A stretch of 64,000 bases of DNA, from NCBI GenBank assembly GCA_963730185.1, contig CAVSQW010000015.1:128001-192000 (forward strand), written 5' to 3'. The stretch is from an uncultured Gemmatimonadales bacterium. Lineage in GTDB: Bacteria > Gemmatimonadota > Gemmatimonadetes > Gemmatimonadales > GWC2-71-9. The notes beneath the pieces are model-generated. The model was not told the origin of the DNA. It did not search any database and was given only the letters and a program-made list of their open reading frames with translations. Each line of letters opens with the position of its first letter. Position 1 is the first letter of the stretch. Below, one piece after another: positions 1 through 64,000 of this stretch. Both the position numbers and the translations under genes were made by a program.

Positions 1-955
1 AGACCGTGGAGAAGTCGGCGGACCACTCGGGGGCCCGCTCGGGGCTCACCCGCATCCCCGCCGGGAATCCGTCGATGTCCGCCGGGTCGATCACCGTCCG
101 GGCCGGGGCGGCGCTCCCGGCCGCCGTGAAGGCCACCACCGCGTAGGTGGTGTCGACCGAGCCGCTGTCGGCGTGGCCGCGGAGCACCGCCAGGGCGAGG
201 CCGCTGTCGGCCCAGGCCAGCTTCCGATAGATGGCCTCGGCGCCGTCCAGCGTGCGGACCTGATCGGTAGCCAGGTTCCGCACCTGCACGCCGTTGCCGA
301 CCAGGTCCTTCGCCGCCGTGGTCCAGGCCAGCTGGGTGCCGTCCTTGTCGATCGCCCACTCGCCGACCGAGCCGATGGTGGTGGTGACGCCGCTCCGGAG
401 ATCGGCCAAGAGCAGGTCCGACTCGCTTGCTCCCTGGGCGGGATATCGTTCCAGCACCAGCCAGGCCGGGTGGTCACCCGCGAACCGGAAGCCCCGGACC
501 TTCTCGAACTCCCGCTTGGTGCCGGTGGACAGGCTCAACAGGGTGACCGAGTTCTGGGCTGGCTTCTTCTCCTTTTCGAGCTTCTTGGCCGCCGCGGCCG
601 TCGGATAGACGGTGAACGCGAGCCAGTGGCCGTCGCCCGAGATCAACACCGAAGGGTCCCGTCGGGCGCCGAACCCGCCGCCGGACGGCGGCTCGCCGAT
701 CGGAAAACGTCGTTCGGTCGCCTCCGCCCCGGTCGACCGCACCACCAGCTCGGCATCGCCCTCGTTGGGTGCCAGGACGTAGGCGAACCAGGCTCCGTCG
801 GCGGAGAGCGCCGGATCGCGGATGCTCTTCCAGAAGTCGAGGTTCGCCGGGTCGAGCGGTCGCTGGCCGGTCGGCGCTTGCGCGGTGGCGACGTTCAGTC
901 CGGACAGGCCGATCAACAGGCCGGCCGCGACGAGCAGGGAGCGCGTCTTGGGCAT
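1..955 (-). CDS. Secreted S9-family (prolyl oligopeptidase-like) peptidase, N-terminal part; runs off the left edge
   Basis: Manual translation MPKTRSLLVAAGLLIGLSGLNVATAQ... has a signal peptide followed by beta-propeller-type repeats (PALSADGAWFAY, ISGDGHWLAF, FRFAGDHPAWLV). The catalytic domain is not in the window. Confidence 0.65.
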   Translation of the reverse strand, partial: MPKTRSLLVAAGLLIGLSGLNVATAQAPTGQRPLDPANLDFWKSIRDPALSADGAWFAYVLAPNEGDAELVVRSTGAEATERRFPIGEPPSGGGFGARRDPSVLISGDGHWLAFTVYPTAAAAKKLEKEKKPAQNSVTLLSLSTGTKREFEKVRGFRFAGDHPAWLVLERYPAQGASESDLLLADLRSGVTTTIGSVGEWAIDKDGTQLAWTTAAKDLVGNGVQVRNLATDQVRTLDGAEAIYRKLAWADSGLALAVLRGHADSGSVDTTYAVVAFTAAGSAAPARTVIDPADIDGFPAGMRVSPERAPEWSADFSTV

Positions 956-1151
956 GCAGGTACCGTCCTCAGGGGGTGGGCCGGCCGCCGTGAGACGGCC
1001 GAAGGGTCGGCGACGATCGCTCCAATGTGGCCCCGAACGGCGGCGAGGCCCAGCCCGCTGGGGTGGGCCGGACCTCAGGACGGGCGCGGTGCCGCCGCGC
1101 CCGCCGTCGAGGAGGGGTCGAGCCGATACCCCAATCTAGTGTTCTCTGGGC

Positions 1152-1517
1152 TCATCGGGACGAGAGCACGAACTGGTTGCCGTCGGGATCCTTGAAGATG
1201 GCGGCCGTGCCCCAGTCGGCTTCCTTCGGCTCCTGCACGAACTCGACCCCGCGCGCGGCGAGCTCTCGATGGGTCGCCCGCACGTCGTCCGCCAGAAACG
1301 AGATCCCGGTGAACATGCCGATCCGGGCCTCGTGCCCGGGCGGAGTGAAGAGGACGACGCCGGTCTGGGCCTTGGGAATGCCCAGCTCGATCCAGCGCAT
1401 CCGGTTGTCGAACGGCTGGTCGGTGACGACCTTGAAGCCCAACTTCCCGGTGTAGAACGCGAGGGCGCGATCTTGATCAGTGACGGGAATGCTGGCGAAC
1501 TTGAGGGCCTTGATCAT
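1152..1517 (-). CDS. VOC/glyoxalase family protein
   Basis: MIKALKFASIPVTDQDRALAFYTGKLGF...FKDPDGNQFVL is a typical VOC pattern. Confidence 0.9.
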   Translation of the reverse strand: MIKALKFASIPVTDQDRALAFYTGKLGFKVVTDQPFDNRMRWIELGIPKAQTGVVLFTPPGHEARIGMFTGISFLADDVRATHRELAARGVEFVQEPKEADWGTAAIFKDPDGNQFVLSSR

Positions 1518-1668
1518 GAGGACGGTTCCGGTTGTGGGTGGGACCTGGACCGCGAACGGCGCGGCGGTCCCCCAAGATTTGGCCGGCCGTCCCGCCGGAC
1601 AAGCCGGGCAGACGCTGCCATGGCAGCCACTACTATGGCATTCCCTGCCAATCAGAGGACGACCCGCC

Positions 1669-1980
1669 ATGAGCCTCTCCCTCGACGCCCACGTCGTCGA
1701 CGTCCTGATGCCGGATCTGGTCGGTCACGACCGTCACGCGTCGGCGTTCGTGACCTATCTGTTCCTCTGGCGACGTACCCATGGGGCGGACCGGGACGAC
1801 CTCAGGATCAGTCTCGCCGACATCGCCGAGGGGACCGGGCTCTCGAAGCGGGCGGTGCAGGAAGCGCTCAACCGCCTGGTGCGGCGGCAGCTCGCGTCGG
1901 TGAGTCGGGAGAGCATCACCGCGGTGCCGGTCTATCGGGTCCTCCGGCCCTGGCGGTCGTGGGACCCTAGCAGAGAATGA
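1669..1980 (+). CDS. Small winged helix-turn-helix protein
   Basis: ISLADIAEGTGLSKRAVQEALNRL HTH; AGAGGA RBS before the ATG at 1669. Confidence 0.8.
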   Translation: MSLSLDAHVVDVLMPDLVGHDRHASAFVTYLFLWRRTHGADRDDLRISLADIAEGTGLSKRAVQEALNRLVRRQLASVSRESITAVPVYRVLRPWRSWDPSRE

Positions 1981-2713
1981 TGCCGCCGTTGATGTCGATC
2001 GCCGCGCCGTTGATGTAGCCGGCCCGCTCCGACGCGATGAACGCCACCAGGTCCGCCACCTCGCCCGGCCGCCCGATCCGCCTCACCGGCACGACCGTGC
2101 GCTCGAGCTCGGCCAGCCGCTCGGGGCTCGCGGTCTCCCGGATCAAGCCGGTGTCGGTCAGGCCGGGGCAGACGCAGTTCACCGTGATCCCGAACGGTCC
2201 CAGCTCGCGCGCGGCGGCCCGGGTCAGCCCGAGCAGGCCATGCTTGGACGCGGTGTAGTGCGCGCCGCCCAGGGTGCTCACCGTCTTGCTGGCGGTCGAG
2301 CCGATGTTCACGATCCGCCCGTAGCCGGCGTCGCGCATGGCCGGGAGTGCCACCCGGAGCAGGAGAAAGGGCGCGGTGAGATTCACGTCGACCGCCCGCC
2401 GCCACTCGTCGATCCCGAGCTCGGGGAGCCGAGTCGGGCTCGCGAAGGCTGCGTTGTTGACCAGAATGTCGAGGCGGCCGTGGGCCTCGAGCACCGTCTC
2501 CACGACGTCGGCGGCCTCGTCCGGCCGGCTCACGTCGCCGGGGGCGGCCATAGCCCCGGCGCCGAGCTCGCCCGCGAGGGCCACGGCCCGCTCCCGCTCC
2601 CGGACGTTCACCGCCACCCGCGCCCCGCGCTCGAGCAGCACCTCGGCGATAGCCCGGCCGATTCCCCGGCGGGCCCCGGTCACCAGCGCCACTCGCCCGT
2701 CGAAGTCGGCCAT
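1967..2713 (-). CDS. SDR family oxidoreductase (FabG-like)
   Basis: TGARRGIG, NNAA and YTASK motifs. Confidence 0.9.
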   Translation of the reverse strand: MADFDGRVALVTGARRGIGRAIAEVLLERGARVAVNVRERERAVALAGELGAGAMAAPGDVSRPDEAADVVETVLEAHGRLDILVNNAAFASPTRLPELGIDEWRRAVDVNLTAPFLLLRVALPAMRDAGYGRIVNIGSTASKTVSTLGGAHYTASKHGLLGLTRAAARELGPFGITVNCVCPGLTDTGLIRETASPERLAELERTVVPVRRIGRPGEVADLVAFIASERAGYINGAAIDINGGIILC

Positions 2714-2891
2714 GAGGGGCTCCACGTTTGGGGGTAGCTGGAATGTAGAGGGCCAGGCCACCGCCCGGAGGAGCCTGGCGGAGCTGAAGGAAGACGGGAG
2801 ACGGCTCGCCCGCCCGCCCGCCAATCGCCTCCCCGTGCCTGTCCGTCGGAGGCGCCGATCCCTAGATTTGTCTTCAGCCTGGAGGCTCCCC

Positions 2892-3107
2892 ATGGAATAC
2901 GAGTCGATCGTCGAGGTTCTGGGATATGCCACCGGTCACGAGCGGCAGGTTCGGATCACCACCACCGATGCCCGCGAGGTGGTCGGTGTGCCGACCAGCC
3001 TCGACCCCGACATCGGCGCCCTCGAGGTGTACCTTCACCCGGTCGGGGCGGACGATGTCGAGATCGCGATCTCTCTCGCCCAGATCGCCCGAGTGGACAT
3101 GGCGTAA
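2892..3107 (+). CDS. Small hypothetical beta-rich protein (71 aa)
   Basis: GGAGG RBS at 2881; MEYESIVEVLGYATGHERQVRITTTDAREVVG...; genome-typical codons. Confidence 0.7.
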   Translation: MEYESIVEVLGYATGHERQVRITTTDAREVVGVPTSLDPDIGALEVYLHPVGADDVEIAISLAQIARVDMA

Positions 3108-3117
3108 GGACGAGCGC

Positions 3118-3144
3118 TGAAACATTTTGGAACGTTTGAACGTA
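3118..3144 (+). promoter_or_regulatory. ECF sigma-type promoter (TGAAAC-N17-CGTA) upstream of the psp-like operon
   Basis: TGAAAC at 3118-3123 followed by a T-tract, CGTA at 3141-3144; resembles the Bacillus sigmaW consensus. Confidence 0.55.
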
Positions 3145-3234
3145 CACCCCTTCGAGTCGACGAGCCGGAGACCAGATCTCGGCATCGATCGACCAACCTC
3201 AATGATGGCAAATACTTGAGGCATTCCCGGGCAG

Positions 3235-3516
3235 ATGTTTAGTGACGTGATCGTTTCGATTGCCGGCATGCTTTCGGGCATCGTCGTTGTCGGCTTTCTG
3301 GCCGTCGCGGTCGTGAAGATCTTCCGCGGGCCGGTTGGTCAGGCACTCGCCCGACGGCTCTCGGGCGGTGCGGGCGCTGGCCCCGAGGTGCTGGGCGAGG
3401 TCGAGGATCTCCGGCAGCAGCTCGAGCACGTCCAGCAGCGGCTGCTGGATGCGGAAGAGCGGCTCGACTTCAGCGAGCGACTACTGGCGCAGCGTTCGGA
3501 GGCGGAACGCGGATGA
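3235..3516 (+). CDS. Small TM + coiled-coil protein, paralog 1 (PspB-like architecture)
   Basis: N-terminal TM, IFRGPVGQALARRL, C-terminal AEERLDFSERLL. Confidence 0.85.
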   Translation: MFSDVIVSIAGMLSGIVVVGFLAVAVVKIFRGPVGQALARRLSGGAGAGPEVLGEVEDLRQQLEHVQQRLLDAEERLDFSERLLAQRSEAERG

Positions 3517-3812
3517 ACCGTGATGCCGTGACCTTTCTGGGCGTGATGATGGGACTCGCGCTGACCGGGGCGTTCAGCTACGCCGCGTTCACCGTGATCA
3601 ACGGGATGGCTCGGCGGATCAACTCCCGGTCGGCGCCGCCGGGGCTCGAGCCCGACGAGGTCGAGGCGCTTCGGGGCCAGGCCATGGAGATCGACGACCT
3701 CCGGACCCGGCTCCTCGAGGTGGAGGAGCGGCTCGACTTCACGGAACGATTGCTCACCGATGCCCGGGACGGCGGTCGGCTTCCCGGCGTCGGGCATGAG
3801 ACGCCGGTATGA
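3513..3812 (+). CDS. Small TM + coiled-coil protein, paralog 2
   Basis: ATGA overlap; TM; VEERLDFTERLL; ends ETPV. Confidence 0.85.
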   Translation: MNRDAVTFLGVMMGLALTGAFSYAAFTVINGMARRINSRSAPPGLEPDEVEALRGQAMEIDDLRTRLLEVEERLDFTERLLTDARDGGRLPGVGHETPV

Positions 3813-4180
3813 TCGGGCTCGGGCTTCGATCCCTGGTCCAGCAGGCGCCGCTGCCGCCGCTGCCGCCGCTGCCCCCGGACATGCCCCAGGTGTTCGTCGG
3901 GAGCGGCCCCCCGGTCGAGGCGATCATCTCGGTGGTGGTGGTAATCGTCGGAGCGTTCCTGCTGTGGCCTCTGGTTCGGGCCTGGGCTCGCCGGCTCGAG
4001 CGGGGCGGCGGCGGGGCCGACCAGGAGGCCCGGGGTGAGATCGAGGCGCTCCGGGCCCGTGTGGCGGAGCTCGAGGTGGTGGAGCAGCGGGTGCTGGAGC
4101 TCGAGGAACGAATGGACTTTTCGGAGCGGCTCTTGACTCAGCGAACCGGTGAGCCGCTTCGGAGGGGGGAGGACGCGTGA
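3809..4180 (+). CDS. Small TM + coiled-coil protein, paralog 3 (Pro-rich N-terminus)
   Basis: ATGA overlap; PLPPLPPLPP; TM; LEERMDFSERLL. Confidence 0.85.
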   Translation: MIGLGLRSLVQQAPLPPLPPLPPDMPQVFVGSGPPVEAIISVVVVIVGAFLLWPLVRAWARRLERGGGGADQEARGEIEALRARVAELEVVEQRVLELEERMDFSERLLTQRTGEPLRRGEDA

Positions 4181-4449
4181 ATCCGAACGATGTCGCGCCG
4201 ATGGTCATGGGGCTGGTCTTCTTCGTCGTGGCGGGAGCGGTTCTCATCTTTCGGGGGCCGATCGGCAAAGCCATCGCCCGCCGACTCGATGGGGGACAGG
4301 TGGCGCCGGAGGGACTGGAGGGCCGGGTTACCGAGCTCGAAGTGCGCTTGGCCGAAGCGGAGGTGGAGCGGCACGAGCTGGCGGAGCGGGTCGACTTCGC
4401 GGAGCGCCTCCTGGCGCAGGTCCGCGAGCGCAAGGAGCTGCCCCGGTGA
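4177..4449 (+). CDS. Small TM + coiled-coil protein, paralog 4
   Basis: GTGA overlap; IFRGPIGKAIARRL; LAERVDFAERLL. Confidence 0.85.
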   Translation: MNPNDVAPMVMGLVFFVVAGAVLIFRGPIGKAIARRLDGGQVAPEGLEGRVTELEVRLAEAEVERHELAERVDFAERLLAQVRERKELPR

Positions 4450-4826
4450 CCTCGTTCCGCCGGGCCGTCGGCGTCGACTTCGTGGACGTCGTGATCCAGG
4501 CCGGCGTGACGCTGGCGCTGGTCGGCTCCGTGGCTGCCGGGGACGGACCGATCGAGGCGGTCGGGCTGATCATCGCGACCTCATTCGTGATCCTGGGCCT
4601 CCGACGCCACTTGGCGCTCAAGCGGGGCGGCGAGCCGGCCGGGCTTTCCACCGGCCAGATGGCGGCCGAGCGGGTGGCCGATCTGGAAGCGCGGCTGGAG
4701 GAGCTCGAAGCCGTGCACGCCCGGATGGTGGAGCTGGAGGAACGGGTCGACTTCACGGAGCGGCTGCTGGCCCGAGGCGCCCAGGTCGAGCTGCCGGCCG
4801 AACCCCGCGCACCGACCCCGGTCTGA
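4446..4826 (+). CDS. Small 2-TM + coiled-coil protein, paralog 5
   Basis: GTGA overlap (3' part of ORF 4149..4826); LEERVDFTERLL; ends PTPV. Confidence 0.8.
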   Translation: MTSFRRAVGVDFVDVVIQAGVTLALVGSVAAGDGPIEAVGLIIATSFVILGLRRHLALKRGGEPAGLSTGQMAAERVADLEARLEELEAVHARMVELEERVDFTERLLARGAQVELPAEPRAPTPV

Positions 4827-4860
4827 GGAGGCCCGATGATCGCGAAAGAGAGGGGAGCCG

Positions 4861-5193
4861 ATGGGGCGTGATCGGTCGCTGCTGGCCATGGCCATCGTGG
4901 GCGTCGCGCTGCTCACCGCCCACGTCGTCCTCGGCGTCGCCATTGGTGACGACTACGCCATCCCGGTGACCGTCATCGGTGCCATCGCCGCGACGATCGT
5001 GCTGCGGGGACCGCTGGGGCAGGCCCTGGCCCGGCGAATCCAGGGAGAGACCGTGTCCGGCGAGCTCCCGCCGGAGACGGTGCTGAACGAGCTCGACGAT
5101 CTGCGCTCCCGGGTGTTGGAGCTCGAGGAACGGGTGGATTTCTCGGAGCGATTGCTGGCGCAGGCGCGAGAAAGCGAGCGGGCGGGTAGCTGA
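4861..5193 (+). CDS. Small 2-TM + coiled-coil protein, paralog 6
   Basis: VLRGPLGQALARRI; LEERVDFSERLL. Confidence 0.85.
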   Translation: MGRDRSLLAMAIVGVALLTAHVVLGVAIGDDYAIPVTVIGAIAATIVLRGPLGQALARRIQGETVSGELPPETVLNELDDLRSRVLELEERVDFSERLLAQARESERAGS

Positions 5194-5228
5194 ACCCCCC
5201 GTTATCTTCCGTCTCGGAGGAACGCCGA

Positions 5229-5624
5229 ATGATTACGAAGGATGATCTGCAGTCGTTCATCGATCGGCTGGAGGGTGGATCGGCCGACGCGAAGGAAATC
5301 GAGCCCGGTATCTGGGTGGTGCGAACCCCCCAAGGGGCCGAGGTGGTCGTGAGCTATTCGCCGCCGGTGGTGATCCTCCGGGTTCGGGTCATGGAGCCCC
5401 CGGGAGACGCCGGCAGGCGAGGCGGACTGTTCCGCCAGCTCCTCGAGCTCAATGCCCGCGACCTGGTACATGGGTCGTACGGCCTCGAAGGCGAGCACGT
5501 GGTGCTCACCGACACGCTCGAGCTCGAAAACCTCGACTACTCCGAGTTCGAGGCGAGCTTCGACTCGCTCACCCTCGCGCTCGCCTCGCACCTGGGCGCC
5601 CTCGCCCCGTACCGGGAAAGGTAA
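5229..5624 (+). CDS. CesT/YbjN-like (type III chaperone fold) protein
   Basis: Acidic 131 aa protein; LFRQLLELNARDLVHGSYGLEGEHVVL matches the LL-x-LN...G...L chaperone pattern. Confidence 0.7.
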   Translation: MITKDDLQSFIDRLEGGSADAKEIEPGIWVVRTPQGAEVVVSYSPPVVILRVRVMEPPGDAGRRGGLFRQLLELNARDLVHGSYGLEGEHVVLTDTLELENLDYSEFEASFDSLTLALASHLGALAPYRER

Positions 5625-5631
5625 CGATCCG

Positions 5632-6393
5632 ATGGGGATCTTCGAACGCTTCTCGACGATGCTCAAGTCGAACATCAACGACTTGATCTCCCGGGCCGAG
5701 AACCCGGAGAAGATGTTGAACCAGCTAATTCTCGACATGAAGTCGAACCTGGCCAAAGCCAAGCAGGAAGCGGCCGGGGCGATTGCCGACGAGAAGAAGC
5801 TCCAGGCTGACGCCGAAGGCCTCCGCAAGCAGGCCGAGGACTGGGAGCGCCGGGCCATGCTCGCGGTGCAGGAGGGACGCGACGACCTCGCCAAGCAGGC
5901 CCTCCTCCGCTACAACGAGGCGCTCCAGGGCGCGCAGAGCCTCCACGAGACCTGGCTCAAGCACAAGGCCGACACGGAGACGCTGAAGCTCCAACTTCGC
6001 CAGCTCAACGACAAGATCGAAGAGGCCAAGCGGAAGAAGAACATCCTGGTGGCCCGGGCCAAGCGGGCGGAGGCCCAGCAGCGGATCCAGGAAACCATGG
6101 CCGGGATGTCGGACAAGAGCGCCTTCGAGTCGTTCGATCGGGTGGCCGAAAAGATCGAGGCAATCGAACGGAAGGCGCTGGCCGCGGCGGAGCTCCAGCA
6201 GGAGTTCCAGACCGACGACCTGACCGCCCAGTTCAAGCAGCTGGAGTACAAGGGCTCGGCCGACCAGCAGCTCATCGACCTCAAGAGCAAGATGGGGCTC
6301 CTGGGCAAGGGTGAAGCTGCCAAGCAGATCGGGAAGGGTGCCGACCAGGTCGACGACGCCGAGGTCGTCGAGGACGAAACCGACGCTCACTGA
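5632..6393 (+). CDS. pspA: PspA/IM30 (Vipp1, bacterial ESCRT-III) family protein
   Basis: MGIFERFSTMLKSNINDLISRAENPEKMLNQLILDM...WERRAMLAVQEGRDDLAKQAL. Confidence 0.95.
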   Translation: MGIFERFSTMLKSNINDLISRAENPEKMLNQLILDMKSNLAKAKQEAAGAIADEKKLQADAEGLRKQAEDWERRAMLAVQEGRDDLAKQALLRYNEALQGAQSLHETWLKHKADTETLKLQLRQLNDKIEEAKRKKNILVARAKRAEAQQRIQETMAGMSDKSAFESFDRVAEKIEAIERKALAAAELQQEFQTDDLTAQFKQLEYKGSADQQLIDLKSKMGLLGKGEAAKQIGKGADQVDDAEVVEDETDAH

Positions 6394-6446
6394 CCCCGGC
6401 CGAGCCGGGGGCCTCGAGCGGGCGGGGGGGAATCCCCGCCCGCTCG
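6394..6446 (+). terminator. Double hairpin after pspA (putative terminator or 3' stabiliser)
   Basis: CCCCGGC/GCCGGGG (6394-6410) and a 13-bp stem CGAGCGGGCGGGG/CCCCGCCCGCTCG (6415-6446); weak U-tail. Confidence 0.6.
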
Positions 6447-6464
6447 GCGTTACAGCTTGGTCGC

Positions 6465-6492
6465 TTGACCCGGGCCGGGTTTAGCATACAAT
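6465..6492 (+). promoter_or_regulatory. Sigma70-like promoter
   Basis: TTGACC-N16-TACAAT upstream of the DUF1611 gene. Confidence 0.55.
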
Positions 6493-6547
6493 TCTGTATA
6501 CGAAGCCCGGGCTGGCCCCGGCATCCGCATCCCGAGAACGACGACCC

Positions 6548-7630
6548 ATGCCCGAGCCTCGCTACCTCATCATCGCCGACGGCAACTTCCACCCGTTGGA
6601 GTCGAAGACGGCCAACTCGGTGATCCGATATCATCCCCAGCGGGTGGTCGGGGTTGTGGACCGGCAAACCGCCGGCAAGACCGTCCAGGACATTCTGGGC
6701 TTCGGCGGCCCCACCCCGATCGTCGGCTCGATCGAGGCCGGGCTGGCCCTCAAGCCCAACGCGGTGATGATCGGCATCGCCCCGGCCGGCGGGCGGCTGC
6801 CCGACGAGTGGCGGGGGTGGCTGGTCAAGTCGTTGGAGGCGGGGTGTGACCTGATCAGCGGACTCCACACCTTCCTCGGCGACGATCCCGTGCTGGCCGC
6901 CGCGGCGGCCAAACACGGCCGGACGATCACCGACGCCCGGAAGGCGCCTGCCAACCTGCTGATTGCGGCCGGGCAGGCCCGCCTGGTCGAGCCGTTCGTG
7001 ATCCTGACCGTCGGCACGGACTGCAACGTCGGCAAGATGACCGCGCAGCTTCAGCTGACCCAAGCTCTCAAGGCCCGGAAGGTCAGGACCAACTTCGTTG
7101 CGACCGGCCAGACCGGCATCTTCATCGAGGGGTGGGGCACCGCCGTGGATGCGGTGGTGGCGGACTTCATCGGTGGCGCCGCCGAGGAGTTGGTGCTTCG
7201 GGGCGCCAAGGATGCCGACATCGTGATGGTCGAAGGGCAGGGGAGCATCAACCATCCGGGCTACTCCGGGGTGACGCTCGGGTTGCTCCACGGCTCCTGC
7301 CCCGATGCGATGATCCTTTGCCATCAAGCCAGCCGGGACCACATCGGGGAGTACCGGACCACACCCTGGCTCCGGATTCCGCCCCTGTCCAAGTACGTGG
7401 AGATGTACGAGCTGATCGGCTCGGCCGTCCACCCCACTCGGGTCATCGGGATCTCGCTCAACACCTACGACCTGTCTCCCGAGGCCGCCCAGGCCGCGTG
7501 TCGGGCGGCGTCGGAGGAGACCGGGCTCCCGTGCACCGACCCGGTCCGCTTCGACTCCGCGCCCTTGGTCAACGCGATCCTCCGGGAGCGCGAGGCCTAC
7601 CTGGAGCGGCGGGCCCTCTTCCGAGACTGA
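6548..7630 (+). CDS. DUF1611 family P-loop protein (DgcN-like)
   Basis: VGTDCNVGKMT, ATGQTG, VEGQGS, LLHGS motifs. Confidence 0.85.
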   Translation: MPEPRYLIIADGNFHPLESKTANSVIRYHPQRVVGVVDRQTAGKTVQDILGFGGPTPIVGSIEAGLALKPNAVMIGIAPAGGRLPDEWRGWLVKSLEAGCDLISGLHTFLGDDPVLAAAAAKHGRTITDARKAPANLLIAAGQARLVEPFVILTVGTDCNVGKMTAQLQLTQALKARKVRTNFVATGQTGIFIEGWGTAVDAVVADFIGGAAEELVLRGAKDADIVMVEGQGSINHPGYSGVTLGLLHGSCPDAMILCHQASRDHIGEYRTTPWLRIPPLSKYVEMYELIGSAVHPTRVIGISLNTYDLSPEAAQAACRAASEETGLPCTDPVRFDSAPLVNAILREREAYLERRALFRD

Positions 7631-7637
7631 CCCACCC

Positions 7638-9176
7638 TCAGCGGGCGTCCGCGCGAATCAGCTCGGCCGCCCGCTCCCCGATCATCACCGAAGGCGCGTG
7701 GGTGTGACCGGTCGGAATGGCCGGCATGACGGACGCGTCGGCGACCCACAGATTCTCGAGGCCCCGAACCTGGAGCCGCTCGGACACCACGGCCTCGGAC
7801 CCCTGGCCGATCCGGCAGGTGCCGACCGGGTGGTACAGCGTCTCCGCCCGATGGCGGATGAACGGCTCCAGCGGCTCCTTGCCCGGCAGAACCTCGTCGC
7901 TCCGGAACTCGGCCAGCTCCGGCGCTCGGCCGAGGTGTCGGGCCAGCTTGAGTCCCGCCAAGAGGCGGGGCAGATCGGCGGGGGCGGAGAGGTACCGAGG
8001 GCGGATGGCCGGCGGCGCCTCGGGGTCGGCCGAGGTGAGGCCGATCCGCCCGCGGCTCTCGGGGTGCTGGAGGATGGCGGCCACGGTAAACCCGGAGCCG
8101 GGGAGCTTCGTGAAACCGTGGTCCACGAAGAAGGTCGGAGCGACCAGGAGTTCCACGTCGGGCGCCCGGCCGCCCCGCTCGAGCCGCACGAAGGCGCCGG
8201 CCTCCGCCACATTGGAAGTGAGGGGACCGGTCCGCCGGACGAGATACCGGAGCACGCTGAACAGTCCTTCGGCCCGGTCGAGGGTGACCGGCTTCGGGCA
8301 CTCGAACAGGGCGCCGATGGCGAGGTGGTCCTGGAGGTTGCCGCCGACTCCCGGCAGCTCGTGGTGCACCGCGATTCCCAAGGGCTCGAGGTCTTCCGCG
8401 GGGCCGACCCCCGAACGGAGCAGCAGCAGCGGCGACCCAATCGCTCCAGTCGCGAGCACCACACGGCCCCGGACCTCGGTCACGCTGGTGGTGCCGGCCC
8501 GGCGAAAGGCGACCCCCACGGCCCGGCGGCCGTCGAACCGGATCCAGTGGGCGGTTGCGTCGGTGAGGACGGTGAGGTTCGGCCGGCCGGCAGCGGGGGT
8601 GAGGTAGCCGTCGGCCGCGCTGACCCGGGCCCCGCGACGCTGCGTGACCCGGAAGAGCCCCACCCCGTCGAGCGAACCGGAGGCGAAACCGTCGTTCGGC
8701 AGGAGGCCGTGGGCCAGCCCCGCCGCGACGAACGCCGCTGCGATCGGATTCACGGTGCGGAGCTCGGCGATCGGAATCCCCGACGCGTGATCGGATTCCG
8801 CTCGCTCCGCCCGCTCGAAGGCGGGCGCCACGTCGTCCCAGGCCCATCCCGCCGCGCCCAGCTCGACCCAGCGGTCGAAGTCCTCGCGGGCCGGACGGGT
8901 CCAGATCATGGCATTGATGGCACTCGACCCGCCGAGGAGCCGGCCGCGGGGCCAGTAGAGGCGCCGGGCGGCGAGCTCCGGCTCGGGCTCGGTCTCGAAG
9001 GCCCAGTCCCACCGAGTCTTGAAGAGGCGCGAGAACGCCGCCGGGATCCGGCTCTCGCGGGGGACGCGAGCGGGGCCGGCCTCGAGGAGCACGACTTGGA
9101 GCGATGGGTCCTCGGATAACCGGCTTGCCACCGCCGCGCCGGCGGAGCCGGCTCCGACCACGACGAAGTCGGCCAT
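7638..9176 (-). CDS. GMC oxidoreductase (choline dehydrogenase-like)
   Basis: VVGAGSAG, GRLLGGSSAIN, NLQDH, YHPVGTC. Confidence 0.92.
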   Translation of the reverse strand: MADFVVVGAGSAGAAVASRLSEDPSLQVVLLEAGPARVPRESRIPAAFSRLFKTRWDWAFETEPEPELAARRLYWPRGRLLGGSSAINAMIWTRPAREDFDRWVELGAAGWAWDDVAPAFERAERAESDHASGIPIAELRTVNPIAAAFVAAGLAHGLLPNDGFASGSLDGVGLFRVTQRRGARVSAADGYLTPAAGRPNLTVLTDATAHWIRFDGRRAVGVAFRRAGTTSVTEVRGRVVLATGAIGSPLLLLRSGVGPAEDLEPLGIAVHHELPGVGGNLQDHLAIGALFECPKPVTLDRAEGLFSVLRYLVRRTGPLTSNVAEAGAFVRLERGGRAPDVELLVAPTFFVDHGFTKLPGSGFTVAAILQHPESRGRIGLTSADPEAPPAIRPRYLSAPADLPRLLAGLKLARHLGRAPELAEFRSDEVLPGKEPLEPFIRHRAETLYHPVGTCRIGQGSEAVVSERLQVRGLENLWVADASVMPAIPTGHTHAPSVMIGERAAELIRADAR

Positions 9177-9180
9177 CGGG

Positions 9181-9381
9181 TCAGGCCGGGGGGTCGGACC
9201 GGTCGGGCTCGGGTGCCGGCCGGCCGTCCCGCCGGCCGGCGGGCTCGTCGTCGTGGAGCACTCGGAGCGCGGGGGTGTCGAGGTCGTCGAACTGGCCGCG
9301 CCGGGCCGCCCAGACGAAGGCGCCGATGGCGACGGCCACGATGGCCAGGGCCACGGGCAGGAGCAGGAGGAGGACGCTCAC
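9181..9381 (-). CDS. ccoS: cbb3 oxidase assembly protein CcoS/FixS
   Basis: VSVLLLLLPVAL...FVWAARRGQFDDLDTPALRVL. Confidence 0.9.
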   Translation of the reverse strand: MSVLLLLLPVALAIVAVAIGAFVWAARRGQFDDLDTPALRVLHDDEPAGRRDGRPAPEPDRSDPPA

Positions 9382-11807
9382 CGGGGAACCGTGAAGGTGC
9401 GGCTTCGCCAGGCGAGCAACACCACGGTGAGCGAGCTCACCGGCATCAGAATGGCCGCGATGAGCGGGTTGACCCGTCCGGTCATGGCCAGCCAGGCGCC
9501 GACCACGTTGTAGGCGAGCGACAGGCCGATCAGCCGGTGGATGACGCGCATGGTCCGCTCGGCGCCTTCGATCAGTCCGCCGAGCGGGGCCATGCCGGGC
9601 TGGGCGAGGTAGACGTCGGCCGCGGCGAGTGAGGCCTCGGCGCCGCCGTGGACGCCGATCCCGACCGTGGCCCGGGCGATGGCGGCCGCGTCGTTGACGC
9701 CGTCGCCGACCATCACGGTGGGTCCCCGGGTCAGGGCCCGCTCGACTGCGGCCAGCTTGCCTTCGGGGGTGACCCCGCCCCGAGCGGCCTCGGGGGCGAT
9801 CGCGAGGGAGCGAGCGACCTCGGCCACGACGGCGGGCGCGTCGCCGGAGAGGATGCCGACCTCCCATCCACGGCGTCGAAGCCGGTCTAGGGTCGGGCGG
9901 CTGTCCTCCCGGAGCGGATCGCCGAACGCCGCTGCGGCCACCACTCGGCCGGCGTCAGCGACGAGCACCGGCGTGAGATGGTCGGGCATTCGGTTGGCCA
10001 CCCCGTCGGGATCGGCGGCCCGGGCCAGGACGAATGCCGGAGCGCCGACCACGAGCTCCCGTCCCCGGACCGTGCCGACCAAGCCACCGCCCAGGGTATG
10101 AGTAACCCGGTCGGCCGGGGTCTCGTGGAGTCCGGGCCACGCCTCGACGAAGGCCCGGGCCAGCGGGTGGCTCGAGTGCCGCTCCAGGGCCAGCACGTCG
10201 GGGCGGATGTCGTCGTCGCCGACCCAGGCGACCAGCCGAAGTCGGCCCTCGGTCAGGGTCCCGGTCTTGTCGAGCAGCAGTCGGCCGGGGCGGGCAAGCG
10301 ACTGGAGCGCGTCGGCGCCGCGGATCAGGATCCCGGCCCGGGCGGCCCGACCCACCGCGACGGTGGTGGCCAGCGGCGTCGCCAGGGCCAGGGCGCAGGG
10401 GCAGGTCACGATCAGGAGCGCGATGGCCCGGTCGAGCGCGTCGGGTGCGCCCGCTCGGTAGGCGGCCATCCAGGTGACCGCCGCCAGCACCAGCACCGTC
10501 AGCACGAACCACCCGGCCAGGCGATCGGCCAGCTGCACCACCGGCGCCCGGCGGCGGGCTCCGGCTTCGACCTCCCGGAGAAGACGGCCGAGCCGGCTGG
10601 ACTCGCCCGCGCGGGTGACCCGGACCCGGAGCGCCGCGCTCCGGTTCAGGGTACCAGCGAAGACCTCGCTCCGGGGGCCGACCGCGACCGGGCGGGACTC
10701 GCCGGTGAGGAGCGAGAGGTCGATGGCGGACTCGCCGGCCGTGATCACGCCGTCGGCGGGCACGGTCTCCCCGGCGCGCACCTCGACGGTCATCTCGGGG
10801 ACCAGCGCTTCGGTCGGGATCTCCCGGATCGTCTCGCCGTCGACCAGCCGGGCCGACGAGGGCGTCATCCCATAGAGCAGCTCGGCCGAGTCGGTGGCGG
10901 CCCGCTGGGCCCGCTGCTGGAGGAAGCGACCGACCAGGAGCAGGAAGATCAGGCTGGCGACGCCGTCGAAGTAGATCGGCCCGGTGCCGGTGATGGTGTT
11001 GATGGCGCCCCGTCCGAACCCGGCCACGAGGGCCAGCGCGACGGGAACGTCCATGTGGAGCCGCCGGGTCCGGATCGCAGCCAGGGCACCGCGGAAGAAC
11101 AGCTGGCCCGGCCAGAGCAGGGCGGGGAGAGTGAGGAGGAGGCTCACCCAGCGGAAGTAGTCGATGTCCTCGGGCGCCATCGCGCCGAACCATCCGGCGT
11201 AGAGCGCGGCGGCCACCAGCATGATGTTGCCGGCCAGGGCGCCGGCCACCCCGATCCGGACCAGCATGGCCCGATCCTCGGCCCGACGGAGCTGGTCGGC
11301 CCGACCGCCCCGGTAGGGGTGCGGGCGGTAACCAATCGAGTCGAGGAACCGGGCAATGGCGGCGAGCGAGGTCCGAGCGGGGTCCCACCGGATCCGGGCC
11401 AGCGAACGTCCCACGTTGAGCTCGGCGGAGGCGGCGCCGGGCACCGCGAGGGGCACCCGCTCCACCAGCCACACGCAGGAGGCGCAGTGGACCCCCTCCA
11501 GGTAGAGCTCGGTCTCGGCCAGCCCATCGGGACGGAGGGCCACGTAGAGCGACTGGAAGGCGTCGTGATCGAACTCGTCGAAGCTCCGTCCGCTGGTCCG
11601 CACCGCCAGCTCGCGGCGCTCGCCGAAGCGGTAGTAGGCGTCGAGCCCGGTGTCGTGGAGGATGGCCCAGGCCGTCCGGCACCCGGCGCAGCAGAACTGG
11701 TAGTCCTCGTCGGGAACGATGAGACCGGCGGGCACCGGCAGGGTGCAGTGCGCGCAGGTCGCCTCAGCCCGGGGTGGAGCGCCTGGGTCAGCGAGGCGCG
11801 GCGTCAT
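9378..11807 (-). CDS. ccoI: Copper P1B-type ATPase CcoI/FixI
   Basis: N-terminal CAHC/CCAGC, CASC, TGES, CPC, DKTGT, GDGVND. Confidence 0.93.
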   Translation of the reverse strand: MTPRLADPGAPPRAEATCAHCTLPVPAGLIVPDEDYQFCCAGCRTAWAILHDTGLDAYYRFGERRELAVRTSGRSFDEFDHDAFQSLYVALRPDGLAETELYLEGVHCASCVWLVERVPLAVPGAASAELNVGRSLARIRWDPARTSLAAIARFLDSIGYRPHPYRGGRADQLRRAEDRAMLVRIGVAGALAGNIMLVAAALYAGWFGAMAPEDIDYFRWVSLLLTLPALLWPGQLFFRGALAAIRTRRLHMDVPVALALVAGFGRGAINTITGTGPIYFDGVASLIFLLLVGRFLQQRAQRAATDSAELLYGMTPSSARLVDGETIREIPTEALVPEMTVEVRAGETVPADGVITAGESAIDLSLLTGESRPVAVGPRSEVFAGTLNRSAALRVRVTRAGESSRLGRLLREVEAGARRRAPVVQLADRLAGWFVLTVLVLAAVTWMAAYRAGAPDALDRAIALLIVTCPCALALATPLATTVAVGRAARAGILIRGADALQSLARPGRLLLDKTGTLTEGRLRLVAWVGDDDIRPDVLALERHSSHPLARAFVEAWPGLHETPADRVTHTLGGGLVGTVRGRELVVGAPAFVLARAADPDGVANRMPDHLTPVLVADAGRVVAAAAFGDPLREDSRPTLDRLRRRGWEVGILSGDAPAVVAEVARSLAIAPEAARGGVTPEGKLAAVERALTRGPTVMVGDGVNDAAAIARATVGIGVHGGAEASLAAADVYLAQPGMAPLGGLIEGAERTMRVIHRLIGLSLAYNVVGAWLAMTGRVNPLIAAILMPVSSLTVVLLAWRSRTFTVPR

Positions 11808-12480
11808 GGGCCCCGGCGGGGAGGGTGGCGGTGATGGTGGCGTGGTGGCCCGGGGCTCGGCCGAGGGCGGCCAGCAGGCCGATCGCGATCAGGGCGAACG
11901 CGGTGACGGCCGGGAGCCGCCTCCGGAGTGACCCCGTGACCCGCTGAAGCAGGAGGCCGGCCGTGGCGACCGCCGGCACGGTGCCGGTCCAGAACACCGC
12001 CATCGCCAGGGAGCCCTGGACCGGCGACCCGGTGCCGCCGGCCGCCGCCACGAAGGCGTAGAGCCACCCGCAGGGGAGGAGGGCGGAGGCGGCGCCGAGG
12101 GTGACACCGCGGGCCGCGGGCGGCACCTGGCTCAGCCGTCGATAGAGCCCGGCGGTGAACCTGGCGAGCGGATCGCGCCGCCCGAGCCGGAGGCCGAGGC
12201 TCCGAAGGAGGGTGACGAGACCGAAGGCAATCAGCACGACCCCGGCGATCCGGGCCGCCGACGCCGACCAGCCAAGCCGGAGGCCGAACCGGTCGAGCAG
12301 GCCGCCCGCGGCGCCGGCCAGCGCACCGAGGGCCAGGTAGACGACGAGCCGGCCGCCGTGATAGGCGAGCCGGCTCCAGGCCCGGCCCCGACCGGCCTCC
12401 GCGGCGGCCGCAAGCGGGCCGCACATGGCGGCGCAGTGGACGCTGCCCAGCAGACTGGCGACGAAGACGGCCCAGAGCAT
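11788..12480 (-). CDS. Sulfite exporter TauE/DsbD_2-type membrane protein of cco clusters
   Basis: SVHCAAMCGP, YHGGR, LLPCGWLY. Confidence 0.85.
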   Translation of the reverse strand: MLWAVFVASLLGSVHCAAMCGPLAAAAEAGRGRAWSRLAYHGGRLVVYLALGALAGAAGGLLDRFGLRLGWSASAARIAGVVLIAFGLVTLLRSLGLRLGRRDPLARFTAGLYRRLSQVPPAARGVTLGAASALLPCGWLYAFVAAAGGTGSPVQGSLAMAVFWTGTVPAVATAGLLLQRVTGSLRRRLPAVTAFALIAIGLLAALGRAPGHHATITATLPAGAHDAAPR

Positions 12481-12959
12481 CAGGCCCGCGGGACCAACCG
12501 ATCTCCCGGCGTGCCGCGCAGCACGGCCGTGAACCGGTCGGAGCCACGGATGACGGTCACCCGGACTTCGTGCAGTCCACCATGTGGTCGGGGGATGGTG
12601 CCTTCGTAGGTTCCGGCCGACTCCAGCGCCAGGGTGGCGTGGTAGAACTCGGCGGCCTGGGCCAGGGCGAAGCCTTCGACCGCCACCCGCGCGCCGTCCA
12701 GCGGGGTGCCGGTGGAATCGGTCAGGCGGAGCGTCAGCTCGCCGCCGGGATCGAGCCGGCCCCGCACCTGCCAGGCCAGGACCACGTTCTCCCGGGCCTG
12801 AGCCATGGCCGAATCCCAATTCACGGCTTTCCGGTAGTAGTCGGGCTCGACCGCTTCGGTATCGGTCTTGGTGGCTTCATAGAGCAGGAAGCCGTTGGCG
12901 ACGACCGTCAGGCCCAGGACCCCGGCGATCGAGAGGGGCCACCATCGACCGGCTTGCAT
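12480..12959 (-). CDS. ccoH: FixH/CcoH family protein
   Basis: WWPLSIAGVLG TM, VEPDYYRKAVNWD; position in the cco cluster. Confidence 0.8.
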   Translation of the reverse strand: MQAGRWWPLSIAGVLGLTVVANGFLLYEATKTDTEAVEPDYYRKAVNWDSAMAQARENVVLAWQVRGRLDPGGELTLRLTDSTGTPLDGARVAVEGFALAQAAEFYHATLALESAGTYEGTIPRPHGGLHEVRVTVIRGSDRFTAVLRGTPGDRLVPRA

Positions 12960-14367
12960 CAGTGCGCCTCCGGGTGGGCGTTGTCGTCGGCGCCTTCGTC
13001 TTCCGGGCCCACGAGGTTGTAGGGGTAGGTCCCGGTGAAGGATGCCCCGTCCGACACCTTGATCGCAACCGACCGGGCGCCGTCGTGGAAGACGGCGGGC
13101 GCCACTTCGACGAACAGGCTGGTGGTGGCGATCTCCCCGGGCCCGACCGGGACCGGGTTCTCGGCCATGACGACTTGAGCGTCCACGCCTTCGAGGCTGA
13201 TCCGATACTGGCGAGCCGTCTTGGTCCGGTTGGTAATCCGGACCCGGATCTGGTTCAGGATCCGGCCGTCGGTCTCGACCGTGAAGGGCGCGCCGATGCC
13301 CCGGAGGACGGTCACGTCGGTGTCCTGCTTCGTGCCCAGGAAGAAGAGGAAGGCGCCGAAGGAGAGGGCCAGCGCGGCCGGATAGAGGACCACGCGGGGC
13401 CGGAGCAGGCGGCTCCCCTTGCCCTCGAGCCGGTCGCGCGACGTGTAGCGGATCAGGCCGCGCGGTTTCCCGACCCGATCCATGATGTCGTCGCAGGCGT
13501 CGGCGCACTGGGTGCAGTGGATGCACTCCATCTGGAGCCCGTCGCGGATGTCGATGCCGGTGGGGCAGGTCAGCACGCAGGCACCGCAGTCGATGCAGTC
13601 GCCGGCGTCGCTGGGACGGTCCTTGCCCCGGGCCCGAGGCTCACCGCGGCCGGGGTCGTAGCCGACGATCAGCGATTGCCGGTCGAGCAGCACCGACTGG
13701 AGCCGACCGTAGGGGCAGGCGACCAGGCAGGTCTGCTCGCGGAAGTAGGTGAAGTCGAAGAAGATCGCGCCCGTCGTCGCGGCCATCACGAAGAACGCGG
13801 TCGGGTGCTGGACCGGCGAGAGCTGGACCCAGCGGACCAGGGTGTCGATCCCGACGAAATAGGCCAGGAAGGTGTGGGCGAGGAAGAGCGAGAGCAGGAG
13901 GTAGACGCCGTACTTGGCGAGTCGCCTCGGGTAGAGCTTCCGCCGCCTGTCCATCGCGAGGCTCCCGCTCCGGCCGCCCTCGAAGAACCGCTCGATCGGC
14001 CGGAAGAGGAACTCCATGTATACCGTCTGGGGGCAGGTCCAGCCGCACCAGACCCGCCCGAAGAGCGCGGTGAGCAGGAAGATCCCGATCAGGATGCTCA
14101 GGAAGAGCAACATGAACAGCAGGGTGTCGGTCGGCAGGAAGGTGGTCCCGAAGATCGTGAACTCGCGCCGCGGGATGTCGAGCAGGATCAGCGGCTTGCC
14201 CGGAACGGGATGTAGGGGATGGCGAAGAACACGAACATCAGGAGGTAGGCCACCACCCGCCGCCGATGCCAGAAGTGTCCGGTGGCGAGCTTCGGGCGGA
14301 GCCAACGGCGCGACCCATCGACGTTGAGTGTCGAGAGGACTCGTTCCGGGGCGTTGGCGTGCGACAT
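12959..14367 (-). CDS. ccoG: CcoG/FixG 4Fe-4S membrane protein (apparent 1-nt frameshift near 14200)
   Basis: GRVWCGWTCPQT, CIDCGACVLTCP, CIHCTQCADAC. The N-terminus MSHANAPERVLSTL... is in another frame and joins if one base is added to the C-run at 14199-14201. Confidence 0.9.
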
Positions 14368-14404
14368 CGTTCCTACCCGTCTTTCCGTTCCGGCCCGGCC
14401 GGCC

Positions 14405-15007
14405 TTACCTGGCCGCCCCGGTGTCAGCCTGGACCGCGGTCGTGTCGAGGGGCGTCCCCTCGGGGGCTTTGGGCTTGGCCGGAGTGGTGCCGCGGAGCGA
14501 CACGACGTATCCGGCCACGGCCAGCAGCTGATCCGGCTTGAGGATCTTGCCCCAAGCCGGCATGCCCTTGGCCGCCACCCCCTCCACGATGGTCCGCATC
14601 AGGTCGATCGGCCGGCCCCCGTGGATGTAGTAGTTGTCGGTCAGGTTGGGACCGATCACGCCGCCGCCGTCCGGGCCGTGACACGGCGTGCACATCTGGG
14701 TGAAGGTCGCCTTGCCCAGCGCGTGGGTCGTGGCGTCGGTCGACGCGGCCAGCACCTTGGCCGAGGTCATCCCGGCCAGCGGGTCGTTGGCGGCGGCGAG
14801 CTTGGCCGCTTCGGCCATGTCGGCCTCGTAGTCGGCGATCCGACCCTTGCCGTTCCCGATGTACGGCACGTTCAGCGCGTACAGGATCGAGAAGAGAATC
14901 GTCACCCAGAACGTCGCGAGCCACCACCGGGGCATCGGATTGTCGTACTCCTGGATGCCATCGTACTCGTGGTCCAGCAGCCGATCCTGCTCGGACTCCC
15001 GGCTCAT
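14405..15007 (-). CDS. ccoP: cbb3 oxidase subunit III (single heme c)
   Basis: DHEYDGIQEYDNPMPRWW; one CTPCH; KGMPAW. Confidence 0.92.
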   Translation of the reverse strand: MSRESEQDRLLDHEYDGIQEYDNPMPRWWLATFWVTILFSILYALNVPYIGNGKGRIADYEADMAEAAKLAAANDPLAGMTSAKVLAASTDATTHALGKATFTQMCTPCHGPDGGGVIGPNLTDNYYIHGGRPIDLMRTIVEGVAAKGMPAWGKILKPDQLLAVAGYVVSLRGTTPAKPKAPEGTPLDTTAVQADTGAAR

Positions 15008-15228
15008 CGCCGTCCTCCTGGCGTGGGGTTGTCGGGCGCGGAATCCCCTTGCCTGAAGCTGGACTCCCCGTCCTTGAACGGAATTTCCCCGTCGGCTTCC
15101 AGCTCCCGCCGGCGCGACGGCCGGAAGATCCAGATGATGAGCGCGACGAAGGCGACGATGAAGATCACCATGGCGACGACCGCGTAGCCGGCCAGGCCGG
15201 CCCCGCTCATGATGTCGGTCAGTCGCAT
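15004..15228 (-). CDS. ccoQ: cbb3 oxidase subunit IV
   Basis: Single TM followed by RPSRRRELEADGEIPF; lies between ccoNO and ccoP. Confidence 0.8.
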   Translation of the reverse strand: MRLTDIMSGAGLAGYAVVAMVIFIVAFVALIIWIFRPSRRRELEADGEIPFKDGESSFRQGDSAPDNPTPGGRR

Positions 15229-15229
15229 C

Positions 15230-17428
15230 TCACTGCCCTCCGGCCGGCTGGGCGCCGGCTGGCGCGGTCCCGGCATGCGCCAGCTTGATGTCCTTGCCAA
15301 GGCGCTGGAGGTACGCGACCAGCGCGATGATCTCCTTGTTCTGGAGGTCGGCCGGGCCGCCCTGGGCCGCGATACTCTGGGCCAGGGTGGTGGCCTGGGT
15401 CCGCGCCATCTCGGGCGCCCGGTTCACGGCGTCGCCGTAGGGCACTCCCAGCATGGCCATCGCGTCGACCCGGGACTGGATCGAGGCGAAGTCGAGCTGG
15501 TTCCGGAGCAGCCAGGGATAGGCCGGCATGATCGACTGGGCCGTGATCGACCGGGGATCCTCCATGTGCCGAACGTGCCAGAGATCGGGATACTTGCCAC
15601 CCTCGCGCGCCAGGTCCGGCCCGATCCGCCGGGAGCCCCAGAGGAACGGGTGGTCGTAGACGAACTCGCCCGGCTTCGAGTATTCGCCGTACCGCTCGGT
15701 CTCCCAGCGGAAGGGCCGGATCATCTGCGAGTGGCAGTTGAAGCACCCTTCCCGGATGTAGATGTCGCGTCCGGCCAGCTCCAGAGGCGTATAGGGCTTG
15801 ACCGACGCGATGGTCGGGACGTTGGAGCGAATCAGGAAGGTGGGGACGATCTCGAACAGCGAGGCCACCACCACGGCGACCGTGACCAGCACGGTGAAGG
15901 TGAGCGGCAGCGCCTCCCACTTCCGGTGCCAGCCGGCCCGGGCGAAGCGGGCCCAGAGGCCGCCGGTCGCGGGCGTCGGCGTCCCGGTCAGCGCGGTGAG
16001 CGGCGCGGCCTGGATCACCGGCTCCTCGTAGGTGGCCGGTCGGGCCAGCCAGGTCTTGAGAATGTTGTAGCCGAAGAGGACCATCCCGAGGATGTAGAGC
16101 GTGCCGCCCGCGGCCCGGACCAGGTACATCGGCATCAGCTTGACGGTGGTCTCGACGAAGTCGGGGAAGACCAGCCTCCCGGTCTGGTCGAACGCCCGCC
16201 ACATGAGGCCCTGCGTCAGGCCGGCGCTGTAGATCGCGGCGGCGTAGAGGATCATGCCGAAGGTCGCCAGCCAGAAGTGGACCTCGGCCAGCTTCTGGCT
16301 GTGCAGCTTGGTCTGGAAGAGCCGCGGCAGGAGCCAGTAGATCATGCCGAAAGTCAGGAGGCCGTTCCACCCCAGGGCGCCGGTGTGGACGTGGGCGATG
16401 ATCCAGTCGGTGTAGTGGGCCAGGCCGTTCACGCTCTTGATGGAGAGCATCGGTCCTTCGAACGTCGCCATGCCGTAGGCGGTGACCGCCACCACGAAGA
16501 ACTTGAGGACCGGATCCTCGACCACCTTCCGCCAGGCCCCCCGAAGGGTCAGCAGGCCGTTGACCATGCCACCCCACGACGGGGCCCAGAGCATCACCGA
16601 GAAGAGCATGCCCACCGTGGAGGCCCACTCGGGGAGCGCGGTGTAGTGGAGATGGTGCGGGCCGGCCCAGATGTAGAGGAAGACCAAGGTCCAGAAGTGG
16701 AGGATCGAGAGCCGGTAGCTGAACACCGGCCGGTCGGCCGCCTTCGGCATGAAGTAGTACATCAGGCCGAGGAACGGCGTGGTCAGGAAGAAGGCTACGG
16801 CGTTGTGTCCATACCACCACTGCATGAAGGCGTCCTGGACGCCCGCGTAGATCGAGTAGCTCTTGAAGGGCCCGGCCGGGATCGAGAGGTTGTTGAAGAT
16901 GTGCAGGATCGCGACGGTGATGATGCTGGCGATGTAGAACCAGATCGCGACGTACAGATGCCGTTCCCGGCGCTTGGCGATGGTGCCGAAGAAGTTGACC
17001 GCGAAAATCACCCAGACGATCGCGATCAGGATGTCGATCGGCCACTCCAGCTCGGCGTATTCCTTGGCCTGGGTGAAGCCAAGGGGCAGGGTGATCGCCG
17101 CCAACACGATGATCAGCTGCCAGCCCCAGAAGTGGAGCTTGCTCAGCAGGTCGCTGAACATCCGCGCCTTGAGGAGCCGTTGGGTGGAGTAGTACGCGCC
17201 GCAGAAAAAGGCGTTCCCCGCGAACGCGAAGATCACCGCGTTCGTGTGGAGCGGCCGGAGCCGGCCGAAACTGATCCAGGGCAGCCCGCCGTTGATGGCG
17301 GGATAGGTCAGCTCGAGGGCGATCAGCAGCCCCACCAGCATCCCGACCAGGCCCCAGATGAACGTGGCGAAGAGGAACTTCCGGACGATTGCGTCGTCGT
17401 ACGTGAAGTTATCGAGTCGGGCGTTCAT
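15230..17428 (-). CDS. ccoNO: Fused cbb3 oxidase subunit I/II
   Basis: RLRPLHTN, WWYGHNAV, AGPHHLHY, then EGCFNCHSQMIRP and WGSRRIGPDL. Confidence 0.96.
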   Translation of the reverse strand: MNARLDNFTYDDAIVRKFLFATFIWGLVGMLVGLLIALELTYPAINGGLPWISFGRLRPLHTNAVIFAFAGNAFFCGAYYSTQRLLKARMFSDLLSKLHFWGWQLIIVLAAITLPLGFTQAKEYAELEWPIDILIAIVWVIFAVNFFGTIAKRRERHLYVAIWFYIASIITVAILHIFNNLSIPAGPFKSYSIYAGVQDAFMQWWYGHNAVAFFLTTPFLGLMYYFMPKAADRPVFSYRLSILHFWTLVFLYIWAGPHHLHYTALPEWASTVGMLFSVMLWAPSWGGMVNGLLTLRGAWRKVVEDPVLKFFVVAVTAYGMATFEGPMLSIKSVNGLAHYTDWIIAHVHTGALGWNGLLTFGMIYWLLPRLFQTKLHSQKLAEVHFWLATFGMILYAAAIYSAGLTQGLMWRAFDQTGRLVFPDFVETTVKLMPMYLVRAAGGTLYILGMVLFGYNILKTWLARPATYEEPVIQAAPLTALTGTPTPATGGLWARFARAGWHRKWEALPLTFTVLVTVAVVVASLFEIVPTFLIRSNVPTIASVKPYTPLELAGRDIYIREGCFNCHSQMIRPFRWETERYGEYSKPGEFVYDHPFLWGSRRIGPDLAREGGKYPDLWHVRHMEDPRSITAQSIMPAYPWLLRNQLDFASIQSRVDAMAMLGVPYGDAVNRAPEMARTQATTLAQSIAAQGGPADLQNKEIIALVAYLQRLGKDIKLAHAGTAPAGAQPAGGQ

Positions 17429-17481
17429 CGCCGCTCCCGAGAAGGTGAAGGAGACATCTTCTGGCGGTCACGAAACCTTGC

Positions 17482-17526
17482 AAGATGGCCATCGGTCGAT
17501 AAAGCGATCATAAGGCCGGCGTGAAC
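17482..17526 (-). promoter_or_regulatory. Regulon promoter (three 11-bp-spaced repeats + -10) for ccoNO
   Basis: Minus strand GTTCA, CCTTA, CTTTA at 11-nt period; CATCTT starts 17 nt after the start of the last repeat. Confidence 0.6.
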
Positions 17527-19424
17527 GGATCTTCAGCGATCGCATCTCGTTCAGCGGCTTCCGACGCCCGGGCCGCTGCGGCCTGGTGCAGGGCCTGCTC
17601 GGCGGGGCCGGCCCGAACGACCCGGAGGGCATTGAGGATCACCGCCACGTCGATGGCCTCCTGGATGAGGGCCCCGATCGGCGGCGCCACGAAGCCAAAG
17701 GCGGCGAAGAGCATCCCGGCGGCGCTCAGTCCCAGTCCTACGCCGATCGACTGCCGGGCGATCTGCATGGTCCGCCGGGCGATGGCTACCGCCTCGGGCA
17801 CGCGGCCCAGGTCGTCGACGAGGAGTACGATGTCCGCCGCTTCGGCGCTGATCCCGCCACCCGAGCCGGCGAGCGCGAGGCCGACACCCGCGGCGCTCAG
17901 GGCGGGCGCGTCGTTGGCGCCGTCGCCCACCATGAGCACCCGTCGTCCCAGCTTGGTGAGCCGGGCCACCAGGGCCACCTTGTCCTGGGGGAGGAGGTCG
18001 CCCCGGGCCTCGGTGATGCCGAGGGCCTCGGCCGTCGCCGTCACGTTGGCGGTCCGATCGCCGGAGAGCAGGAGGACGCGCTTGACTCCGAGATCACCGA
18101 GGGCGCGGACCACCGCGGCCGCGTTGGACCGGAGCCGGTCCGCGTAGTTGATGATCCCGGCGGCCCGGCCGTCCACCGCGATGTAGCCGCGGAGGCCGAG
18201 GCTCGGCTCCTGCTCGGCGAAGCCAGCCGCCGCGGCCGGCTCCCACTCCCGAAGCAGGCTCAGTGCCCCGACCGTCACCTGGTGGCCGTCGACTGACCCG
18301 GCCACCCCCCGCCCCGCCGCTTCGACCACGTGCTCGGCCGGCGGCAGCGGGCCGCATCGGGCGAGCGCCGCCTCGACCACGGTCGTGGCCAGCAGGTGGC
18401 CGGATCCCTGCTCCACCGCGCCGGCCAGACGGTAGAGCTCGGTCTCCTCGAACGGCGGGAGGGCGTCGATCCGGGTCACGATCGGCCGGCCCAGGGTCAC
18501 GGTCCCGGTCTTGTCGAACACCGCGGTGTCGATTTGGGCCAGCTGCTCCAGCGCGCCGCCGTGCCGGACGATGATCTGGTGCTTGGCGGCCCGGTTGATT
18601 CCGCCCAGGAAGGCGACCGGCGCCGCCAGAATCAGGGGGCAGGGGGTGGCGATCACCAGGACGGCCAGCACCCGGGTCGGGTCGCCCGACGCGAGCCAGG
18701 TAACCAGGCAGACGACGATGGTGAGAGGCGTGAACCAGATCGCCGCCCGGTCGGCCAGCCGTTGGAGCGGGGCCTTGCTCTCCTGCGCGCTCCTGACCAG
18801 CTCCACGATCCGGTTGTAGAGGCTCATGGCGGCGACGGCGGTTACCTCGACCGTCAGCGGCCCGTCCAGGTTCACCACCCCGCTCGAGAGAGCGGTGCCC
18901 GCCTCGGCGGCGAGAGGGAGCGGCTCACCGGTGAGCCGCGATGTGTCCACGCCCGACCGCCCGGCGATCACCCGGCCGTCGCAGGGCACCATCTCACCCG
19001 GACGCACCAGAACCCGGTCGCCGACGACGACCTGGTCCACCGGTACGTCCACGATCCCGTCGAGCACCACCTGGTGGGCGATGACGGGGGCCTCGGCTTC
19101 GAGCTGCTCCACTGCGCGTGACGCCCGGCGGGCGGCGTAGTCCTCCAGGGCCTCGCCGCCGGTTTGCATCAGCACGATCACCATCCCCGCGAACGGCTGG
19201 ACCAGCACGACCGCCGCGACCACGGCCAGCGAGGCGACGATGTCGGCCGCGTAGCGCCCCCGCAGCATCCCGCGGATCGTCGCGACCACGATGGGAGTTC
19301 CCAACACGACCAGCCCCACCATCCAGACGATGGTGCGGGCGGAAGGGGCGGATACGACTCGCGGGGCCAGAAGCCCCGCGAGGATCACACCGCCGGCCGC
19401 GGCGGGACGGATGGCGTGACGCAC
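17508..19424 (-). CDS. Heavy-metal P1B-type ATPase (PCP motif, P1B-5-like)
   Basis: LTGEP, ATPCP, DKTGT, GDGAND, QEAID. Confidence 0.9.
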   Translation of the reverse strand: MRHAIRPAAAGGVILAGLLAPRVVSAPSARTIVWMVGLVVLGTPIVVATIRGMLRGRYAADIVASLAVVAAVVLVQPFAGMVIVLMQTGGEALEDYAARRASRAVEQLEAEAPVIAHQVVLDGIVDVPVDQVVVGDRVLVRPGEMVPCDGRVIAGRSGVDTSRLTGEPLPLAAEAGTALSSGVVNLDGPLTVEVTAVAAMSLYNRIVELVRSAQESKAPLQRLADRAAIWFTPLTIVVCLVTWLASGDPTRVLAVLVIATPCPLILAAPVAFLGGINRAAKHQIIVRHGGALEQLAQIDTAVFDKTGTVTLGRPIVTRIDALPPFEETELYRLAGAVEQGSGHLLATTVVEAALARCGPLPPAEHVVEAAGRGVAGSVDGHQVTVGALSLLREWEPAAAAGFAEQEPSLGLRGYIAVDGRAAGIINYADRLRSNAAAVVRALGDLGVKRVLLLSGDRTANVTATAEALGITEARGDLLPQDKVALVARLTKLGRRVLMVGDGANDAPALSAAGVGLALAGSGGGISAEAADIVLLVDDLGRVPEAVAIARRTMQIARQSIGVGLGLSAAGMLFAAFGFVAPPIGALIQEAIDVAVILNALRVVRAGPAEQALHQAAAARASEAAERDAIAEDPFTPAL

Positions 19425-19434
19425 GGGGCCTCTC

Positions 19435-20133
19435 TTAGTGCCGACCGACCTTGACCGCCGCCTCCGCGTGTCGGAGGCAGAAGCCGACCCCGCGCACCGT
19501 TTCGACCCGGGGGTCGTTCACGTGCTTGGCGAGCTTGCGGCGGAGGTTACCGACGTGCACGTCGACGACATTGCTCTCGGGGTCGAAGTGCATGTCCCAG
19601 ACCTTCTCGAGGAGCGTCGTCCGCCGCACCACCTCTTCAGGATGGAGCATGAAGTACTCGAAGAGCTGGAACTCCTTCGCCGTCAGGTCCAGCCGCTGGC
19701 CGTTGGCCATGGCCTGGTGCCGCAGCCGGTCGAGCTCGAACGGACCGTAGCGAAGGACCTCCAGCCGGTCGGCGCCGCCGCGGCGGTGGAGCGCTCTGAG
19801 CCGGGCCAGGAGCTCCTCGAATCGGAACGGCTTGGTGAGATAGTCGTCGGCCCCGACGTCGAGCCCCCGTACGATGTCTTCCACCGAGTCCCGTGAGGTC
19901 AGCATCAGGATGGGCGTGTTCCGCCCTTCGCGGCGGAGCTCCGCGGCGACCTGAAACCCGCTCTTCTTGGGAAGGAGGACGTCGAGCAAAATGACGTCGT
20001 ACTCGTAGACGTGGGCCAGCATGGTGGCTTCCTCGCCGTCGGGGGCAACGTCGACGACGTACCCCTCTTCCTTGAGGCCCTGCTCGATGAAGCCCGCGAC
20101 TTTCCGGTCGTCTTCCACCACGAGGATCTTCAT
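19435..20133 (-). CDS. OmpR/PhoB-family response regulator
   Basis: VVEDD, LLD, DDYLTKPF, SNVVDVHVGNLRRKL, ETVRGVGF. Confidence 0.95.
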   Translation of the reverse strand: MKILVVEDDRKVAGFIEQGLKEEGYVVDVAPDGEEATMLAHVYEYDVILLDVLLPKKSGFQVAAELRREGRNTPILMLTSRDSVEDIVRGLDVGADDYLTKPFRFEELLARLRALHRRGGADRLEVLRYGPFELDRLRHQAMANGQRLDLTAKEFQLFEYFMLHPEEVVRRTTLLEKVWDMHFDPESNVVDVHVGNLRRKLAKHVNDPRVETVRGVGFCLRHAEAAVKVGRH

Positions 20134-20166
20134 GTCGTCTTCCTTCCCAAGGGTATCGTGAGGGAG

Positions 20167-20211
20167 AGTTTACTCGGTCCCCTCTAAACCCCGGGTCAAG
20201 GTTTTATGAAG
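20167..20211 (-). promoter_or_regulatory. Regulon promoter of the response regulator (possible autoregulation)
   Basis: Minus strand CTTCA, CTTGA, GTTTA at 11-nt period; TAAACT at +17. Confidence 0.65.
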
Positions 20212-20217
20212 AGTAGC

Positions 20218-21450
20218 TCATGGTCCCGCGGCCGGCAATCTCAGGGCGAACCGGCCGCCATGGCCGGGCTGGGCGACGGCGATCAGGTCGCCGCCCAGGA
20301 CGCGAGCCAACCGGCGGGACAGGGGGAGCCCCACGCCGTAGCCCACCCGGCCGGTCTCGGCCGCGTTCGCGGTGGTGTAGTAGATGTCGAAGATCCGCTC
20401 CACGTCGTCCTCGGCCACCCCGTCGCCCTGGTCGAGCACGGTGATCTCGACCCGACCGTCGACCGCCTCCGCGGTGAGCTCGATCTGGCTTCCGGCGGGT
20501 GTGTGGCGGATGGCATTGGTCAGGACGTTGACCAGGATCTGCTCCACCCGGTGAGCGTCGGTATGGCAGAGCAGATGGACGTCTCGAGGGGGCGTCCCGA
20601 AGGTGACCCGTTTTTCGTCCGCCGAGGGCGTAATTCGGATGATCGCTGTCTGGATCAGCTGGCAGCAGTCGACCACTTTGAGGATCGGCTTCAGGCGGTC
20701 CTCGTCGAGACGGTTCAGGTCGAGGAGGTCGTTCACCAGCGCCACCGCCTGCTCGGCCGCCTCGAGAATCTCGAATGCGCCCCGCGGCACCGTCTCGGGG
20801 TCCTTCCGGCGGACCAGCATCTCCGACCAGCCGTAGACCGCGGCCAGGGCGTTCCGGAGTTCGTGGTTGACCATCGCGAAGAACCGCTCGCGGGAGCGGT
20901 GGAGCTGCTGGACCTCCTCGAGGAGATGCGCGGTCCGCTCGTAGAGGCGGGCGTTTTCCACGGCGGAGGCGATGATCGCGGCGAGGAGCTGGGCCAGGTG
21001 CACGTCTTCGTCGCTGAACTCGGCGGCGTCGACCTTCTCGGTGAGGTAGAGGTCGCCCAGCACGCCCTGGCGCCCGACGATCGGAACGCCGAGGAACGAC
21101 TTCATGGGCGGGTGGTGCTTCGGGAAGCCGACCGACGCCGGGTGCCGCTGGATGTCGGGCAGCCGGACCATCTGGCCTTCCCGGATGACCAGGCCCAACA
21201 CACCGTGCCCGATGGGGAGGGTCCCGATCCGGGCGCGCTCGGCGTCGCCCAGGCCGGAAGTGGTGAAGCTGGCCAGCGTCTCGTTGTCGGGATTGAGCAG
21301 GCCGATGGCGCTGTACCGCGCGCTGAGCACTTCGCGGCCCAGGTCGGCCACCCGCTGGAGCACCCGATCAAGCCGAAGCTCGCCGACGAGCTCCGGAGTG
21401 ATGCGGACGAGCCGCTCGATGCGTTCGTGGGAAGCGCCGCCAGTCGGCAT
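20218..21450 (-). CDS. GAF (DosS/DevS-like) sensor histidine kinase, HisKA-HATPase, no TM
   Basis: HPASVGFPKHHPPMKSFLGVP...DLYLTEK GAF; NHELRNAL H-box; NVLTNAIRH, DQGDG, GYGVGL. Confidence 0.92.
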   Translation of the reverse strand: MPTGGASHERIERLVRITPELVGELRLDRVLQRVADLGREVLSARYSAIGLLNPDNETLASFTTSGLGDAERARIGTLPIGHGVLGLVIREGQMVRLPDIQRHPASVGFPKHHPPMKSFLGVPIVGRQGVLGDLYLTEKVDAAEFSDEDVHLAQLLAAIIASAVENARLYERTAHLLEEVQQLHRSRERFFAMVNHELRNALAAVYGWSEMLVRRKDPETVPRGAFEILEAAEQAVALVNDLLDLNRLDEDRLKPILKVVDCCQLIQTAIIRITPSADEKRVTFGTPPRDVHLLCHTDAHRVEQILVNVLTNAIRHTPAGSQIELTAEAVDGRVEITVLDQGDGVAEDDVERIFDIYYTTANAAETGRVGYGVGLPLSRRLARVLGGDLIAVAQPGHGGRFALRLPAAGP

Positions 21451-21512
21451 GGGAGAATAGTACGGGGTCGGCGGCCGATTCGCACCGGGGTCGGGAGCCT
21501 CTTGGCGCCGAT

Positions 21513-21557
21513 CTTAGTGAAGGCTTCACCCGCTCTTCATGGAGCCGCCGGTAGTGT
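21513..21557 (+). promoter_or_regulatory. Regulon promoter for usp
   Basis: CTTAG/CTTCA/CTTCA at 21513/21524/21535; TAGTGT at 21552. Confidence 0.65.
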
Positions 21558-21589
21558 TTCGCTACGAGGGAAGGAGTGCTGCAACGTCG

Positions 21590-22456
21590 GTGGACCTCAA
21601 ACACATGCTGGTGGCAACCGATGACTCGCCGGGCGGGCGGCACGCCGTCCGGACCGCGCGCGCCTTGGCGAGCGCGCTGCACGCGACCCTGGCGATCCTG
21701 ACCGTGGAGTCGGTCCGGCCGGAGGGGCCGCTGCCGGCCGGACGTCTGGTGTCGACCCGAGTGAAGGACGGGCCGCCGGTGGACGACTTGGGCAGGTTTT
21801 CGAGCTGGCTCGGGAGCGATGCCGCCACCGACGGGCTGCCCGAGCCGCCCGAGTTGGCGGTCGGGTTCGGGATCGCGGGGATCGAGATTGGGCGGTTCGC
21901 GACGCTCCGAGCGGCCGATCTGATCGTGCTCGGGCGCCGCCCTCGCGCCCCCGACCGCCGTCTCGTCTTGGGCGCGACGGCCGACGGGTTGGTTCGGCGC
22001 TCGGCTACGCCGATCCTCTTCGTTCCCCCCGAAGTCACTACGCTGCGCTCGGTGCTGCTCGCGTTGGATCCGACGGAGCGGAGCGCCCGGGTGGCGCGGG
22101 TCGGGCTCGACTTCGCGCGGACGGTGGGAGCCACGGTGGTGGAGGCCGTGACGGTCCGGCCGAGCGGGACCGGGGAGCCCAGCGCGCCGTCGGTCCTGCC
22201 GGGGCGCCGGCCGGTGCGGATCGATCAAGTGCTGCATCGGGCGGCGGCGGCGATGATCGAGCTCGGTCCGATCCCGCTCACCATCCGGCAGGGTGATCCA
22301 ATCGAAGAGGTGCTCGCGGAGGCGGCGTCCAGCGGGGCGGACGTCCTGGTGATCGGCTATCGGCGGGGTGGTCCGCCCAAATACGTGAGCCCGACGGAGA
22401 TCGCCCGGAACCTCCTGTACGCGGCGCCCTGTGCCGTGTTGACCGTCCCGCTCTAG
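21590..22456 (+). CDS. Universal stress protein, tandem domains
   Basis: MLVATDDS, DLIVLG...LGATADGLVRRSATPILFVP, PCAVLTVP; start uncertain. Confidence 0.85.
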   Translation: MDLKHMLVATDDSPGGRHAVRTARALASALHATLAILTVESVRPEGPLPAGRLVSTRVKDGPPVDDLGRFSSWLGSDAATDGLPEPPELAVGFGIAGIEIGRFATLRAADLIVLGRRPRAPDRRLVLGATADGLVRRSATPILFVPPEVTTLRSVLLALDPTERSARVARVGLDFARTVGATVVEAVTVRPSGTGEPSAPSVLPGRRPVRIDQVLHRAAAAMIELGPIPLTIRQGDPIEEVLAEAASSGADVLVIGYRRGGPPKYVSPTEIARNLLYAAPCAVLTVPL

Positions 22457-23361
22457 TCGCGGGCCGCGCGGATCGCCGCCCAGCGGCGCAGGAGAACTGC
22501 CCGCCGGCGGGCCAGGTGGCGGGCCACCAGACCGCGGTGCGGCTCGAGCAGTCCCGGCTCGCCGCTTCTTACCTTCCGTTCCACACTGGCCAGGTCATGG
22601 AGCCCCCCGAGCACGTCCTGGATCCCGGCGGAGCCGCGCCAGGCTGGCGTCGGGCTCGCGGTCGACGGGGCGGGTCAGGATCTCCACCCGGTAGCGGAGC
22701 CCCTTGATCGCCTTGCGAAGGTCGTGCAGGCATCCGTCGTCGTCGGCGGCGGTCGGCCGGCCGCCCCGGGTGGGGCGGGTCCAGGCCTCGTGCCGGGTTA
22801 CCCGGTCGCGCGCCGGGTCGAGCAGGAGGTCGGCCGCATCGCGGACCGGTCGATAGGCGAAGGGAAAGAAGCGGGGCGAGCGGACCCAGCGCCGGAGCGA
22901 TCGCTGGGTCCGCTGCAGGTCGGGATGGGCCAGCGTGTCGCGGACCCGTCGCCGGGCGGCCCGCCGCTGGGCCCTGAGCCGGCGGATCGCGTGCTGCAGG
23001 AGATCGCCCTGGACGCCCTTGGCGACCGGGACCAGGTCCTCGAGCGTCTCGAGCACCACGTCGAGGTCGCGGAGCCGGCCCAGCGATCGGCCCAGAGCCG
23101 GGCCAGCCGGGCCGTGTCGATCGGGGCGGGGAGGTCGAGGGCCTCGTGCCCGAGCGTCAAGGCGGCCCGGAGCCGCCGGAGCGCCACCCGGAGCTGGTGG
23201 AGGTCCTCGGGATCGGAGCCCAGGCGGACCAAGCGGGCATGGCGGCGGAAGCGGCGGGTCTGTTCCGCCACCGCCAGCCAGAGGGTCGCCCCCACGCTGC
23301 CGGGGGCCGTCGGGAGGGACGCTCGTTCCGGGAGCGGGAGGAGGGCGTCGATCGCGGTCAT
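22453..23361 (-). CDS. CHAD-domain (polyphosphate-binding) protein with two compensating apparent frameshifts
   Basis: EDLHQLRVALRRLR, LGRLRDLDV, LHDLRKAIKGLRY, IQDVLGGLHD in successive frames; shifts near 23098 and 22625. Confidence 0.8.
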
Positions 23362-23410
23362 GGCTGATGATACCGCCGGCTGGGCTGAGCGGAAGGCCGT
23401 CTGAACCGGA

Positions 23411-23455
23411 CTTCACGCCCCGCTCACCGCTCGCTCAGGCCGCTGGATCTACCCT
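23411..23455 (+). promoter_or_regulatory. Regulon promoter for DUF2892-acg-mgtC
   Basis: CTTCA/GCTCA/GCTCA at 23411/23422/23433; TACCCT at 23450. Confidence 0.6.
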
Positions 23456-23494
23456 ATCATGGCCGGGCTCGGGCTCGGGCCCGAAGGAGGTACC

Positions 23495-23704
23495 ATGACG
23501 CGCAATGTGGGAGGCCTGGATCGGGCGATTCGCCTGCTGCTCGGTGTGCTCCTGCTGGGGCTCTACGGTGCCCTGGATCCGCCCTGGAAGTTCGTGACCC
23601 TGCTGGGGTTGATTCCCCTTGGCACTGCCCTGACCGGAATGTGCCCCCTCTATTCGATGCTCGGGATCTCGACCCGTCGGTCGGGGCCGGGCGGGGCTCG
23701 ATGA
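23495..23704 (+). CDS. DUF2892 (YgaP-like) membrane protein
   Basis: NVGGLDRAIR...CPLYSMLGIST; AAGGAGG RBS. Confidence 0.88.
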   Translation: MTRNVGGLDRAIRLLLGVLLLGLYGALDPPWKFVTLLGLIPLGTALTGMCPLYSMLGISTRRSGPGGAR

Positions 23705-23719
23705 GCCACGGAGGCCCTC

Positions 23720-24748
23720 ATGGCCGACCTCTGGCTGGAACCGTTCGAAGAGGCCATCGCCGAGTTTCCGGTCACCGGCACGCCGAGCGAGAAGTTCTCG
23801 GCGGCGCTCCAGATCGCCTCGCGGGCTCCCTCGGTTCATAACACGCAACCCTGGTGGGCCCGAGTCCGGAGCGGCCGGCTCGAAGTCCATGCCGATGGAC
23901 GCCGCCAGCTCCTGGTGGCCGATCCCGACGGCCGGGAGATGCTGGCCAGCTGCGGTGCCCTGGTGGAGCACCTCTGGGTGGCCCTCCGGCGCTTCGGCCA
24001 CGACGCCCAGATCGAGATGCTGCCGGAAGGGCCGGGCAGCCTCCTGGTGGCCCGGATCGATCTCGGTGATCTGCATCGGGTCGATCCCAGCGATCGGCAT
24101 CTGTTCGAGGCCATCGGCGGGCGGGTCACCAACCGGCGGCCCTTCCAGCGGCGGGCGGTTCCCGAGCTGGCGCTGGAGCGGGCGTCGCGACGTGCCATTC
24201 AGCGGCGGGCCCGGCTCGGGGTGCTTCGCGACGCGGCGGAGCGATCGGTGCTGGCCGGGTTGGTAACCGAGGCGGACCGCCGGCAGATGGCCAGTCGCGA
24301 GTTCCGTCAGGAGTTGGCGAGCTGGCTCCGCCCGACCGGCAGTCGACGGCTTGACGGGATTCCCGCGCAAGCCGGCAAGGCCCCGGCCGCCATCCGACCG
24401 CTCGCCCCACTGTTGGTTCGCACCTTCGACCTGGGCGACGGGGTGGCCGCCTACGACCGGCGGCTGGCGACCGGCAGTCCGGTGCTCGCCGTGCTCTGGA
24501 CCCCCAGCGATTCCCGGGCCGCCTGGGTGGACGCCGGCCGCGCCCTGGCGCGGGTGCTGCTCTCGCTCACCGCCGACGGGATCTCGGTCTCGTTCCTCAA
24601 CCAACCGATCGAGGACCGGGAGCTCCGGCTGGAGTTGGCCCAGGCCATCGGCCCCCACGAGTTTCCCCAAATGGTGCTCCGGGCCGGCTACGGTCCAGAG
24701 CTCCCCTTGACTCCGAGGCGCCCGCTCAAGTCGATCCTCCGACCCTGA
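23720..24748 (+). CDS. Acg-family FMN-binding nitroreductase-like protein
   Basis: APSVHNTQPW, SCGA, RVTNRRPF, NQPIE, PQMVLRAGY, TPRRP. Confidence 0.9.
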   Translation: MADLWLEPFEEAIAEFPVTGTPSEKFSAALQIASRAPSVHNTQPWWARVRSGRLEVHADGRRQLLVADPDGREMLASCGALVEHLWVALRRFGHDAQIEMLPEGPGSLLVARIDLGDLHRVDPSDRHLFEAIGGRVTNRRPFQRRAVPELALERASRRAIQRRARLGVLRDAAERSVLAGLVTEADRRQMASREFRQELASWLRPTGSRRLDGIPAQAGKAPAAIRPLAPLLVRTFDLGDGVAAYDRRLATGSPVLAVLWTPSDSRAAWVDAGRALARVLLSLTADGISVSFLNQPIEDRELRLELAQAIGPHEFPQMVLRAGYGPELPLTPRRPLKSILRP

Positions 24749-24755
24749 CCCGGCC

Positions 24756-26015
24756 GTGGACATCCTGACGTTGGTGCGGAACCTGGCCGTGGCCGGTCTG
24801 GTGGGGCTCGCGGTCGGAATCGAGCGGGAATGGTCCGGCCACGCCACCGGGCCCAACGCCCGGTTCGCCGGGATCCGGACTTTCCTGCTCCTCGGGCTGA
24901 CCGGTGGCGTCGCCGGGCTGCTCGCCGGGACGGAGGGGCGAGCGCTGGCGGTGGTGCTCCTTGCCATCGCGGGCGCGCTGATCGTCGCCGCCTACGTGCT
25001 CGCGGCCCGGCGGGTCCCCGAAGCGATCGACGGCACCACCGAGGCCGCCGCGATCTTGGTACTGGGCGTCGGGGTCCTGGCGGGGCTCGGGTCGATCCGG
25101 ATCGCGAGCGGGGTCGCGGCCGTGATGGTCCTGGCGCTGAGCGAGAAGGACGCGCTCCGGCGCTTCATCGAGCGGGTCGACGCGGCCGAGCTTCGAGGGG
25201 CGTTTCAGTTCGCGGTGCTGGCGTTGGTGGTCCTGCCGCTCCTGCCCGAGGGACCGTACGGGCCGGCCGGCGCGATCCGCCCGCGGATGCTCTGGATGGT
25301 GGTCCTCCTGATCTCCGGGGTGAACTACCTTGGGTATCTCGCCCGACGGCTGGTGGGTGAGGCCCGGGGTTACGTCATCGCCGGGGGTCTGGGCGGGATG
25401 ATCTCCTCGACGGCGGTGACCTTGGCCTTTGCCCGGGCCAGTCGGAGGGAGCCGGAGCACGCCCGAGCCTTGGGGCAGGGCACCATCGCTGCGTCGGTCG
25501 TCCTGGTGCCGCGGGTGCTGGCCGTGGCTCTGGCGCTCAACCCCGGGTTTGTCCCGAAGGCGGCGCTGGCCCTGGCTCCGATCCTCCTGGTCGGGGTGAT
25601 CTCCCTCGCCCTCGGCCATCGGTCGGCCGGTGGCGGCGGTGGGAATTCGGTCCCGGCGTCGCGCAATCCGCTCGAGCTCGGCCAAGCGATCCGGATGGCG
25701 ATCCTCTTCCAGGTGGTCCTGACCGGAGTCGAGTTGGCCCGGGCCCGGTTCGGCGATCCCGGGGTGCTGGCTGGGGCGGCCGTCGCCGGACTCACCGACG
25801 TGGACGCCCTGACCCTTACCATGAGCCGGGTGGCCCAGCGCGTCGACCTCGTCACCCTCGCTGCCCAGGCGCTGGCGATCGGCGTCGTCGCCAACGCGGT
25901 GCTCAAGTCGATCGCGGCGATGGTCCTCGGGCACCCGGACTTCCGGCGCCGAGCGGTGCCCGGCCTGCTGGGCATGGCGGTGGTGGGCGTGGCGACGGTA
26001 CTCTGGCTCGGGTGA
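24756..26015 (+). CDS. MgtC/SapB + DUF4010 membrane protein
   Basis: GIERE, AGIRTF, GGMISSTAVT, GLTDVDA. Confidence 0.88.
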   Translation: MDILTLVRNLAVAGLVGLAVGIEREWSGHATGPNARFAGIRTFLLLGLTGGVAGLLAGTEGRALAVVLLAIAGALIVAAYVLAARRVPEAIDGTTEAAAILVLGVGVLAGLGSIRIASGVAAVMVLALSEKDALRRFIERVDAAELRGAFQFAVLALVVLPLLPEGPYGPAGAIRPRMLWMVVLLISGVNYLGYLARRLVGEARGYVIAGGLGGMISSTAVTLAFARASRREPEHARALGQGTIAASVVLVPRVLAVALALNPGFVPKAALALAPILLVGVISLALGHRSAGGGGGNSVPASRNPLELGQAIRMAILFQVVLTGVELARARFGDPGVLAGAAVAGLTDVDALTLTMSRVAQRVDLVTLAAQALAIGVVANAVLKSIAAMVLGHPDFRRRAVPGLLGMAVVGVATVLWLG

Positions 26016-26036
26016 CGGCGGTGACCCGTGTGGCCG

Positions 26037-26081
26037 TTTCGGGAGACTTTCACGTCTCCTTCAGGCGCGAGCGGGCATCTT
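26037..26081 (+). promoter_or_regulatory. Regulon promoter for usp
   Basis: TTTCG/TTTCA/CTTCA at 26037/26048/26059; CATCTT at 26076. Confidence 0.6.
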
Positions 26082-26132
26082 CCGAGTGTGAAGGATTCCT
26101 TGGAGTAACGATCCGAGAAGGAGGGTCAAACC

Positions 26133-27056
26133 GTGTTGCGAACCATCGTAGTGCCCCTCGACGGGTCGCGTTTCGCCGAGACGGCGGTGGCGCCGGCGGC
26201 CGAGTTGGCCAGGAAGGCCGGGGCGCGCCTCCACCTCGTGATGGTCCACGAGCCCATCTTGGCCCTGGTCCCGGCGGCGGACGTGCCGGCGCCGGCGGCG
26301 CCCGACGACGTCGAGCTGCGCCAGCAGGAGCAGGCCTATCTCACCGAAACCGCCGAGCGGCTCGGCACCGTCGGCTCGGGCCCGGTCAAGCTGGAGCTGG
26401 TGGACGGCATGGCCGGCCCGGCCCTGACCGACTACGTCGCCAAGGTGCGTCCCGATCTGGTCATCATGTCGACCCATGGCCGGGGTCCGCTGAGTCGCTT
26501 CTGGCTGGGGAGCGTGGCCGATCATCTGATCCGTCACGCTTCGGTGCCGCTGCTGCTGTTGCGGCCCAAGGACGGCGAGAAGGCCCAGCCCGAGGTGCTC
26601 GAGCTCCGCTCGGCGCTGGTCCCGCTCGATCTCTCGGACGAGGCCGAGACGGTGGTGCCGGTGCTTCGTGACCTGATCCGGCTGACCGGCGGCGAGATCA
26701 CCCTGCTGCACGTCGTGGAGCCGATCCTGGGGATCTCGGGCGCGGTGCCGCCCTATCCGGTGGCTGTACCGGCCGATCAGCTCGAGTACTCGCGGGAGGA
26801 AGCCCAGAAGCGGCTCGAGGGCGTCGCGGTCCGGCTCCGGACCGACGGGCTCACCGTGTCGAGCCGGGTGGTGGTGGGTCTGGGGGTGGCCGGGACGGTG
26901 CTCGAGACCTTGGAACAGTCGCACCTCGACTTCGTGGCGATGTCGACCCACGGGGCGGGCGGCTTCAAGCGGCTCCTGGTCGGGAGCGTGGCGGACAAGG
27001 TGATTCGCGCGTCGTCGCACCCGGTGCTGGTCTACCGGCCGCCCGCCAAGGCCTGA
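26133..27056 (+). CDS. Universal stress protein, tandem domains
   Basis: VVPLDGS, STHGRG...LGSVAD, STHGAGG...GSVADKVIR. Confidence 0.93.
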   Translation: MLRTIVVPLDGSRFAETAVAPAAELARKAGARLHLVMVHEPILALVPAADVPAPAAPDDVELRQQEQAYLTETAERLGTVGSGPVKLELVDGMAGPALTDYVAKVRPDLVIMSTHGRGPLSRFWLGSVADHLIRHASVPLLLLRPKDGEKAQPEVLELRSALVPLDLSDEAETVVPVLRDLIRLTGGEITLLHVVEPILGISGAVPPYPVAVPADQLEYSREEAQKRLEGVAVRLRTDGLTVSSRVVVGLGVAGTVLETLEQSHLDFVAMSTHGAGGFKRLLVGSVADKVIRASSHPVLVYRPPAKA

Positions 27057-27059
27057 GCG

Positions 27060-27467
27060 TCAGCCGGCGAGCGCCGCCGCGACGGCTTCGATGCGGCGGC
27101 GCGCCTCGGCGGCGATCGGTTGAATCGCCGGATCGTCCGCGAGGCCGCCGAGTCCCATCATCGCGCCGGGGTTGCCGACCCGCACCAGGGTCCGGTCGGC
27201 TCCGGCGCTTTCCACGGTCACCGTACAGGGAAGCAAGAGCCCGACGTCGGCTCGGGCCGACAGCGCCCGGTGGGCCAACTCCGGGTTGCAGGCGCCGAGG
27301 ATGGCGTAGGGGCGGAAGTCCTGGCCGAGCTTCTCCTTGAACGTCTGCCGCACGTCGATCCGGGTCAGGATCCCGAACCCCCGGGCTTGGAGCGCATCGG
27401 TGACCCGGGTAAGGGCCTGGTCGTAAGGCTCGGCCAGCAGGGCTTCGAAGAAGAGGGGCTCGGCCAT
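27060..27467 (-). CDS. DUF302 family protein
   Basis: GFGILTRIDV, ILGACNP, GLLLPC. Confidence 0.88.
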   Translation of the reverse strand: MAEPLFFEALLAEPYDQALTRVTDALQARGFGILTRIDVRQTFKEKLGQDFRPYAILGACNPELAHRALSARADVGLLLPCTVTVESAGADRTLVRVGNPGAMMGLGGLADDPAIQPIAAEARRRIEAVAAALAG

Positions 27468-27485
27468 GGCGAGGTCTCCGGGGGG

Positions 27486-28655
27486 CTAGCGTCCAGTGCG
27501 AAAGCGGAGCAGGGCGGCCAGGCCGTCGATCCGGCGGGCGAGTGCGGGGTCGTCGATGACCCGGACCTCGCTCCGCTGGTTGAGGGCCTCGTCGATCGCG
27601 GCGTCGATCAGGTTGGGGACGGGCTCGGGGTCGCCCTCCCCCCGGCAGTGACGAGGCGAGGCCACCAGCCGGCCGCTCGTCCCGCACCGGAAGCCGGCCG
27701 ACCCCTCTCCCTCGGGAACGACCAGCACCCGGACCTGGCCCTTGGCCAGGGCGCCGAGGGTCGCCCGAATCCCATTGCGGGCCCAGCCGGTGGGACCGCC
27801 TGCCTCCACCGCCTCGACCAGCGTCTCTTCGTCCGAGCGTTCCCAGGCGGCCTGGAGGAGCCAGGTGGCCTCGGCGACGTCGGCCGCCTCGGCGACGGTC
27901 GGGTTGAGCCGGCCGGTGCCCATCAAGCGTTCCCGGAGACCGTGGGGCAGGAAATCGAGCAGGGCCGCGGTGTGCTCCGGCGGTCCCATGATCGCGATCC
28001 CCGCCGGCCGCTCCGCTCGCGCCAACCGCGCCATCTCCTCGGCCGTCGTCGCGTAGTGCCGGTGCTTCTCCGACGCGATCCGGTTGTGGTACCGTCGCTC
28101 GCCCCATCCCGGGGCATCCCCCCGGTCCGACCGGAACCGCCCGCCCCGCCGGGTCGGCGAGGTCACCCCGGTCAGCTCCTCGGCGCCGTCGGCGGCGACC
28201 GCGAAGAAGCGGGCGTGCTGCCGGTCCAGGACCACCGTGAGGTAGCGGTCGAGCGTCTCCTGAGCGTCGAACAGCTCGAGCAGCGCGGGCCGCCGGTCGA
28301 CCGTGACCCGGTTCCGATGGACCCGCCCCAGCGGGATCACTTCGAACAGGTCGAGGCGCTCGCAGGCGAACAGGGCGACTCCGGGGAGCCCTGGGAGATG
28401 GCCCGGCTTGGCGAGCCAGTCGAGAATCCGGTCCAGGTCGCCCCGGACCTCCCGAAGCGCCTCCCGGTCGACATCGAGGGCCTCGAGTTGCTTGACCATT
28501 GCCCGGGCTCGCTGGCGGATGGCCGTCAGGTAGCGCTTGCGCTGCCGGTGCTCCACGTCGAGACGGACGTAGCATGACACGACGACCGGCTGGTCGGCGG
28601 TCATCCGATCGAGTTGCTCGAGGATCTGGTCGGTGCTGGCGACGCTGGTCCCCAT
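27486..28655 (-). CDS. Bacterial archaeo-eukaryotic release factor (baeRF)-like protein, candidate Balon-type hibernation factor
   Basis: VVSCYVRLD, GVALFAC, PALLEL, TVVLDRQHARFF; eRF1 C-domain-like ALAKGQVRVLVV and DGLAALLRF; AGGAGG RBS. Confidence 0.8.
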   Translation of the reverse strand: MGTSVASTDQILEQLDRMTADQPVVVSCYVRLDVEHRQRKRYLTAIRQRARAMVKQLEALDVDREALREVRGDLDRILDWLAKPGHLPGLPGVALFACERLDLFEVIPLGRVHRNRVTVDRRPALLELFDAQETLDRYLTVVLDRQHARFFAVAADGAEELTGVTSPTRRGGRFRSDRGDAPGWGERRYHNRIASEKHRHYATTAEEMARLARAERPAGIAIMGPPEHTAALLDFLPHGLRERLMGTGRLNPTVAEAADVAEATWLLQAAWERSDEETLVEAVEAGGPTGWARNGIRATLGALAKGQVRVLVVPEGEGSAGFRCGTSGRLVASPRHCRGEGDPEPVPNLIDAAIDEALNQRSEVRVIDDPALARRIDGLAALLRFRTGR

Positions 28656-28686
28656 CGCGGTCCTCCTGGGCATCGAGTCCTGCGGG

Positions 28687-28804
28687 ATTTTAGGCGTGGA
28701 TGGCTGAAGTCACCGTGAAGGGCCGGTGAGCCCAGGTCCGATTCTCGACTCGCCGAACGCTACACGGTCGCTTCACCTCCGATTCATCGGCCTCCGGCCA
28801 GATT
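28687..28804. promoter_or_regulatory. Back-to-back regulon promoters (baeRF on -, hydrolase-like gene on +)
   Basis: Minus: GCTCA/CTTCA/CTTCA then TAAAAT (28692-28687). Plus: CTACA/CTTCA/ATTCA at 28760/28771/28782 then CAGATT at 28799. Confidence 0.65.
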
Positions 28805-28859
28805 GGCTCCCGATGCTTGGCGTCGCCAAGGGGCCGACAACCCGACGGAGGCGAACTCC

Positions 28860-29498
28860 TTGAACGTAACCCCGCTGTCCGAACCCAGTCTGGCGCGGAG
28901 CCGATCCACCGCCGGCTCGTGGTGCGTTCCCCGGCGTCCGGTCGGGGCGGTCCTGTTGTTGGCGGCCCGGTCGTCCGGGCTCGATGACGATGACGAGCCC
29001 GACCGGCTCCTGGCCGATGCCGTCTCGAACGCCGGTTTCGTCGTCCTGACGCTCGATCCCGGCGACTGGGCCGACGACGAACCGGGCGGCGTCGGCCATC
29101 GCGCCGCCGAGGTGGCCGGGTGGCTCGCCTGCCAACCGCTCGCCTGCCGGCGACCGATCGGGGTGATCGGGTGGGGGACCGAAGCGGCGGCCGCACTCCG
29201 GGCCGCCGCCGGCGCGTCGGGGTTCGTCGGGGCGGTGGCCTGTCAGGTGGCCGCCCAGGCCGAGGACACGGCGGAGGCGCTCGGCGCGGTCCGAGTCCCC
29301 ACGTTGTTGACGCTGGGCCGCGACGGGTGGGACGAGATGGGGCCCGCCCGTCTGGCGTTGGAGCGGATGGCCGCCCCGCACCGGATGGTGGTGATGCCCT
29401 CCGACGCCGGAGCCGCCTGCACGGCCGAGGCTCCGGTCGTGGGGCGGCTCCTGGCTCGGTGGTTCACCGAGCACTTGACCGCGGCCCGCCTCAGGTGA
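28860..29498 (+). CDS. Degenerate alpha/beta (dienelactone hydrolase-like) protein
   Basis: Colinear with 45282..45953 (PIGVIGWGTEAAAALRAAA vs PVGVFGASTGAAAALIAAA; VRVPTLLTLG vs VLAPTLLLVG); TTG start after GGAGG. Confidence 0.65.
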   Translation: MNVTPLSEPSLARSRSTAGSWCVPRRPVGAVLLLAARSSGLDDDDEPDRLLADAVSNAGFVVLTLDPGDWADDEPGGVGHRAAEVAGWLACQPLACRRPIGVIGWGTEAAAALRAAAGASGFVGAVACQVAAQAEDTAEALGAVRVPTLLTLGRDGWDEMGPARLALERMAAPHRMVVMPSDAGAACTAEAPVVGRLLARWFTEHLTAARLR

Positions 29499-29952
29499 GG
29501 CGGCCGGCCGCGTAGGCGCGGTTGATGTCGCTCCGGGAAATGATGCCCACCAAGTTTCCGTCAATCTCCACGAACAACCGATGCACGTCGGCGTAGTCCA
29601 TTTGCAGCGCGGCCTCGCGCACGTCGAGGGTCGGAGCCACCACCAGGGGCCGGGCGGTCATCACGTCGCGGACGACGGCCTCGGTCAGGAAACGGGCCCG
29701 CGCCTCCTGGTCGCCGGTCTCCGATTCGGCATCGAGGATGTCGCTGGCCGACACGACCCCGACGAGCTTGCCGTGCTGGTCGAGCACGGCGAGGCCGGTG
29801 ACGTGGCTGTCGGCGAGCCGGGCCACGGCCTCGTCGACCCGGGCCTCGTTCCGCACCGCGATCACGTCGCGGGTCATCAAATCGTTGACGGTGAGGTGTC
29901 CCGCCTTGGGCACCGGTCGGGGCTCGTGCTGCGGTTGCCTGATGGTTGCCAT
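29491..29952 (-). CDS. CBS-pair protein
   Basis: TVNDLMTRDV...GKLVGVVSASDI...LVGIISRSDI. Confidence 0.9.
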   Translation of the reverse strand: MATIRQPQHEPRPVPKAGHLTVNDLMTRDVIAVRNEARVDEAVARLADSHVTGLAVLDQHGKLVGVVSASDILDAESETGDQEARARFLTEAVVRDVMTARPLVVAPTLDVREAALQMDYADVHRLFVEIDGNLVGIISRSDINRAYAAGRLT

Positions 29953-29981
29953 GGGGTCGCCTCGGGTGGAAGGTCATTCCT

Positions 29982-30026
29982 ACACTACCGGGCGGGACCT
30001 AAAGCCACCTTGAAGGACCTCTGAAG
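29982..30026 (-). promoter_or_regulatory. Regulon promoter for the CBS gene
   Basis: Minus strand CTTCA/CTTCA/CTTTA; TAGTGT at +17. Confidence 0.65.
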
Positions 30027-30037
30027 CGGAGGGCGCG

Positions 30038-30997
30038 ATGACCATTCCAGCGACGGGGCCGCGGCCGCCGGGCGAAAATAGGCGGGTCGGCCGGCTGCTC
30101 GGGGAGACCGCGGCTTTGCTGGAGGAACAGCAGGCCAGTCCTTTCCGCGTGGCCGCGTATCGGCGCGCGGCCGAGGTCGTGGCCGGACTGGCTCAGCCGG
30201 TGAGCGCGATTCTGAAGGCCCGGGGCCTCGACGGTCTCGAGCAGCTGCCGGCCATCGGCCCGAGCATCGCCCGCGGGATCCGCGAAATCGTGCTCGGCGG
30301 TCGGCTCCCGATGCTCGACCGACTCCGGGACGCGCGCGATCCCGTCGCCCTGCTGAGCCAGCTGCCGTTCGTCGGCCCGGTGCTCGCCGACCGGCTGCAC
30401 CACGATCTCGGAATCGATTCGCTCGAGGAGCTGGAGGTCGCGCTCCACGACGGGCGAGTCGCCGGCCTCGAGGGGTTCGGCCCCAAGCGGGTGGCCGTCC
30501 TCCGGGAGGCGGTCGCCGCGCGGCTCGGGCGGCGACCGCCCGCCGTCCCGGGTCCGCCGGGGGAGCAGCCCTCGGTGGCCGAGCTGCTCGACGTGGACCG
30601 GGAGTACCGGCTCGGCGCCGCCCACGGTACCCTGCCGCGGATCACCCCCCGCCGTTTCAACCCGAGCCGGAAGCGCTGGCTCCCGATCCTGCACACGGTC
30701 CATGGCGACCGCGACTACACCGCGCTCTTCTCGAACACCGCGCGGGCCCATCAGCTGCATCGGACCGACGACTGGGTGGTGATCTACTACGACGGGCGGG
30801 ATCGCGAGCACCAGGCGACCGTGGTGACCGAGCGGCGGGGGCCACTCCGGGGCCGGCGGGTGGTGCGGGGCCGGGACCGGGAGTGTCTCGCCCACTACGG
30901 CGCCACTCCGCCCCCTCCCACCGAGGTGGCCTGGTTCGAGGGGCTCGAGTCCGCGGTGACTCAGGAACCTACGGCGGTCGATGACTGCGAGCCGTGA
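30038..30997 (+). CDS. PolX-N-terminal-like helix-hairpin-helix DNA-binding protein
   Basis: FRVAAYRRAA, LPAIGPSIA, LPFVGP, LEGFGPKR HhH motifs; no polymerase palm or PHP domain. Confidence 0.8.
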   Translation: MTIPATGPRPPGENRRVGRLLGETAALLEEQQASPFRVAAYRRAAEVVAGLAQPVSAILKARGLDGLEQLPAIGPSIARGIREIVLGGRLPMLDRLRDARDPVALLSQLPFVGPVLADRLHHDLGIDSLEELEVALHDGRVAGLEGFGPKRVAVLREAVAARLGRRPPAVPGPPGEQPSVAELLDVDREYRLGAAHGTLPRITPRRFNPSRKRWLPILHTVHGDRDYTALFSNTARAHQLHRTDDWVVIYYDGRDREHQATVVTERRGPLRGRRVVRGRDRECLAHYGATPPPPTEVAWFEGLESAVTQEPTAVDDCEP

Positions 30998-31036
30998 AAC
31001 GGTCGTGAAGCCGGCGCGAGTGGAGGCGAAGCCGAT

Positions 31037-31081
31037 CTTATCCGGCCGTTAAGCGTGGGTTCATGCTGGGGTTGCCATATT
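31037..31081 (+). promoter_or_regulatory. Regulon promoter for hsp20
   Basis: CTTAT/GTTAA/GTTCA at 31037/31048/31059; CATATT at 31076. Confidence 0.6.
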
Positions 31082-31135
31082 GCGCGCGCACAGGGAACCC
31101 GAGACACGCCCGGACTGCCGGGCAAGGAGGTTGGA

Positions 31136-31579
31136 ATGCGAATGGTCAAATCCAATCCCGTCGCGACGATGAAGCCCGACGTCGACCGCTTCTTCGATCG
31201 CTTCTTCAACACCCCGCTCTGGCCGCTGTCCACGCCGCGGGCGGCATTCGAGACCATTTGGGAACCGGTGCTCGACTTTTCCGAGACCAACAAGGAGTAC
31301 ATGATCCGCCTCGAGATCGCGGGCGTCACCCGCGACGATCTCGACGTGAATCTCGACGGCAACCTGTTGACCCTCTCCGGCAAGCGCGAGCTCCACAAGC
31401 AGGAAAAGAACGAGGATTTCCTCTGGGAGGAGCGGGAAGAGGGACGTTTCATCCGGACCCTCCGGCTGCCCGGGGCCGTGGACGAGGCCAAGATCGAGGC
31501 CGTGTACTCCGACGGCGTGCTGACGGTCAAGCTCCCGAAAGCGGAGGTGGCCGCCAAGAGTAAGGTCACCATCAAGTAG
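31136..31579 (+). CDS. Hsp20/alpha-crystallin small heat shock protein
   Basis: EREEGRFIRTLRLP, AVYSDGVLTVKLPK. Confidence 0.95.
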   Translation: MRMVKSNPVATMKPDVDRFFDRFFNTPLWPLSTPRAAFETIWEPVLDFSETNKEYMIRLEIAGVTRDDLDVNLDGNLLTLSGKRELHKQEKNEDFLWEEREEGRFIRTLRLPGAVDEAKIEAVYSDGVLTVKLPKAEVAAKSKVTIK

Positions 31580-31653
31580 GCCGGGACCCGCGGGTCCCGG
31601 ATCATGCCCCCGGATCGGGTCAGGCCCGGTCCGGGGGCGTTTCACACGGTGGC

Positions 31654-31690
31654 TTGACGGATAGAGATAGTACATATACTATATACTATG
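31654..31690 (+). promoter_or_regulatory. Sigma70 promoter overlapped by an AT-rich inverted repeat (probable ArsR operator)
   Basis: TTGACG-N17-TACTAT; ATAGTA-CATA-TACTAT inverted repeat at 31667-31682. Confidence 0.65.
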
Positions 31691-31711
31691 TTCTTAACGG
31701 ATTCCTGAACC

Positions 31712-32029
31712 ATGGCCGCTCGCAAACCCCTCCTCCGCGGGATCGACGCCCGCGTCCTCAAGCGGGCCGCGGAGATCATCAAGCTCGTCGGACACCCGGA
31801 GCGCCTCAAGATCGTGGAGGCCCTGGAGGGCGGCGAGTGCACGGTCGGCACCCTCTGCGAGATCTGTGATCTGGGGCAGGCGATCTGCTCCCAGCACCTG
31901 AGCCGGCTCCGAGACAAGGGCGTGGTGGCATCCCGGCGGGACGGCCTCCACGTGATCTACCGGCTGATCGAACCCAAAGTCCCCATGATCCTCGAGTGTA
32001 TCCGAAAATGCGACGTTCCCCGCTCCTGA
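31712..32029 (+). CDS. ArsR/SmtB family regulator, Cys-rich
   Basis: GHPERLKIV, SQHLSRLR, SRRDGLHVIYRL. Confidence 0.92.
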   Translation: MAARKPLLRGIDARVLKRAAEIIKLVGHPERLKIVEALEGGECTVGTLCEICDLGQAICSQHLSRLRDKGVVASRRDGLHVIYRLIEPKVPMILECIRKCDVPRS

Positions 32030-33324
32030 TCCTGAGCCTCCTGGCCGGCGCGGCGACCGCCGCGGCCGGGCAGGCGCCGCTCCGGCTTGGATTGGCCGAC
32101 GCCTTGGCGCGGGCGCGCGAGCACCATCCCGGGCTGATCGACGCCCGGATGGGGGCCGCGGTCCGCACCGCCCAGGCCGACGCCAGCCGGGCCGCGTTCC
32201 TCCCCCAGGTCTCGGTGGACTGGGGACTGATTCGAACCGACGACCCGGTGGCCGTATTCGGCTCGAAGCTCCGTCAGGGGGTGTTCGCCGCGCCGGACCT
32301 GGCGCTGGATGCCCTCAACTCGCCCGCCGCCGTGACCAACACGTCGGTCGGGGTCACGGTGGAGCAGCCCTTGGTGATGCCCGAGGCCTGGCTGGGCCGC
32401 CGGGCCGCGCTGGCGGGGGCCGAGGCGGGCCGGCGTTTCGAGGCTCGGGCCGAGCAACTGACCGCGCTCGACGTGATCCAGGCCTACTTCGGCGCCCGGC
32501 TGGCGCTGGAGCGGGTGGCGGTCATGGACACGTCGCTGGCCGCCGCCCGGCGGACTCTGGAGCAGGTCCGGGCCTTCCGTCGGGAGGGCCTGGTGACGGC
32601 GGTCGACGAGCAGCTGGCGCTGGCCAAGGTGAGCGAGCTCGAGGCCGGCCGGGCGATGGCCGACGCCGACCGGGTCGGGTCGTCCGACCGGTTGCTGGTG
32701 CTGCTCGGCGAGACCCCGGGCACGCGGGTGGAGCTGGTGGACCGGCTGGATGATGCGGTGCCGGCGTCGCCGGGCGGCGAGACGACGCGGGAGGACCTGG
32801 CGGGGCTCGAGGCGGTGGTGAGAGCTCAACAGGCCGGCCTGGACCGGGCCCGGGCGCAGTGGATTCCCTCGGTGGGCGCCTTCGGCTCCCTGAATTGGAA
32901 CCAGGGGAACTTCGGCGCGCTGGCGGGGCCGCGCCGCTGGACCGCGGGGGTGATGGTGCGCTGGAATCTGTTCCGGGGCTTCGCCGACGTGGCCGACTTG
33001 AACCGGGCCCGGGCGGAGCGCGACGCGGCCGAGCAACGCCTCGACGCCGCCCGCCGTCAAGCCGAGGCGGAGGTCCGGGCGGATTCGGCGAGAGTGGCGG
33101 CGTCGGCGGTCGCCCTGGATGCGGCCAACCGGGCGTTGACCCACGCCGAAGAAGCCGTGCGGGTTTCCGAGGCCAGATACGCTGGTGGGGTGGGGACGAT
33201 TTCCGAGCTGTTGGCGGTGCGGGCGGCGGAGTCCGGTCAGCGCCTGGCACGACTGGATGCGCTCCACCGAGCGCGGATTGCGCGGGCCGCGCTCGTCGTG
33301 GCCAAGGGAGGGATGCCCGAATGA
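32008..33324 (+). CDS. TolC family outer-membrane efflux protein
   Basis: Signal peptide, AFLPQV, ARYAGGVGTISELL. Confidence 0.9.
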   Translation: MRRSPLLILSLLAGAATAAAGQAPLRLGLADALARAREHHPGLIDARMGAAVRTAQADASRAAFLPQVSVDWGLIRTDDPVAVFGSKLRQGVFAAPDLALDALNSPAAVTNTSVGVTVEQPLVMPEAWLGRRAALAGAEAGRRFEARAEQLTALDVIQAYFGARLALERVAVMDTSLAAARRTLEQVRAFRREGLVTAVDEQLALAKVSELEAGRAMADADRVGSSDRLLVLLGETPGTRVELVDRLDDAVPASPGGETTREDLAGLEAVVRAQQAGLDRARAQWIPSVGAFGSLNWNQGNFGALAGPRRWTAGVMVRWNLFRGFADVADLNRARAERDAAEQRLDAARRQAEAEVRADSARVAASAVALDAANRALTHAEEAVRVSEARYAGGVGTISELLAVRAAESGQRLARLDALHRARIARAALVVAKGGMPE

Positions 33325-34364
33325 ACAAGTCGATCCTGGCGGTCGGAACCGCGGTCGCCCTGGTGATGGCCGCCGGCTGTGGCGGTGACCAGCCCGATGG
33401 GGCGGTGGAGCAGGGGCCGACGCGTGACGTCGCCGTGCTCCGGGTCGAGGCCGGCGGCGGCGGCGGCACCTATCGGGCGGCGGGCACGGTCCGGGCCCTC
33501 CGTCGAGCGGAACTGGCGACCCGGGTCATGGGTCGGATCGACGGGGTGAGTGTCCGGGCCGGTGATCGGGTCCGGACCGGCCAGACCCTGGTAACGATCG
33601 ACAAGGCCTCGCTCTCGGCCATGCGGCAGCAGGCCGACGCCGGCCTGGAGCTGGCCCGGGCGACCTTCCATCGGATGGAGCGTCTCTACGCCGACAGCGC
33701 GATCCCGGCGGCGCAGTTCGACCAGGCCAAGGCCGGGTACGAACAGGCCCAGGGGCAGTCGAAGGCCGCCACGTCCGAGCTGACCTACGCCGACCTGGTG
33801 GCGCCCTTCTCGGGTGTGGTCGCGGCCCGTAACGCCGACCCGGGCGATCTGGCGGTGCCCGGCCAGCCGGTGCTGGTGATCGAGGACGACGGTCCTCGGG
33901 AGGTGGTGGTGTCGGTGCCCGATCACGTGGCCGCGCAGATCAAGGTCGGGGAGGCCGTTCCGGTCGAGGTCGGCTCCGACGCCCGACGGATCGAGACCCG
34001 GGTCTCCGCCGTGGTCCGCTCGGCCGATCCGATCAGCCGGACCATCGAGGTTCGGCTCCGGACCGCCGAGCGGCTGCCGACCAACCTGACGGCGGTGGCT
34101 GAGTTTCCCACCGCGGCGCAGGGTGGGGGGAATCTGACCCTGCCGCGGAGCGCGGTGGTGGAGCGGGGACAGCTGGTGGGCGCGTTCGTGGTGGCGCCCG
34201 ACTCCACCCTGCGGCTCCGTTGGATCCGCCTGGGGCGGGTCCTGGGCGATCAGGTCGAGGTCGCGAGTGGCCTCGTGGCCGGCGATCTGGTGGCGCGGAG
34301 CCCGGGCTCGATCCAGGACGGTGAGCGGGTCCGGCCGATCGTGTCGGGGGAGAGTGGCCAGTGA
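33321..34364 (+). CDS. RND periplasmic adaptor (lipoprotein)
   Basis: MAAGC lipobox, VRAGDRV, APFSGVV, ADPISRT. Confidence 0.9.
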   Translation: MNKSILAVGTAVALVMAAGCGGDQPDGAVEQGPTRDVAVLRVEAGGGGGTYRAAGTVRALRRAELATRVMGRIDGVSVRAGDRVRTGQTLVTIDKASLSAMRQQADAGLELARATFHRMERLYADSAIPAAQFDQAKAGYEQAQGQSKAATSELTYADLVAPFSGVVAARNADPGDLAVPGQPVLVIEDDGPREVVVSVPDHVAAQIKVGEAVPVEVGSDARRIETRVSAVVRSADPISRTIEVRLRTAERLPTNLTAVAEFPTAAQGGGNLTLPRSAVVERGQLVGAFVVAPDSTLRLRWIRLGRVLGDQVEVASGLVAGDLVARSPGSIQDGERVRPIVSGESGQ

Positions 34365-37300
34365 AAACCGGACTGTCGGGCCGGATCGCTCAGGCCTTCC
34401 TGCAGAGCAAACTGACGCCGCTCCTGATCGTGGCGTCGGTGGTGGCGGGGGTGGGCGGCGTCCTCACCACTCCCCGCGAGGAAGAGCCGCAGATCAGCGT
34501 GCCGATGATCGACGTGTTCGTCGCCGCGCCGGGCGATTCGCCGGCCGAGGTGGAGCGGCGGCAGGTGGAGCCGCTGGAACGCCGTCTGTGGGAGATCCCC
34601 GGCGTCGAGCACCTCTACAGCACCATCTCGCCGGACGGCGGGATGACCATCGTCCGCTTCAAGGTGGGCGACGACCCCGAAGAGAGCCTGGTCAAGGTCT
34701 ACTCCAAGCTGAGCGGGACGCCGGCCTTGGTGAAGCTCCATACCATCGACGACGTGCCCGTGTTGGCCCTGACCCTGCACGGCGGCGGCTACGACGCCTT
34801 TCAGCTCCGCCAGATCGCGGCCGAGCTCCGGGCCGAGATCGAGCGGCTGCCGGACGTGGCTCAGGTGGAGCTGATTGGCGGGGCGCCGCGGGTGGTGACG
34901 GTGGAGCCCGATCCGGTCCGGCTCGCGAGTCACGGGCTGAGCGCGCCCGCCCTGGCCGACGCCCTCCGGGGCGCCAACGTGCTCCTCCCCGCGGGAACGG
35001 TGCTCGAGGCCAACCGCTCGCTCCCGGTGCGGGCGGGCGGCCTGCTCACCTCGGCCGACGACGTGGGGGCGGTGCTGGTCGGGGTGCACCAGGGCCGGGG
35101 CGTCCGGGTGTCGGACGTGGCGGCCGTGTCGGACGGGCCGGCGGAGCCGGTCTGGTACGTGAGCCACGTGACGGGGAGCACGAGCGAGCCGGCCGTGACC
35201 ATCTCGGTCGCCAAGCGGCCCGGCGTCAACGCCGCCGACTTGGCCGACGCCATTCTGAACCGGACCCACGACCTCTCCGGCCGGCTGGTGCCGAGCGATC
35301 TCCAGGTGACGATAACCCGGAACTACGGCGAGACGGCCAACGAGAAGGCCCAGGAGCTGCTGAGCCACATCCTGATCGCCACGGTGGGCGTGGCGGTGCT
35401 GGTCTGGCTGGCGCTGGGCTGGCGCGAGGCCCTGATCGTCCTGGTGGCCGTGCCCGTGACCCTGGCGCTCACCCTGCTCGTCTACCGGTTGCTGGGGTAC
35501 ACCCTGAACCGGATCACCCTCTTCGCCCTGGTGTTCGCGATCGGGATCCTGGTCGACGACGCCATCGTGGTGGTCGAGAACATCGCCCGGCACCTGGCCA
35601 TGCGGCGCCGGTCGCCGACCGAAGCCGCGGTCGAAGGGGTGGACGAGGTGGGGAACCCCACGATCCTGGCCACCTTCACGGTGATCGCGGCGATTCTCCC
35701 GATGGCGTTCGTCACCGGGTTGATGGGCCCCTACATGCGGCCCATCCCGGTGGGGGCCTCGCTGGCGATGCTCTTCTCTCTCGCGGTGGCGTTCATCGCC
35801 ACGCCGTACCTGGCCCTCCGGCTGGTCAAGGAGGCCTCACACGGCGAGGGCGAGGGCGAGGGGCACCCGCCGGGCCGGATGGCGCGGGTCTACCGGGGCT
35901 TGCTCGAGCGCCTGCTGGCCAATCGGGCCCAGCGCTGGACCGCCTACGTGGTGGTGGTGCTTCTGCTGCTCGGATCGGTGACGCTGGTGGTGACCGGGTT
36001 GGTGACGGTCAAGATGCTGCCCTTCGACAACAAGAGCGAGTTCCAGGTAGTGCTCGACTTCCCGGAGGGCACCACCCTGGAGACCAGCTCGCGGGCCGCG
36101 CACGAGATTGCCGAGGCGCTGGTGAAGGATCCGGCGGTTCGGGACGTGCAGGTGTATGCCGGCACGGCGTCGCCCTTCAACTTCAACGGCCTGGTCCGGC
36201 ACTACTTCCTGCGCCAGGGCCCGGAGGTGGCCGATTTGCAGGTCAACCTCCGGCCCAAAGACGAGCGCTCGGATCAGAGCCACGCCATCGCGGTCCGGCT
36301 CCGGCCGGCGGTCGTGGCCGTGGCCGAGCGCTACGGCGCCCGGTCCAAGGTGGCGGAGATCCCGCCCGGTCCGCCGGTGTTCGCCACGCTCACGGCCGAG
36401 GTGTTCGGACCCGACGACTCCACCCGCCGGGCGGTGGCCGAGCGGGTCCGCTCGGCGTTCGACAGCACCGAGGGGATCGTCGACGTGGACTGGACCCTGG
36501 CCGATCCCAGCCAGGAGCTCCGGGTCTTGGCCCGGAACGAGGCGGCGACCCTGACCGGCTTCGTGACCGCCGATCTGGCCGGGAACCTGGCGGCGGTGGG
36601 CGGGCTCGACGCCGGGACCCTGCACGACCCGCGGTCGGCCGAGCCGGTGCCGATCTCGGTCCGGCTGCCAGCGGTGGACCGGGTCGGGGTGGAACCGCTC
36701 CAGAGCCTGCCGATGCTGTCGCGGGCCGGCGTGGTGGTGCCGGCCTCGGCGGTGGCGGACGTGAGGGAGGTGCCGCGGCTCGAGTCCCGGTACCGGAAGG
36801 ACCTGAAGCCGGTGATCTACGTGACCGCCGACGTCGCCGGGGCCATCGAGGCGCCGGTCTACGCGATGCTCCAGGTCGACCCGATCCTGACCCGGGCCGG
36901 CGTGGCCACCACCTGGCGGGGGGCGGAGACGGCCACCGAGCAGGCCAGCGTGAACTGGGATGGCGAGTGGCAAATCACCTACGAGGTGTTCCGCGACCTC
37001 GGGGTCGCGTTCGCGGCGGTGCTGGTGCTGATCTACTTCCTGGTGGTCGCCTGGTTCCAGTCGTTCAAGACCCCGTTGGTGATCATGGCGCCGATCCCTC
37101 TCACCCTGATCGGCATCCTGCCGGCTCACGCGGTGGGCGGAGCGTTCTTTACGGCGACGTCGATGATCGGGATGATCGCGCTGGCCGGGATCATCGTCCG
37201 GAACTCCATTCTGCTGGTCGACTTCACCGAGCTGGCCCGGGAGCGGGGCCGTTCGGTCAAGGAGGCCGTGATCGAGGCGGGGCTGATCCGAGCTCGCCCG

Positions 37301-37459
37301 ATCGTGCTCACCGCCGCGGCCGTGGTGATCGGGGGCGCGGTGATGGTCAGCGACCCGATCTTCCAAGGGCTCGGGTTGGCCCTGATGTCCGGCGCCGTGG
37401 TCGCGACTCTGCTCACGCTGGTGTTGATCCCGCTGCTCTACGCGGAGGTGGAAGCATGA
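34361..37459 (+). CDS. RND efflux permease
   Basis: TPREEEPQI, GILVDDAIVVVEN, GIIVRNSILLVDF, RARPIVLT. Confidence 0.95.
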   Translation: MKTGLSGRIAQAFLQSKLTPLLIVASVVAGVGGVLTTPREEEPQISVPMIDVFVAAPGDSPAEVERRQVEPLERRLWEIPGVEHLYSTISPDGGMTIVRFKVGDDPEESLVKVYSKLSGTPALVKLHTIDDVPVLALTLHGGGYDAFQLRQIAAELRAEIERLPDVAQVELIGGAPRVVTVEPDPVRLASHGLSAPALADALRGANVLLPAGTVLEANRSLPVRAGGLLTSADDVGAVLVGVHQGRGVRVSDVAAVSDGPAEPVWYVSHVTGSTSEPAVTISVAKRPGVNAADLADAILNRTHDLSGRLVPSDLQVTITRNYGETANEKAQELLSHILIATVGVAVLVWLALGWREALIVLVAVPVTLALTLLVYRLLGYTLNRITLFALVFAIGILVDDAIVVVENIARHLAMRRRSPTEAAVEGVDEVGNPTILATFTVIAAILPMAFVTGLMGPYMRPIPVGASLAMLFSLAVAFIATPYLALRLVKEASHGEGEGEGHPPGRMARVYRGLLERLLANRAQRWTAYVVVVLLLLGSVTLVVTGLVTVKMLPFDNKSEFQVVLDFPEGTTLETSSRAAHEIAEALVKDPAVRDVQVYAGTASPFNFNGLVRHYFLRQGPEVADLQVNLRPKDERSDQSHAIAVRLRPAVVAVAERYGARSKVAEIPPGPPVFATLTAEVFGPDDSTRRAVAERVRSAFDSTEGIVDVDWTLADPSQELRVLARNEAATLTGFVTADLAGNLAAVGGLDAGTLHDPRSAEPVPISVRLPAVDRVGVEPLQSLPMLSRAGVVVPASAVADVREVPRLESRYRKDLKPVIYVTADVAGAIEAPVYAMLQVDPILTRAGVATTWRGAETATEQASVNWDGEWQITYEVFRDLGVAFAAVLVLIYFLVVAWFQSFKTPLVIMAPIPLTLIGILPAHAVGGAFFTATSMIGMIALAGIIVRNSILLVDFTELARERGRSVKEAVIEAGLIRARPIVLTAAAVVIGGAVMVSDPIFQGLGLALMSGAVVATLLTLVLIPLLYAEVEA

Positions 37460-37746
37460 AGCTCCTGGTGGTGGCGGTCGACAAGGAGAACGAATCCGAC
37501 GTGATCCGGGTGCTGGAGGACACGGTGGTCTCCGGGTACTCGATCATTCCCCGCGTGCTGGGCCGCGGGGCGACGGGGGCGCATCTCGGGACCCGGGCAT
37601 TCCCGGGGGAGAACGCGATGGTGGTGGCACTGGTGCCCGCCGCCAAGGTGGAGCCGCTCAAGGAGTCGCTGGCGGCCTTGCATGAACGGCTCCGGCCGGG
37701 TCAGGGCCTGACGGCCCTGGTGCTGGACGCCGACCGTCTCGTTTGA
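37456..37746 (+). CDS. P-II-like protein
   Basis: SGYSIIPRVLGRGATG; ATGA overlap with the RND gene. Confidence 0.75.
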   Translation: MKLLVVAVDKENESDVIRVLEDTVVSGYSIIPRVLGRGATGAHLGTRAFPGENAMVVALVPAAKVEPLKESLAALHERLRPGQGLTALVLDADRLV

Positions 37747-37754
37747 GGAGAACC

Positions 37755-38027
37755 ATGAAACCGATGCCGATGCACTACGCGATCCGGCTGGTGGCCGGGA
37801 CCTTCGTCCTTGCCTCCTTGGCGCTGGGACACTGGGTGAACCCACTCTGGTACCTGTTCACCGCGTTCGTCGGGGTGAACCTGATCCAGTCGGCCTTCAC
37901 CCGCTGGTGCCTGATGGAGAAGATCCTGGCCGGCTTGGGCTTGGTGCCGGTGGAGCGTCCCGGCGGCGCGCCCGGCCGCGGCCCCTTGCCGGGCCGGAAC
38001 GATGCCGACACCATCCATCAGCGGTAG
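37755..38027 (+). CDS. DUF2892 (YgaP-like) membrane protein
   Basis: AIRLVAG...FVGVNLIQSAFTRWCLM. Confidence 0.85.
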   Translation: MKPMPMHYAIRLVAGTFVLASLALGHWVNPLWYLFTAFVGVNLIQSAFTRWCLMEKILAGLGLVPVERPGGAPGRGPLPGRNDADTIHQR

Positions 38028-38041
38028 GTAAGGAGAACGCC

Positions 38042-38488
38042 GTGACCAAGACCATGGCCGAACGCCCCGCGACCGTGCGGTGCCCGTTCTGCGAGCAGCT
38101 CAATCGGGTGGACCTGGCCCGGCTGGCCAGCGGGCCCAAGTGCGGCGGGTGCAGTCGGCCCCTCCACCTCGACCGGCCGGTCAAGTCCACCTCGGAGGAC
38201 TTCGACCAGACGCTGGCGGGAACCGCCGTCCCGATCCTGGTGGATTTCTACGCCGACTGGTGTGGTCCCTGCCGGATGATGGCCCCGGCGATCGACGACC
38301 TGGCGGCCACCCGGGCCGGCGAGGTGCTGGTCCTCAAGGTCGACACCGATCGGGCCCAGGACCTGGTGATGCGGTTCGGGATCCGAGGGATCCCGACTCT
38401 GATCGCCTTCCGGGACGGCAAGGAGATCGGCCGGCACGTGGGGCTGGCCCAGCGGCGCGAGCTCGACGCGCTGGTCGGGGCAGGGTAG
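38042..38488 (+). CDS. trxC: Thioredoxin 2 with zinc finger
   Basis: CPFC...CGGC and WCGPC. Confidence 0.9.
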   Translation: MTKTMAERPATVRCPFCEQLNRVDLARLASGPKCGGCSRPLHLDRPVKSTSEDFDQTLAGTAVPILVDFYADWCGPCRMMAPAIDDLAATRAGEVLVLKVDTDRAQDLVMRFGIRGIPTLIAFRDGKEIGRHVGLAQRRELDALVGAG

Positions 38489-38504
38489 GGGCCGCTGCGG
38501 CGCG

Positions 38505-39065
38505 GTGCGAGGCTTCCTCCTTGGCGGCCTGGCGTGCTGGGGGGCGGTGGCCGCCCGCCCGGCGGCGGCCCAGGCGATCGGCGAAGCGGCCCTCGTCGGG
38601 GTGGGTGGCTACGAGTGGGGCGATGCCCACAACGGCGCGCTGGCCGGCGGCGTCGCCCGGTTCGCGCTCCAGCACGGCGCCTTCAGCGTCGGTCCCGAGC
38701 TTCTGGTGGCCAATGGCCGCTCCCTTCGGGTCCGGGCCCTATCGGGCGTGGCCCGGGTTCGTCAGGGACGGGGCTGGGCTCGTCCTTATCTGCTCGTGGG
38801 CCTCGGCGCCTACGCCTGGCAGGACCGGGTGGTGCTCGAGCCGCCGGTGCTCGCCGGAGCGGCCGGAGCGGTCCCGACGACCGACTACTGGCGCGAGACC
38901 CGCTACTTCTCGGGCAGCCTCGGTACCGGAGTCGCGATCGGGTCGCCGGGGGGGCGGCCCGAAGTCGTCCTCGAAGCCCGGTGGCACCGGAATCTCAGCC
39001 AACGCGAGGAGGCCGGTGCCCGGAGCGTTCTCACCGTGGGAGTCGGTCTTCAGTTCGTCTGGTAG
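38505..39065 (+). CDS. Putative small outer-membrane beta-barrel protein
   Basis: Signal peptide, alternating strands (RPYLLVGLG), C-terminal VGVGLQFVW. Confidence 0.6.
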   Translation: MRGFLLGGLACWGAVAARPAAAQAIGEAALVGVGGYEWGDAHNGALAGGVARFALQHGAFSVGPELLVANGRSLRVRALSGVARVRQGRGWARPYLLVGLGAYAWQDRVVLEPPVLAGAAGAVPTTDYWRETRYFSGSLGTGVAIGSPGGRPEVVLEARWHRNLSQREEAGARSVLTVGVGLQFVW

Positions 39066-39147
39066 CCGGGCGCCCGTGTTGACGCGCCAATCGGCCGCCG
39101 TCTAGCTTCTCCCCCGATCCCATCCTTCCGGTGAGGCCAGACCCGAC

Positions 39148-40080
39148 GTGCCCGTGACGCTCTTCCTGCCTGACCTCCTCCAGCGTGTGGCGCAGTTCCT
39201 CGGCGTGAGTCCAGACCAGGTCACCTCGGTGCTGCTCGAGAAGTCGGGCAAGCTGGTGTTCATCTGGGCCGGTGCCTGGGTTGTCTACCGGCTGGTCAAA
39301 CTCCTGGCCGCCCGGATCGTCGCGTCGGTCGACGACGGCAACGATGCCGTGATGACGGCCGCGGAGAAGCGGGGGCATACCATCGCGACGCTGGTCCGGA
39401 GCACCGGCCGGATCGCGATCATCGTGATGGCCGCGTTGTTGAGTCTGGCCGAGTTCATCAACATCGGCCCGCTGCTGGCCGGGGCCGGGGTGTTCGGGCT
39501 GGCGGTGTCGTTCGGCGCCCAGTCGCTGGTCAAGGACGTGATCAGCGGGTTCTTCCTGATGATCGAGAACGGCTTCGCCGTGGGCGACGTGATCGAGGCG
39601 GGTGGGAAGACCGGTGTGGTGGAGCGACTCACCCTCCGGGTCGTGTACCTTCGCGACCTGCGCGGCGTGCTCCATATCGTGCGGAACGGCCAGATCGAGA
39701 CGGTGAGCAACTTCACCAACGGCTGGTCGCGGGCGGTGGTGGAGGTCGACGTGGCCTACGACGCCAATGTGGACCGGGCCCTCGCGGTCTTCCGGGACGA
39801 GGTCGCCAAGCTGGCCGCCGATCTCGCCTGGAACGGTCATCTCGACGGCCCGCCCGAAGTGACCGGGATCGAGAACCTGGGCGAGAGCGGGGTGACCATC
39901 CGCACCCTGATCCGGACTGCGCCCGGGCAGCATTGGGCGGTGGCCCGGGAGCTCCGCCGCCGGCTCAAGAACCGGCTCGACGCTGAAGGGATCGAGATCC
40001 CGTTCCCGCAACGGACCATCCACATCCGGCCCGCCGATTCGGAGCCGGCGGCCCCTCCCATCGCCGCCAAGGACGGGTAA
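39148..40080 (+). CDS. MscS family mechanosensitive channel
   Basis: GLAVSFGAQSLVKDVISG, VGDVI, GIEIPFPQRT; upstream TTGACG-N18-TAGCTT. Confidence 0.93.
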   Translation: MPVTLFLPDLLQRVAQFLGVSPDQVTSVLLEKSGKLVFIWAGAWVVYRLVKLLAARIVASVDDGNDAVMTAAEKRGHTIATLVRSTGRIAIIVMAALLSLAEFINIGPLLAGAGVFGLAVSFGAQSLVKDVISGFFLMIENGFAVGDVIEAGGKTGVVERLTLRVVYLRDLRGVLHIVRNGQIETVSNFTNGWSRAVVEVDVAYDANVDRALAVFRDEVAKLAADLAWNGHLDGPPEVTGIENLGESGVTIRTLIRTAPGQHWAVARELRRRLKNRLDAEGIEIPFPQRTIHIRPADSEPAAPPIAAKDG

Positions 40081-40081
40081 C

Positions 40082-41506
40082 GTGGGTCTTTCGCTCTACA
40101 ACACGCTCACCCGCCGACTCGATCCGTTCGAGCCGCTGGCGCCGCCCCGGGTCACCCTCTATTCCTGCGGCCCCACCGTCTGGAACTACGCCCACATCGG
40201 GAACTTCCGGACCTTTCTGTTCGTGGACCTGCTCCGCCGCTGGCTCGAAGCGAGCGGATACCAGGTCTTCCACATCATGAACCTGACGGACGTCGACGAC
40301 CGGATCATCCGCGAGGCGACGGCCAAGGGCATCACCCTCGACGCCCTGGTGACGCCGTTCATTGACGCCTTCTACCAGGATCGGGACTATCTCCGGATCC
40401 GGCCGGCTCACGAGTACCCGCGCGCCACCCACCACATCGCCGCGATGGTCCGGCTGGTCGAGGGCCTGCTGGCCAACGGCACCGCCTATCGGGGCGACGA
40501 CGGCTCGGTCTACTTCGCGATCGACCGGTTTCCGGCCTATGGGCGGCTCTCGCAACTCGACCGGCGGGAGCTCAAGGCCGGCGGGAGCGGCCGGGTGGCC
40601 AGCGACGAGTATGCCAAGGAGAACGCCCAGGACTTCGTGCTCTGGAAGGCGGCCAAGCCCGAGGACGAGGCCGCCGGCGCGGCCTGGGACGCCCCCTTCG
40701 GCCGGGGCCGTCCAGGGTGGCACCTGGAGTGCTCGGCCATGGCGCTCGAGCTGATCGGGGAGCGATACGGCGCCCGGGTGCTGGACCTCCACACCGGCGG
40801 CGTCGACTTGATCTTTCCCCACCACGAGGACGAGATCGCCCAGAGCTGCGCCTACACCGGCCAGTCGGACTTCGCCCGGGTCTGGCTCCACGGCGCGTTT
40901 CTCAACGTGCGCGGCGCCAAGATGTCCAAGCGGTTCGGCAACATCACCACGGCGCGCGATCTCGAGGCCGACGGGGTGGATCCGGCCGCGATCCGGCTCC
41001 TGATGTCGCAAACCCACTATCGCCAGCCGTTCGACCTGACCGACGAGGGACTGGAGGCGGCCCGAGAGGGCTCCCGGCGGCTGGGCGACATGGACCGGCG
41101 GCTCCAGGCCTCGGCGGGGGCAGGTGGGGCGCTCGACGAGCTGGTCGCCCGGACCGACGCCGACTTCCGCGCCGCCCTCGACGACGACCTCAACGCGCCC
41201 CGGGCGGTCGCGGCCGTGTTCGACTTCGTCCGCGAGGCAAACCGGATGCTGGATGGGGGCGCGAAGATCGGGGAGCCCGCCCGGGCGGCGTGGCGGCGGT
41301 GGACCGGTGAGGTGCTGGACGTGCTGCCGTCCCGTCAGGCGGTGGACGCGGAGCTGGCCGAGTGGGTCGAGGCCCGGCTGGCCGAGCGGGCTCAGGCCAA
41401 GAAACAGCGCGACTTCGGACGGGCCGACGCGATCCGGGCCGAGCTGACCGGCCGGGGGATCGTGGTCGAGGATACTCCGGCCGGGCCCAAGTGGCGGCTG
41501 GGCTGA
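40082..41506 (+). CDS. cysS: Cysteine--tRNA ligase
   Basis: CGPTV, HIGN, PGWHLECS, FPHHEDE, KMSK. Confidence 0.97.
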   Translation: MGLSLYNTLTRRLDPFEPLAPPRVTLYSCGPTVWNYAHIGNFRTFLFVDLLRRWLEASGYQVFHIMNLTDVDDRIIREATAKGITLDALVTPFIDAFYQDRDYLRIRPAHEYPRATHHIAAMVRLVEGLLANGTAYRGDDGSVYFAIDRFPAYGRLSQLDRRELKAGGSGRVASDEYAKENAQDFVLWKAAKPEDEAAGAAWDAPFGRGRPGWHLECSAMALELIGERYGARVLDLHTGGVDLIFPHHEDEIAQSCAYTGQSDFARVWLHGAFLNVRGAKMSKRFGNITTARDLEADGVDPAAIRLLMSQTHYRQPFDLTDEGLEAAREGSRRLGDMDRRLQASAGAGGALDELVARTDADFRAALDDDLNAPRAVAAVFDFVREANRMLDGGAKIGEPARAAWRRWTGEVLDVLPSRQAVDAELAEWVEARLAERAQAKKQRDFGRADAIRAELTGRGIVVEDTPAGPKWRLG

Positions 41507-41557
41507 TCGTTCCGCCCCTTCCCGGGCCGATCCCCCTGCCCCGGTCCTCGGGACCGA

Positions 41558-42493
41558 TCAGTAGGCCATCCCTCGCCGCCGGGTGACCAGGACGTCGCAG
41601 GGCGCGCGCTCCACCACCGCTTCCGCGACACTGCCGAGGAACAGCCGCCCCAACCGGGACTTGCCGGACGAGCCGACGGCCAGGAGGTCGGCCTTCTTCG
41701 CCCGGGCCTGCTCGAGCAGGACGGAGCGAGGATCCCCGGTCTTGAGGATCAATCCTTCGATCCCGGCGGGCTCCAGGGCTCGCCGCACCGCCCGGGCCCG
41801 CTCCCGGACGGCTTCGCCGGCCCGCTGGCGACGAGCCCGTGCCCCACTGGGCACCAGGGCCGCGGGCACCCCCGCGAGCGGATCGTCGAACGCTGCGACC
41901 GCGGCCAGTCGGGCGGTGGCCGGAGTGATGCGCCGCATCATCTGGGCGGCGCGCTTGGCTTCGGCGGAGAGGTCGTAGCCGACCAAGGCGCGTCGGTAGG
42001 GCGCGGTGGGCGGCGGCCCGACCACCAGAACGGGTTGTCGACCGCGGCGGACCATTCGGCGGGCGGTCGTGCCGATCAGGATCTCTTTCATCCGCGACTG
42101 GCCTCGGCGTCCCACCACCACGAGGTCGGCCTCGAGGATCTTGGCCAGCCGGAGCAGCTCCTCCGCGGGGTCGCCGCGGACCAGGCGGGTGGTCACGGTC
42201 ACGTCCGTTCGGCCCCGCTCCTCCAGCGTCCCGGCCAGTTTGGCCGCCGTGGTCTCGAGCTCGGTCTCGGCCGCGCCGCGGACCACCGAATCGGTAGCCG
42301 GGTCGATCCTCCGCGGGAGCACGGAGGCCACCACGACCGAGGCCCGCGAGGTCAGCGGCAGGGTCGCCACCCGGCGGACCGCCCGATCGCCGTCGAGCGA
42401 CAGATCGGTGCCGACCAGGACCCGCCCGACGCCGATCCCGCGGGTGGTTCGGGATCGGCGGCTCACCGGTCGACTCTTTCCTCGGGTCGTCAT
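41558..42493 (-). CDS. Universal stress protein, tandem domains
   Basis: VLVGTDLS, GRRG...IGTTA, LGSVAEAVVERAPCDVLV. Confidence 0.9.
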   Translation of the reverse strand: MTTRGKSRPVSRRSRTTRGIGVGRVLVGTDLSLDGDRAVRRVATLPLTSRASVVVASVLPRRIDPATDSVVRGAAETELETTAAKLAGTLEERGRTDVTVTTRLVRGDPAEELLRLAKILEADLVVVGRRGQSRMKEILIGTTARRMVRRGRQPVLVVGPPPTAPYRRALVGYDLSAEAKRAAQMMRRITPATARLAAVAAFDDPLAGVPAALVPSGARARRQRAGEAVRERARAVRRALEPAGIEGLILKTGDPRSVLLEQARAKKADLLAVGSSGKSRLGRLFLGSVAEAVVERAPCDVLVTRRRGMAY

Positions 42494-42532
42494 CGTAACT
42501 CCTCCGTGCTGGTTGGCCGCCGCCTCAGTGAC

Positions 42533-42641
42533 AAGGTCGGGGCCGTGGCTTAACGTGGTCGTGGAACGGCCCTGAGCGTTTCTTCCGAAGGGAACCCTTC
42601 CCGACGGCTTCAGGTCCGCTTCATCGACGCGAGCGCTGATT
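42533..42641. promoter_or_regulatory. Back-to-back regulon promoters (usp on -, esterase operon on +)
   Basis: Plus: CTTCC/CTTCA/CTTCA at 42597/42608/42619, CTGATT at 42636. Minus (weaker): GCTCA/TTCCA/CGTTA, then GACCTT. Confidence 0.55.
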
Positions 42642-42666
42642 CGAGAGGTCGGTTCCGGAGGCGGCG

Positions 42667-44595
42667 ATGGGGACCGCTCGTAGGGCATTGATGGTGGAGG
42701 CCCAGCTGGCCGGACGGGGGATTGCCGATCCGGCGGTGCTCGCGGCCATGAACGCCGTGTCGCGCGAGTCCTATCTTCCGAACCAGCTGATCGATGAGGC
42801 CTGGGACGATGCGGCGATCGTCGTGGCGCCGGGTCAGGTGTTGCCGCAACCTTGGCTTCTGGCCCGGGCGCTCGAGGCCCTGGAGCCCAGCCCCGCCGAC
42901 CGGGTGCTGGAGCTCGACGCCGGCCTGGACTACTCGACCGCGGTGCTCCGCCGGCTGGTGCGGGAGGTCGTGACGGTCCCGCCGACCGACGGCGACCCCC
43001 CGTTCGACGCGATCCTGGTCCACGACCGGACCGAGGCGGCGGCGGTGCGACTCCTGCCTTGGCTCCGCGAGGGTGGGCGTCTGGTGGCCGTGGTCCCGGA
43101 AGGTCCCGGGGAGCGCCGGTTGGTGCGGTTCCGGCGCCGACGCGGCGGAACCGAGTACGACCGTAACCCGCTCGAGCGGGCCCGCTTCGTGCTGCTCCCC
43201 TGGGGCGCCGAGACCCGCTCCGACCTGGGCCGCTACCTGCCCGGGCTGGCGCCGTCCGATCCGCGGGCCGCGGCCGGGCTGGTCCGGGAGGTAGCCGAAC
43301 CGTTCGGGTCGGTCGAGGACTTCGATCCCGGCCCGATTCTGGAGCGACTGGGCGACGCCCGTCTGGTGCTCATCGGGGAGGCGAGTCACGGGACCTCGGA
43401 GTTCTACCGGCTCCGCGCCCGCCTAACGCGGGCACTGATCGAGCGCCGGCGCTTCGCCTTCGTCGCCGCGGAAGCGGACTGGCCCGACGCGACCCAAGTG
43501 GATCGGTACGTCCGGCACCGGCCGCCCGACCCGGCCGACGAGCCGCCCTTCATCCGGTTTCCGACCTGGATGTGGCGCAACCGCGAGGTGGCCGGGTTCG
43601 TCGGGTGGCTCCACGAGTGGAACGCGGGGCGGGGCAGCGGGGGCGGCCGGGTCGGCTTCCACGGCCTCGATCTCTATAGCCTTCGAACCTCGCTCCGCCT
43701 GGTCCTGGACTATCTCGACCGGGTCGACCCGGCTGCGGCCCGCCTGGCGCGGGAACGCTACGGGTGCCTCCGCCCGTGGGAGCTCTCGCCGGCCGCCTAC
43801 GGCCGCTACGCGCTCTCGGCCGGTTACCGCTCCTGCGAGGAGCCGGTGGTCCGGCAGCTGACCGAGCTGCTTCGGCAACGGCTGGCCTATGGCGGCCGGG
43901 ACGGTGAGCAGTTCTTCGACGCCGAGCAGAATGCCCGGCTGGTAGCCGACGCCGAGCGGTACTATCGGGCGATGTACTACGGCTCGGTCGCCTCGTGGAA
44001 TCTCCGTGATCGGCACATGTTCGCCACCCTGGACCGGCTGCTGACGGCCTACGGGCCGACCTCCCGCGGCGTGGTCTGGGCCCACAACTCGCACCTGGGT
44101 GACGCCTCGGCCACCGAGCTGGGCGGGCGGGGCGAGCTCAACATGGGTCAGCTCTGCCGGGCGGCGTTCGGGCCGAGCGCCTATCTGATCGGATTCGGGA
44201 CCGACCGCGGGACGGTGGCAGCGGCCCAGGACTGGGACGGGCCGCTCGAGATCAAGACGGTCCGCCCGGCCCATCCGGAGAGCTACGAAGCTCTTTGTCG
44301 CGCGGCCGAACGACCGGCCTTCGCGCTTCACCTTCGGGACCCGCGGCGGCCCGAGGTGCGGGACGAGCTGCTGCCGATTCGCCTGGAACGGGCGATCGGC
44401 GTCATCTATCGCCCCGAGACGGAGCGTCAGAGCCACTACTTCGCGGCCTCGCTTCCGCGCCAGTTCGACGAGTACCTCTGGGTGAGTGAAACGAGCGCCG
44501 TGGCCCCGCTGGCCGTTACCGAGCGATTCCCCCCGGTTTCACGGGACCTTCAGGGCCCGATGGCCACGTTGCGGGGAGGGGAGGAGAGCCGCTGA
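42667..44595 (+). CDS. Erythromycin-esterase-family protein with degenerate N-terminal Pcm-like domain
   Basis: IGEASHGTSEFY, EADWPD, FPTWMWRN, WNLRDRHM, VVWAHNSH, ERAIGVIYRP. Confidence 0.9.
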   Translation: MGTARRALMVEAQLAGRGIADPAVLAAMNAVSRESYLPNQLIDEAWDDAAIVVAPGQVLPQPWLLARALEALEPSPADRVLELDAGLDYSTAVLRRLVREVVTVPPTDGDPPFDAILVHDRTEAAAVRLLPWLREGGRLVAVVPEGPGERRLVRFRRRRGGTEYDRNPLERARFVLLPWGAETRSDLGRYLPGLAPSDPRAAAGLVREVAEPFGSVEDFDPGPILERLGDARLVLIGEASHGTSEFYRLRARLTRALIERRRFAFVAAEADWPDATQVDRYVRHRPPDPADEPPFIRFPTWMWRNREVAGFVGWLHEWNAGRGSGGGRVGFHGLDLYSLRTSLRLVLDYLDRVDPAAARLARERYGCLRPWELSPAAYGRYALSAGYRSCEEPVVRQLTELLRQRLAYGGRDGEQFFDAEQNARLVADAERYYRAMYYGSVASWNLRDRHMFATLDRLLTAYGPTSRGVVWAHNSHLGDASATELGGRGELNMGQLCRAAFGPSAYLIGFGTDRGTVAAAQDWDGPLEIKTVRPAHPESYEALCRAAERPAFALHLRDPRRPEVRDELLPIRLERAIGVIYRPETERQSHYFAASLPRQFDEYLWVSETSAVAPLAVTERFPPVSRDLQGPMATLRGGEESR

Positions 44596-45260
44596 TGGAA
44601 TTCCAGGTGTTTCGGGATCGGCACGACGCCGGCCGGCAGTTGGCGGTCGCGCTGGAGCGATTCCGGGCGGACCGACCGGTGGTGCTCGGGTTGCCGCGCG
44701 GTGGCGTGCCGGTGGCCGCGGAGGTCGCGCGCGCTCTGGACGCTCCGCTCGACGTTCTGGTCGTGCGGAAAATCGGCGTGCCGTGGCAGCCGGAGTTTGC
44801 GATCGGCGCGATGGGCGAGGGGGTGGTCAAGCTCGATCAGGCGCTCATCCGCCGGATGGGTATCTCGTTCGACGACGTCCACGAGGTGGTGGATCGCGAG
44901 AGCCGGGAGCTCGAGCGGCGGATCCGGGTGTACCGGGCGGTCCGCGCCCCGATCGAGGTAACGGACCGGCCCGTCATCGTGGTCGACGACGGGCTCGCCA
45001 CCGGGTTCACCGCCCGGGCCGCCATCGAGGTGCTCCGGCGACACCGGCCCTCGCGAGTCGTCTTCGCCGCTCCGGTCTGCGCCCCGGATTCCGCCCGGCG
45101 ATTGGCCGGCGTGGTCGACGAGGTGGTGTGTCTTCGGCAGCCCGGCGATTTCCGGGCGGTGGGACGCTGGTATCGGGACTTCTCACCGACGGCCGAGGCC
45201 GAAGTGGTGGCCTTGCTCGAGGAGGCGTCGGCCGCCACGGGCGGTCGTGCTCTCCGGTAG
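44595..45260 (+). CDS. Phosphoribosyltransferase-like protein
   Basis: FRDRHDAGRQL, GLPRGGVPVA, VVDDGLATG. Confidence 0.92.
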   Translation: MEFQVFRDRHDAGRQLAVALERFRADRPVVLGLPRGGVPVAAEVARALDAPLDVLVVRKIGVPWQPEFAIGAMGEGVVKLDQALIRRMGISFDDVHEVVDRESRELERRIRVYRAVRAPIEVTDRPVIVVDDGLATGFTARAAIEVLRRHRPSRVVFAAPVCAPDSARRLAGVVDEVVCLRQPGDFRAVGRWYRDFSPTAEAEVVALLEEASAATGGRALR

Positions 45261-45281
45261 GACGCCTGGAAGGAGGCCTCC

Positions 45282-45953
45282 GTGGCCAAATTGACGACGA
45301 CGCTGGTGGAGCGGGACGTTGGGGTAGTGGCCGGCACCGTGCTGTTGGCCGGCACCCTGACCATCCCGCCGGAGGCCGGCGGGATGGTGTTCTTCGCCCA
45401 TGGCTCGGGCAGCAGCCGGTCGAGCCCCCGGAACCGCTTCGTGGCCCGCCGTCTCAACGAGGCCGGTCTGGCCACCCTGCTTTTCGACTTGCTCACCGAG
45501 CGCGAGGCCGCGGAACGGACGAATGTGTTCGACGTCGACCTGCTCGGCCGGCGGCTGGTCGAGGCCATCGATTGGCATCGGGGTCAGGCCGGGCTCGAAG
45601 GCCTGCCGGTCGGCGTCTTTGGCGCGAGTACCGGTGCCGCCGCGGCGCTGATCGCCGCCGCTCGGCTCCCCGGAACGGTTCGGGCCGTGGTCTCGCGAGG
45701 CGGCCGGCCCGACCTGGCGGGTGACGCGCTGGGGCGGGTGCTGGCACCCACGCTGCTCCTCGTCGGCGGTGAGGACGACCTGGTGCTCGAGCTCAATCAG
45801 GCCGCCATCGCCCGCCTCGCGAGTCCCAAGCGGCTGGTGGTCATTCCCGGGGCGGGGCACCTGTTCGAGGAGCCCGGCAAGCTCGAAGCCGTATCCCGGC
45901 TCGCGGCCGAGTGGTTCGTTCGCTACCTGACCGTCAAACGGCTGGCGGAGTGA
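45282..45953 (+). CDS. Dienelactone hydrolase-family alpha/beta hydrolase
   Basis: FAHGSGSSRSSPRN, GASTG, SRGGRPDL, HLFEEPG. Confidence 0.9.
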   Translation: MAKLTTTLVERDVGVVAGTVLLAGTLTIPPEAGGMVFFAHGSGSSRSSPRNRFVARRLNEAGLATLLFDLLTEREAAERTNVFDVDLLGRRLVEAIDWHRGQAGLEGLPVGVFGASTGAAAALIAAARLPGTVRAVVSRGGRPDLAGDALGRVLAPTLLLVGGEDDLVLELNQAAIARLASPKRLVVIPGAGHLFEEPGKLEAVSRLAAEWFVRYLTVKRLAE

Positions 45954-45982
45954 CGATCGGCGGCCCCGCCGTCGGCTTCGAG

Positions 45983-46420
45983 TCAGGTCGGAATCTGGGT
46001 CCCCTGGCGGGCCAGGAGTCGCCCGATGGCCTGGGCCTCGTCGACCAAGAGCTCCATGACGTCGTCGAGGCTCACGATTCCCGCGACGTGACCACCCTTA
46101 GCGGTGACGACGAGTCGGCGGGTGCCGAGCCGGGCCATCCGGTTCAACGCCTGCTCGATCGGGGTGTCCTCGTCGACGGTCTGGGCCGGGGTCGACATGA
46201 CCGTCGCGATGGCGGTCTCCTCGGGGTCGAGTCCGGCGGCCAGGCAGCGGGTCACCAGGTCGCGGTCGGTCACGATCCCAACCGGCTCCTGGAAGGATTC
46301 GCCGCCGAGAACCACCAGGGTGCCCACGTCCTCCTCGTTCATGCGCCGAGCGACCGTCCGGACGGTCTCGGTGGCGGTCGCCGTCGCGACGACCCGGCTG
46401 GCGATGCGTCCGACCGACAT
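45983..46420 (-). CDS. CBS-pair protein
   Basis: PVGIVTDRDLV, AGIVSLDDV. Confidence 0.9.
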   Translation of the reverse strand: MSVGRIASRVVATATATETVRTVARRMNEEDVGTLVVLGGESFQEPVGIVTDRDLVTRCLAAGLDPEETAIATVMSTPAQTVDEDTPIEQALNRMARLGTRRLVVTAKGGHVAGIVSLDDVMELLVDEAQAIGRLLARQGTQIPT

Positions 46421-46468
46421 GGTTCCCTCCTAGGCTGACGGGCTGGGGCGGTACATCACCCGGGCTCA

Positions 46469-46578
46469 ACGGTACCGCGTAGCGGGTGAGGGCGGCCTGA
46501 AGCCTGAGTGAGAAGGTGATGAGCGCCCGGGAACTTCCCGCTGCGTTAATGCTGTCGTCAGGATCGGCGTCCCAACTT
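46469..46578. promoter_or_regulatory. Back-to-back regulon promoters (CBS on -, glgA on +)
   Basis: Minus: four TCA repeats (forward TGA at 46487/46498/46509/46520), then TACCGT. Plus: CTTCC/GTTAA/CGTCA at 46534/46545/46556, CAACTT at 46573. Confidence 0.6.
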
Positions 46579-46587
46579 GGGGGAGCC

Positions 46588-48144
46588 ATGACGACGACCG
46601 CCCCGATCTCCGCTCCCGCCGCACTCCCCCGCCGCACCGTCGCCGAACCGTTGCGCCGCCGATCGCGGACGGCCTTCCACTCCCGCGCCCAGGTGGTACA
46701 TCTCTCGGCCGAGTATGGTGCCCTGGCCCGGACCGGCGGCCTGGCTGAGGCGGTCGAAGGCCTGGCGCGAGCCCAAGCCCGGACCGGATCTCCCCGGGCG
46801 GCGGTGATCCTCCCCCTTTACCCCGCGCTCCGGCGCTCCGGGCGGTTTGTCCCATTGGCCTCCGACGGCCGCGCCGATCCGGGGGCGGTTCCGGTGTGGC
46901 GGGATGTGGCTCAGGCGGAGGCGGGACAACCCGACGTCCTGGCGCTGGACCTCCCTGGCTTCGACCGCCCGGGAATCTACGGCGAGGACGGCGTCGACTA
47001 TCCGGACAATCCCGCCCGTTTCTCGACCTTCGTGCGGGCGGCGCTCGAGGTCATGCCGCGACTGACGCCGGCCATCCGGGTGCTGCACGTCCACGACTGG
47101 CACGCGGGCCTGGCCCCAGCCCTGCTCCGTACCGAGTGGGCCGGCCGGCGATTCTACGACGCCATCGCGACGGTCCTGACCGTGCACAACGGGGCCTACC
47201 AGGGGCGCTTTCCCCGAGGAGTGTGTGACGGGCTAGGCCTTCCGTCCGCCGTCCTCGACGCCTTGGTGCCTGACCGTGAGGGGCGCCTCGCCTGGCTGGA
47301 CCTCGCCCTTCGGTTTGCCGACCTGGTGACCACGGTGAGCCCGAACCACGCCGAGGAGCTCCGGACGCCGCTGGGCGGCTTCGGCCTCGACGATCGCTAT
47401 CGGGCCTTGGGCGACCGGCTGGTCGGGATTCGAAACGGGATCGACGCCATCCACTGGGATCCCGCGACGGATGGGGCCTTGCCGGCCTTCTTCCAGGCCG
47501 GCTCCCGCGCCGGACGGGCCGCCAGTCGGACGGCGGTCGACCGGGCCCTCGGCTTTCCCTCGGACGGGGCACCGCTGATCGGGCTCGTCGGTCGACTGGT
47601 CGAGCAGAAAGGCATCGACCTGGTCGCCGATGGTCGGCTGGTCGAGTGGTTTCCGGAGGCGCGGTTCGTCGTGATGGGCGAGGGGAGGCCGGAGTACCGG
47701 GACCGGCTCCGCGGGTTGGCGGCGCGGTTTCCCGACCGGGTCCGGGCGCCGCTGGCCTTCGACGAGGGGTTCGAGCGCCGGCTCATGGCGGGCGCGGACC
47801 TCGTGCTGGTGCCCTCCCTGTACGAACCCTGCGGGCTGGCGCAGCTCCACGCCCAGCGGTACGGGGCCGTGCCGGTGGTACGGCGGGTCGGCGGCCTGGC
47901 GGACGCGGTGGTGGACGGGGTGACGGGATTCGTCTTTGACGAGTATTCCGTGCCCGCCCTCGCGGAGGCCTTGGGCCGGGCGCTCGCCGCCCGGCGGAAC
48001 CCGATCGGGTGGCCCGTGTTGGTGGAGCGGGTCATGCGGCTGAATGTCGGGTGGGACGACGCGGTGCCTCGGTTCCGCGACGTCTATCGGGCCGCCTGCA
48101 CCCGTCACGCCGCCTGGGAGGTGCAGGCGCATCGGAACCCGTGA
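46588..48144 (+). CDS. glgA: Glycogen synthase (GT5)
   Basis: RTGGL, HVHDWH, TVHN, RLVEQKG, PSLYEPCGL. Confidence 0.85.
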   Translation: MTTTAPISAPAALPRRTVAEPLRRRSRTAFHSRAQVVHLSAEYGALARTGGLAEAVEGLARAQARTGSPRAAVILPLYPALRRSGRFVPLASDGRADPGAVPVWRDVAQAEAGQPDVLALDLPGFDRPGIYGEDGVDYPDNPARFSTFVRAALEVMPRLTPAIRVLHVHDWHAGLAPALLRTEWAGRRFYDAIATVLTVHNGAYQGRFPRGVCDGLGLPSAVLDALVPDREGRLAWLDLALRFADLVTTVSPNHAEELRTPLGGFGLDDRYRALGDRLVGIRNGIDAIHWDPATDGALPAFFQAGSRAGRAASRTAVDRALGFPSDGAPLIGLVGRLVEQKGIDLVADGRLVEWFPEARFVVMGEGRPEYRDRLRGLAARFPDRVRAPLAFDEGFERRLMAGADLVLVPSLYEPCGLAQLHAQRYGAVPVVRRVGGLADAVVDGVTGFVFDEYSVPALAEALGRALAARRNPIGWPVLVERVMRLNVGWDDAVPRFRDVYRAACTRHAAWEVQAHRNP

Positions 48145-48156
48145 CCGGGGCGGACG

Positions 48157-48203
48157 CAAAGAAGAGGCGGAGGGTCTCGCCTCTCTCGAGACCCTCCGCC
48201 TTT
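48157..48203. terminator. Intrinsic terminator, probably bidirectional
   Basis: 15-bp stem AGGCGGAGGGTCTCG/CGAGACCCTCCGCCT; followed by CTTCTTT on the - strand and TTCCC on the + strand. Confidence 0.8.
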
Positions 48204-48336
48204 CCCTCGTTCGGCGTCCGGATGGAGAGTCCGGTGGAGTCCCGCTGCTCTAGGCTTGGCGCGGGTCGCCGACGGGAGCGGCCGACGACGGCCGACCGCT
48301 CCAGGCCGACGGCGTCCTTCACTTCCACCCTCGGCA
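48157..48336 (-). ncRNA. Candidate regulon-controlled small RNA (~180 nt)
   Basis: Bounded by a regulon promoter (CTTCA/GCTCA/CTTCA at 48386-48360, TATCGT at 48347-48342) and the terminator; no convincing ORF inside. Confidence 0.45.
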
Positions 48337-48638
48337 CTCCAACGATAGTCCGGAGCCGCTGAAGGGGCGGTGAGCTGACCGTGAAGCTTCGATGTCAGCG
48401 CCCGGGCAAACGACGGCCCCGGCGGCTCGGCTACGCCCCCGGGGCCTGGGAGTGGGTCGGGCAAGTGAACCATTCGGGTCACTTTCTTGAGACGCCGGCC
48501 ACCCGCGCCGACAGTCCCGTGGGCACTACCTTCGCCCTTCCTGCCGCCCGACCTTCACCATCAAGATAGCCTCGGCGCGTTAGGAAATGGCGAAGCTCGC
48601 TTGACGTCCCGTTCATCGTCGGGGAGGGACGCCGGCTT

Positions 48639-48683
48639 CTTCGTCGCCGCTTCAGGTCTTCTTCAACCGGTCCCGCCCAGATT
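48639..48683 (+). promoter_or_regulatory. Regulon promoter for usp
   Basis: CTTCG/CTTCA/CTTCA at 48639/48650/48661; CAGATT at 48678. Confidence 0.65.
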
Positions 48684-48720
48684 GCCGGTATGGGCTTGGT
48701 GGGCCCGGGAGGAGGATCCG

Positions 48721-49626
48721 ATGCTTCGCTCGCTCGTGGTTCCGCTCGATGGCTCGGGCTTCGCCGAGACCGCGATTCCCGTCGCCCGGGCGCTGGCTCG
48801 TGCGGCCGGGGCGTCGATTCGCTTGGTGATGGCGCACCAGCCGAGTCCGGTCCTGGTCGGGGCCTCCGCCCCGGACGACCGGGAGGTGCAGGCCCAGGAA
48901 CGCACCTACCTCGCCGCCCAGGCGGCCGACCTCCGGCAGCTGGCGTCAGGTCCGGGCTCGCAGGTGCTGCTCGAGGGGCATCCCGGTCCCGCCCTGGTCG
49001 AGTGGCTCACGGCGGAGCAGCCGGACCTCGTGGTCATGGCCACCCACGGGCGCGGCCCCGCCAGCCGGTTCTGGCTCGGCAGCGTGGCCGACTACCTGGT
49101 TCGCCATGCCCGCGCGCCGCTCCTGCTGCTCCGGCCCCCGGCGGCCGAGGGGCCGCAGGCGGCCCCGACCTTCCGGGCTGGCCTGGTCGCGCTCGATCTG
49201 TCCAACCGGGCGGAGGCCGTCCTGGAGACGGTGGCGCCGCTGGCCCTCGCGACCCAGGCGCACCTGACCCTGCTCTACGTACTCGAACCCGGTCTGGGCA
49301 TGGCCGGCACGCCGGCGCCCTACCCCGTCTCGCTGCCGCACGACTTGCTGGAGCACACCCGCGAGGAGGCCCAGCGCTACCTCGATGGCGTGGCCGACCG
49401 GCTTCGGACCCGCGGACTCCAGGTCGCCACGAAAGTCCTCGTTGGCTTCGGCGTCGCCGGCGCCTTGTTGGCACAGTTGGGTCGCGACGAATACGACTTC
49501 GTGGCCGCCTCCACCCATGGTGCCGGCGGCTTCCGGCGGATGCTGATCGGCAGCGTGGCCGACAAACTGGTGCGGGGCGCCACCAAGCCCGTGCTGTTGG
49601 TGCGGTCGGATCGGCATCTGCCCTGA
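48721..49626 (+). CDS. Universal stress protein, tandem domains
   Basis: VVPLDGS, ATHGRG...LGSVAD; close paralog of 26133..27056. Confidence 0.93.
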   Translation: MLRSLVVPLDGSGFAETAIPVARALARAAGASIRLVMAHQPSPVLVGASAPDDREVQAQERTYLAAQAADLRQLASGPGSQVLLEGHPGPALVEWLTAEQPDLVVMATHGRGPASRFWLGSVADYLVRHARAPLLLLRPPAAEGPQAAPTFRAGLVALDLSNRAEAVLETVAPLALATQAHLTLLYVLEPGLGMAGTPAPYPVSLPHDLLEHTREEAQRYLDGVADRLRTRGLQVATKVLVGFGVAGALLAQLGRDEYDFVAASTHGAGGFRRMLIGSVADKLVRGATKPVLLVRSDRHLP

Positions 49627-49640
49627 CCACGGCGGGACGG

Positions 49641-49696
49641 CGTCACCGGGCGTTACAGAATCCTTCATGCTGCGTTCAGGCGGGGCGCAGCATGTT
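49641..49696 (+). promoter_or_regulatory. Regulon promoter for usp
   Basis: CGTCA/GTTAC/CTTCA/GTTCA at 49641/49652/49663/49674; CATGTT at 49691. Confidence 0.65.
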
Positions 49697-49750
49697 GCCT
49701 CAGTGGGGGCATTCGGCGCCCACGCCGACACCGGACGGGGGAGGCCCGCC

Positions 49751-50662
49751 ATGACCCGGTCGATTCTGCTGCCGCTCGACGGCTCGCGCTTTGCCGAGGC
49801 CGCGATTCCCCTCGCGCTCGAGCTGGCGCGAAAGGCGCGCGCGTCGATCCACCTCATCCACGCCCACGAAGGCGTGCCCGCGGCCCTGGTGCACGGTGAC
49901 CTCGGGCCGGGTGGCGAGTCCGACTTGGGCGAGGAACGGAGCTATCTCGCAGAGACAGCCGCTCGCCTCTCCTCGGGATCGGTGGAGATCAGCTACCAGC
50001 TGGTCGACGGGCCGCCGGTCGAGGCCCTCGACGAGTGGATCGTAGAGCACCGGCCCGCCTTGGTGGTCCTGGCCACCCACGGTCGGGGCTCGCTCGACCC
50101 CCTCTGGCTCGGAAGCGTGGCGGAGCACCTCGCACGGTGCGCGGCTGCTCCCCTGCTCCTGGTGCGGCCCGAAGACGGCGCCCCGCTCCCGTCACCGGTC
50201 CCGAGCATCCGGCGGGTTCTGGCGCCGATCGACTTCGCCGAGGGGCACGAGGCCCTGGTCGATCGGTTGGGTGAGTTCGCCGGTTTCGTCCAGGCCCACG
50301 TGACCCTGCTCCACGTGGTCGCGCCGCCGCGCGGGCTGCCTGAGGCCGCGGCCCCGGCCCCCGGGCGTGGGCTGGTCTGGCAGACGCCGGCGGAGGCGGG
50401 CGCGCAGCGTTGGCTCGATCGGCTGGCCGACCGGCTCCGCGCCCGGGGAGTGGCGGCGGCGGCTCGGGTCGTGGGGGAGCCCGACATCGGCCCGGCGATC
50501 CTCGAATACGCCGACCGGATCGCCGCCGACGTCGTGGCGCTCCACGCGCACGGCTGCGGCGAGTCTCACGACGGAGGCATCGGGCCCGTCGTGGACCACG
50601 TGGTCCGCGGTGCCCGGACTCCGATCCTGATCCTTCCGCCGATCCGTCCCCAGGCGATCTGA
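49751..50662 (+). CDS. Universal stress protein, tandem domains
   Basis: LLPLDGS, ATHGRG...LGSVAE. Confidence 0.9.
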   Translation: MTRSILLPLDGSRFAEAAIPLALELARKARASIHLIHAHEGVPAALVHGDLGPGGESDLGEERSYLAETAARLSSGSVEISYQLVDGPPVEALDEWIVEHRPALVVLATHGRGSLDPLWLGSVAEHLARCAAAPLLLVRPEDGAPLPSPVPSIRRVLAPIDFAEGHEALVDRLGEFAGFVQAHVTLLHVVAPPRGLPEAAAPAPGRGLVWQTPAEAGAQRWLDRLADRLRARGVAAAARVVGEPDIGPAILEYADRIAADVVALHAHGCGESHDGGIGPVVDHVVRGARTPILILPPIRPQAI

Positions 50663-50781
50663 CCAGCCTGTTCTCGTTCGGCCGACCACGGCCCGGTCCG
50701 GCCAGCCAACCGGAGTGCCTCACCTGCGGCTCGAGGCACTCCGGTTTCGATTGACGGGACCAGCGTCGCGTCCCGGGGTCG

Positions 50782-50826
50782 TTTAATCCCCGCTTCACCT
50801 CCGGTTCAGCGGCGCCCCGCCAACTT
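50782..50826 (+). promoter_or_regulatory. Regulon promoter for DUF5661/HPF-CSD
   Basis: TTTAA/CTTCA/GTTCA at 50782/50793/50804; CAACTT at 50821. Confidence 0.65.
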
Positions 50827-50866
50827 CGGAGGGTGCGCATCCGGCGCGCGGAGCCAGGAGGGGACC

Positions 50867-51181
50867 ATGTTGGGCAGGTCACGATTCGCCACCGACCAGG
50901 TGCTGAAGGTCGGCACGGTGCTGGGGATCAACTGGGAAGAGGTGGATCTGGAGCAGTTTCGGCGCGGTCTCGAGGTGGAGCTCGAGCACGGCCGGCGGAG
51001 CCCGCTGACCGACCTCACCGGCGACGATCCGGTGTTGACCGGGAAGATCGCCCTCGCGCATCTCCGCGAGGTGCCCGACTACTACTCCCGGCTCGACGCG
51101 ATGGGGCGGGAGGCCGAAGCCGATTGGAAGGGTCGCCGGACGGCGGCCGTTCGGGGGTTCGCGGGCGAGGAGCCGTGCTGA
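50867..51181 (+). CDS. DUF5661-like small protein
   Basis: FRRGLEVELEHG...KIALAHLREVPDYYSRL. Confidence 0.75.
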   Translation: MLGRSRFATDQVLKVGTVLGINWEEVDLEQFRRGLEVELEHGRRSPLTDLTGDDPVLTGKIALAHLREVPDYYSRLDAMGREAEADWKGRRTAAVRGFAGEEPC

Positions 51182-51200
51182 CCACGCAGGCAGGTGAACC

Positions 51201-51863
51201 ATGACGACGAAGCTCGGAGGCGCCGGCCGAGAAGGGGCGGCGCAGGCGCTGTCGGACCTGGGGAGGGAGGGGATCGTGACCGAGACCACGAAACGGAGTC
51301 GCACCAGCCGCGAAGCCACCGAGGCGCCGCCGACCTGTCAGATCGTCGCCAAAGCTCTCGAGGTGGATCCCGGCATCCAGGCCCTGATCCGGCGCGAAGC
51401 CCGCAAGCTGAGCCAGTTCTTCGACCGGATTCTCGACGTTCGCGTGGTCGTGAGTACGCCGCACCGGCGCCTCCATCGCGAGACGGTCGACTACGCCGTC
51501 CGGATCTACCTGGCGGTGCCTCGCGACGAGCTGGTGGTGAAGCGCCAGCGTGACGCCGATCTTCGGACCGCCATCCAGGCGGCGTTCCGGGCGGCGGGGC
51601 GGGTGCTCCAGGACTACGCCACCCGGCGGCGCGACCCACCGCCGGTCCAGGCGAAGGCGCCCGTGGGGCGGGTGAGTCGGCTGTTCCCGTACGAAGGCTA
51701 TGGCTTCCTCACCGGCGAAGACGGCACCGATCTCTACTTCCACCGCAACGCGGTCGCCGGCGGCCGGTTCGACGAGATCGCGGTCGGCGAGCGGGTTCGC
51801 TACGCCGCGGCCGAGGGCAATCTGGGGCCGCAGGCGAGCCGGGTGACCCGGGGACGCCGGTGA
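51201..51863 (+). CDS. HPF/RaiA-like domain fused to a cold-shock domain
   Basis: KLSQFFDRILDVRVVV...DLRTAIQAAF, then GYGFLTGEDGTDLYFHRN...GPQASRV; start uncertain. Confidence 0.85.
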   Translation: MTTKLGGAGREGAAQALSDLGREGIVTETTKRSRTSREATEAPPTCQIVAKALEVDPGIQALIRREARKLSQFFDRILDVRVVVSTPHRRLHRETVDYAVRIYLAVPRDELVVKRQRDADLRTAIQAAFRAAGRVLQDYATRRRDPPPVQAKAPVGRVSRLFPYEGYGFLTGEDGTDLYFHRNAVAGGRFDEIAVGERVRYAAAEGNLGPQASRVTRGRR

Positions 51864-51879
51864 ATCCGGGGCGCGGGCC

Positions 51880-54266
51880 TCACCGGCCCGCGCTCAGCCG
51901 CTTTGCCACCCGCGCCACCGAATCGGGGTTGAGCGAGATCGAGTCGATCCCGATCGACACCAACCATTCGGCAAACTCCGGGTCGTCGCTGGGCGCCTGG
52001 CCGCAGATGCCGACTGGGCGCCCCTGGCGGTGCACCCCCTCGACCACCATCCGGATCAGGCGCTTGACGCCGGGGTCGCTCTCCCGGAAGAGCGGGGCCA
52101 GGATCTCGGAGTCCCGGTCCACCCCGAGCGCCAGCTGGGTCAGGTCGTTCGACCCGATCGAGAAGCCGTCGAACAGCTGGGCGAACTCCTCGGCGAGGAT
52201 CACGTTGTTCGGGATTTCGCACATCACCCAGACCTCGAGGCCCCGCTCGCCCCGGATCAACCCGTTCGCGGTCAGCTCGGCCAGCACCCGCTCCGCCTCC
52301 TCGAGGGTGCGGCAGAACGGGATCATCACTTTGACGTTGGTGAGCCCCAGGTCGTCGCGAACCCGGCGGATCGCCGAGCACTCGAGAGCGAAGCCCTCGC
52401 GATAGCGGTGGTCGTAGTAACGCGACGCGCCCCGGAAACCAATCATCGGATTGGACTCGACCGGCTCGAAGTCCACCCCTCCGAGGAGGCCGGCGTATTC
52501 GTTGGTCTTGAAGTCCGAGAACCGGACCAGCACCGGCTTGGGGTAGAAGGCCGCCGCGATCTGGGCCACCCCGCTCGCCAAACGCTCCACGAAGAACTCG
52601 GCCGGGGCACCGGCGCCGGCGGCCGCCTCGCGGATCCGGGCTCTCACCGTGGGGTCGGAAACCCGATCGGGATGGATCAGGGCCATCGGGTGGATCCCGA
52701 TCCAGCTCGAGATCACGAACTCGAGCCGGACCAGCCCGACGCCGTGCGACGGTAGCCGGGCAAAGGCGAAGGCCCGGTCGGGGTTCGCCAGGTTGAGGCA
52801 GAGCGGGACGGGCGGCTCGGGCAGGGTTGCGGGGTCGACGGTCTCCCGGGCGAACGGCACCACGTCCTCGTACACGAAGCCGGCCTCACCCTCGGCACAG
52901 GACACGGTCACGATCTGACCGGGGCGGAGGGTGGTCGTGGCTTCGGCCGCCCCGACGACGCAGGGAATGCCGAGCTCACGCGACACGATGGCGGCATGGC
53001 AGGTCCGACCTCCTTCGTCCGTCACCACCGCGGCGGCTCGCCGGAGTACCGGCTCCCACGACGGATCGGTCATCCGGCTGACCAGGATCTCGCCGTCCTC
53101 GAAGCCGGAGAGGTCCGCGGGGGCTCGGATGATCCGGACCGGTCCCGACGCCACCTGTGCCCCGACGCTCTTGCCTTGGATCAGGACCCGGGCCGGTCCG
53201 GCGCGGTGGTAAATTTCAAGCGGTGCGGCCGGCGTCTTCCCGTGGACGGTTTCGGGGCGGGCCTGCACCAGGTAGAGGAGGCCGTCGAGGCCGTCCTTGG
53301 CCCACTCGATGTCCATCGGCCGTCGATAGTGACGCTCGACCGCCACCGCCCAGCGGGCCAGCGCCAAGATGTCGTCGTCGCCGAGGATCGCGCGGCGGCG
53401 ATCGCTCGCCTCGACCGGCACCTCGACGACGGCCCCGGAGCCGTCCTCATATACGACCTTCACTTTTTTGTCGGCGATCTCGCGGCGAATCAGCGATCGG
53501 TATCCGGCCTCGAGGGTCGGTTTGTGGACCAGGAACTCGTCGGGACGGACCCGCCCCTGGACCACCGATTCGGCGATGCCCCAGGCGCCGGTAACCATCA
53601 CCACGTCGCGGAAGCCGGTCTCGGTATCGAGGGTGAAGATCACGCCGGCCGAGGCCAGATCGCTCCGGACCATCTTCTGGACCCCGACCGAGAGCGCGAC
53701 CTGTCCGTGGCCGAAGCCATGGGTGGCCCGGTAGACGATCGCGCGGTCGGTATAGAGCGACGCCATACAGGCCCGGACGGCGCGATCGAGGGCGGCCTGA
53801 CCCCGGACGTTGAGATAGCTTTCGTGCTGGCCCGCGAAGCTGGCGGTCGGCAGATCTTCGGCGGTAGCGCTCGAGCGGACGGCGACGTCGACGGCCTCCA
53901 CGCCGTATTCGGCCGAGAGCTGGCGGTAGCCGGCGGCGAGTTCTTCGGCCACGACGTCTGGCAGCGGGGCTTCCCGAATCCGGGCCCGAATCGCGCTCGC
54001 CGTCCGGGCCAGGGCGGCCACATCGGTCGGGTCAAGCTCGGCCAGCTGCCGCTCGACCCAGGCGGTGAGTCCGGCCCGCTCGAGGTGAAGCCGGAAGGCG
54101 TCGGCCGTGAGGGCGAATCCGTCCGGCACCCGGACTCCTGCCGAGCCGAGGGCGGTGGCCAGCTCGCCGAGGGAGGCATTCTTCCCCCGACCAGGGGGAG
54201 GTCGGCGAGCCGGAGGTCGCCGAAGGGGATCAGGTGGGCGGTACGGGCGACGGTGGCGGCGGTCAT
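51880..54266 (-). CDS. ppsA: Phosphoenolpyruvate synthase (apparent 1-nt frameshift near 54186)
   Basis: VGG-K-NASLGE split across frames at a G-run; VRSSATAED, SFAGQ, GGRTCHAAI, SIGSNDLTQ, GICGQAP. Confidence 0.93.
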
Positions 54267-54296
54267 GATCCGGCTCCTCGAAACTGTCCCAATCTC

Positions 54297-54340
54297 AAGG
54301 TCCGCCCGGGTGGTGATCTCCCGGTGGAGAAAGGGTGAAG
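54297..54340 (-). promoter_or_regulatory. Weak regulon promoter for ppsA
   Basis: Minus strand CTTCA/CTCCA/GATCA at 11-nt period; GACCTT at +16. Confidence 0.45.
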
Positions 54341-54459
54341 ATCGTCTCACTCCGAGGCCGGGGCTTCCGGGTGGGGGTGTCCGATTTCGAGTCCGGGGCC
54401 CTGGATCGGGGGCTGGGGGTGGGGGCCGGCGGCGGATCGGCGGAGGGTTTGGGGGGCTG

Positions 54460-54488
54460 TTGACCTGTTGCCTAAGTGTAGGTAGAAT
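54460..54488 (+). promoter_or_regulatory. Sigma70 promoter of the tRNA-tuf operon
   Basis: TTGACC-N17-TAGAAT. Confidence 0.75.
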
Positions 54489-54517
54489 AAGAGTCTGTCG
54501 ATGCTGCGGACTTGTCC

Positions 54518-54590
54518 GCTGGCGTAGCTCAACTGGCAGAGCAGCTGATTTGTAATCAGCAGGTTAAGGGTTCGAGTCCCTTCGTCAGCT
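54518..54590 (+). tRNA. tRNA-Thr(TGT)
   Basis: Acceptor GCTGGCG/CGTCAGC; anticodon arm GCTGA-TTTGTAA-TCAGC; GGTTCGA T-loop. Confidence 0.96.
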
Positions 54591-54687
54591 TGAGTCGGGC
54601 AGACAACCAAAGACGGTCACCCGGAACCCCGCGCCCCGTATCGCGGGGTTCCGTGTCGGATGCAGCGGCGCATTCGTTAGGCGCTTT

Positions 54688-54771
54688 GGTGGGGTGGCCG
54701 AGTGGCTAATGGCAGCAGACTGTAAATCTGCCGGGCTAAGCCCTACGTAGGTTCGAATCCTACCCCCACCA
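54688..54771 (+). tRNA. tRNA-Tyr(GTA)
   Basis: Acceptor GGTGGGG/CCCCACC; GCAGA-CTGTAAA-TCTGC; long variable arm. Confidence 0.96.
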
Positions 54772-54820
54772 TGTAGGAGGGCGGACAAGCGGAACGGACT
54801 AGGCGGACGGGAGAGACCCT

Positions 54821-54893
54821 GCGGGTGTAGCTCAGTTGGTAGAGCATCAGCCTTCCAAGCTGAGGGTCGCGGGTTCGAGCCCCGTCGCCCGCT
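54821..54893 (+). tRNA. tRNA-Gly(TCC)
   Basis: Acceptor GCGGGTG/CGCCCGC; TCAGC-CTTCCAA-GCTGA. Confidence 0.96.
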
Positions 54894-54896
54894 TTG

Positions 54897-54969
54897 GCTC
54901 GCGTAGCTCAGTCGGTAGAGCACATCCTTGGTAAGGATGAGGTCACCGGTTCGATCCCGGTCGCGAGCT
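54897..54969 (+). tRNA. tRNA-Thr(GGT)
   Basis: Acceptor GCTCGCG/CGCGAGC; ATCC-TTGGTAA-GGAT. Confidence 0.96.
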
Positions 54970-55113
54970 CTGGCAGTGAACGGGTAGATGCGGCTGGACG
55001 GGCAGCGGGAGACGGGTGGGGCTCGGGAGGGTTAGGCCGGCCGGGTGGTTACCGCCCGCCACGCCGACCCGTCCCGATCGAGACGAGGATCAAACACTGA
55101 GCGGAGCTCCGAG

Positions 55114-56312
<1,199 letters not shown>

Positions 56313-56325
56313 TCGAGCGGACGCT

Positions 56326-56478
56326 ATGCCGAGAGAGAAGATCATCCTCGAGTGCACCGACTGTAAGAGTCGGAACTACTTCAACGACAAGAACCGCCGG
56401 CTGCATCCCGAGCGGGTCGAGTGGAAGAAGTATTGCCCGCGCTGTAACAAGCACGTGGCGCACAAGGAATCGAAGTAG
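56326..56478 (+). CDS. rpmG: 50S ribosomal protein L33 (Zn-binding form)
   Basis: Manual translation [18 protein letters not shown]...[17 protein letters not shown]. Confidence 0.95.
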
Positions 56479-56480
56479 TC

Positions 56481-56723
56481 ATGGCCGCCGTCGATGTCGC
56501 CGAGCGGTCGAACAAGCTGACGCGGTGGAGCCGGTCGACCTGGCAGTTCCTGGTCGATACCCGGGCCGAGTTGCGCAAGGTGACCTGGCCGACGTGGCCG
56601 GAGCTCAACGACGCCACCAAGCGCGTCCTGATCATGACGCTCGCGATCGGCATTGCGCTCGGTCTGCTGGATCGGGCGCTGCAGTTCATCCTGGTGGACG
56701 GCATCGCCGCGATCGCCCGGTAA
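56481..56723 (+). CDS. secE: Preprotein translocase SecE
   Basis: ELRKVTWPT followed by a TM. Confidence 0.93.
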   Translation: MAAVDVAERSNKLTRWSRSTWQFLVDTRAELRKVTWPTWPELNDATKRVLIMTLAIGIALGLLDRALQFILVDGIAAIAR

Positions 56724-56727
56724 GTCC

Positions 56728-57274
56728 ATGGACTACCGCTGGTACGCGATCCAGGTCACCGCCGGACACGAGAACAAGGTCAAGGGACTCCTCGAGCGAC
56801 GGATCGGCGAGGACCCCCGGCCCGAGGACTCGAAGCTGGTCCGGCAGGTGCTCGTGCCGGTCCAGGAGGCCATCGAGATCAAGAACGGCAAGAAGGTCGT
56901 GGTCGAGCGGAAGCTCTATCCCGGCTACGTGCTGATCGAGACCACGATGAGCCAGGAGGCCCAGCACCTGGTCAACAGCGTGCAGGGCGTGATCAAGTTC
57001 GTGGGCAGCGGCCGGGGAGCGCCGCTTGGCGCTCCGGCAGGACGAAGTCAACCGGCTGCTCGGGATCGTCGAGGAGACCGCCGACCAGGCCCCCAAGGAG
57101 GAGATCCCCTTCATGGTCGGCCAGGCGGTCGAGATCACCGAAGGGCCGTTCTCGGAGTTCAGCGGGACGGTCGAAGAGGTGCTGGCGGATAAGGGCAAGG
57201 TGAAGGTCTCGGTGTCGCTCTTCGGGCGGCCGACGACCGTCGAGTTGGACTACTTGCAGCTCCGAGGGCATTGA
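56728..57274 (+). CDS. nusG: NusG (apparent +1 frameshift near 57015-57025)
   Basis: WYAIQVTAGHENKV, KLYPGYV; KOW ITEGPFSEFSG...FGRPTTVEL in the next frame. Confidence 0.95.
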
Positions 57275-57327
57275 TAGGGAGTAGGGAGTGGTGAGTAGGG
57301 AGGGAGTAGGGAGTAGGGAGTAGCGAG
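57275..57327 (+). repeat. Heptamer tandem repeat (TAGGGAG)n
   Basis: Five exact TAGGGAG units plus TGGTGAG, TAGCGAG and a partial GGAG. Confidence 0.9.
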
Positions 57328-57483
57328 CGGGGTTGTACCCGCGACCGCGCGGGTGATCGCGGCAGGTACGAGCGGCGCTGGTGCCGCTTGCCTTCACGAG
57401 AGGGCGTGGCCGTCGAGCCGGGTGAGTACTGGTCCTGGACGGTGGCCGGCCGTCGCTCGTGAAGCAACCGAACTGAGGGAGGT

Positions 57484-57910
57484 ATGGCAAAGAAAGTCGT
57501 GGCCATGGTCAAGCTCCAGTGTCCCGCTGGAGCCGCCAATCCGGCGCCGCCGGTCGGCACGGCGCTGGGCCCGCAGGGCGTGAACATCATGGACTTCTGT
57601 AAGCAGTTCAACGCCCGCACCCAGTCGCAGGCCGGGATGGTCATCCCGGTCGTCGTGACGATCTATCAGGATCGCACGTTCACCTTCATCACCAAGACCC
57701 CGCCGGCGGCGAATCTGCTGCTCAAGGAGGCGGGCATCGAGAAGGGCAGCGCCCAGCCCAACCGCACCAAGGTCGGGACGGTCACCGCGCGCCCAGCTCA
57801 AGAAGATCGCCGAGCTCAAGATGGAGGACCTCAACGCGGCGGACGTCAACTCGGCGATGAACATGATCGCCGGGACCGCGCGCTCGATGGGCCTGGAGGT
57901 GGCGGACTGA
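57484..57910 (+). CDS. rplK: 50S ribosomal protein L11 (apparent +1 frameshift near 57788)
   Basis: [22 protein letters not shown]-terminal [10 protein letters not shown]...GTARSMG in another frame. Confidence 0.95.
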
Positions 57911-58599
57911 TGCCGGCGACGGGAAAGAAGTACCAGGCGGCCGTCTCCAAGGTGGATCGGAGCCGGTTCTATCCGTTGGACGAGGCGGTCAAGGCGGTCA
58001 AGGCCGCCGCGTTCGCCAAGTTCAACGAGACCGTGGACGTGGCGGTCCGGCTCGGGGTCGATCCCCGGCATGCCGATCAAGTGGTCCGGGGCACGGTGGT
58101 GCTCCCCCACGGGACCGGGAAGTCGGTGCGGGTGTTGGTCATCACTCAGGGCGACCGGGTCAAGGATGCCGAGGCGGCCGGCGCCGACTTCGTGGGGGTC
58201 GAGTACCTCCAGAAGATCAGGGACGGCTGGCTCGATTGCGACGTGATCGTCGCGACCCCGGACGTGATGGGTCAGCTCGGCCCCTTGGGCAAGATCCTCG
58301 GCCCCCGCGGCCTGATGCCCAATCCCAAGGCCGGCACGGTCACGCCGGACGTGAGCCGCGCCGTTCGCGAGATCAAGGCCGGTAAGATCGAGTTCCGGGT
58401 CGACAAGACTGGCAACGTCCACGCGCCGATCGGCAAGATCTCTTTCAGCGAGCAGCAGCTGGAGGAGAACCTCGCGGCGTTCATGGACAGCATCGTGAAG
58501 GCTCGGCCGGCCGCGGCCAAGGGTATCTACCTCGAAGCGGCGACGGTCTCGAGCACCATGGGGCCGGGCGTCCGGCTGGAATTGGCGGGGTACCGATGA
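57910..58599 (+). CDS. rplA: 50S ribosomal protein L1
   Basis: [29 protein letters not shown]. Confidence 0.97.
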
Positions 58600-59096
58600 G
58601 CAAAGCCGAACGGCAGGCGAAGGTTGAGGCCCTGACCGAGCAGATCAAGGGCTTCCCGAACCTCTACGTGACCGACTTCGCGGGGCTCAACGTCGCCAAG
58701 ATCACCGATCTGCGGCGGCAGCTCCGGCAGGCGGGGGCGCGCTACGTGGTCGTGAAGAATACGCTGGCTCGTCAGGCGCTCGCGGCCAACGCGATCGGCG
58801 GGCTCGACGAGCATCTGGCCGGCCCGACCGGGCTGGTGCTGGTGGGCGACGATCCGCTGCCCGCCGCCAAGGTGCTGGGCGATTTTGCCAAGGTGCACCA
58901 GCTCCCATCGATCAAGGCGGGCCGGATCGACGGGCAGGCCGTGGAGCCCTCGTATGTGCAGCGGCTCGGTGCCCTGCCGCCCCGGGATGTGCTCCTGGGC
59001 CAGGTGCTGGGCTGCTTGAATGGCGTGCTGTACCAGGTGGTCGGTGCGCTCGAGGCGCTCAAGACCAAGCGCGAAACCGAAGCCTCGGCTTCTTGA
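58596..59096 (+). CDS. rplJ: 50S ribosomal protein L10
   Basis: DFAGLNV...LR, VVKNTL, LAGPT. Confidence 0.95.
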
Positions 59097-59122
59097 TCAA
59101 CGAGCAGGAAGGGACAAAACGC

Positions 59123-59497
59123 ATGTCGACTCTGACGAACGAGCAGATTCTCGAAGCCATCGGCGGCAAGACGGTGCTGGAGCTGTCCGAGCTGATCGAG
59201 GCCTTCAAGGACAAGTTCAACGTGGCGGTCGTGGCTGCGGCCGGACCGGCGGCGGGGGCCGCGGCCCCGGTGGCTGAGGAGCAGACCGAATTCGAGGTCG
59301 TGCTCAAGGAAGGCGGGGCCAAGAAGATCCAGGTCATCAAGGTCGTCCGCGAGCTCATTTCCGGGCTCGGACTCAAGGAGGCCAAGGAGATCGTGGACTC
59401 GGCGCCGAAGACCATCAAGGAGGGCGCCTCCAAGGCTGAGGCCGAGGAGATCAAGAGGAAGCTCGAAGAGCAGGGTGCGGTCGTCGAGCTGAAGTAG
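59123..59497 (+). CDS. rplL: 50S ribosomal protein L7/L12
   Basis: [26 protein letters not shown]. Confidence 0.97.
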
Positions 59498-59753
59498 CCC
59501 GGCGGGTTCCGGCCCGGGCGTCATGGTGACGTTCGGGCCCCCCCAACGGCGACTTCAGTGAGGCGGCATGCACCAACGGCCGAGCGACCTCGACAACCGT
59601 TTGTCTCGAACTCCCCGCGGGAGCCACCCGTCCTGGCGACGGCTGGCGTCCGCGGTGGGGTGCTTTTGTGCTGGTATGCGTGATCCGGGTCCCGATGCCT
59701 TCCCGGGCGGCGTTGGCGCCGTCCGCTGGGGCACAGTAGAGAGAGTGTGAACG

Positions 59754-62700
59754 ATGCCCGAAACCCGACCTCAGATTTCGTTTTCGAAGCGCGAAGGCGC
59801 GATGCCGATGCCCCACCTTCTGGATATCCAGACTCGGGCATTCGACGCGCTGCTGGAGCCCGACGACGTCGAGGGTGACCGCCAGGACGTGTCGCTGGAG
59901 CGCGTGTTCCGCGACCTGTTCCCGATCTCCGACGTCAACGGCAAGTACGAGCTCGACTTCAAGAGCTACTCGCTGGGCGAGCCGAAGTACTCCGTCGAGG
60001 AGTGCATCGAGCGCGACATGACCTACGCCACGCCGCTCAAGGCCAAGCTGGCCCTGAACGTGTTCGAGGACGTGGACGGCCAGCGTCGGCTCAAGAACCA
60101 GATCGAGCGCGAGGTCTACCTCGGCGAACTGCCGATCATGACCCGGCTGGGCACCTTCGTCATCAACGGGGCCGAGCGGGTGGTGGTCAGCCAGCTTCAT
60201 CGGTCGCCGGGCGTGGTCTTCGAAGAGGAGACCCACCCCAACGGGCAGCGGCTCTTCTCGGCCCGGATCATCCCGTTCCGGGGCTCGTGGGTGGAGTTCA
60301 CGATCGACATTCACGACGTGATCTACGTCCACATCGACAAGAAGAAGAAGTTCCCGGCCACGGCCCTGCTGCGGGCCTTCGGCTATGGGGGCAATGCCGA
60401 CATCCTCAAGCTCTTCTTCGCGACCAAGCAGCTCTCGATCGCGGGCAAGCTCGAGGGCCGGCAGGAGCGCCGCGAGGTGCTGGGCTCGCTCCTGGCCGCC
60501 GAGGTGCCCAATCCGGAGGAGCCGGATGGCGATCCGCTCGGCAGCCTGGGCGAGGAGCTCACCGTCGACCGCCTGAACGCGATGCGGCACGTGGGGGTCA
60601 AGTCGGTGACGGTGTTCGCGGGCTACACCACCCTCGACCTCCGCGACGATGACCAGCCCACGACCACCCGGGATCGGCAGGTGCCGGTCCTGGCCTTCGA
60701 CGTGGCCGATCCCGGCACCGGCGAGGTGGTGGCGGAGGCCGGGCAACAGCTCACCGACACCCGCCGGAAGAAGCTGCTGGCCGCCGAGGTGGTGAAGGTC
60801 GACGTGTTGCTGCCCGCGGGGCGCTCCGAGTCGGCCCTGATCAAGAACACCCTGGTCAAGGACCCCACCGCGTCCGAGTCCGAGGCGTTGCAGCAGATCT
60901 ACTCCCTGCTCCGTCCCGGCGACGCGCCCAACCTGGAGACCGCCCGGGCCCAGCTCCAGCGGCTCTTCTTCAACCCCAAGCGGTACGACCTGGGGCGGGT
61001 GGGCCGGTACAAGATCAATCACCGGCTGGGGCTCAAGCTCGATCAGAACAACACCGTTCTGACCGAAGAGGACTTCGTCGCGATCATCCGCTACCTGATC
61101 GACCTCCACGACGGGCGCGGGCACACCGACGACATCGATCATCTCGGCAACCGCCGGATCCGGTCGGTGGGCGAGCTGATCGCCAACCAGTTTTCGGTCG
61201 GCCTGTCCCGGATGGCGCGGCTGGTCAAGGAGCGGATGAGCATCAACTCCGACCCGGAGAAGATCTCGCTCGACGATCTGGTCAACGCCCGGACCGTGAG
61301 CGCCGTGATCCAGGCGTTCTTCGGCTCCTCGCAGCTGAGCCAGTTCATGGACCAGACCAACCCGCTGGCCGAGCTGACCAACAAGCGCCGGCTCTCGGCC
61401 CTGGGACCGGGCGGCTTGACCCGGGAGCGGGCCGGCTTCGAAGTCCGGGACGTGCATTACTCCCAGTACGGGCGGATGTGCCCGATCGAGACGCCGGAAG
61501 GTCCGAACATCGGCCTGATCACCAGTCTCGCGACCTTCGCCCGGATCAACGAGCTGGGCTTCATCGAGACACCCTACCGGCTGGTCAAGGGCGGGCGGGT
61601 GACCGACGAGATCCGGTGGCTCTCGGCCAGTGAGGAAGAGGGCTACGCCGTGGCCCAGGCCAACGCGGTGGTCGACCCGGACGGCAAGCTGGTCGAGAGC
61701 CTGGTGCTCTGCCGCCGGGGCGACGACTACCCGCTGCTGGCGCCCTCGCGGATCGATTACATGGACGTGGGGCCGGAGCAGCTGGTGTCGATTGCCGCCG
61801 CGCTGATCCCGTTCCTGGAGCACGACGACGCCAACCGGGCCCTGATGGGCTCGAACATGCAGCGGCAGGCGGTCCCGCTCCTCTTCCCCGACGCCCCGAC
61901 CGTGGGCACCGGGCTCGAGGAGAAGGTGGCCCGCGACTCGGGCGCCGTGATCGTGGCCCGGCGGGCCGGGATCGCCACCCGGGTCACCGCCGACGAGATC
62001 ATCATCGACGCCGGCTCGGTCGGGGTCGGCGATCAGCCGCTGGCGCGGCTGGCCCAGGTGGACCGCTACCGGGTCAAGAAGTTCTGGCGGACCAATCAGG
62101 ACACCGCGATCAACCAGCGGCCCCTGGTCCAGGTGGGCGATCAGATCGGTGCCGGGCAGATCATCGCCGATGGCGCCGCGACCGAGGAAGGTGAGCTGGC
62201 CCTGGGCGCGAACGTCACCGTGGCGTTCATGCCCTGGTACGGACACAACTTCGAGGACGCGATCGTCCTGTCCGAGCGGCTGGTCAAGGACGACGTCTAC
62301 TCGTCGATCCACATCCAGGAGCTCGAGCTCCACGTCCGTGACACCAAACGCGGCCAGGAGGAGATCACCCGCGAGATTCCCAACGTCTCCGACGAGGCCC
62401 TGGTCGATCTCGACGAGCGGGGCATCATCCGGATCGGCGCCCACGTGAAGCCGGGCGACATCCTGGTCGGCAAGATCACGCCGAAGGGCGAGACCGAGCT
62501 TTCGCCGGAAGAGAAGCTGCTGACGGCGATCTTCGGCGAGAAGGCCAAGGACGTGAAAGACTCGTCGCTCAAGGTGCCGCCGGGCATGAAGGGCACCGTG
62601 ATCGACGTCAAGATCTTCAGCCGGGTCGAAGACCAGGTGGTCGAGAAGGATCGCGGCGAGCGGATCGGCGAGGTTCGCCGGCTCGAGCACGAAGAGAAGT

Positions 62701-64000
62701 CGCGGATCAACGAGGTGATGGTCGAGGAGCTCCGCGAGCTCCTGTCGGGTCAGGAGGTGGCCTTGATGCTGAAGGCGGGCACCGTGGAGGAGTTCCTCCC
62801 GGCCGGCACCAAGCTCGGCAAGGACACCCTGGGCTCGATTGAGCTGACCGAGGTGGACCTCAAGACCCTCCGGCTGGCCAACAAGGCGGCCAACGAGCGG
62901 GTCCGGCTCACCATCGACGCGGCCGCCTCCGAGCGCGCTCGGGTCGAGGAGAAGGCCGAGGATCAGATCGACAAGATCCTCCAGCCCGACGAGCTGCCGC
63001 CCGGCGTGATCCAGCTGGTCAAGGTGTACCTGGGCGAGAAGCGGAAGGTCGCGGTCGGCGACAAGATGGCCGGCCGGCACGGCAACAAGGGGATCGTGGC
63101 CCGGGTGGTGCCGGAGGAGGACATGCCGTTCCTCCCCGACGGCAGCCCCGTCGACATCGTCCTCAACCCGCTCGGCGTGCCAAGCCGAATGAACGTCGGC
63201 CAGATCCTGGAGACCCACCTCGGGTGGTGCTCCACCATTCTGGGCTTCAAGGCCAAGACCCCGGTGTTCCGGGGCGCCGACGAGGGCGAGATCGGACTCC
63301 TCCTGCGGCTGGCCGGCCTGCAGTGGGCGGGTGAGTCCCTCCACCTGACCCGGCAGGCGCCCTCGCCCGACGTGGGTGGGGTGGCGGCGCTGGTGGCCGA
63401 CCTCAAGCGGATCGGGGTCGAGAACAAGCTCCTGGCCGACGCCGGGATTTCGGACCTGGCCAGCGACAAGGCGTCGAGTGCCACCAAGAAGCTCTACGAG
63501 CAGCTCAAGGCTTACGTCATCGCGGCGGCCGAAGAGCTGGCGGCACGCGAGTTGGCCCAGCATCAGCAGGAGGTGGTCTACCACCAGGCCCAGCTCGCCG
63601 ACGCCGAAGGCGCCCGCAAGAAGGAGATCGAGAAGGCGCTCAAGGCGGCCGAGGCCGATGCCGGCAAGTCGCCGGATGCCCTGCTCGAGCTGGCCGGCCG
63701 GCCGCAGCTGGGCCGGGTGCTGGTCGGCAAGCCCGACCCCGAGCAGGTCCGCGCCGCGGCCGATGCCCTGATCCGCGCGGCCGGGCTCACGCCCGGCGGC
63801 AAGGTCCGGCTCCGCGACGGGCGGACCGGTCAGCCGTTCGACAGCGACGTGACGGTCGGGACCATCTACATGCTCAAGCTGAGCCACTTGGTCGATGACA
63901 AGATCCACGCCCGCTCGATCGGTCCGTACTCGCTGGTGACGCAGCAGCCGCTGGCCGGTAAGGCCCAGTTCGGCGGGCAGCGGTTCGGCGAGATGGAGGT
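59754..64000 (+). CDS. rpoB: RNA polymerase beta subunit; runs off the right edge
   Basis: Manual translation: GTFVINGAERVVVSQLHRSPG, SQFMDQTNP, CPIETPEGPNIGL, GDKMAGRHGNKG, GGQRFGEME; same frame at both ends. Confidence 0.98.
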   Translation, partial: MPETRPQISFSKREGAMPMPHLLDIQTRAFDALLEPDDVEGDRQDVSLERVFRDLFPISDVNGKYELDFKSYSLGEPKYSVEECIERDMTYATPLKAKLALNVFEDVDGQRRLKNQIEREVYLGELPIMTRLGTFVINGAERVVVSQLHRSPGVVFEEETHPNGQRLFSARIIPFRGSWVEFTIDIHDVIYVHIDKKKKFPATALLRAFGYGGNADILKLFFATKQLSIAGKLEGRQERREVLGSLLAAEVPNPEEPDGDPLGSLGEELTVDRLNAMRHVGVKSVTVFAGYTTLDLRDDDQPTTTRDRQVPVLAFDVADPGTGEVVAEAGQQLTDTRRKKLLAAEVVKVDVLLPAGRSESALIKNTLVKDPTASESEALQQIYSLLRPGDAPNLETARAQLQRLFFNPKRYDLGRVGRYKINHRLGLKLDQNNTVLTEEDFVAIIRYLIDLHDGRGHTDDIDHLGNRRIRSVGELIANQFSVGLSRMARLVKERMSINSDPEKISLDDLVNARTVSAVIQAFFGSSQLSQFMDQTNPLAELTNKRRLSALGPGGLTRERAGFEVRDVHYSQYGRMCPIETPEGPNIGLITSLATFARINELGFIETPYRLVKGGRVTDEIRWLSASEEEGYAVAQANAVVDPDGKLVESLVLCRRGDDYPLLAPSRIDYMDVGPEQLVSIAAALIPFLEHDDANRALMGSNMQRQAVPLLFPDAPTVGTGLEEKVARDSGAVIVARRAGIATRVTADEIIIDAGSVGVGDQPLARLAQVDRYRVKKFWRTNQDTAINQRPLVQVGDQIGAGQIIADGAATEEGELALGANVTVAFMPWYGHNFEDAIVLSERLVKDDVYSSIHIQELELHVRDTKRGQEEITREIPNVSDEALVDLDERGIIRIGAHVKPGDILVGKITPKGETELSPEEKLLTAIFGEKAKDVKDSSLKVPPGMKGTVIDVKIFSRVEDQVVEKDRGERIGEVRRLEHEEKSRINEVMVEELRELLSGQEVALMLKAGTVEEFLPAGTKLGKDTLGSIELTEVDLKTLRLANKAANERVRLTIDAAASERARVEEKAEDQIDKILQPDELPPGVIQLVKVYLGEKRKVAVGDKMAGRHGNKGIVARVVPEEDMPFLPDGSPVDIVLNPLGVPSRMNVGQILETHLGWCSTILGFKAKTPVFRGADEGEIGLLLRLAGLQWAGESLHLTRQAPSPDVGGVAALVADLKRIGVENKLLADAGISDLASDKASSATKKLYEQLKAYVIAAAEELAARELAQHQQEVVYHQAQLADAEGARKKEIEKALKAAEADAGKSPDALLELAGRPQLGRVLVGKPDPEQVRAAADALIRAAGLTPGGKVRLRDGRTGQPFDSDVTVGTIYMLKLSHLVDDKIHARSIGPYSLVTQQPLAGKAQFGGQRFGEME

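Follow-up and report, generated by a model that had tools for sequence, protein, structure and literature searches.

An array of small paralogous membrane proteins upstream of a cesT-pspA pair in an uncultured Gemmatimonadales bacterium and its relatives

Gene organization and predicted control of the locus

We analyzed a stretch of 64,000 nucleotides (the window) from an uncultured Gemmatimonadales bacterium, which carries, all on the forward strand, six consecutive small paralogous genes followed by a gene for a CesT/Tir-like protein and by pspA. The six genes encode proteins of 93 aa (gene 1, 3235..3516, one transmembrane (TM) helix), 99 aa (gene 2, 3513..3812), 123 aa (gene 3, 3809..4180, with a proline-rich N-terminus), 90 aa (gene 4, 4177..4449), 126 aa (gene 5, 4446..4826) and 110 aa (gene 6, 4861..5193), the last two probably with two TM helices each; for gene 5, we chose the GTG start at 4446 within a longer open reading frame (ORF). 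Genes 1 to 5 are chained by the overlaps ATGA, ATGA, GTGA and GTGA, in that order, and spacers of 34, 35 and 7 nt separate gene 5 from gene 6, gene 6 from cesT and cesT from pspA, respectively. The cesT gene (5229..5624) encodes a chaperone-type protein of 131 aa with a YbjN-type fold (CesT_Tir_1, PF22550, E 2e-23) and lies directly before pspA (5632..6393), which encodes a PspA/IM30 protein of 253 aa belonging to bacterial ESCRT-III (PspA_IM30, PF04012, E 2e-46). Two G+C-rich hairpins (6394..6446, z -3.9 versus 200 shuffles) mark the probable 3' end of the operon; they are without a U-tract and were omitted from the terminator listing of the window. A sigma70-like promoter (6465-6492) is found 3' of the hairpins, ahead of the next gene. 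The initial annotation of this DNA had described the six ORFs, the four overlaps, the CesT-like gene, pspA and the hairpins, and this layout was confirmed in full. It is not a product of chance, because it recurs in 80/80 related loci. The array, cesT and pspA are presumably co-transcribed.

At a genome completeness of 82%, this pspA gene was the only one detected. The domain search revealed no PspC domain in the operon, as had been proposed; this absence holds for the operon alone, since one gene with a PspC domain is present on another contig of the same genome. Among the ORFs of the window, there is no activator gene upstream of the array in the position of pspF.

A candidate ECF-sigma promoter motif of the sigmaW type (TGAAAC-N17-CGTA, 3118..3144, forward strand) is located 90 nt 5' of gene 1; the initial annotation did not mention it. 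With the -35 element TGAAAC and the -10 element CGTA at conserved spacing, this motif was found in 62/64 array upstream regions (63 complete arrays and the one in the window), while the sigma54 promoter pattern was found in 0/64. In Bacillus subtilis, sigmaW elements match the TGAAAC/CGTA motif (PMC5758882) and pspA is reported to be under sigmaW control (PMC8581546). Across the whole genome, we obtained 24 TGAAAC-N16/17-CGTA sites, 22 of them with an ORF just downstream, and many of the ORFs behind these sites resemble membrane or transport proteins, as judged from their N-termini. The genome further contains 8 GAAACA-N16-CGTA sites and 46 matches to sigma region 4. Based on the motif, the array-cesT-pspA operon is predicted to be controlled by an ECF sigma factor.

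Sequence features and subtypes of the paralogs

The other paralogs share 32-50% identity with gene 1. The basic segment xxARR occurs in five of the six proteins, gene 5 being the exception, and the tail E-R-x-D-F-x-E-R-L-L in all six. This agrees with the near-invariant tail described before, apart from a further leading glutamate in that description, which is alanine in gene 4. Hydropathy analysis showed a single hydrophobic stretch for each of genes 1-4 and a stretch of ~45 residues for genes 5 and 6, the latter probably corresponding to two helices, and is in accordance with one or two TM helices per protein, as initially annotated. The structural model of paralog 1 (pLDDT 92) consists of a membrane helix (residues 2-31), a short basic helix (33-42), a loop and a 43-residue helix (50-92). 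Hydropathy and this model point to an N-terminal TM helix followed by a helical domain, a feature of PspB; judged from the basic segment, the helical domain would be cytoplasmic. Among 338 tails, the charged positions and the phenylalanine beside the heptad core are 94-100% conserved, which is partly owing to the way the tails were selected. This charged/Phe face would suit a shared binding face.

None of the six paralogs exceeded a Pfam or NCBIfam cut-off, and the family comprises 2,389 clusters at 50% identity that carry no annotation, which supports the earlier view of an unnamed, paralog-expanded membrane family. For paralog 1, Foldseek found no match to the model, a further fold search recovered generic coiled coils only (Z ≤6.5, rmsd ~8-14), and the comparison with PDB sequences gave chance coiled coils only. 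With the queries used, no phage or viral homologs of the family were detected. Matches to V-SNARE, MerR, GspM, CcmI and SlyX stayed below cut-off and were judged to be shape matches; SlyX, a soluble coiled coil, matched 4/150 members at E ≤0.1 (best 0.057), and the family proteins have TM segments. Besides that, the apparent fusions P0043 and P0271-P0273, one of them with a CesT domain, were interpreted as frameshifted assemblies and dropped as fusion evidence.

The copies fall into distinct subtypes. For only 8 of 346 array proteins was the best BLAST match found within the same array, and for 11 the nearest neighbor in the tree. Gene 1 pairs with the first genes of other arrays and gene 6 with the last ones. 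Clustering of reciprocal best hits, which is a heuristic, resulted in seven groups, and the six genes of the window belong to six different ones: E (gene 1; mostly heading arrays), F (gene 2), B (gene 3), G (gene 4), D (gene 5) and A (gene 6; mostly ending arrays). Most of the smallest arrays consist of C-B or C-B-A. Subtype B is present as a single copy in 69 loci and never duplicated, and subtype A is duplicated within the locus in 15/63. Since the paralogs are closer to genes of other species than to those of their own array, they are older than these species and have been kept apart, which favors a division of labor over a dosage effect. These comparisons support non-redundant subtypes, which is what a hetero-oligomer would need.

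Linkage to cesT-pspA and the wider family

To describe the distribution, genomes were assigned to families without names (f1-f12), with f1 being the family of the source genome. In the best 80 of 328 cesT relatives, which share 70-82% identity and are hence close kin, family genes are located directly upstream of cesT in 80/80 cases and pspA directly follows cesT in 79/80, the remaining locus ending at a contig end. At these cesT-selected loci, the proposal of a conserved Psp-type operon is supported. The 63 complete arrays contain 2-13 copies, most commonly 3 or 4. A reverse survey, starting from the best family match in 29 other genomes, showed that the array runs into cesT and/or pspA in 28/29: cesT lay within the first cut in 19/29, and the other ten comprised eight loci with cesT and pspA, one with pspA alone and one contig end. 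Among these ten, locus L283 has a 10-gene array with pspA and no cesT match. The family profile matches 96/96 f1 genomes, a count from a phylum tally that takes in one unpublished genome (G157), which underlies no other result. Overlapping starts were present at 190 of 260 junctions, and at 153 of these 190 the start shares the reading frame of the following gene, against an expectation of about one third, in line with the translational coupling suggested earlier.

The family is not restricted to the array. The source genome contains nine further, scattered copies with varied N-termini, of which 1/9 has the promoter motif; the N-terminus of one copy is taken by us to resemble a TM2 domain. Outside f1, we surveyed 60 pspA loci and found upstream copies in 10/60. 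Two f3 loci hold arrays of 3 and 5 copies, and a single divergent homolog occupies the slot before cesT-pspA in f5 (1/1), f6 (5/5) and f8 (2/3). As these eight loci have the homolog in the same slot, the slot must be old. No copies were found in f2 (0/29), f7 (0/15) and f4 (0/4), within 2 kb upstream of cesT/pspA, or in f11 (0/1); f2, f7 and f4 (48/48 loci) therefore indicate that the cesT-pspA pair can stand without a neighboring array. Multi-gene arrays beside pspA were found only in f1 and f3 among the families surveyed. The initial annotation had named homologs that are usually unlinked to pspA as an argument against its proposal; this argument applies in part and weakens the proposal, given the nine dispersed copies and the three related families without an upstream copy.

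One of the top matches of the PspB profile pointed to a sister group, whose tail is ERISEGQRFxxKLL and which is present in 29/31 f2 genomes; the three groups are homologous (hhalign 96-98%). In f2, family genes are located between a HisKA/HATPase kinase gene and a receiver-sigma54-Fis regulator gene. This placement was seen in 11/12 f2 clusters, which had been chosen for being tandem, and, among loci chosen by the kinase, in 13/16 from f2 versus 0/14 from f1, f3 and f8. The corresponding kinase and regulator genes of the source genome abut. The promoter motif precedes cesT in 17/22 and the kinase gene in 14/27 f2 loci. In f7, two copies are flanked by bshC and murJ. Family members are present in 31/31 f4-f8 genomes and 0/15 f10-f12 genomes, and the latter also have no cesT (0/15). 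The family and the cesT-pspA pair share one range across these genomes, which are kin and not independent. Altogether, the range and motif surveys showed that the family goes along with the cesT-pspA pair and with an envelope-stress promoter, but is not always the neighbor of pspA.

Relation to known Psp systems and possible function

The initial annotation had called the paralogs PspB-like. This likeness is weak, extends over the full length and appears to be specific, with no member above cut-off: neither the six paralogs nor any member in 201 genomes (0/201) reached the PspB threshold (PF06667 or TIGR02976). Among 150 members, TIGR02976 matched 59 at E ≤1 (best 1e-6), against 61 for the GspM and 53 for the CcmI profile. 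Weak TIGR02976 matches were obtained in 40/96 f1 genomes versus 10/104 others in the 201-genome search. In this search, made genome-wide with the PspB profile alone, the best 30 loci (62 matches listed) included 22 family members and one member of the sister group. Among Atlas clusters that have a name, those closest to the family are PspB (0.77). The profile-profile comparison that had been suggested gave 10-46% against PspB, whose alignment is narrow (matches 72-100% identical to E. coli PspB, otherwise mostly enterobacterial plasmids), which makes the comparison a weak one, and <20% against E. coli PspC. Distant kinship with PspB or close analogy to it is thus probable on the basis of these profiles.

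Like PspB and PspC of the pspFABC system (PF06667, TIGR02976; PF04024), the paralogs are small proteins with an N-terminal TM segment and a helix, in that system inner-membrane and cytoplasmic, respectively, and are encoded with pspA. Occasional duplication of PspB within an operon has been described (Ravi 2024, PMC11237479). In contrast to pspFABC, the array operon is without a PspC domain, an adjacent pspF and a sigma54 motif, having the ECF-type motif instead, and its 2-13 diverged subtypes stand upstream of pspA with the CesT-like gene inserted. The CesT/Tir-PspA pair itself is already published, alone or in three operon groups (Ravi 2024, PMC11237479). E. coli yjfI-yjfJ and P. aeruginosa bacA-bacB are also pairs of a CesT/YbjN-fold gene directly before pspA. 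The larger operons described in Ravi 2024 add band-7/flotillin, spermidine-synthase-like or ATP-grasp genes, whereas an array of small membrane proteins does not appear in its accessible account. A further parallel is found in the pspA-ydjGHI (sigmaW) and liaIH operons of B. subtilis, in which co-encoded membrane proteins bring a stress- or ECF-controlled PspA homolog to the membrane (PMC8581546, PMC7619361); there, the partners are single genes and not a paralog family, and none of the six paralogs matched the YdjG/H/I and LiaI families.

The array is not described in the accessible parts of Popp 2022 (PMC9239133) or of a 2025 review (PMC7619361), and neither PMC11237479 (main text and supplement) nor PMC9239133 (main text) contains the word "gemmatimonad". 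Full-text literature searches likewise brought up no description of the array; subscription papers lay outside this scope, as did the web app of PMC11237479 and the deposited tables of PMC9239133, which may list such neighborhoods. The claim of a new architecture is therefore narrowed: the set of membrane partners is real, conserved and apparently undescribed, within a known kind of system that includes the published CesT/Tir-PspA pair.

The family probably helps the cell to respond to membrane damage. As the most plausible reading, to which we give about an even chance (0.5), we propose a Psp variant under ECF control, whose membrane partners are heteromeric and resemble PspB/C. Under stress, an ECF sigma factor, and not PspF, would switch on the operon, and one transcript would yield, at coupled levels, six coiled-coil proteins anchored in the membrane, together with the CesT-like chaperone and PspA. 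The six proteins have distinct membrane and N-terminal regions but a common heptad helix, predicted to be cytoplasmic, that ends in ERxDFxERLL and by which they may bundle into heteromeric complexes, much like PspB and PspC, which are reported to sequester PspA (PMC3467454). These complexes would be docking or sensing sites at the membrane where PspA gathers, with the charged/Phe face of the tail docking it, and the chaperone would probably maintain the solubility of PspA or of the tails up to that point. Topology, hetero-oligomers, PspA docking and the chaperone role are predictions of this reading. Counted against a role as dedicated PspA adaptor are the dispersed copies, the f2, f7 and f4 loci without an upstream copy, the kinase and bshC-murJ placements in f2 and f7, the PspB likeness below every cut-off, and the similar number of GspM and CcmI matches.

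Less probably, the family serves the ECF regulon as a general module against membrane stress and makes no contact with PspA. It would then either protect the membrane as an effector or modulate the sensor kinase, and would sit before pspA only for the sake of the shared promoter. The placement varying by lineage, the promoter motif ahead of both f2 operons and the dispersed copies in the source genome speak for such a module, as does the reported protection against secretins that PspBC of Yersinia confer independently of PspA (PMC3467454). However, the slot directly before cesT-pspA is kept in f1, f3, f5, f6 and f8, and the array stays here even though about two dozen other motif sites exist in the genome.

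One may tentatively speculate, with considerable doubt, about a modular upstream adaptor layer for bacterial ESCRT-III, which would resemble eukaryotic ESCRT-0/I/II in function: fixed subtypes with different membrane parts would combine via the conserved tail, and each combination would sense another kind of membrane insult and nucleate polymers of PspA at that site. If true, the f2 sister module with its kinase and sigma54 activator would link Psp-type sensing to two-component signaling.

Rather unlikely is a partner switch resembling ExsC-ExsE, in which the tail would bind the CesT-like protein, and not PspA, so that membrane sensors capture the chaperone and free PspA. Chaperones of CesT-like fold usually bind extended strands and not coiled coils, cesT-pspA in f2, f4 and f7 has no copy beside it, and locus L283 combines array and pspA with no cesT match. 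In favor of the switch, the chaperone gene is located between array and pspA (L283 apart), and the modeled 131-aa protein is predicted to fold like secretion chaperones, BacA and YbjN (Foldseek matches to T110839, SicP, BacA and ExsC, TM 0.6-0.7). BacA has the chaperone fold, its loss raises the levels of the proteins of its operon, and BacA-BacB binding is cited as unpublished in the same source (PMC10948618). A recent, redundant amplification with interchangeable copies that serves dosage only is very improbable: the variable copy number and the duplicated subtypes such as A would fit, but copies are far closer to same-position genes of other species than to their neighbors, and subtype B is never duplicated.

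What is understood about the placement of bacterial ESCRT-III proteins on damaged membrane comes from three model systems. Here, a whole lineage pairs pspA with 2-13 conserved, non-interchangeable and unannotated small membrane proteins. Their shared tail offers a precise target for tests of PspA docking, and the alternative placement next to a two-component system leads to a second, separable prediction.

Genes flanking the operon and unusual array loci

Directly 5' of the promoter motif, the window encodes a 71-aa ORF (2891–3107) without a family match, relatives of which lie 5' of the array in 8/80 related cesT loci. The DUF1611 gene (6548–7630; DgcN-like, below the cut-off) has its own sigma70-like promoter and is found 3' of pspA in 63 of these 80 loci. 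At one locus (L109), the operon is present at 70% identity in a record titled Bacillota, which is probably a misbinned contig. At another (L283, G129:C158), an array of 10 genes leads into pspA with no cesT match in between.

Dispersed copies and related families

Dispersed copies in the host genome carry the tail joined to other N-terminal parts (C1:99463–99843, C4:52758–53495, C8:147133–147327 and six further sites). Among these parts, one is long, one contains a Cys-rich segment before the tail and one is presumably TM2-like. The sole PspC-domain gene of this genome (C8:12165–12503) encodes a Cys-rich N-terminus, is not linked to pspA and lies in a stretch of lower GC3.

In family f7, two loci (L249:4323–4604, L250:4026–4421) each hold one family gene flanked by bshC and murJ (lipid II flippase). 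Sister genes of family f2, part of which have an N-terminus longer by 100–150 residues, are contained in sensor kinase–sigma54 regulator operons (L237–L245, L247, L248, L251–L266), often preceded by the same ECF motif as the array. The orthologous kinase/regulator pair of the host (C11:24249–26878) has no gene in between.

Promoter motif and candidate controller

The spacer of three promoter motifs (window 3118–3144; host C3:84071 and C6:493440) holds a second (G/T)GAAC/AAAC-GT element, possibly an overlapping second ECF site. At C14:288973–289265 of the host genome, an ECF sigma gene is followed by a gene probably encoding a zinc-binding anti-sigma factor, and the array's ECF motif lies between them. 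This locus is a candidate controller.

Follow-up and report, generated by a model that had tools for sequence, protein, structure and literature searches.

A putative DosR-like low-oxygen regulon under a heavy-metal-lineage OmpR regulator in an uncultured Gemmatimonadales bacterium

The 64-kb window of Gemmatimonadales DNA analysed here (the whole stretch of 64,000 nucleotides, 1.2% of the genome) probably encodes the controlling pair of a DosR-like hypoxia regulon of approximately 35 promoters, in which a DosT-type sensor of O2, NO and CO is joined to a regulator of the metal-resistance type. At low oxygen (or with NO or CO), a DosT-like heme-GAF kinase (20218..21450, minus strand) would phosphorylate an OmpR/PhoB-family response regulator (19435..20133, minus strand), which would in turn bind 11-bp repeats at its putative sites and activate these promoters throughout the genome. 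The regulator seems to derive from a copper/heavy-metal-resistance lineage, with its motif retained and its kinase exchanged. A preliminary description of this DNA had proposed one OmpR-type activator, this regulator, as the binder of the repeats, and its own promoter site (28.5 bits) and co-occurrence with the motif support it as the best candidate; the adjacent kinase was not mentioned there, and that account was incomplete in this respect.

The motif, three (C/G)TTCA pentamers at a period of 11 bp and a hexamer nAnnnT that starts 17 nt from the start of the last pentamer, is real, and all 15 hexamers quoted in the preliminary description lie at exactly that distance. In an untrained genome scan for three pentamers with at most two mismatches summed at a fixed period, period 11 gave 37 matches, 34 of them intergenic and 13 within the window. 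Periods 7, 8, 10, 13, 14 and 16 gave 5-16 matches each, with none or one in the window, while periods 9, 12 and 15 gave 162-175, chiefly in coding sequence (codon phase) and with no intergenic match in the window. The hexamer stands at +17 in 10/13 of the period-11 matches in the window and 10/24 of those outside, and no rival offset from 10 to 25 exceeds 2/13 or 3/24, respectively. An independent matrix, trained on 10 sites all outside the window, found 17 sites in the window scoring over 10 bits, 16 of them intergenic; at 12 bits, 16 intergenic window sites compare with a mean of 0.075 (maximum 1) in 200 dinucleotide shuffles, which largely refutes an explanation by chance or composition. 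A repeats-only matrix found 51 intergenic matches, with nAnnnT at +17 in 29 and in five or fewer at any other offset, and 47 of the 51 face a gene on the same strand, against a baseline of 53%, bearing out the claim that the motif is directed at the downstream gene. Whereas three or four pentamers had been described, three is the rule; only 3 of the 38 genome sites have a fourth direct repeat, at -11.

The strong sites in the window include those before genes for respiration and dormancy-type functions, the latter including four usp genes (a fifth is weak), acg, hsp20, two CBS genes and HPF. The site at 17482..17526 (minus strand, 21.5 bits, with an inverted head) precedes the cbb3 oxidase operon ccoNO-Q-P-G with its maturation genes (9181-17428), and that at 20167..20211 (minus, 28.5 bits, preceded by a partial inverted head) is the regulator's own. 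Divergently from the kinase, 21513..21557 (plus, 32.4 bits) serves usp 21554-22456, whose counterpart is the most frequent motif target in related loci. There follow 23411..23455 (plus, 26.5 bits, inverted head), before the ygaP-acg-mgtC/DUF4010 operon (23495-26015; Acg NF047509 over cut-off), and 26037..26081 (plus, 23.5 bits), before usp 26133-27056. A divergent pair is formed by 28687..28731 (minus, 30.9 bits; baeRF10 27486-28655 and DUF302) and 28760..28804 (plus, 30.1 bits; ORF 28860-29498, with no Pfam match). Next to these lie 29982..30026 (minus, 30.4 bits; CBS protein 29491-29952) and 31037..31081 (plus, 22.1 bits; hsp20 31136-31579). The PCMT/erythromycin-esterase operon (42667-45953) is preceded by 42597..42641 (plus, 25.8 bits), whose hexamer CTGATT lacks the A of nAnnnT. 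Missed previously was 44526..44570 (plus, 20.8 bits), in the 3' end of the esterase gene and ahead of a phosphoribosyltransferase gene (44595-45260). A second divergent pair comprises 46469..46513 (minus, 23.6 bits, four repeats; CBS protein 45983-46420) and 46534..46578 (plus, 20.6 bits; glycogen synthase 46588-48144). The remaining strong sites on the plus strand are 48639..48683 (33.0 bits; usp 48721-49626), 49652..49696 (25.1 bits; usp 49751-50662) and 50782..50826 (32.6 bits; DUF5661 50867-51181 with S30AE(HPF)-CSD 51201-51863).

Of the 18 sites originally listed, two are weak. One, doubtful, is 42533..42577 (minus, 6.0 bits, repeats alone 0.9), before usp 41558-42493, so that the motif is strong at four of the five window usp genes and not at all five as had been stated; a sixth usp gene, outside the window, has no motif site. 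The other is 54296..54340 (minus, 5.2 bits, repeats 14.9), before ppsA, where nAnnnT is one base closer (+16). As had been observed, the arsR, mscS and tRNA promoters have TTGAC and lack the motif, with scores below 0. The site at 48342..48386 (minus, 30.2 bits) precedes a roughly 185-nt unit (48150-48335) in which no credible ORF was found; it ends in a terminator-like hairpin (z -3.9), shows no conservation among 21 congeners and is a candidate small RNA.

The regulon is genome-wide and not local, a point on which the preliminary description, which spoke of this region, was incomplete: 21 of the 38 genome sites above 15 bits lie outside the window. Beyond it are some 19 further motif-bearing operons, among them those for a hydrogenase, PFOR, a NapA-like enzyme, peroxidases and clade II nosZ. 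Of 17 genomes with the regulator, nine have a nosZ-operon promoter above 10 bits and the other eight have no such site; of eight genomes without it, none has one. Regulators of the Crp/Fnr type (two) and the LuxR/NarL type (about 11) are also encoded in the genome, and co-regulation may occur.

The kinase contains GAF, HisKA (H196) and HATPase_c domains by Pfam; its single GAF (residues 26-166) leads directly into HisKA, and with no transmembrane segment in the model it would be soluble. The GAF is the sole DosS-like GAF in the assembly, and its top PDB match is DosT (2VZW, E 9.5e-40), with 51% identity to DosT GAF-A and a model rmsd of 1.7 Å to 2VZW. H113, Y135 and G50 are invariant in 35/35 homologues and align with DosS His149/Tyr171/Glu87, equivalent to DosT His147/Tyr169/Gly85 (numbering from PMC4082495), and the protein is predicted to be a DosT-type heme-GAF sensor of O2, NO and CO. 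It scores just 79.9 bits against TIGR01386, and its core is only 27-32% identical to CusS-like sister kinases. The motif is absent upstream of the kinase gene, where TACTAT stands 6 nt before the ATG in a leaderless-like arrangement, and expression is likely to be constitutive.

Immediately behind the regulator (10 bp downstream), and likely co-transcribed with it, is a gene for a P1B heavy-metal ATPase (17508..19424, minus strand; TIGR01525/TIGR01512 over cut-off), which has a match in 59/80 related loci and is the sole metal gene among the regulon targets. This neighbour, and the regulator's nearness to heavy-metal regulators, lend some weight to a minor possibility, that the regulator binds the motif in response to a signal other than oxygen: NO, CO, sulfide, heme redox or another (e.g. 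metal-sensing) kinase. DosT is reported to bind NO and CO as well as O2 (PMC8534201), and DosS has been reported to bind H2S. However, Gly85 of DosT, the counterpart of G50, reportedly makes stable binding of O2 possible (PMC4082495), and the targets are genes of low-oxygen respiration. No site was found upstream of the genome's copA-like gene, and upstream of its cus-type genes no score exceeds 7.5 bits. The regulator lies directly behind this kinase in 78 of 80 related loci, both misses being at contig ends.

The regulator has Response_reg (PF00072) and Trans_reg_C (PF00486) domains, both over cut-off, and its best PDB matches are DrrD, PrrA, RegX3 and PhoP. The best NCBIfam match is cztR_silR_copR (TIGR01387), at 231.6 bits under a cut-off of 279.2, and four sister regulators (245-252 bits) likewise fall short. 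In a midpoint-rooted tree it is nested among these CusR-like sisters, with support of only 81/78 and 91/82. The sisters are 57-67% identical to it, have a near-identical recognition helix and adjoin CusS-like kinases, and their cus/copA promoters bear the same motif in five genomes (G149, G121, G110, G040 and G042), where the heme-kinase pair was either sought without success or not sought; the motif is therefore tied to this regulator lineage. Among the eight full-length OmpR regulators of the present genome, an upstream site is strong only at 19435-20133 (the next scores 8.2 bits), and the site that had been claimed for its own promoter is kept above 10 bits in 63/78 relatives, compared with 0/80 coding controls.

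The motif also follows the regulator gene between genomes. In family f1, sampled as 59 genomes each at least 95% complete, 48 with the regulator have 164 hits to a strict motif pattern (41/48 have at least one and seven have none) and 11 without it have two (2/11), with reversed-pattern controls of 6 and 5, respectively, although these genomes are relatives and the counts are not independent. In six genera with both kinds of member, those lacking the regulator have no motif hits. In one further genome, G045, neither such a regulator nor the motif lies close to a similar kinase.

It is quite unlikely that some other protein binds the motif, be it a missing CusR-like sister, another OmpR paralogue or PhoB. 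Sister regulators elsewhere do use it, and one could be missing here because the assembly is 82% complete with indel errors; moreover, three incomplete genomes have motif hits and no regulator (G003 11, G018 3 and G052 3), of which G003 alone is explained, by a contig break where the kinase would be. Yet no second regulator of this kind was found in this genome at E 1e-60, the other seven OmpR regulators are only 28-43% identical to it in the DNA-binding domain, and near-complete genomes without the regulator have the motif at background level. PhoB is an unlikely binder: the upstream regions of phoB, phoR, pst-porin and pstS score -8 to -14 bits. The pho box consists of 11-bp-period direct repeats that replace the -35 element at a similar -10 distance. 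The pho-box geometry first proposed holds here for the direct repeats; the repeat sequence differs, the separate phoB-phoR-pst locus lacks the motif, and the regulator scores 200.5 bits against the PhoB equivalog (cut-off 296.2). The geometry also departs from a pho box in an inverted head, TGAAG-N4-CTTCA, present at some promoters (about six in this genome; an exact inverted half-site in only 3/38 sites). In relatives' regulator promoters its columns are T 61, A 63, A 56 and G 60 of 63.

The hexamer is assigned as a -10 element because the ATG follows 6-7 nt past it, at leaderless-transcript spacing, in 58/63 relatives' regulator promoters. That the sites overlap the -35 position might suggest repression, in which the regulator would block transcription until a signal removed it, and the OmpR-family MtrA is reported to activate or repress according to site position (PMC7380067). 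This is very improbable: no TTGACA-type -35 is conserved beneath or between the repeats, and their distance from the -10 is constant to the nucleotide, as direct contact with RNA polymerase would lead one to expect; AgrR, a relative, is described as a positively autoregulated activator of class II (PMC7380067). Such rigid spacing is typical of sigma-factor promoters too, but an alternative sigma factor element, or a chance pattern, is scarcely credible given three 11-bp-periodic copies and an occasional inverted head that fit a DNA-binding dimer, the excess over shuffles and a motif that follows the regulator gene.

The system resembles DosS/DosT-DosR (DevSR) in its predicted heme GAF-A, which has the proximal His, the distal Tyr and a Gly of the DosT type, in promoters with two to four sites in tandem, and in predicted autoregulation. 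CBS, erythromycin-esterase, AAA_33, S30AE and baeRF equivalents are also known from the DosR regulon. The kinase differs in having one GAF in place of two, and a HisKA core where that of DosS/DosT is of the HisKA_3 type. Usp, Acg, Hsp20/HspX and cation P-type ATPase are reported as DosR target families as well (PMC7801807), whereas DosR is of the NarL/UhpA family (PMC13486717) and the regulator here an OmpR/PhoB winged-helix protein; Dev boxes are described as 18-bp palindromes (PMC3177182), and the present sites, judged from the shared element, as 11-bp direct repeats. The regulon here belongs to a different phylum and also takes in cbb3 oxidase, NosZ, hydrogenase and PFOR.

With the CusR/CopR/CzcR/AgrR regulators (TIGR01387) ours shares its best-scoring family and, through the sisters beside cus/copA, its motif; it differs in scoring under the family cut-off, in a soluble partner of predicted heme-GAF type rather than a membrane CusS-like one, in a CTTCA half-site rather than TGT(A/C)A and in a global regulon rather than a local efflux operon. 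FNR and CRP sites are palindromic (TTGAT-N4-ATCAA and TGTGA-N6-TCACA), whereas the conserved columns here, by which we judge, are direct repeats with an inverted head TGA-N8-TCA. The regulators of ResDE/SrrAB and ArcAB are of the OmpR family. These systems, too, exert two-component control of low-oxygen genes, but with kinases that sit in the membrane and are believed to follow respiration by an indirect route (PMC4601167), unlike a kinase with a predicted DosT-type gas-binding domain and no transmembrane segment in its model. The AgrR site is reported to combine a 6-4-6 inverted repeat and direct repeats in phase with it (PMC7380067), a geometry found here at a subset of promoters: those of the regulator and of nosZ have ATGAAG-N4-CTTCAT together with repeats. 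The Burkholderia lxa locus spans 50 kb, is induced at low oxygen and contains six usp genes (PMC12071387); its activator is unsettled, FixLJ having been suggested. Myxococcus NmpRSTU is described as a heme-dependent pathway over oxygen-utilisation genes (PMC11841059); NmpR is NtrC-like, uses sigma54 and binds GCGCA-N5-TGCGC.

A poorly studied phylum thereby gains a putative global regulator, together with predictions for its sensor, motif and targets, and since regulator and kinase are both soluble proteins these predictions are testable. If correct, a DosT-type heme domain beyond the mycobacteria would drive an OmpR-type and not a NarL-type regulator across largely the same families of genes, a clean example of a regulon rebuilt from different parts, for which the metal-resistance sister systems with the same motif offer a plausible evolutionary route. 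The chances are about even that this Gemmatimonadales family, which is widespread and apparently without cultured members, arrived in this way at a master switch of its own for dormancy and low oxygen, combining a DosT-type heme gas sensor with a copper-system regulator. The efflux-promoter motif of that regulator would then have reached dozens of promoters, in convergence with the mycobacterial DosR regulon, and clade II N2O reductase would have come under direct control by O2/NO/CO. The nosZ oxygen regulators described in PMC10100939 are of the FNR and NNR types, and Gemmatimonas aurantiaca is reported there to express nosZ in air. With a Sec-type (clade II) nosZ in the regulon, the motif predicts which Gemmatimonadales would switch on N2O reduction at low oxygen and which would regulate it otherwise, and so bears on N2O sinks.

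The promoters of this region share three (C/G)TTCA pentamers at an 11 bp period and an nAnnnT hexamer starting 17 nt after the start of the last pentamer, and both period controls and shuffles rule out chance or codon periodicity as the source of this motif. An untrained pattern of three such pentamers, with at most two mismatches summed, has 37 matches in the genome at period 11, 34 of them intergenic and 13 within the window; at the other non-codon periods the genome has 5-16 matches, of which none or one falls in the window. The hexamer stands at +17 in 10 of the 13 window matches and 10 of the 24 outside, and at any other offset in no more than two and three, respectively. Above 10 bits, a matrix built from 10 sites outside the window recovers 17 sites inside it, 16 of them intergenic, and at 12 bits it finds 16 window sites against 0.075 in shuffles. 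When the repeats alone are modelled there are 51 intergenic matches; the hexamer follows at +17 in 29 of them, and 47 of the 51 point at a gene on the same strand (baseline 53%). The period controls, the outside-trained matrix and the shuffles therefore confirm the preliminary description of repeats locked to a fixed -10 hexamer; all 15 hexamers that it quoted were verified, and the arsR, mscS and tRNA promoters do lack the motif and carry TTGAC. Sixteen of its 18 sites are strong (20.6-33.0 bits), those of the usp gene at 42577 (6.0 bits) and ppsA (5.2 bits) are weak, and a further site, at 44526 (+), was absent from its list.

A local regulon confined to the window is ruled out, since a matrix trained on the full set of 20 sites places 21 of the 38 genome sites above 15 bits elsewhere, 19 of these 21 having a downstream gene. 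Within the window the targets, whose genes were predicted with a simple purpose-made caller, comprise the cbb3 oxidase, Usp, Acg, baeRF10, CBS and Hsp20 proteins, an esterase/PRT unit, glycogen synthase and HPF-CSD. Outside it they include a [NiFe] hydrogenase, pyruvate:ferredoxin oxidoreductase, a NapA-like molybdoenzyme with cytochromes and NrfD, cytochrome c with a Sec-type NosZ (TIGR04246, over cut-off; promoter at C1:23431), a di-heme peroxidase, OsmC with a divergent 1-Cys peroxiredoxin, OmpW, acyl-CoA dehydrogenase/ETF, a V-type ATPase, tyrosine phenol-lyase, S15 peptidases, a PALP enzyme, a radical SAM protein and an AAA_33 protein; five of the 37 target proteins scanned have no Pfam match. 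The assembly (5.27 Mb, 70% G+C, 82% complete), of which the window is C15:128001-192000, carries one-base frameshifts in the window in tuf (~55650), rplK (~57780), nusG (~57000), ppsA (~54150), ccoG (~14190) and CHAD (~23060); because three hit essential genes, they most likely stem from errors of assembly and not from pseudogene formation; odd spacing at single motif sites may therefore reflect sequencing errors.

The proposal that one OmpR-type activator, likeliest the response regulator at 19435-20133 (-), serves these promoters is supported by its sole strong site, by promoter conservation and by co-occurrence, all at the level of sequence. It alone among the eight full-length OmpR regulators of the assembly has a strong upstream site. 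PhoB is rejected as the motif binder, the phoB-phoR-pst locus being without the motif. The pst-porin promoter (C7:259235-259370) contains GTTAC repeats at an 11 bp spacing, which are a candidate Pho box of this organism. Among near-complete genomes of the family to which the window belongs, 48 of 58 were found to carry the regulator, as against only six of 62 other genomes (60-67% identity). The gene order kinase-regulator recurs in 78 of 80 related loci, and a motif above 10 bits precedes the regulator in 63 of 78 loci, against none of 80 coding controls; in the 15 promoters at or below 10 bits a CTTCA-like repeat is visible by eye, in several shifted by one base. An ATG follows the hexamer by 6-7 nt in 58 of the 63 motif-bearing promoters, as in leaderless mRNA, and this distance supports the assignment of the hexamer as a -10 element.

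In the 36 genomes that encode the regulator at 72% identity or more, a strict form of the pattern matches 130 times and a period-10 control 13 times; in 20 genomes of 90% completeness or higher where the query used did not detect the regulator, the corresponding counts are 10 and 9. Five less complete genomes without the regulator were set aside (11, 3, 3, 0 and 0 matches); in the one with 11 the contig ends at the expected kinase position. Within the window's family there are 164 matches in 48 genomes with the regulator and two in 11 without, the two samples overlapping by eight genomes and related genomes not being independent. At nosZ operons the promoter exceeds 10 bits in nine of 17 regulator-bearing genomes and in none of the eight without it. 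In one genome (G022, L171:147-2457) a cytochrome c gene and a nosZ homolog directly follow the regulator gene.

Immediately upstream of the regulator gene lies that of a 410 aa GAF-HisKA-HATPase kinase (20218-21450, -), which itself has no motif upstream when scored. Its closest solved relative is DosT GAF-A (2VZW, E 9.5e-40), followed by DosS, and its AlphaFold model (mean pLDDT 80.8) superimposes on 2VZW with an rmsd of 1.7 A, the two sharing 51% identity. Residues H113, Y135 and G50 align with DosS His149, Tyr171 and position 87; the accessible text of PMC4082495 describes the first as the proximal ligand, the second as the ligand-discriminating tyrosine, and the third as the place of a DosT glycine that is reported to permit stable O2 binding. 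Each of these three residues, like the phospho-accepting H196, is unchanged across all 35 aligned homologs, chosen from 120 matches listed, and the kinase is predicted to bind heme. A search of the assembly found no further DosS-like GAF. Within the order the kinase was found in 36 of the 61 genomes, and all 80 of its closest loci are from Gemmatimonadota/Gemmatimonadales MAGs or uncultured members. The same GAF + HisKA type is found among representative proteins, some with added N-terminal domains, and the Atlas ranking places Gemmatimonadota clusters first, then longer proteins of Actinomycetota, Sumerlaeota and Chloroflexota. P0128, P0133, P0137, P0140, P0148 and P0122 comprise relatives of the kinase with additional N-terminal PAS- or GAF-like domains and a triple DosS-type GAF HisKA kinase. 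Genome G045 (L165:5516-6949) encodes a sister-type DosS-like GAF + HisKA kinase (core 37% identity) with both such a regulator and the motif absent nearby.

The best NCBIfam family of the regulator is that of heavy-metal regulators, at a score below cut-off, and its CusR-like sisters (57-67% identity) adjoin membrane kinases and cus-type efflux or copA genes; TIGR01386 is the best family, again below cut-off, of the two sister kinases scanned. The same motif precedes cus-type or copA genes in five genomes (G149, G121, G110, G040 and G042), one site lies near a sister regulator in each of G027 and G103, the more distant sisters of G119 and G147 have weaker variants, and a scan of the stretch near the G011 sister gave no site above 11 bits. 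Recognition helices of the sisters are almost identical to that of the regulator, and those of the seven other regulators of the assembly differ. An inverted head, TGAAG-N4-CTTCA, stands at many sister sites, at the regulator promoter and at nosZ promoters; this is the 6-4-6 inverted-plus-direct geometry given for AgrR in the available text of PMC7380067. In the tree the heme-kinase regulators form a clade (96/92) within the sister group; as their nesting among the sisters has support of only 81/78 and 91/82 under a midpoint root, we regard a change from metal to oxygen as no more than the likely direction on these sequences. The kinase core is no nearer to the sister kinases (27-32% identity) than to other HisKA proteins, so the partner kinase appears to have been exchanged as a whole. 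Gemmatimonadota CusRS-like systems with the same or similar repeats at cus/copA promoters are found at loci L158-L164, L167 and L168, and genomes holding both these and heme-kinase systems raise the question of cross-talk.

A motif-driven unit at 48150-48335 (-), with no credible ORF, a fold z of -3.9 and a terminal long hairpin common to the glgA end, is a candidate regulated small RNA; an Rfam search gave no match, similarity among 21 congeners amounts to short GC-rich segments (23-46 nt) in seven, and a conserved small RNA is unsupported beyond promoter, hairpin and fold. The operon at 31712-38488 inside the cluster (ArsR, an outer-membrane efflux protein, two more efflux-type genes, P-II-like, YgaP-like and thioredoxin) has a TTGAC promoter and an AT-rich operator-like stretch, and lacks the motif. 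So do mscS and the next gene, cysS-like by its N-terminus (39148-41506); of 80 related loci, 23 have mscS and 22 the cysS-like gene no more than 10 kb from the kinase, and the pair is probably an ancestral neighbourhood. The cluster also contains a helix-hairpin-helix protein resembling the PolX N-terminus (30038-30997, +); it has no site of its own, and the start of its gene overlaps repeats of the CBS promoter. Upstream of a pspA-like gene there are some six short ORFs for membrane proteins that resemble one another at the C-terminus (3235-5193, +).

An FNR/CRP or DosR palindrome as the common element does not match the conserved motif columns, and identity with a PhoB system or a true CusRS system is likewise rejected. 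The system would operate like DosST-DosR yet is no member of it. Presumably there are further gene-to-gene equivalents with the DosR regulon beyond acg, hspX and ctpF. Those three are the overlap with the DosR list in the accessible part of PMC7801807. In contrast to DosST, the kinase here has a single GAF and HisKA core; the regulator is OmpR-type where DosR is NarL-type (PMC13486717, available text), and its sites are direct repeats, unlike the 18-bp palindromic Dev boxes (PMC3177182, available text). As far as the accessible texts describe them, ResDE/SrrAB (PMC4601167), the Burkholderia lxa locus (PMC12071387) and Myxococcus NmpRSTU (PMC11841059) have comparable outputs built from other parts. 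A literature search, with most subscription journals outside its coverage, found no published description of this kinase-regulator-motif system; among the papers listed by part of it, a single one contained a Gemmatimonad term.

The motif, its geometry, its targets, the domain relationships and the co-occurrence are established. [quoted passage not shown] Heme, phosphotransfer, DNA binding and induction are the steps that we infer, and we consider this scheme, from low-O2 kinase through regulator and motif to target activation, quite probable. The genes that it would activate, the motif targets, are a gene set for low-oxygen respiration and dormancy.
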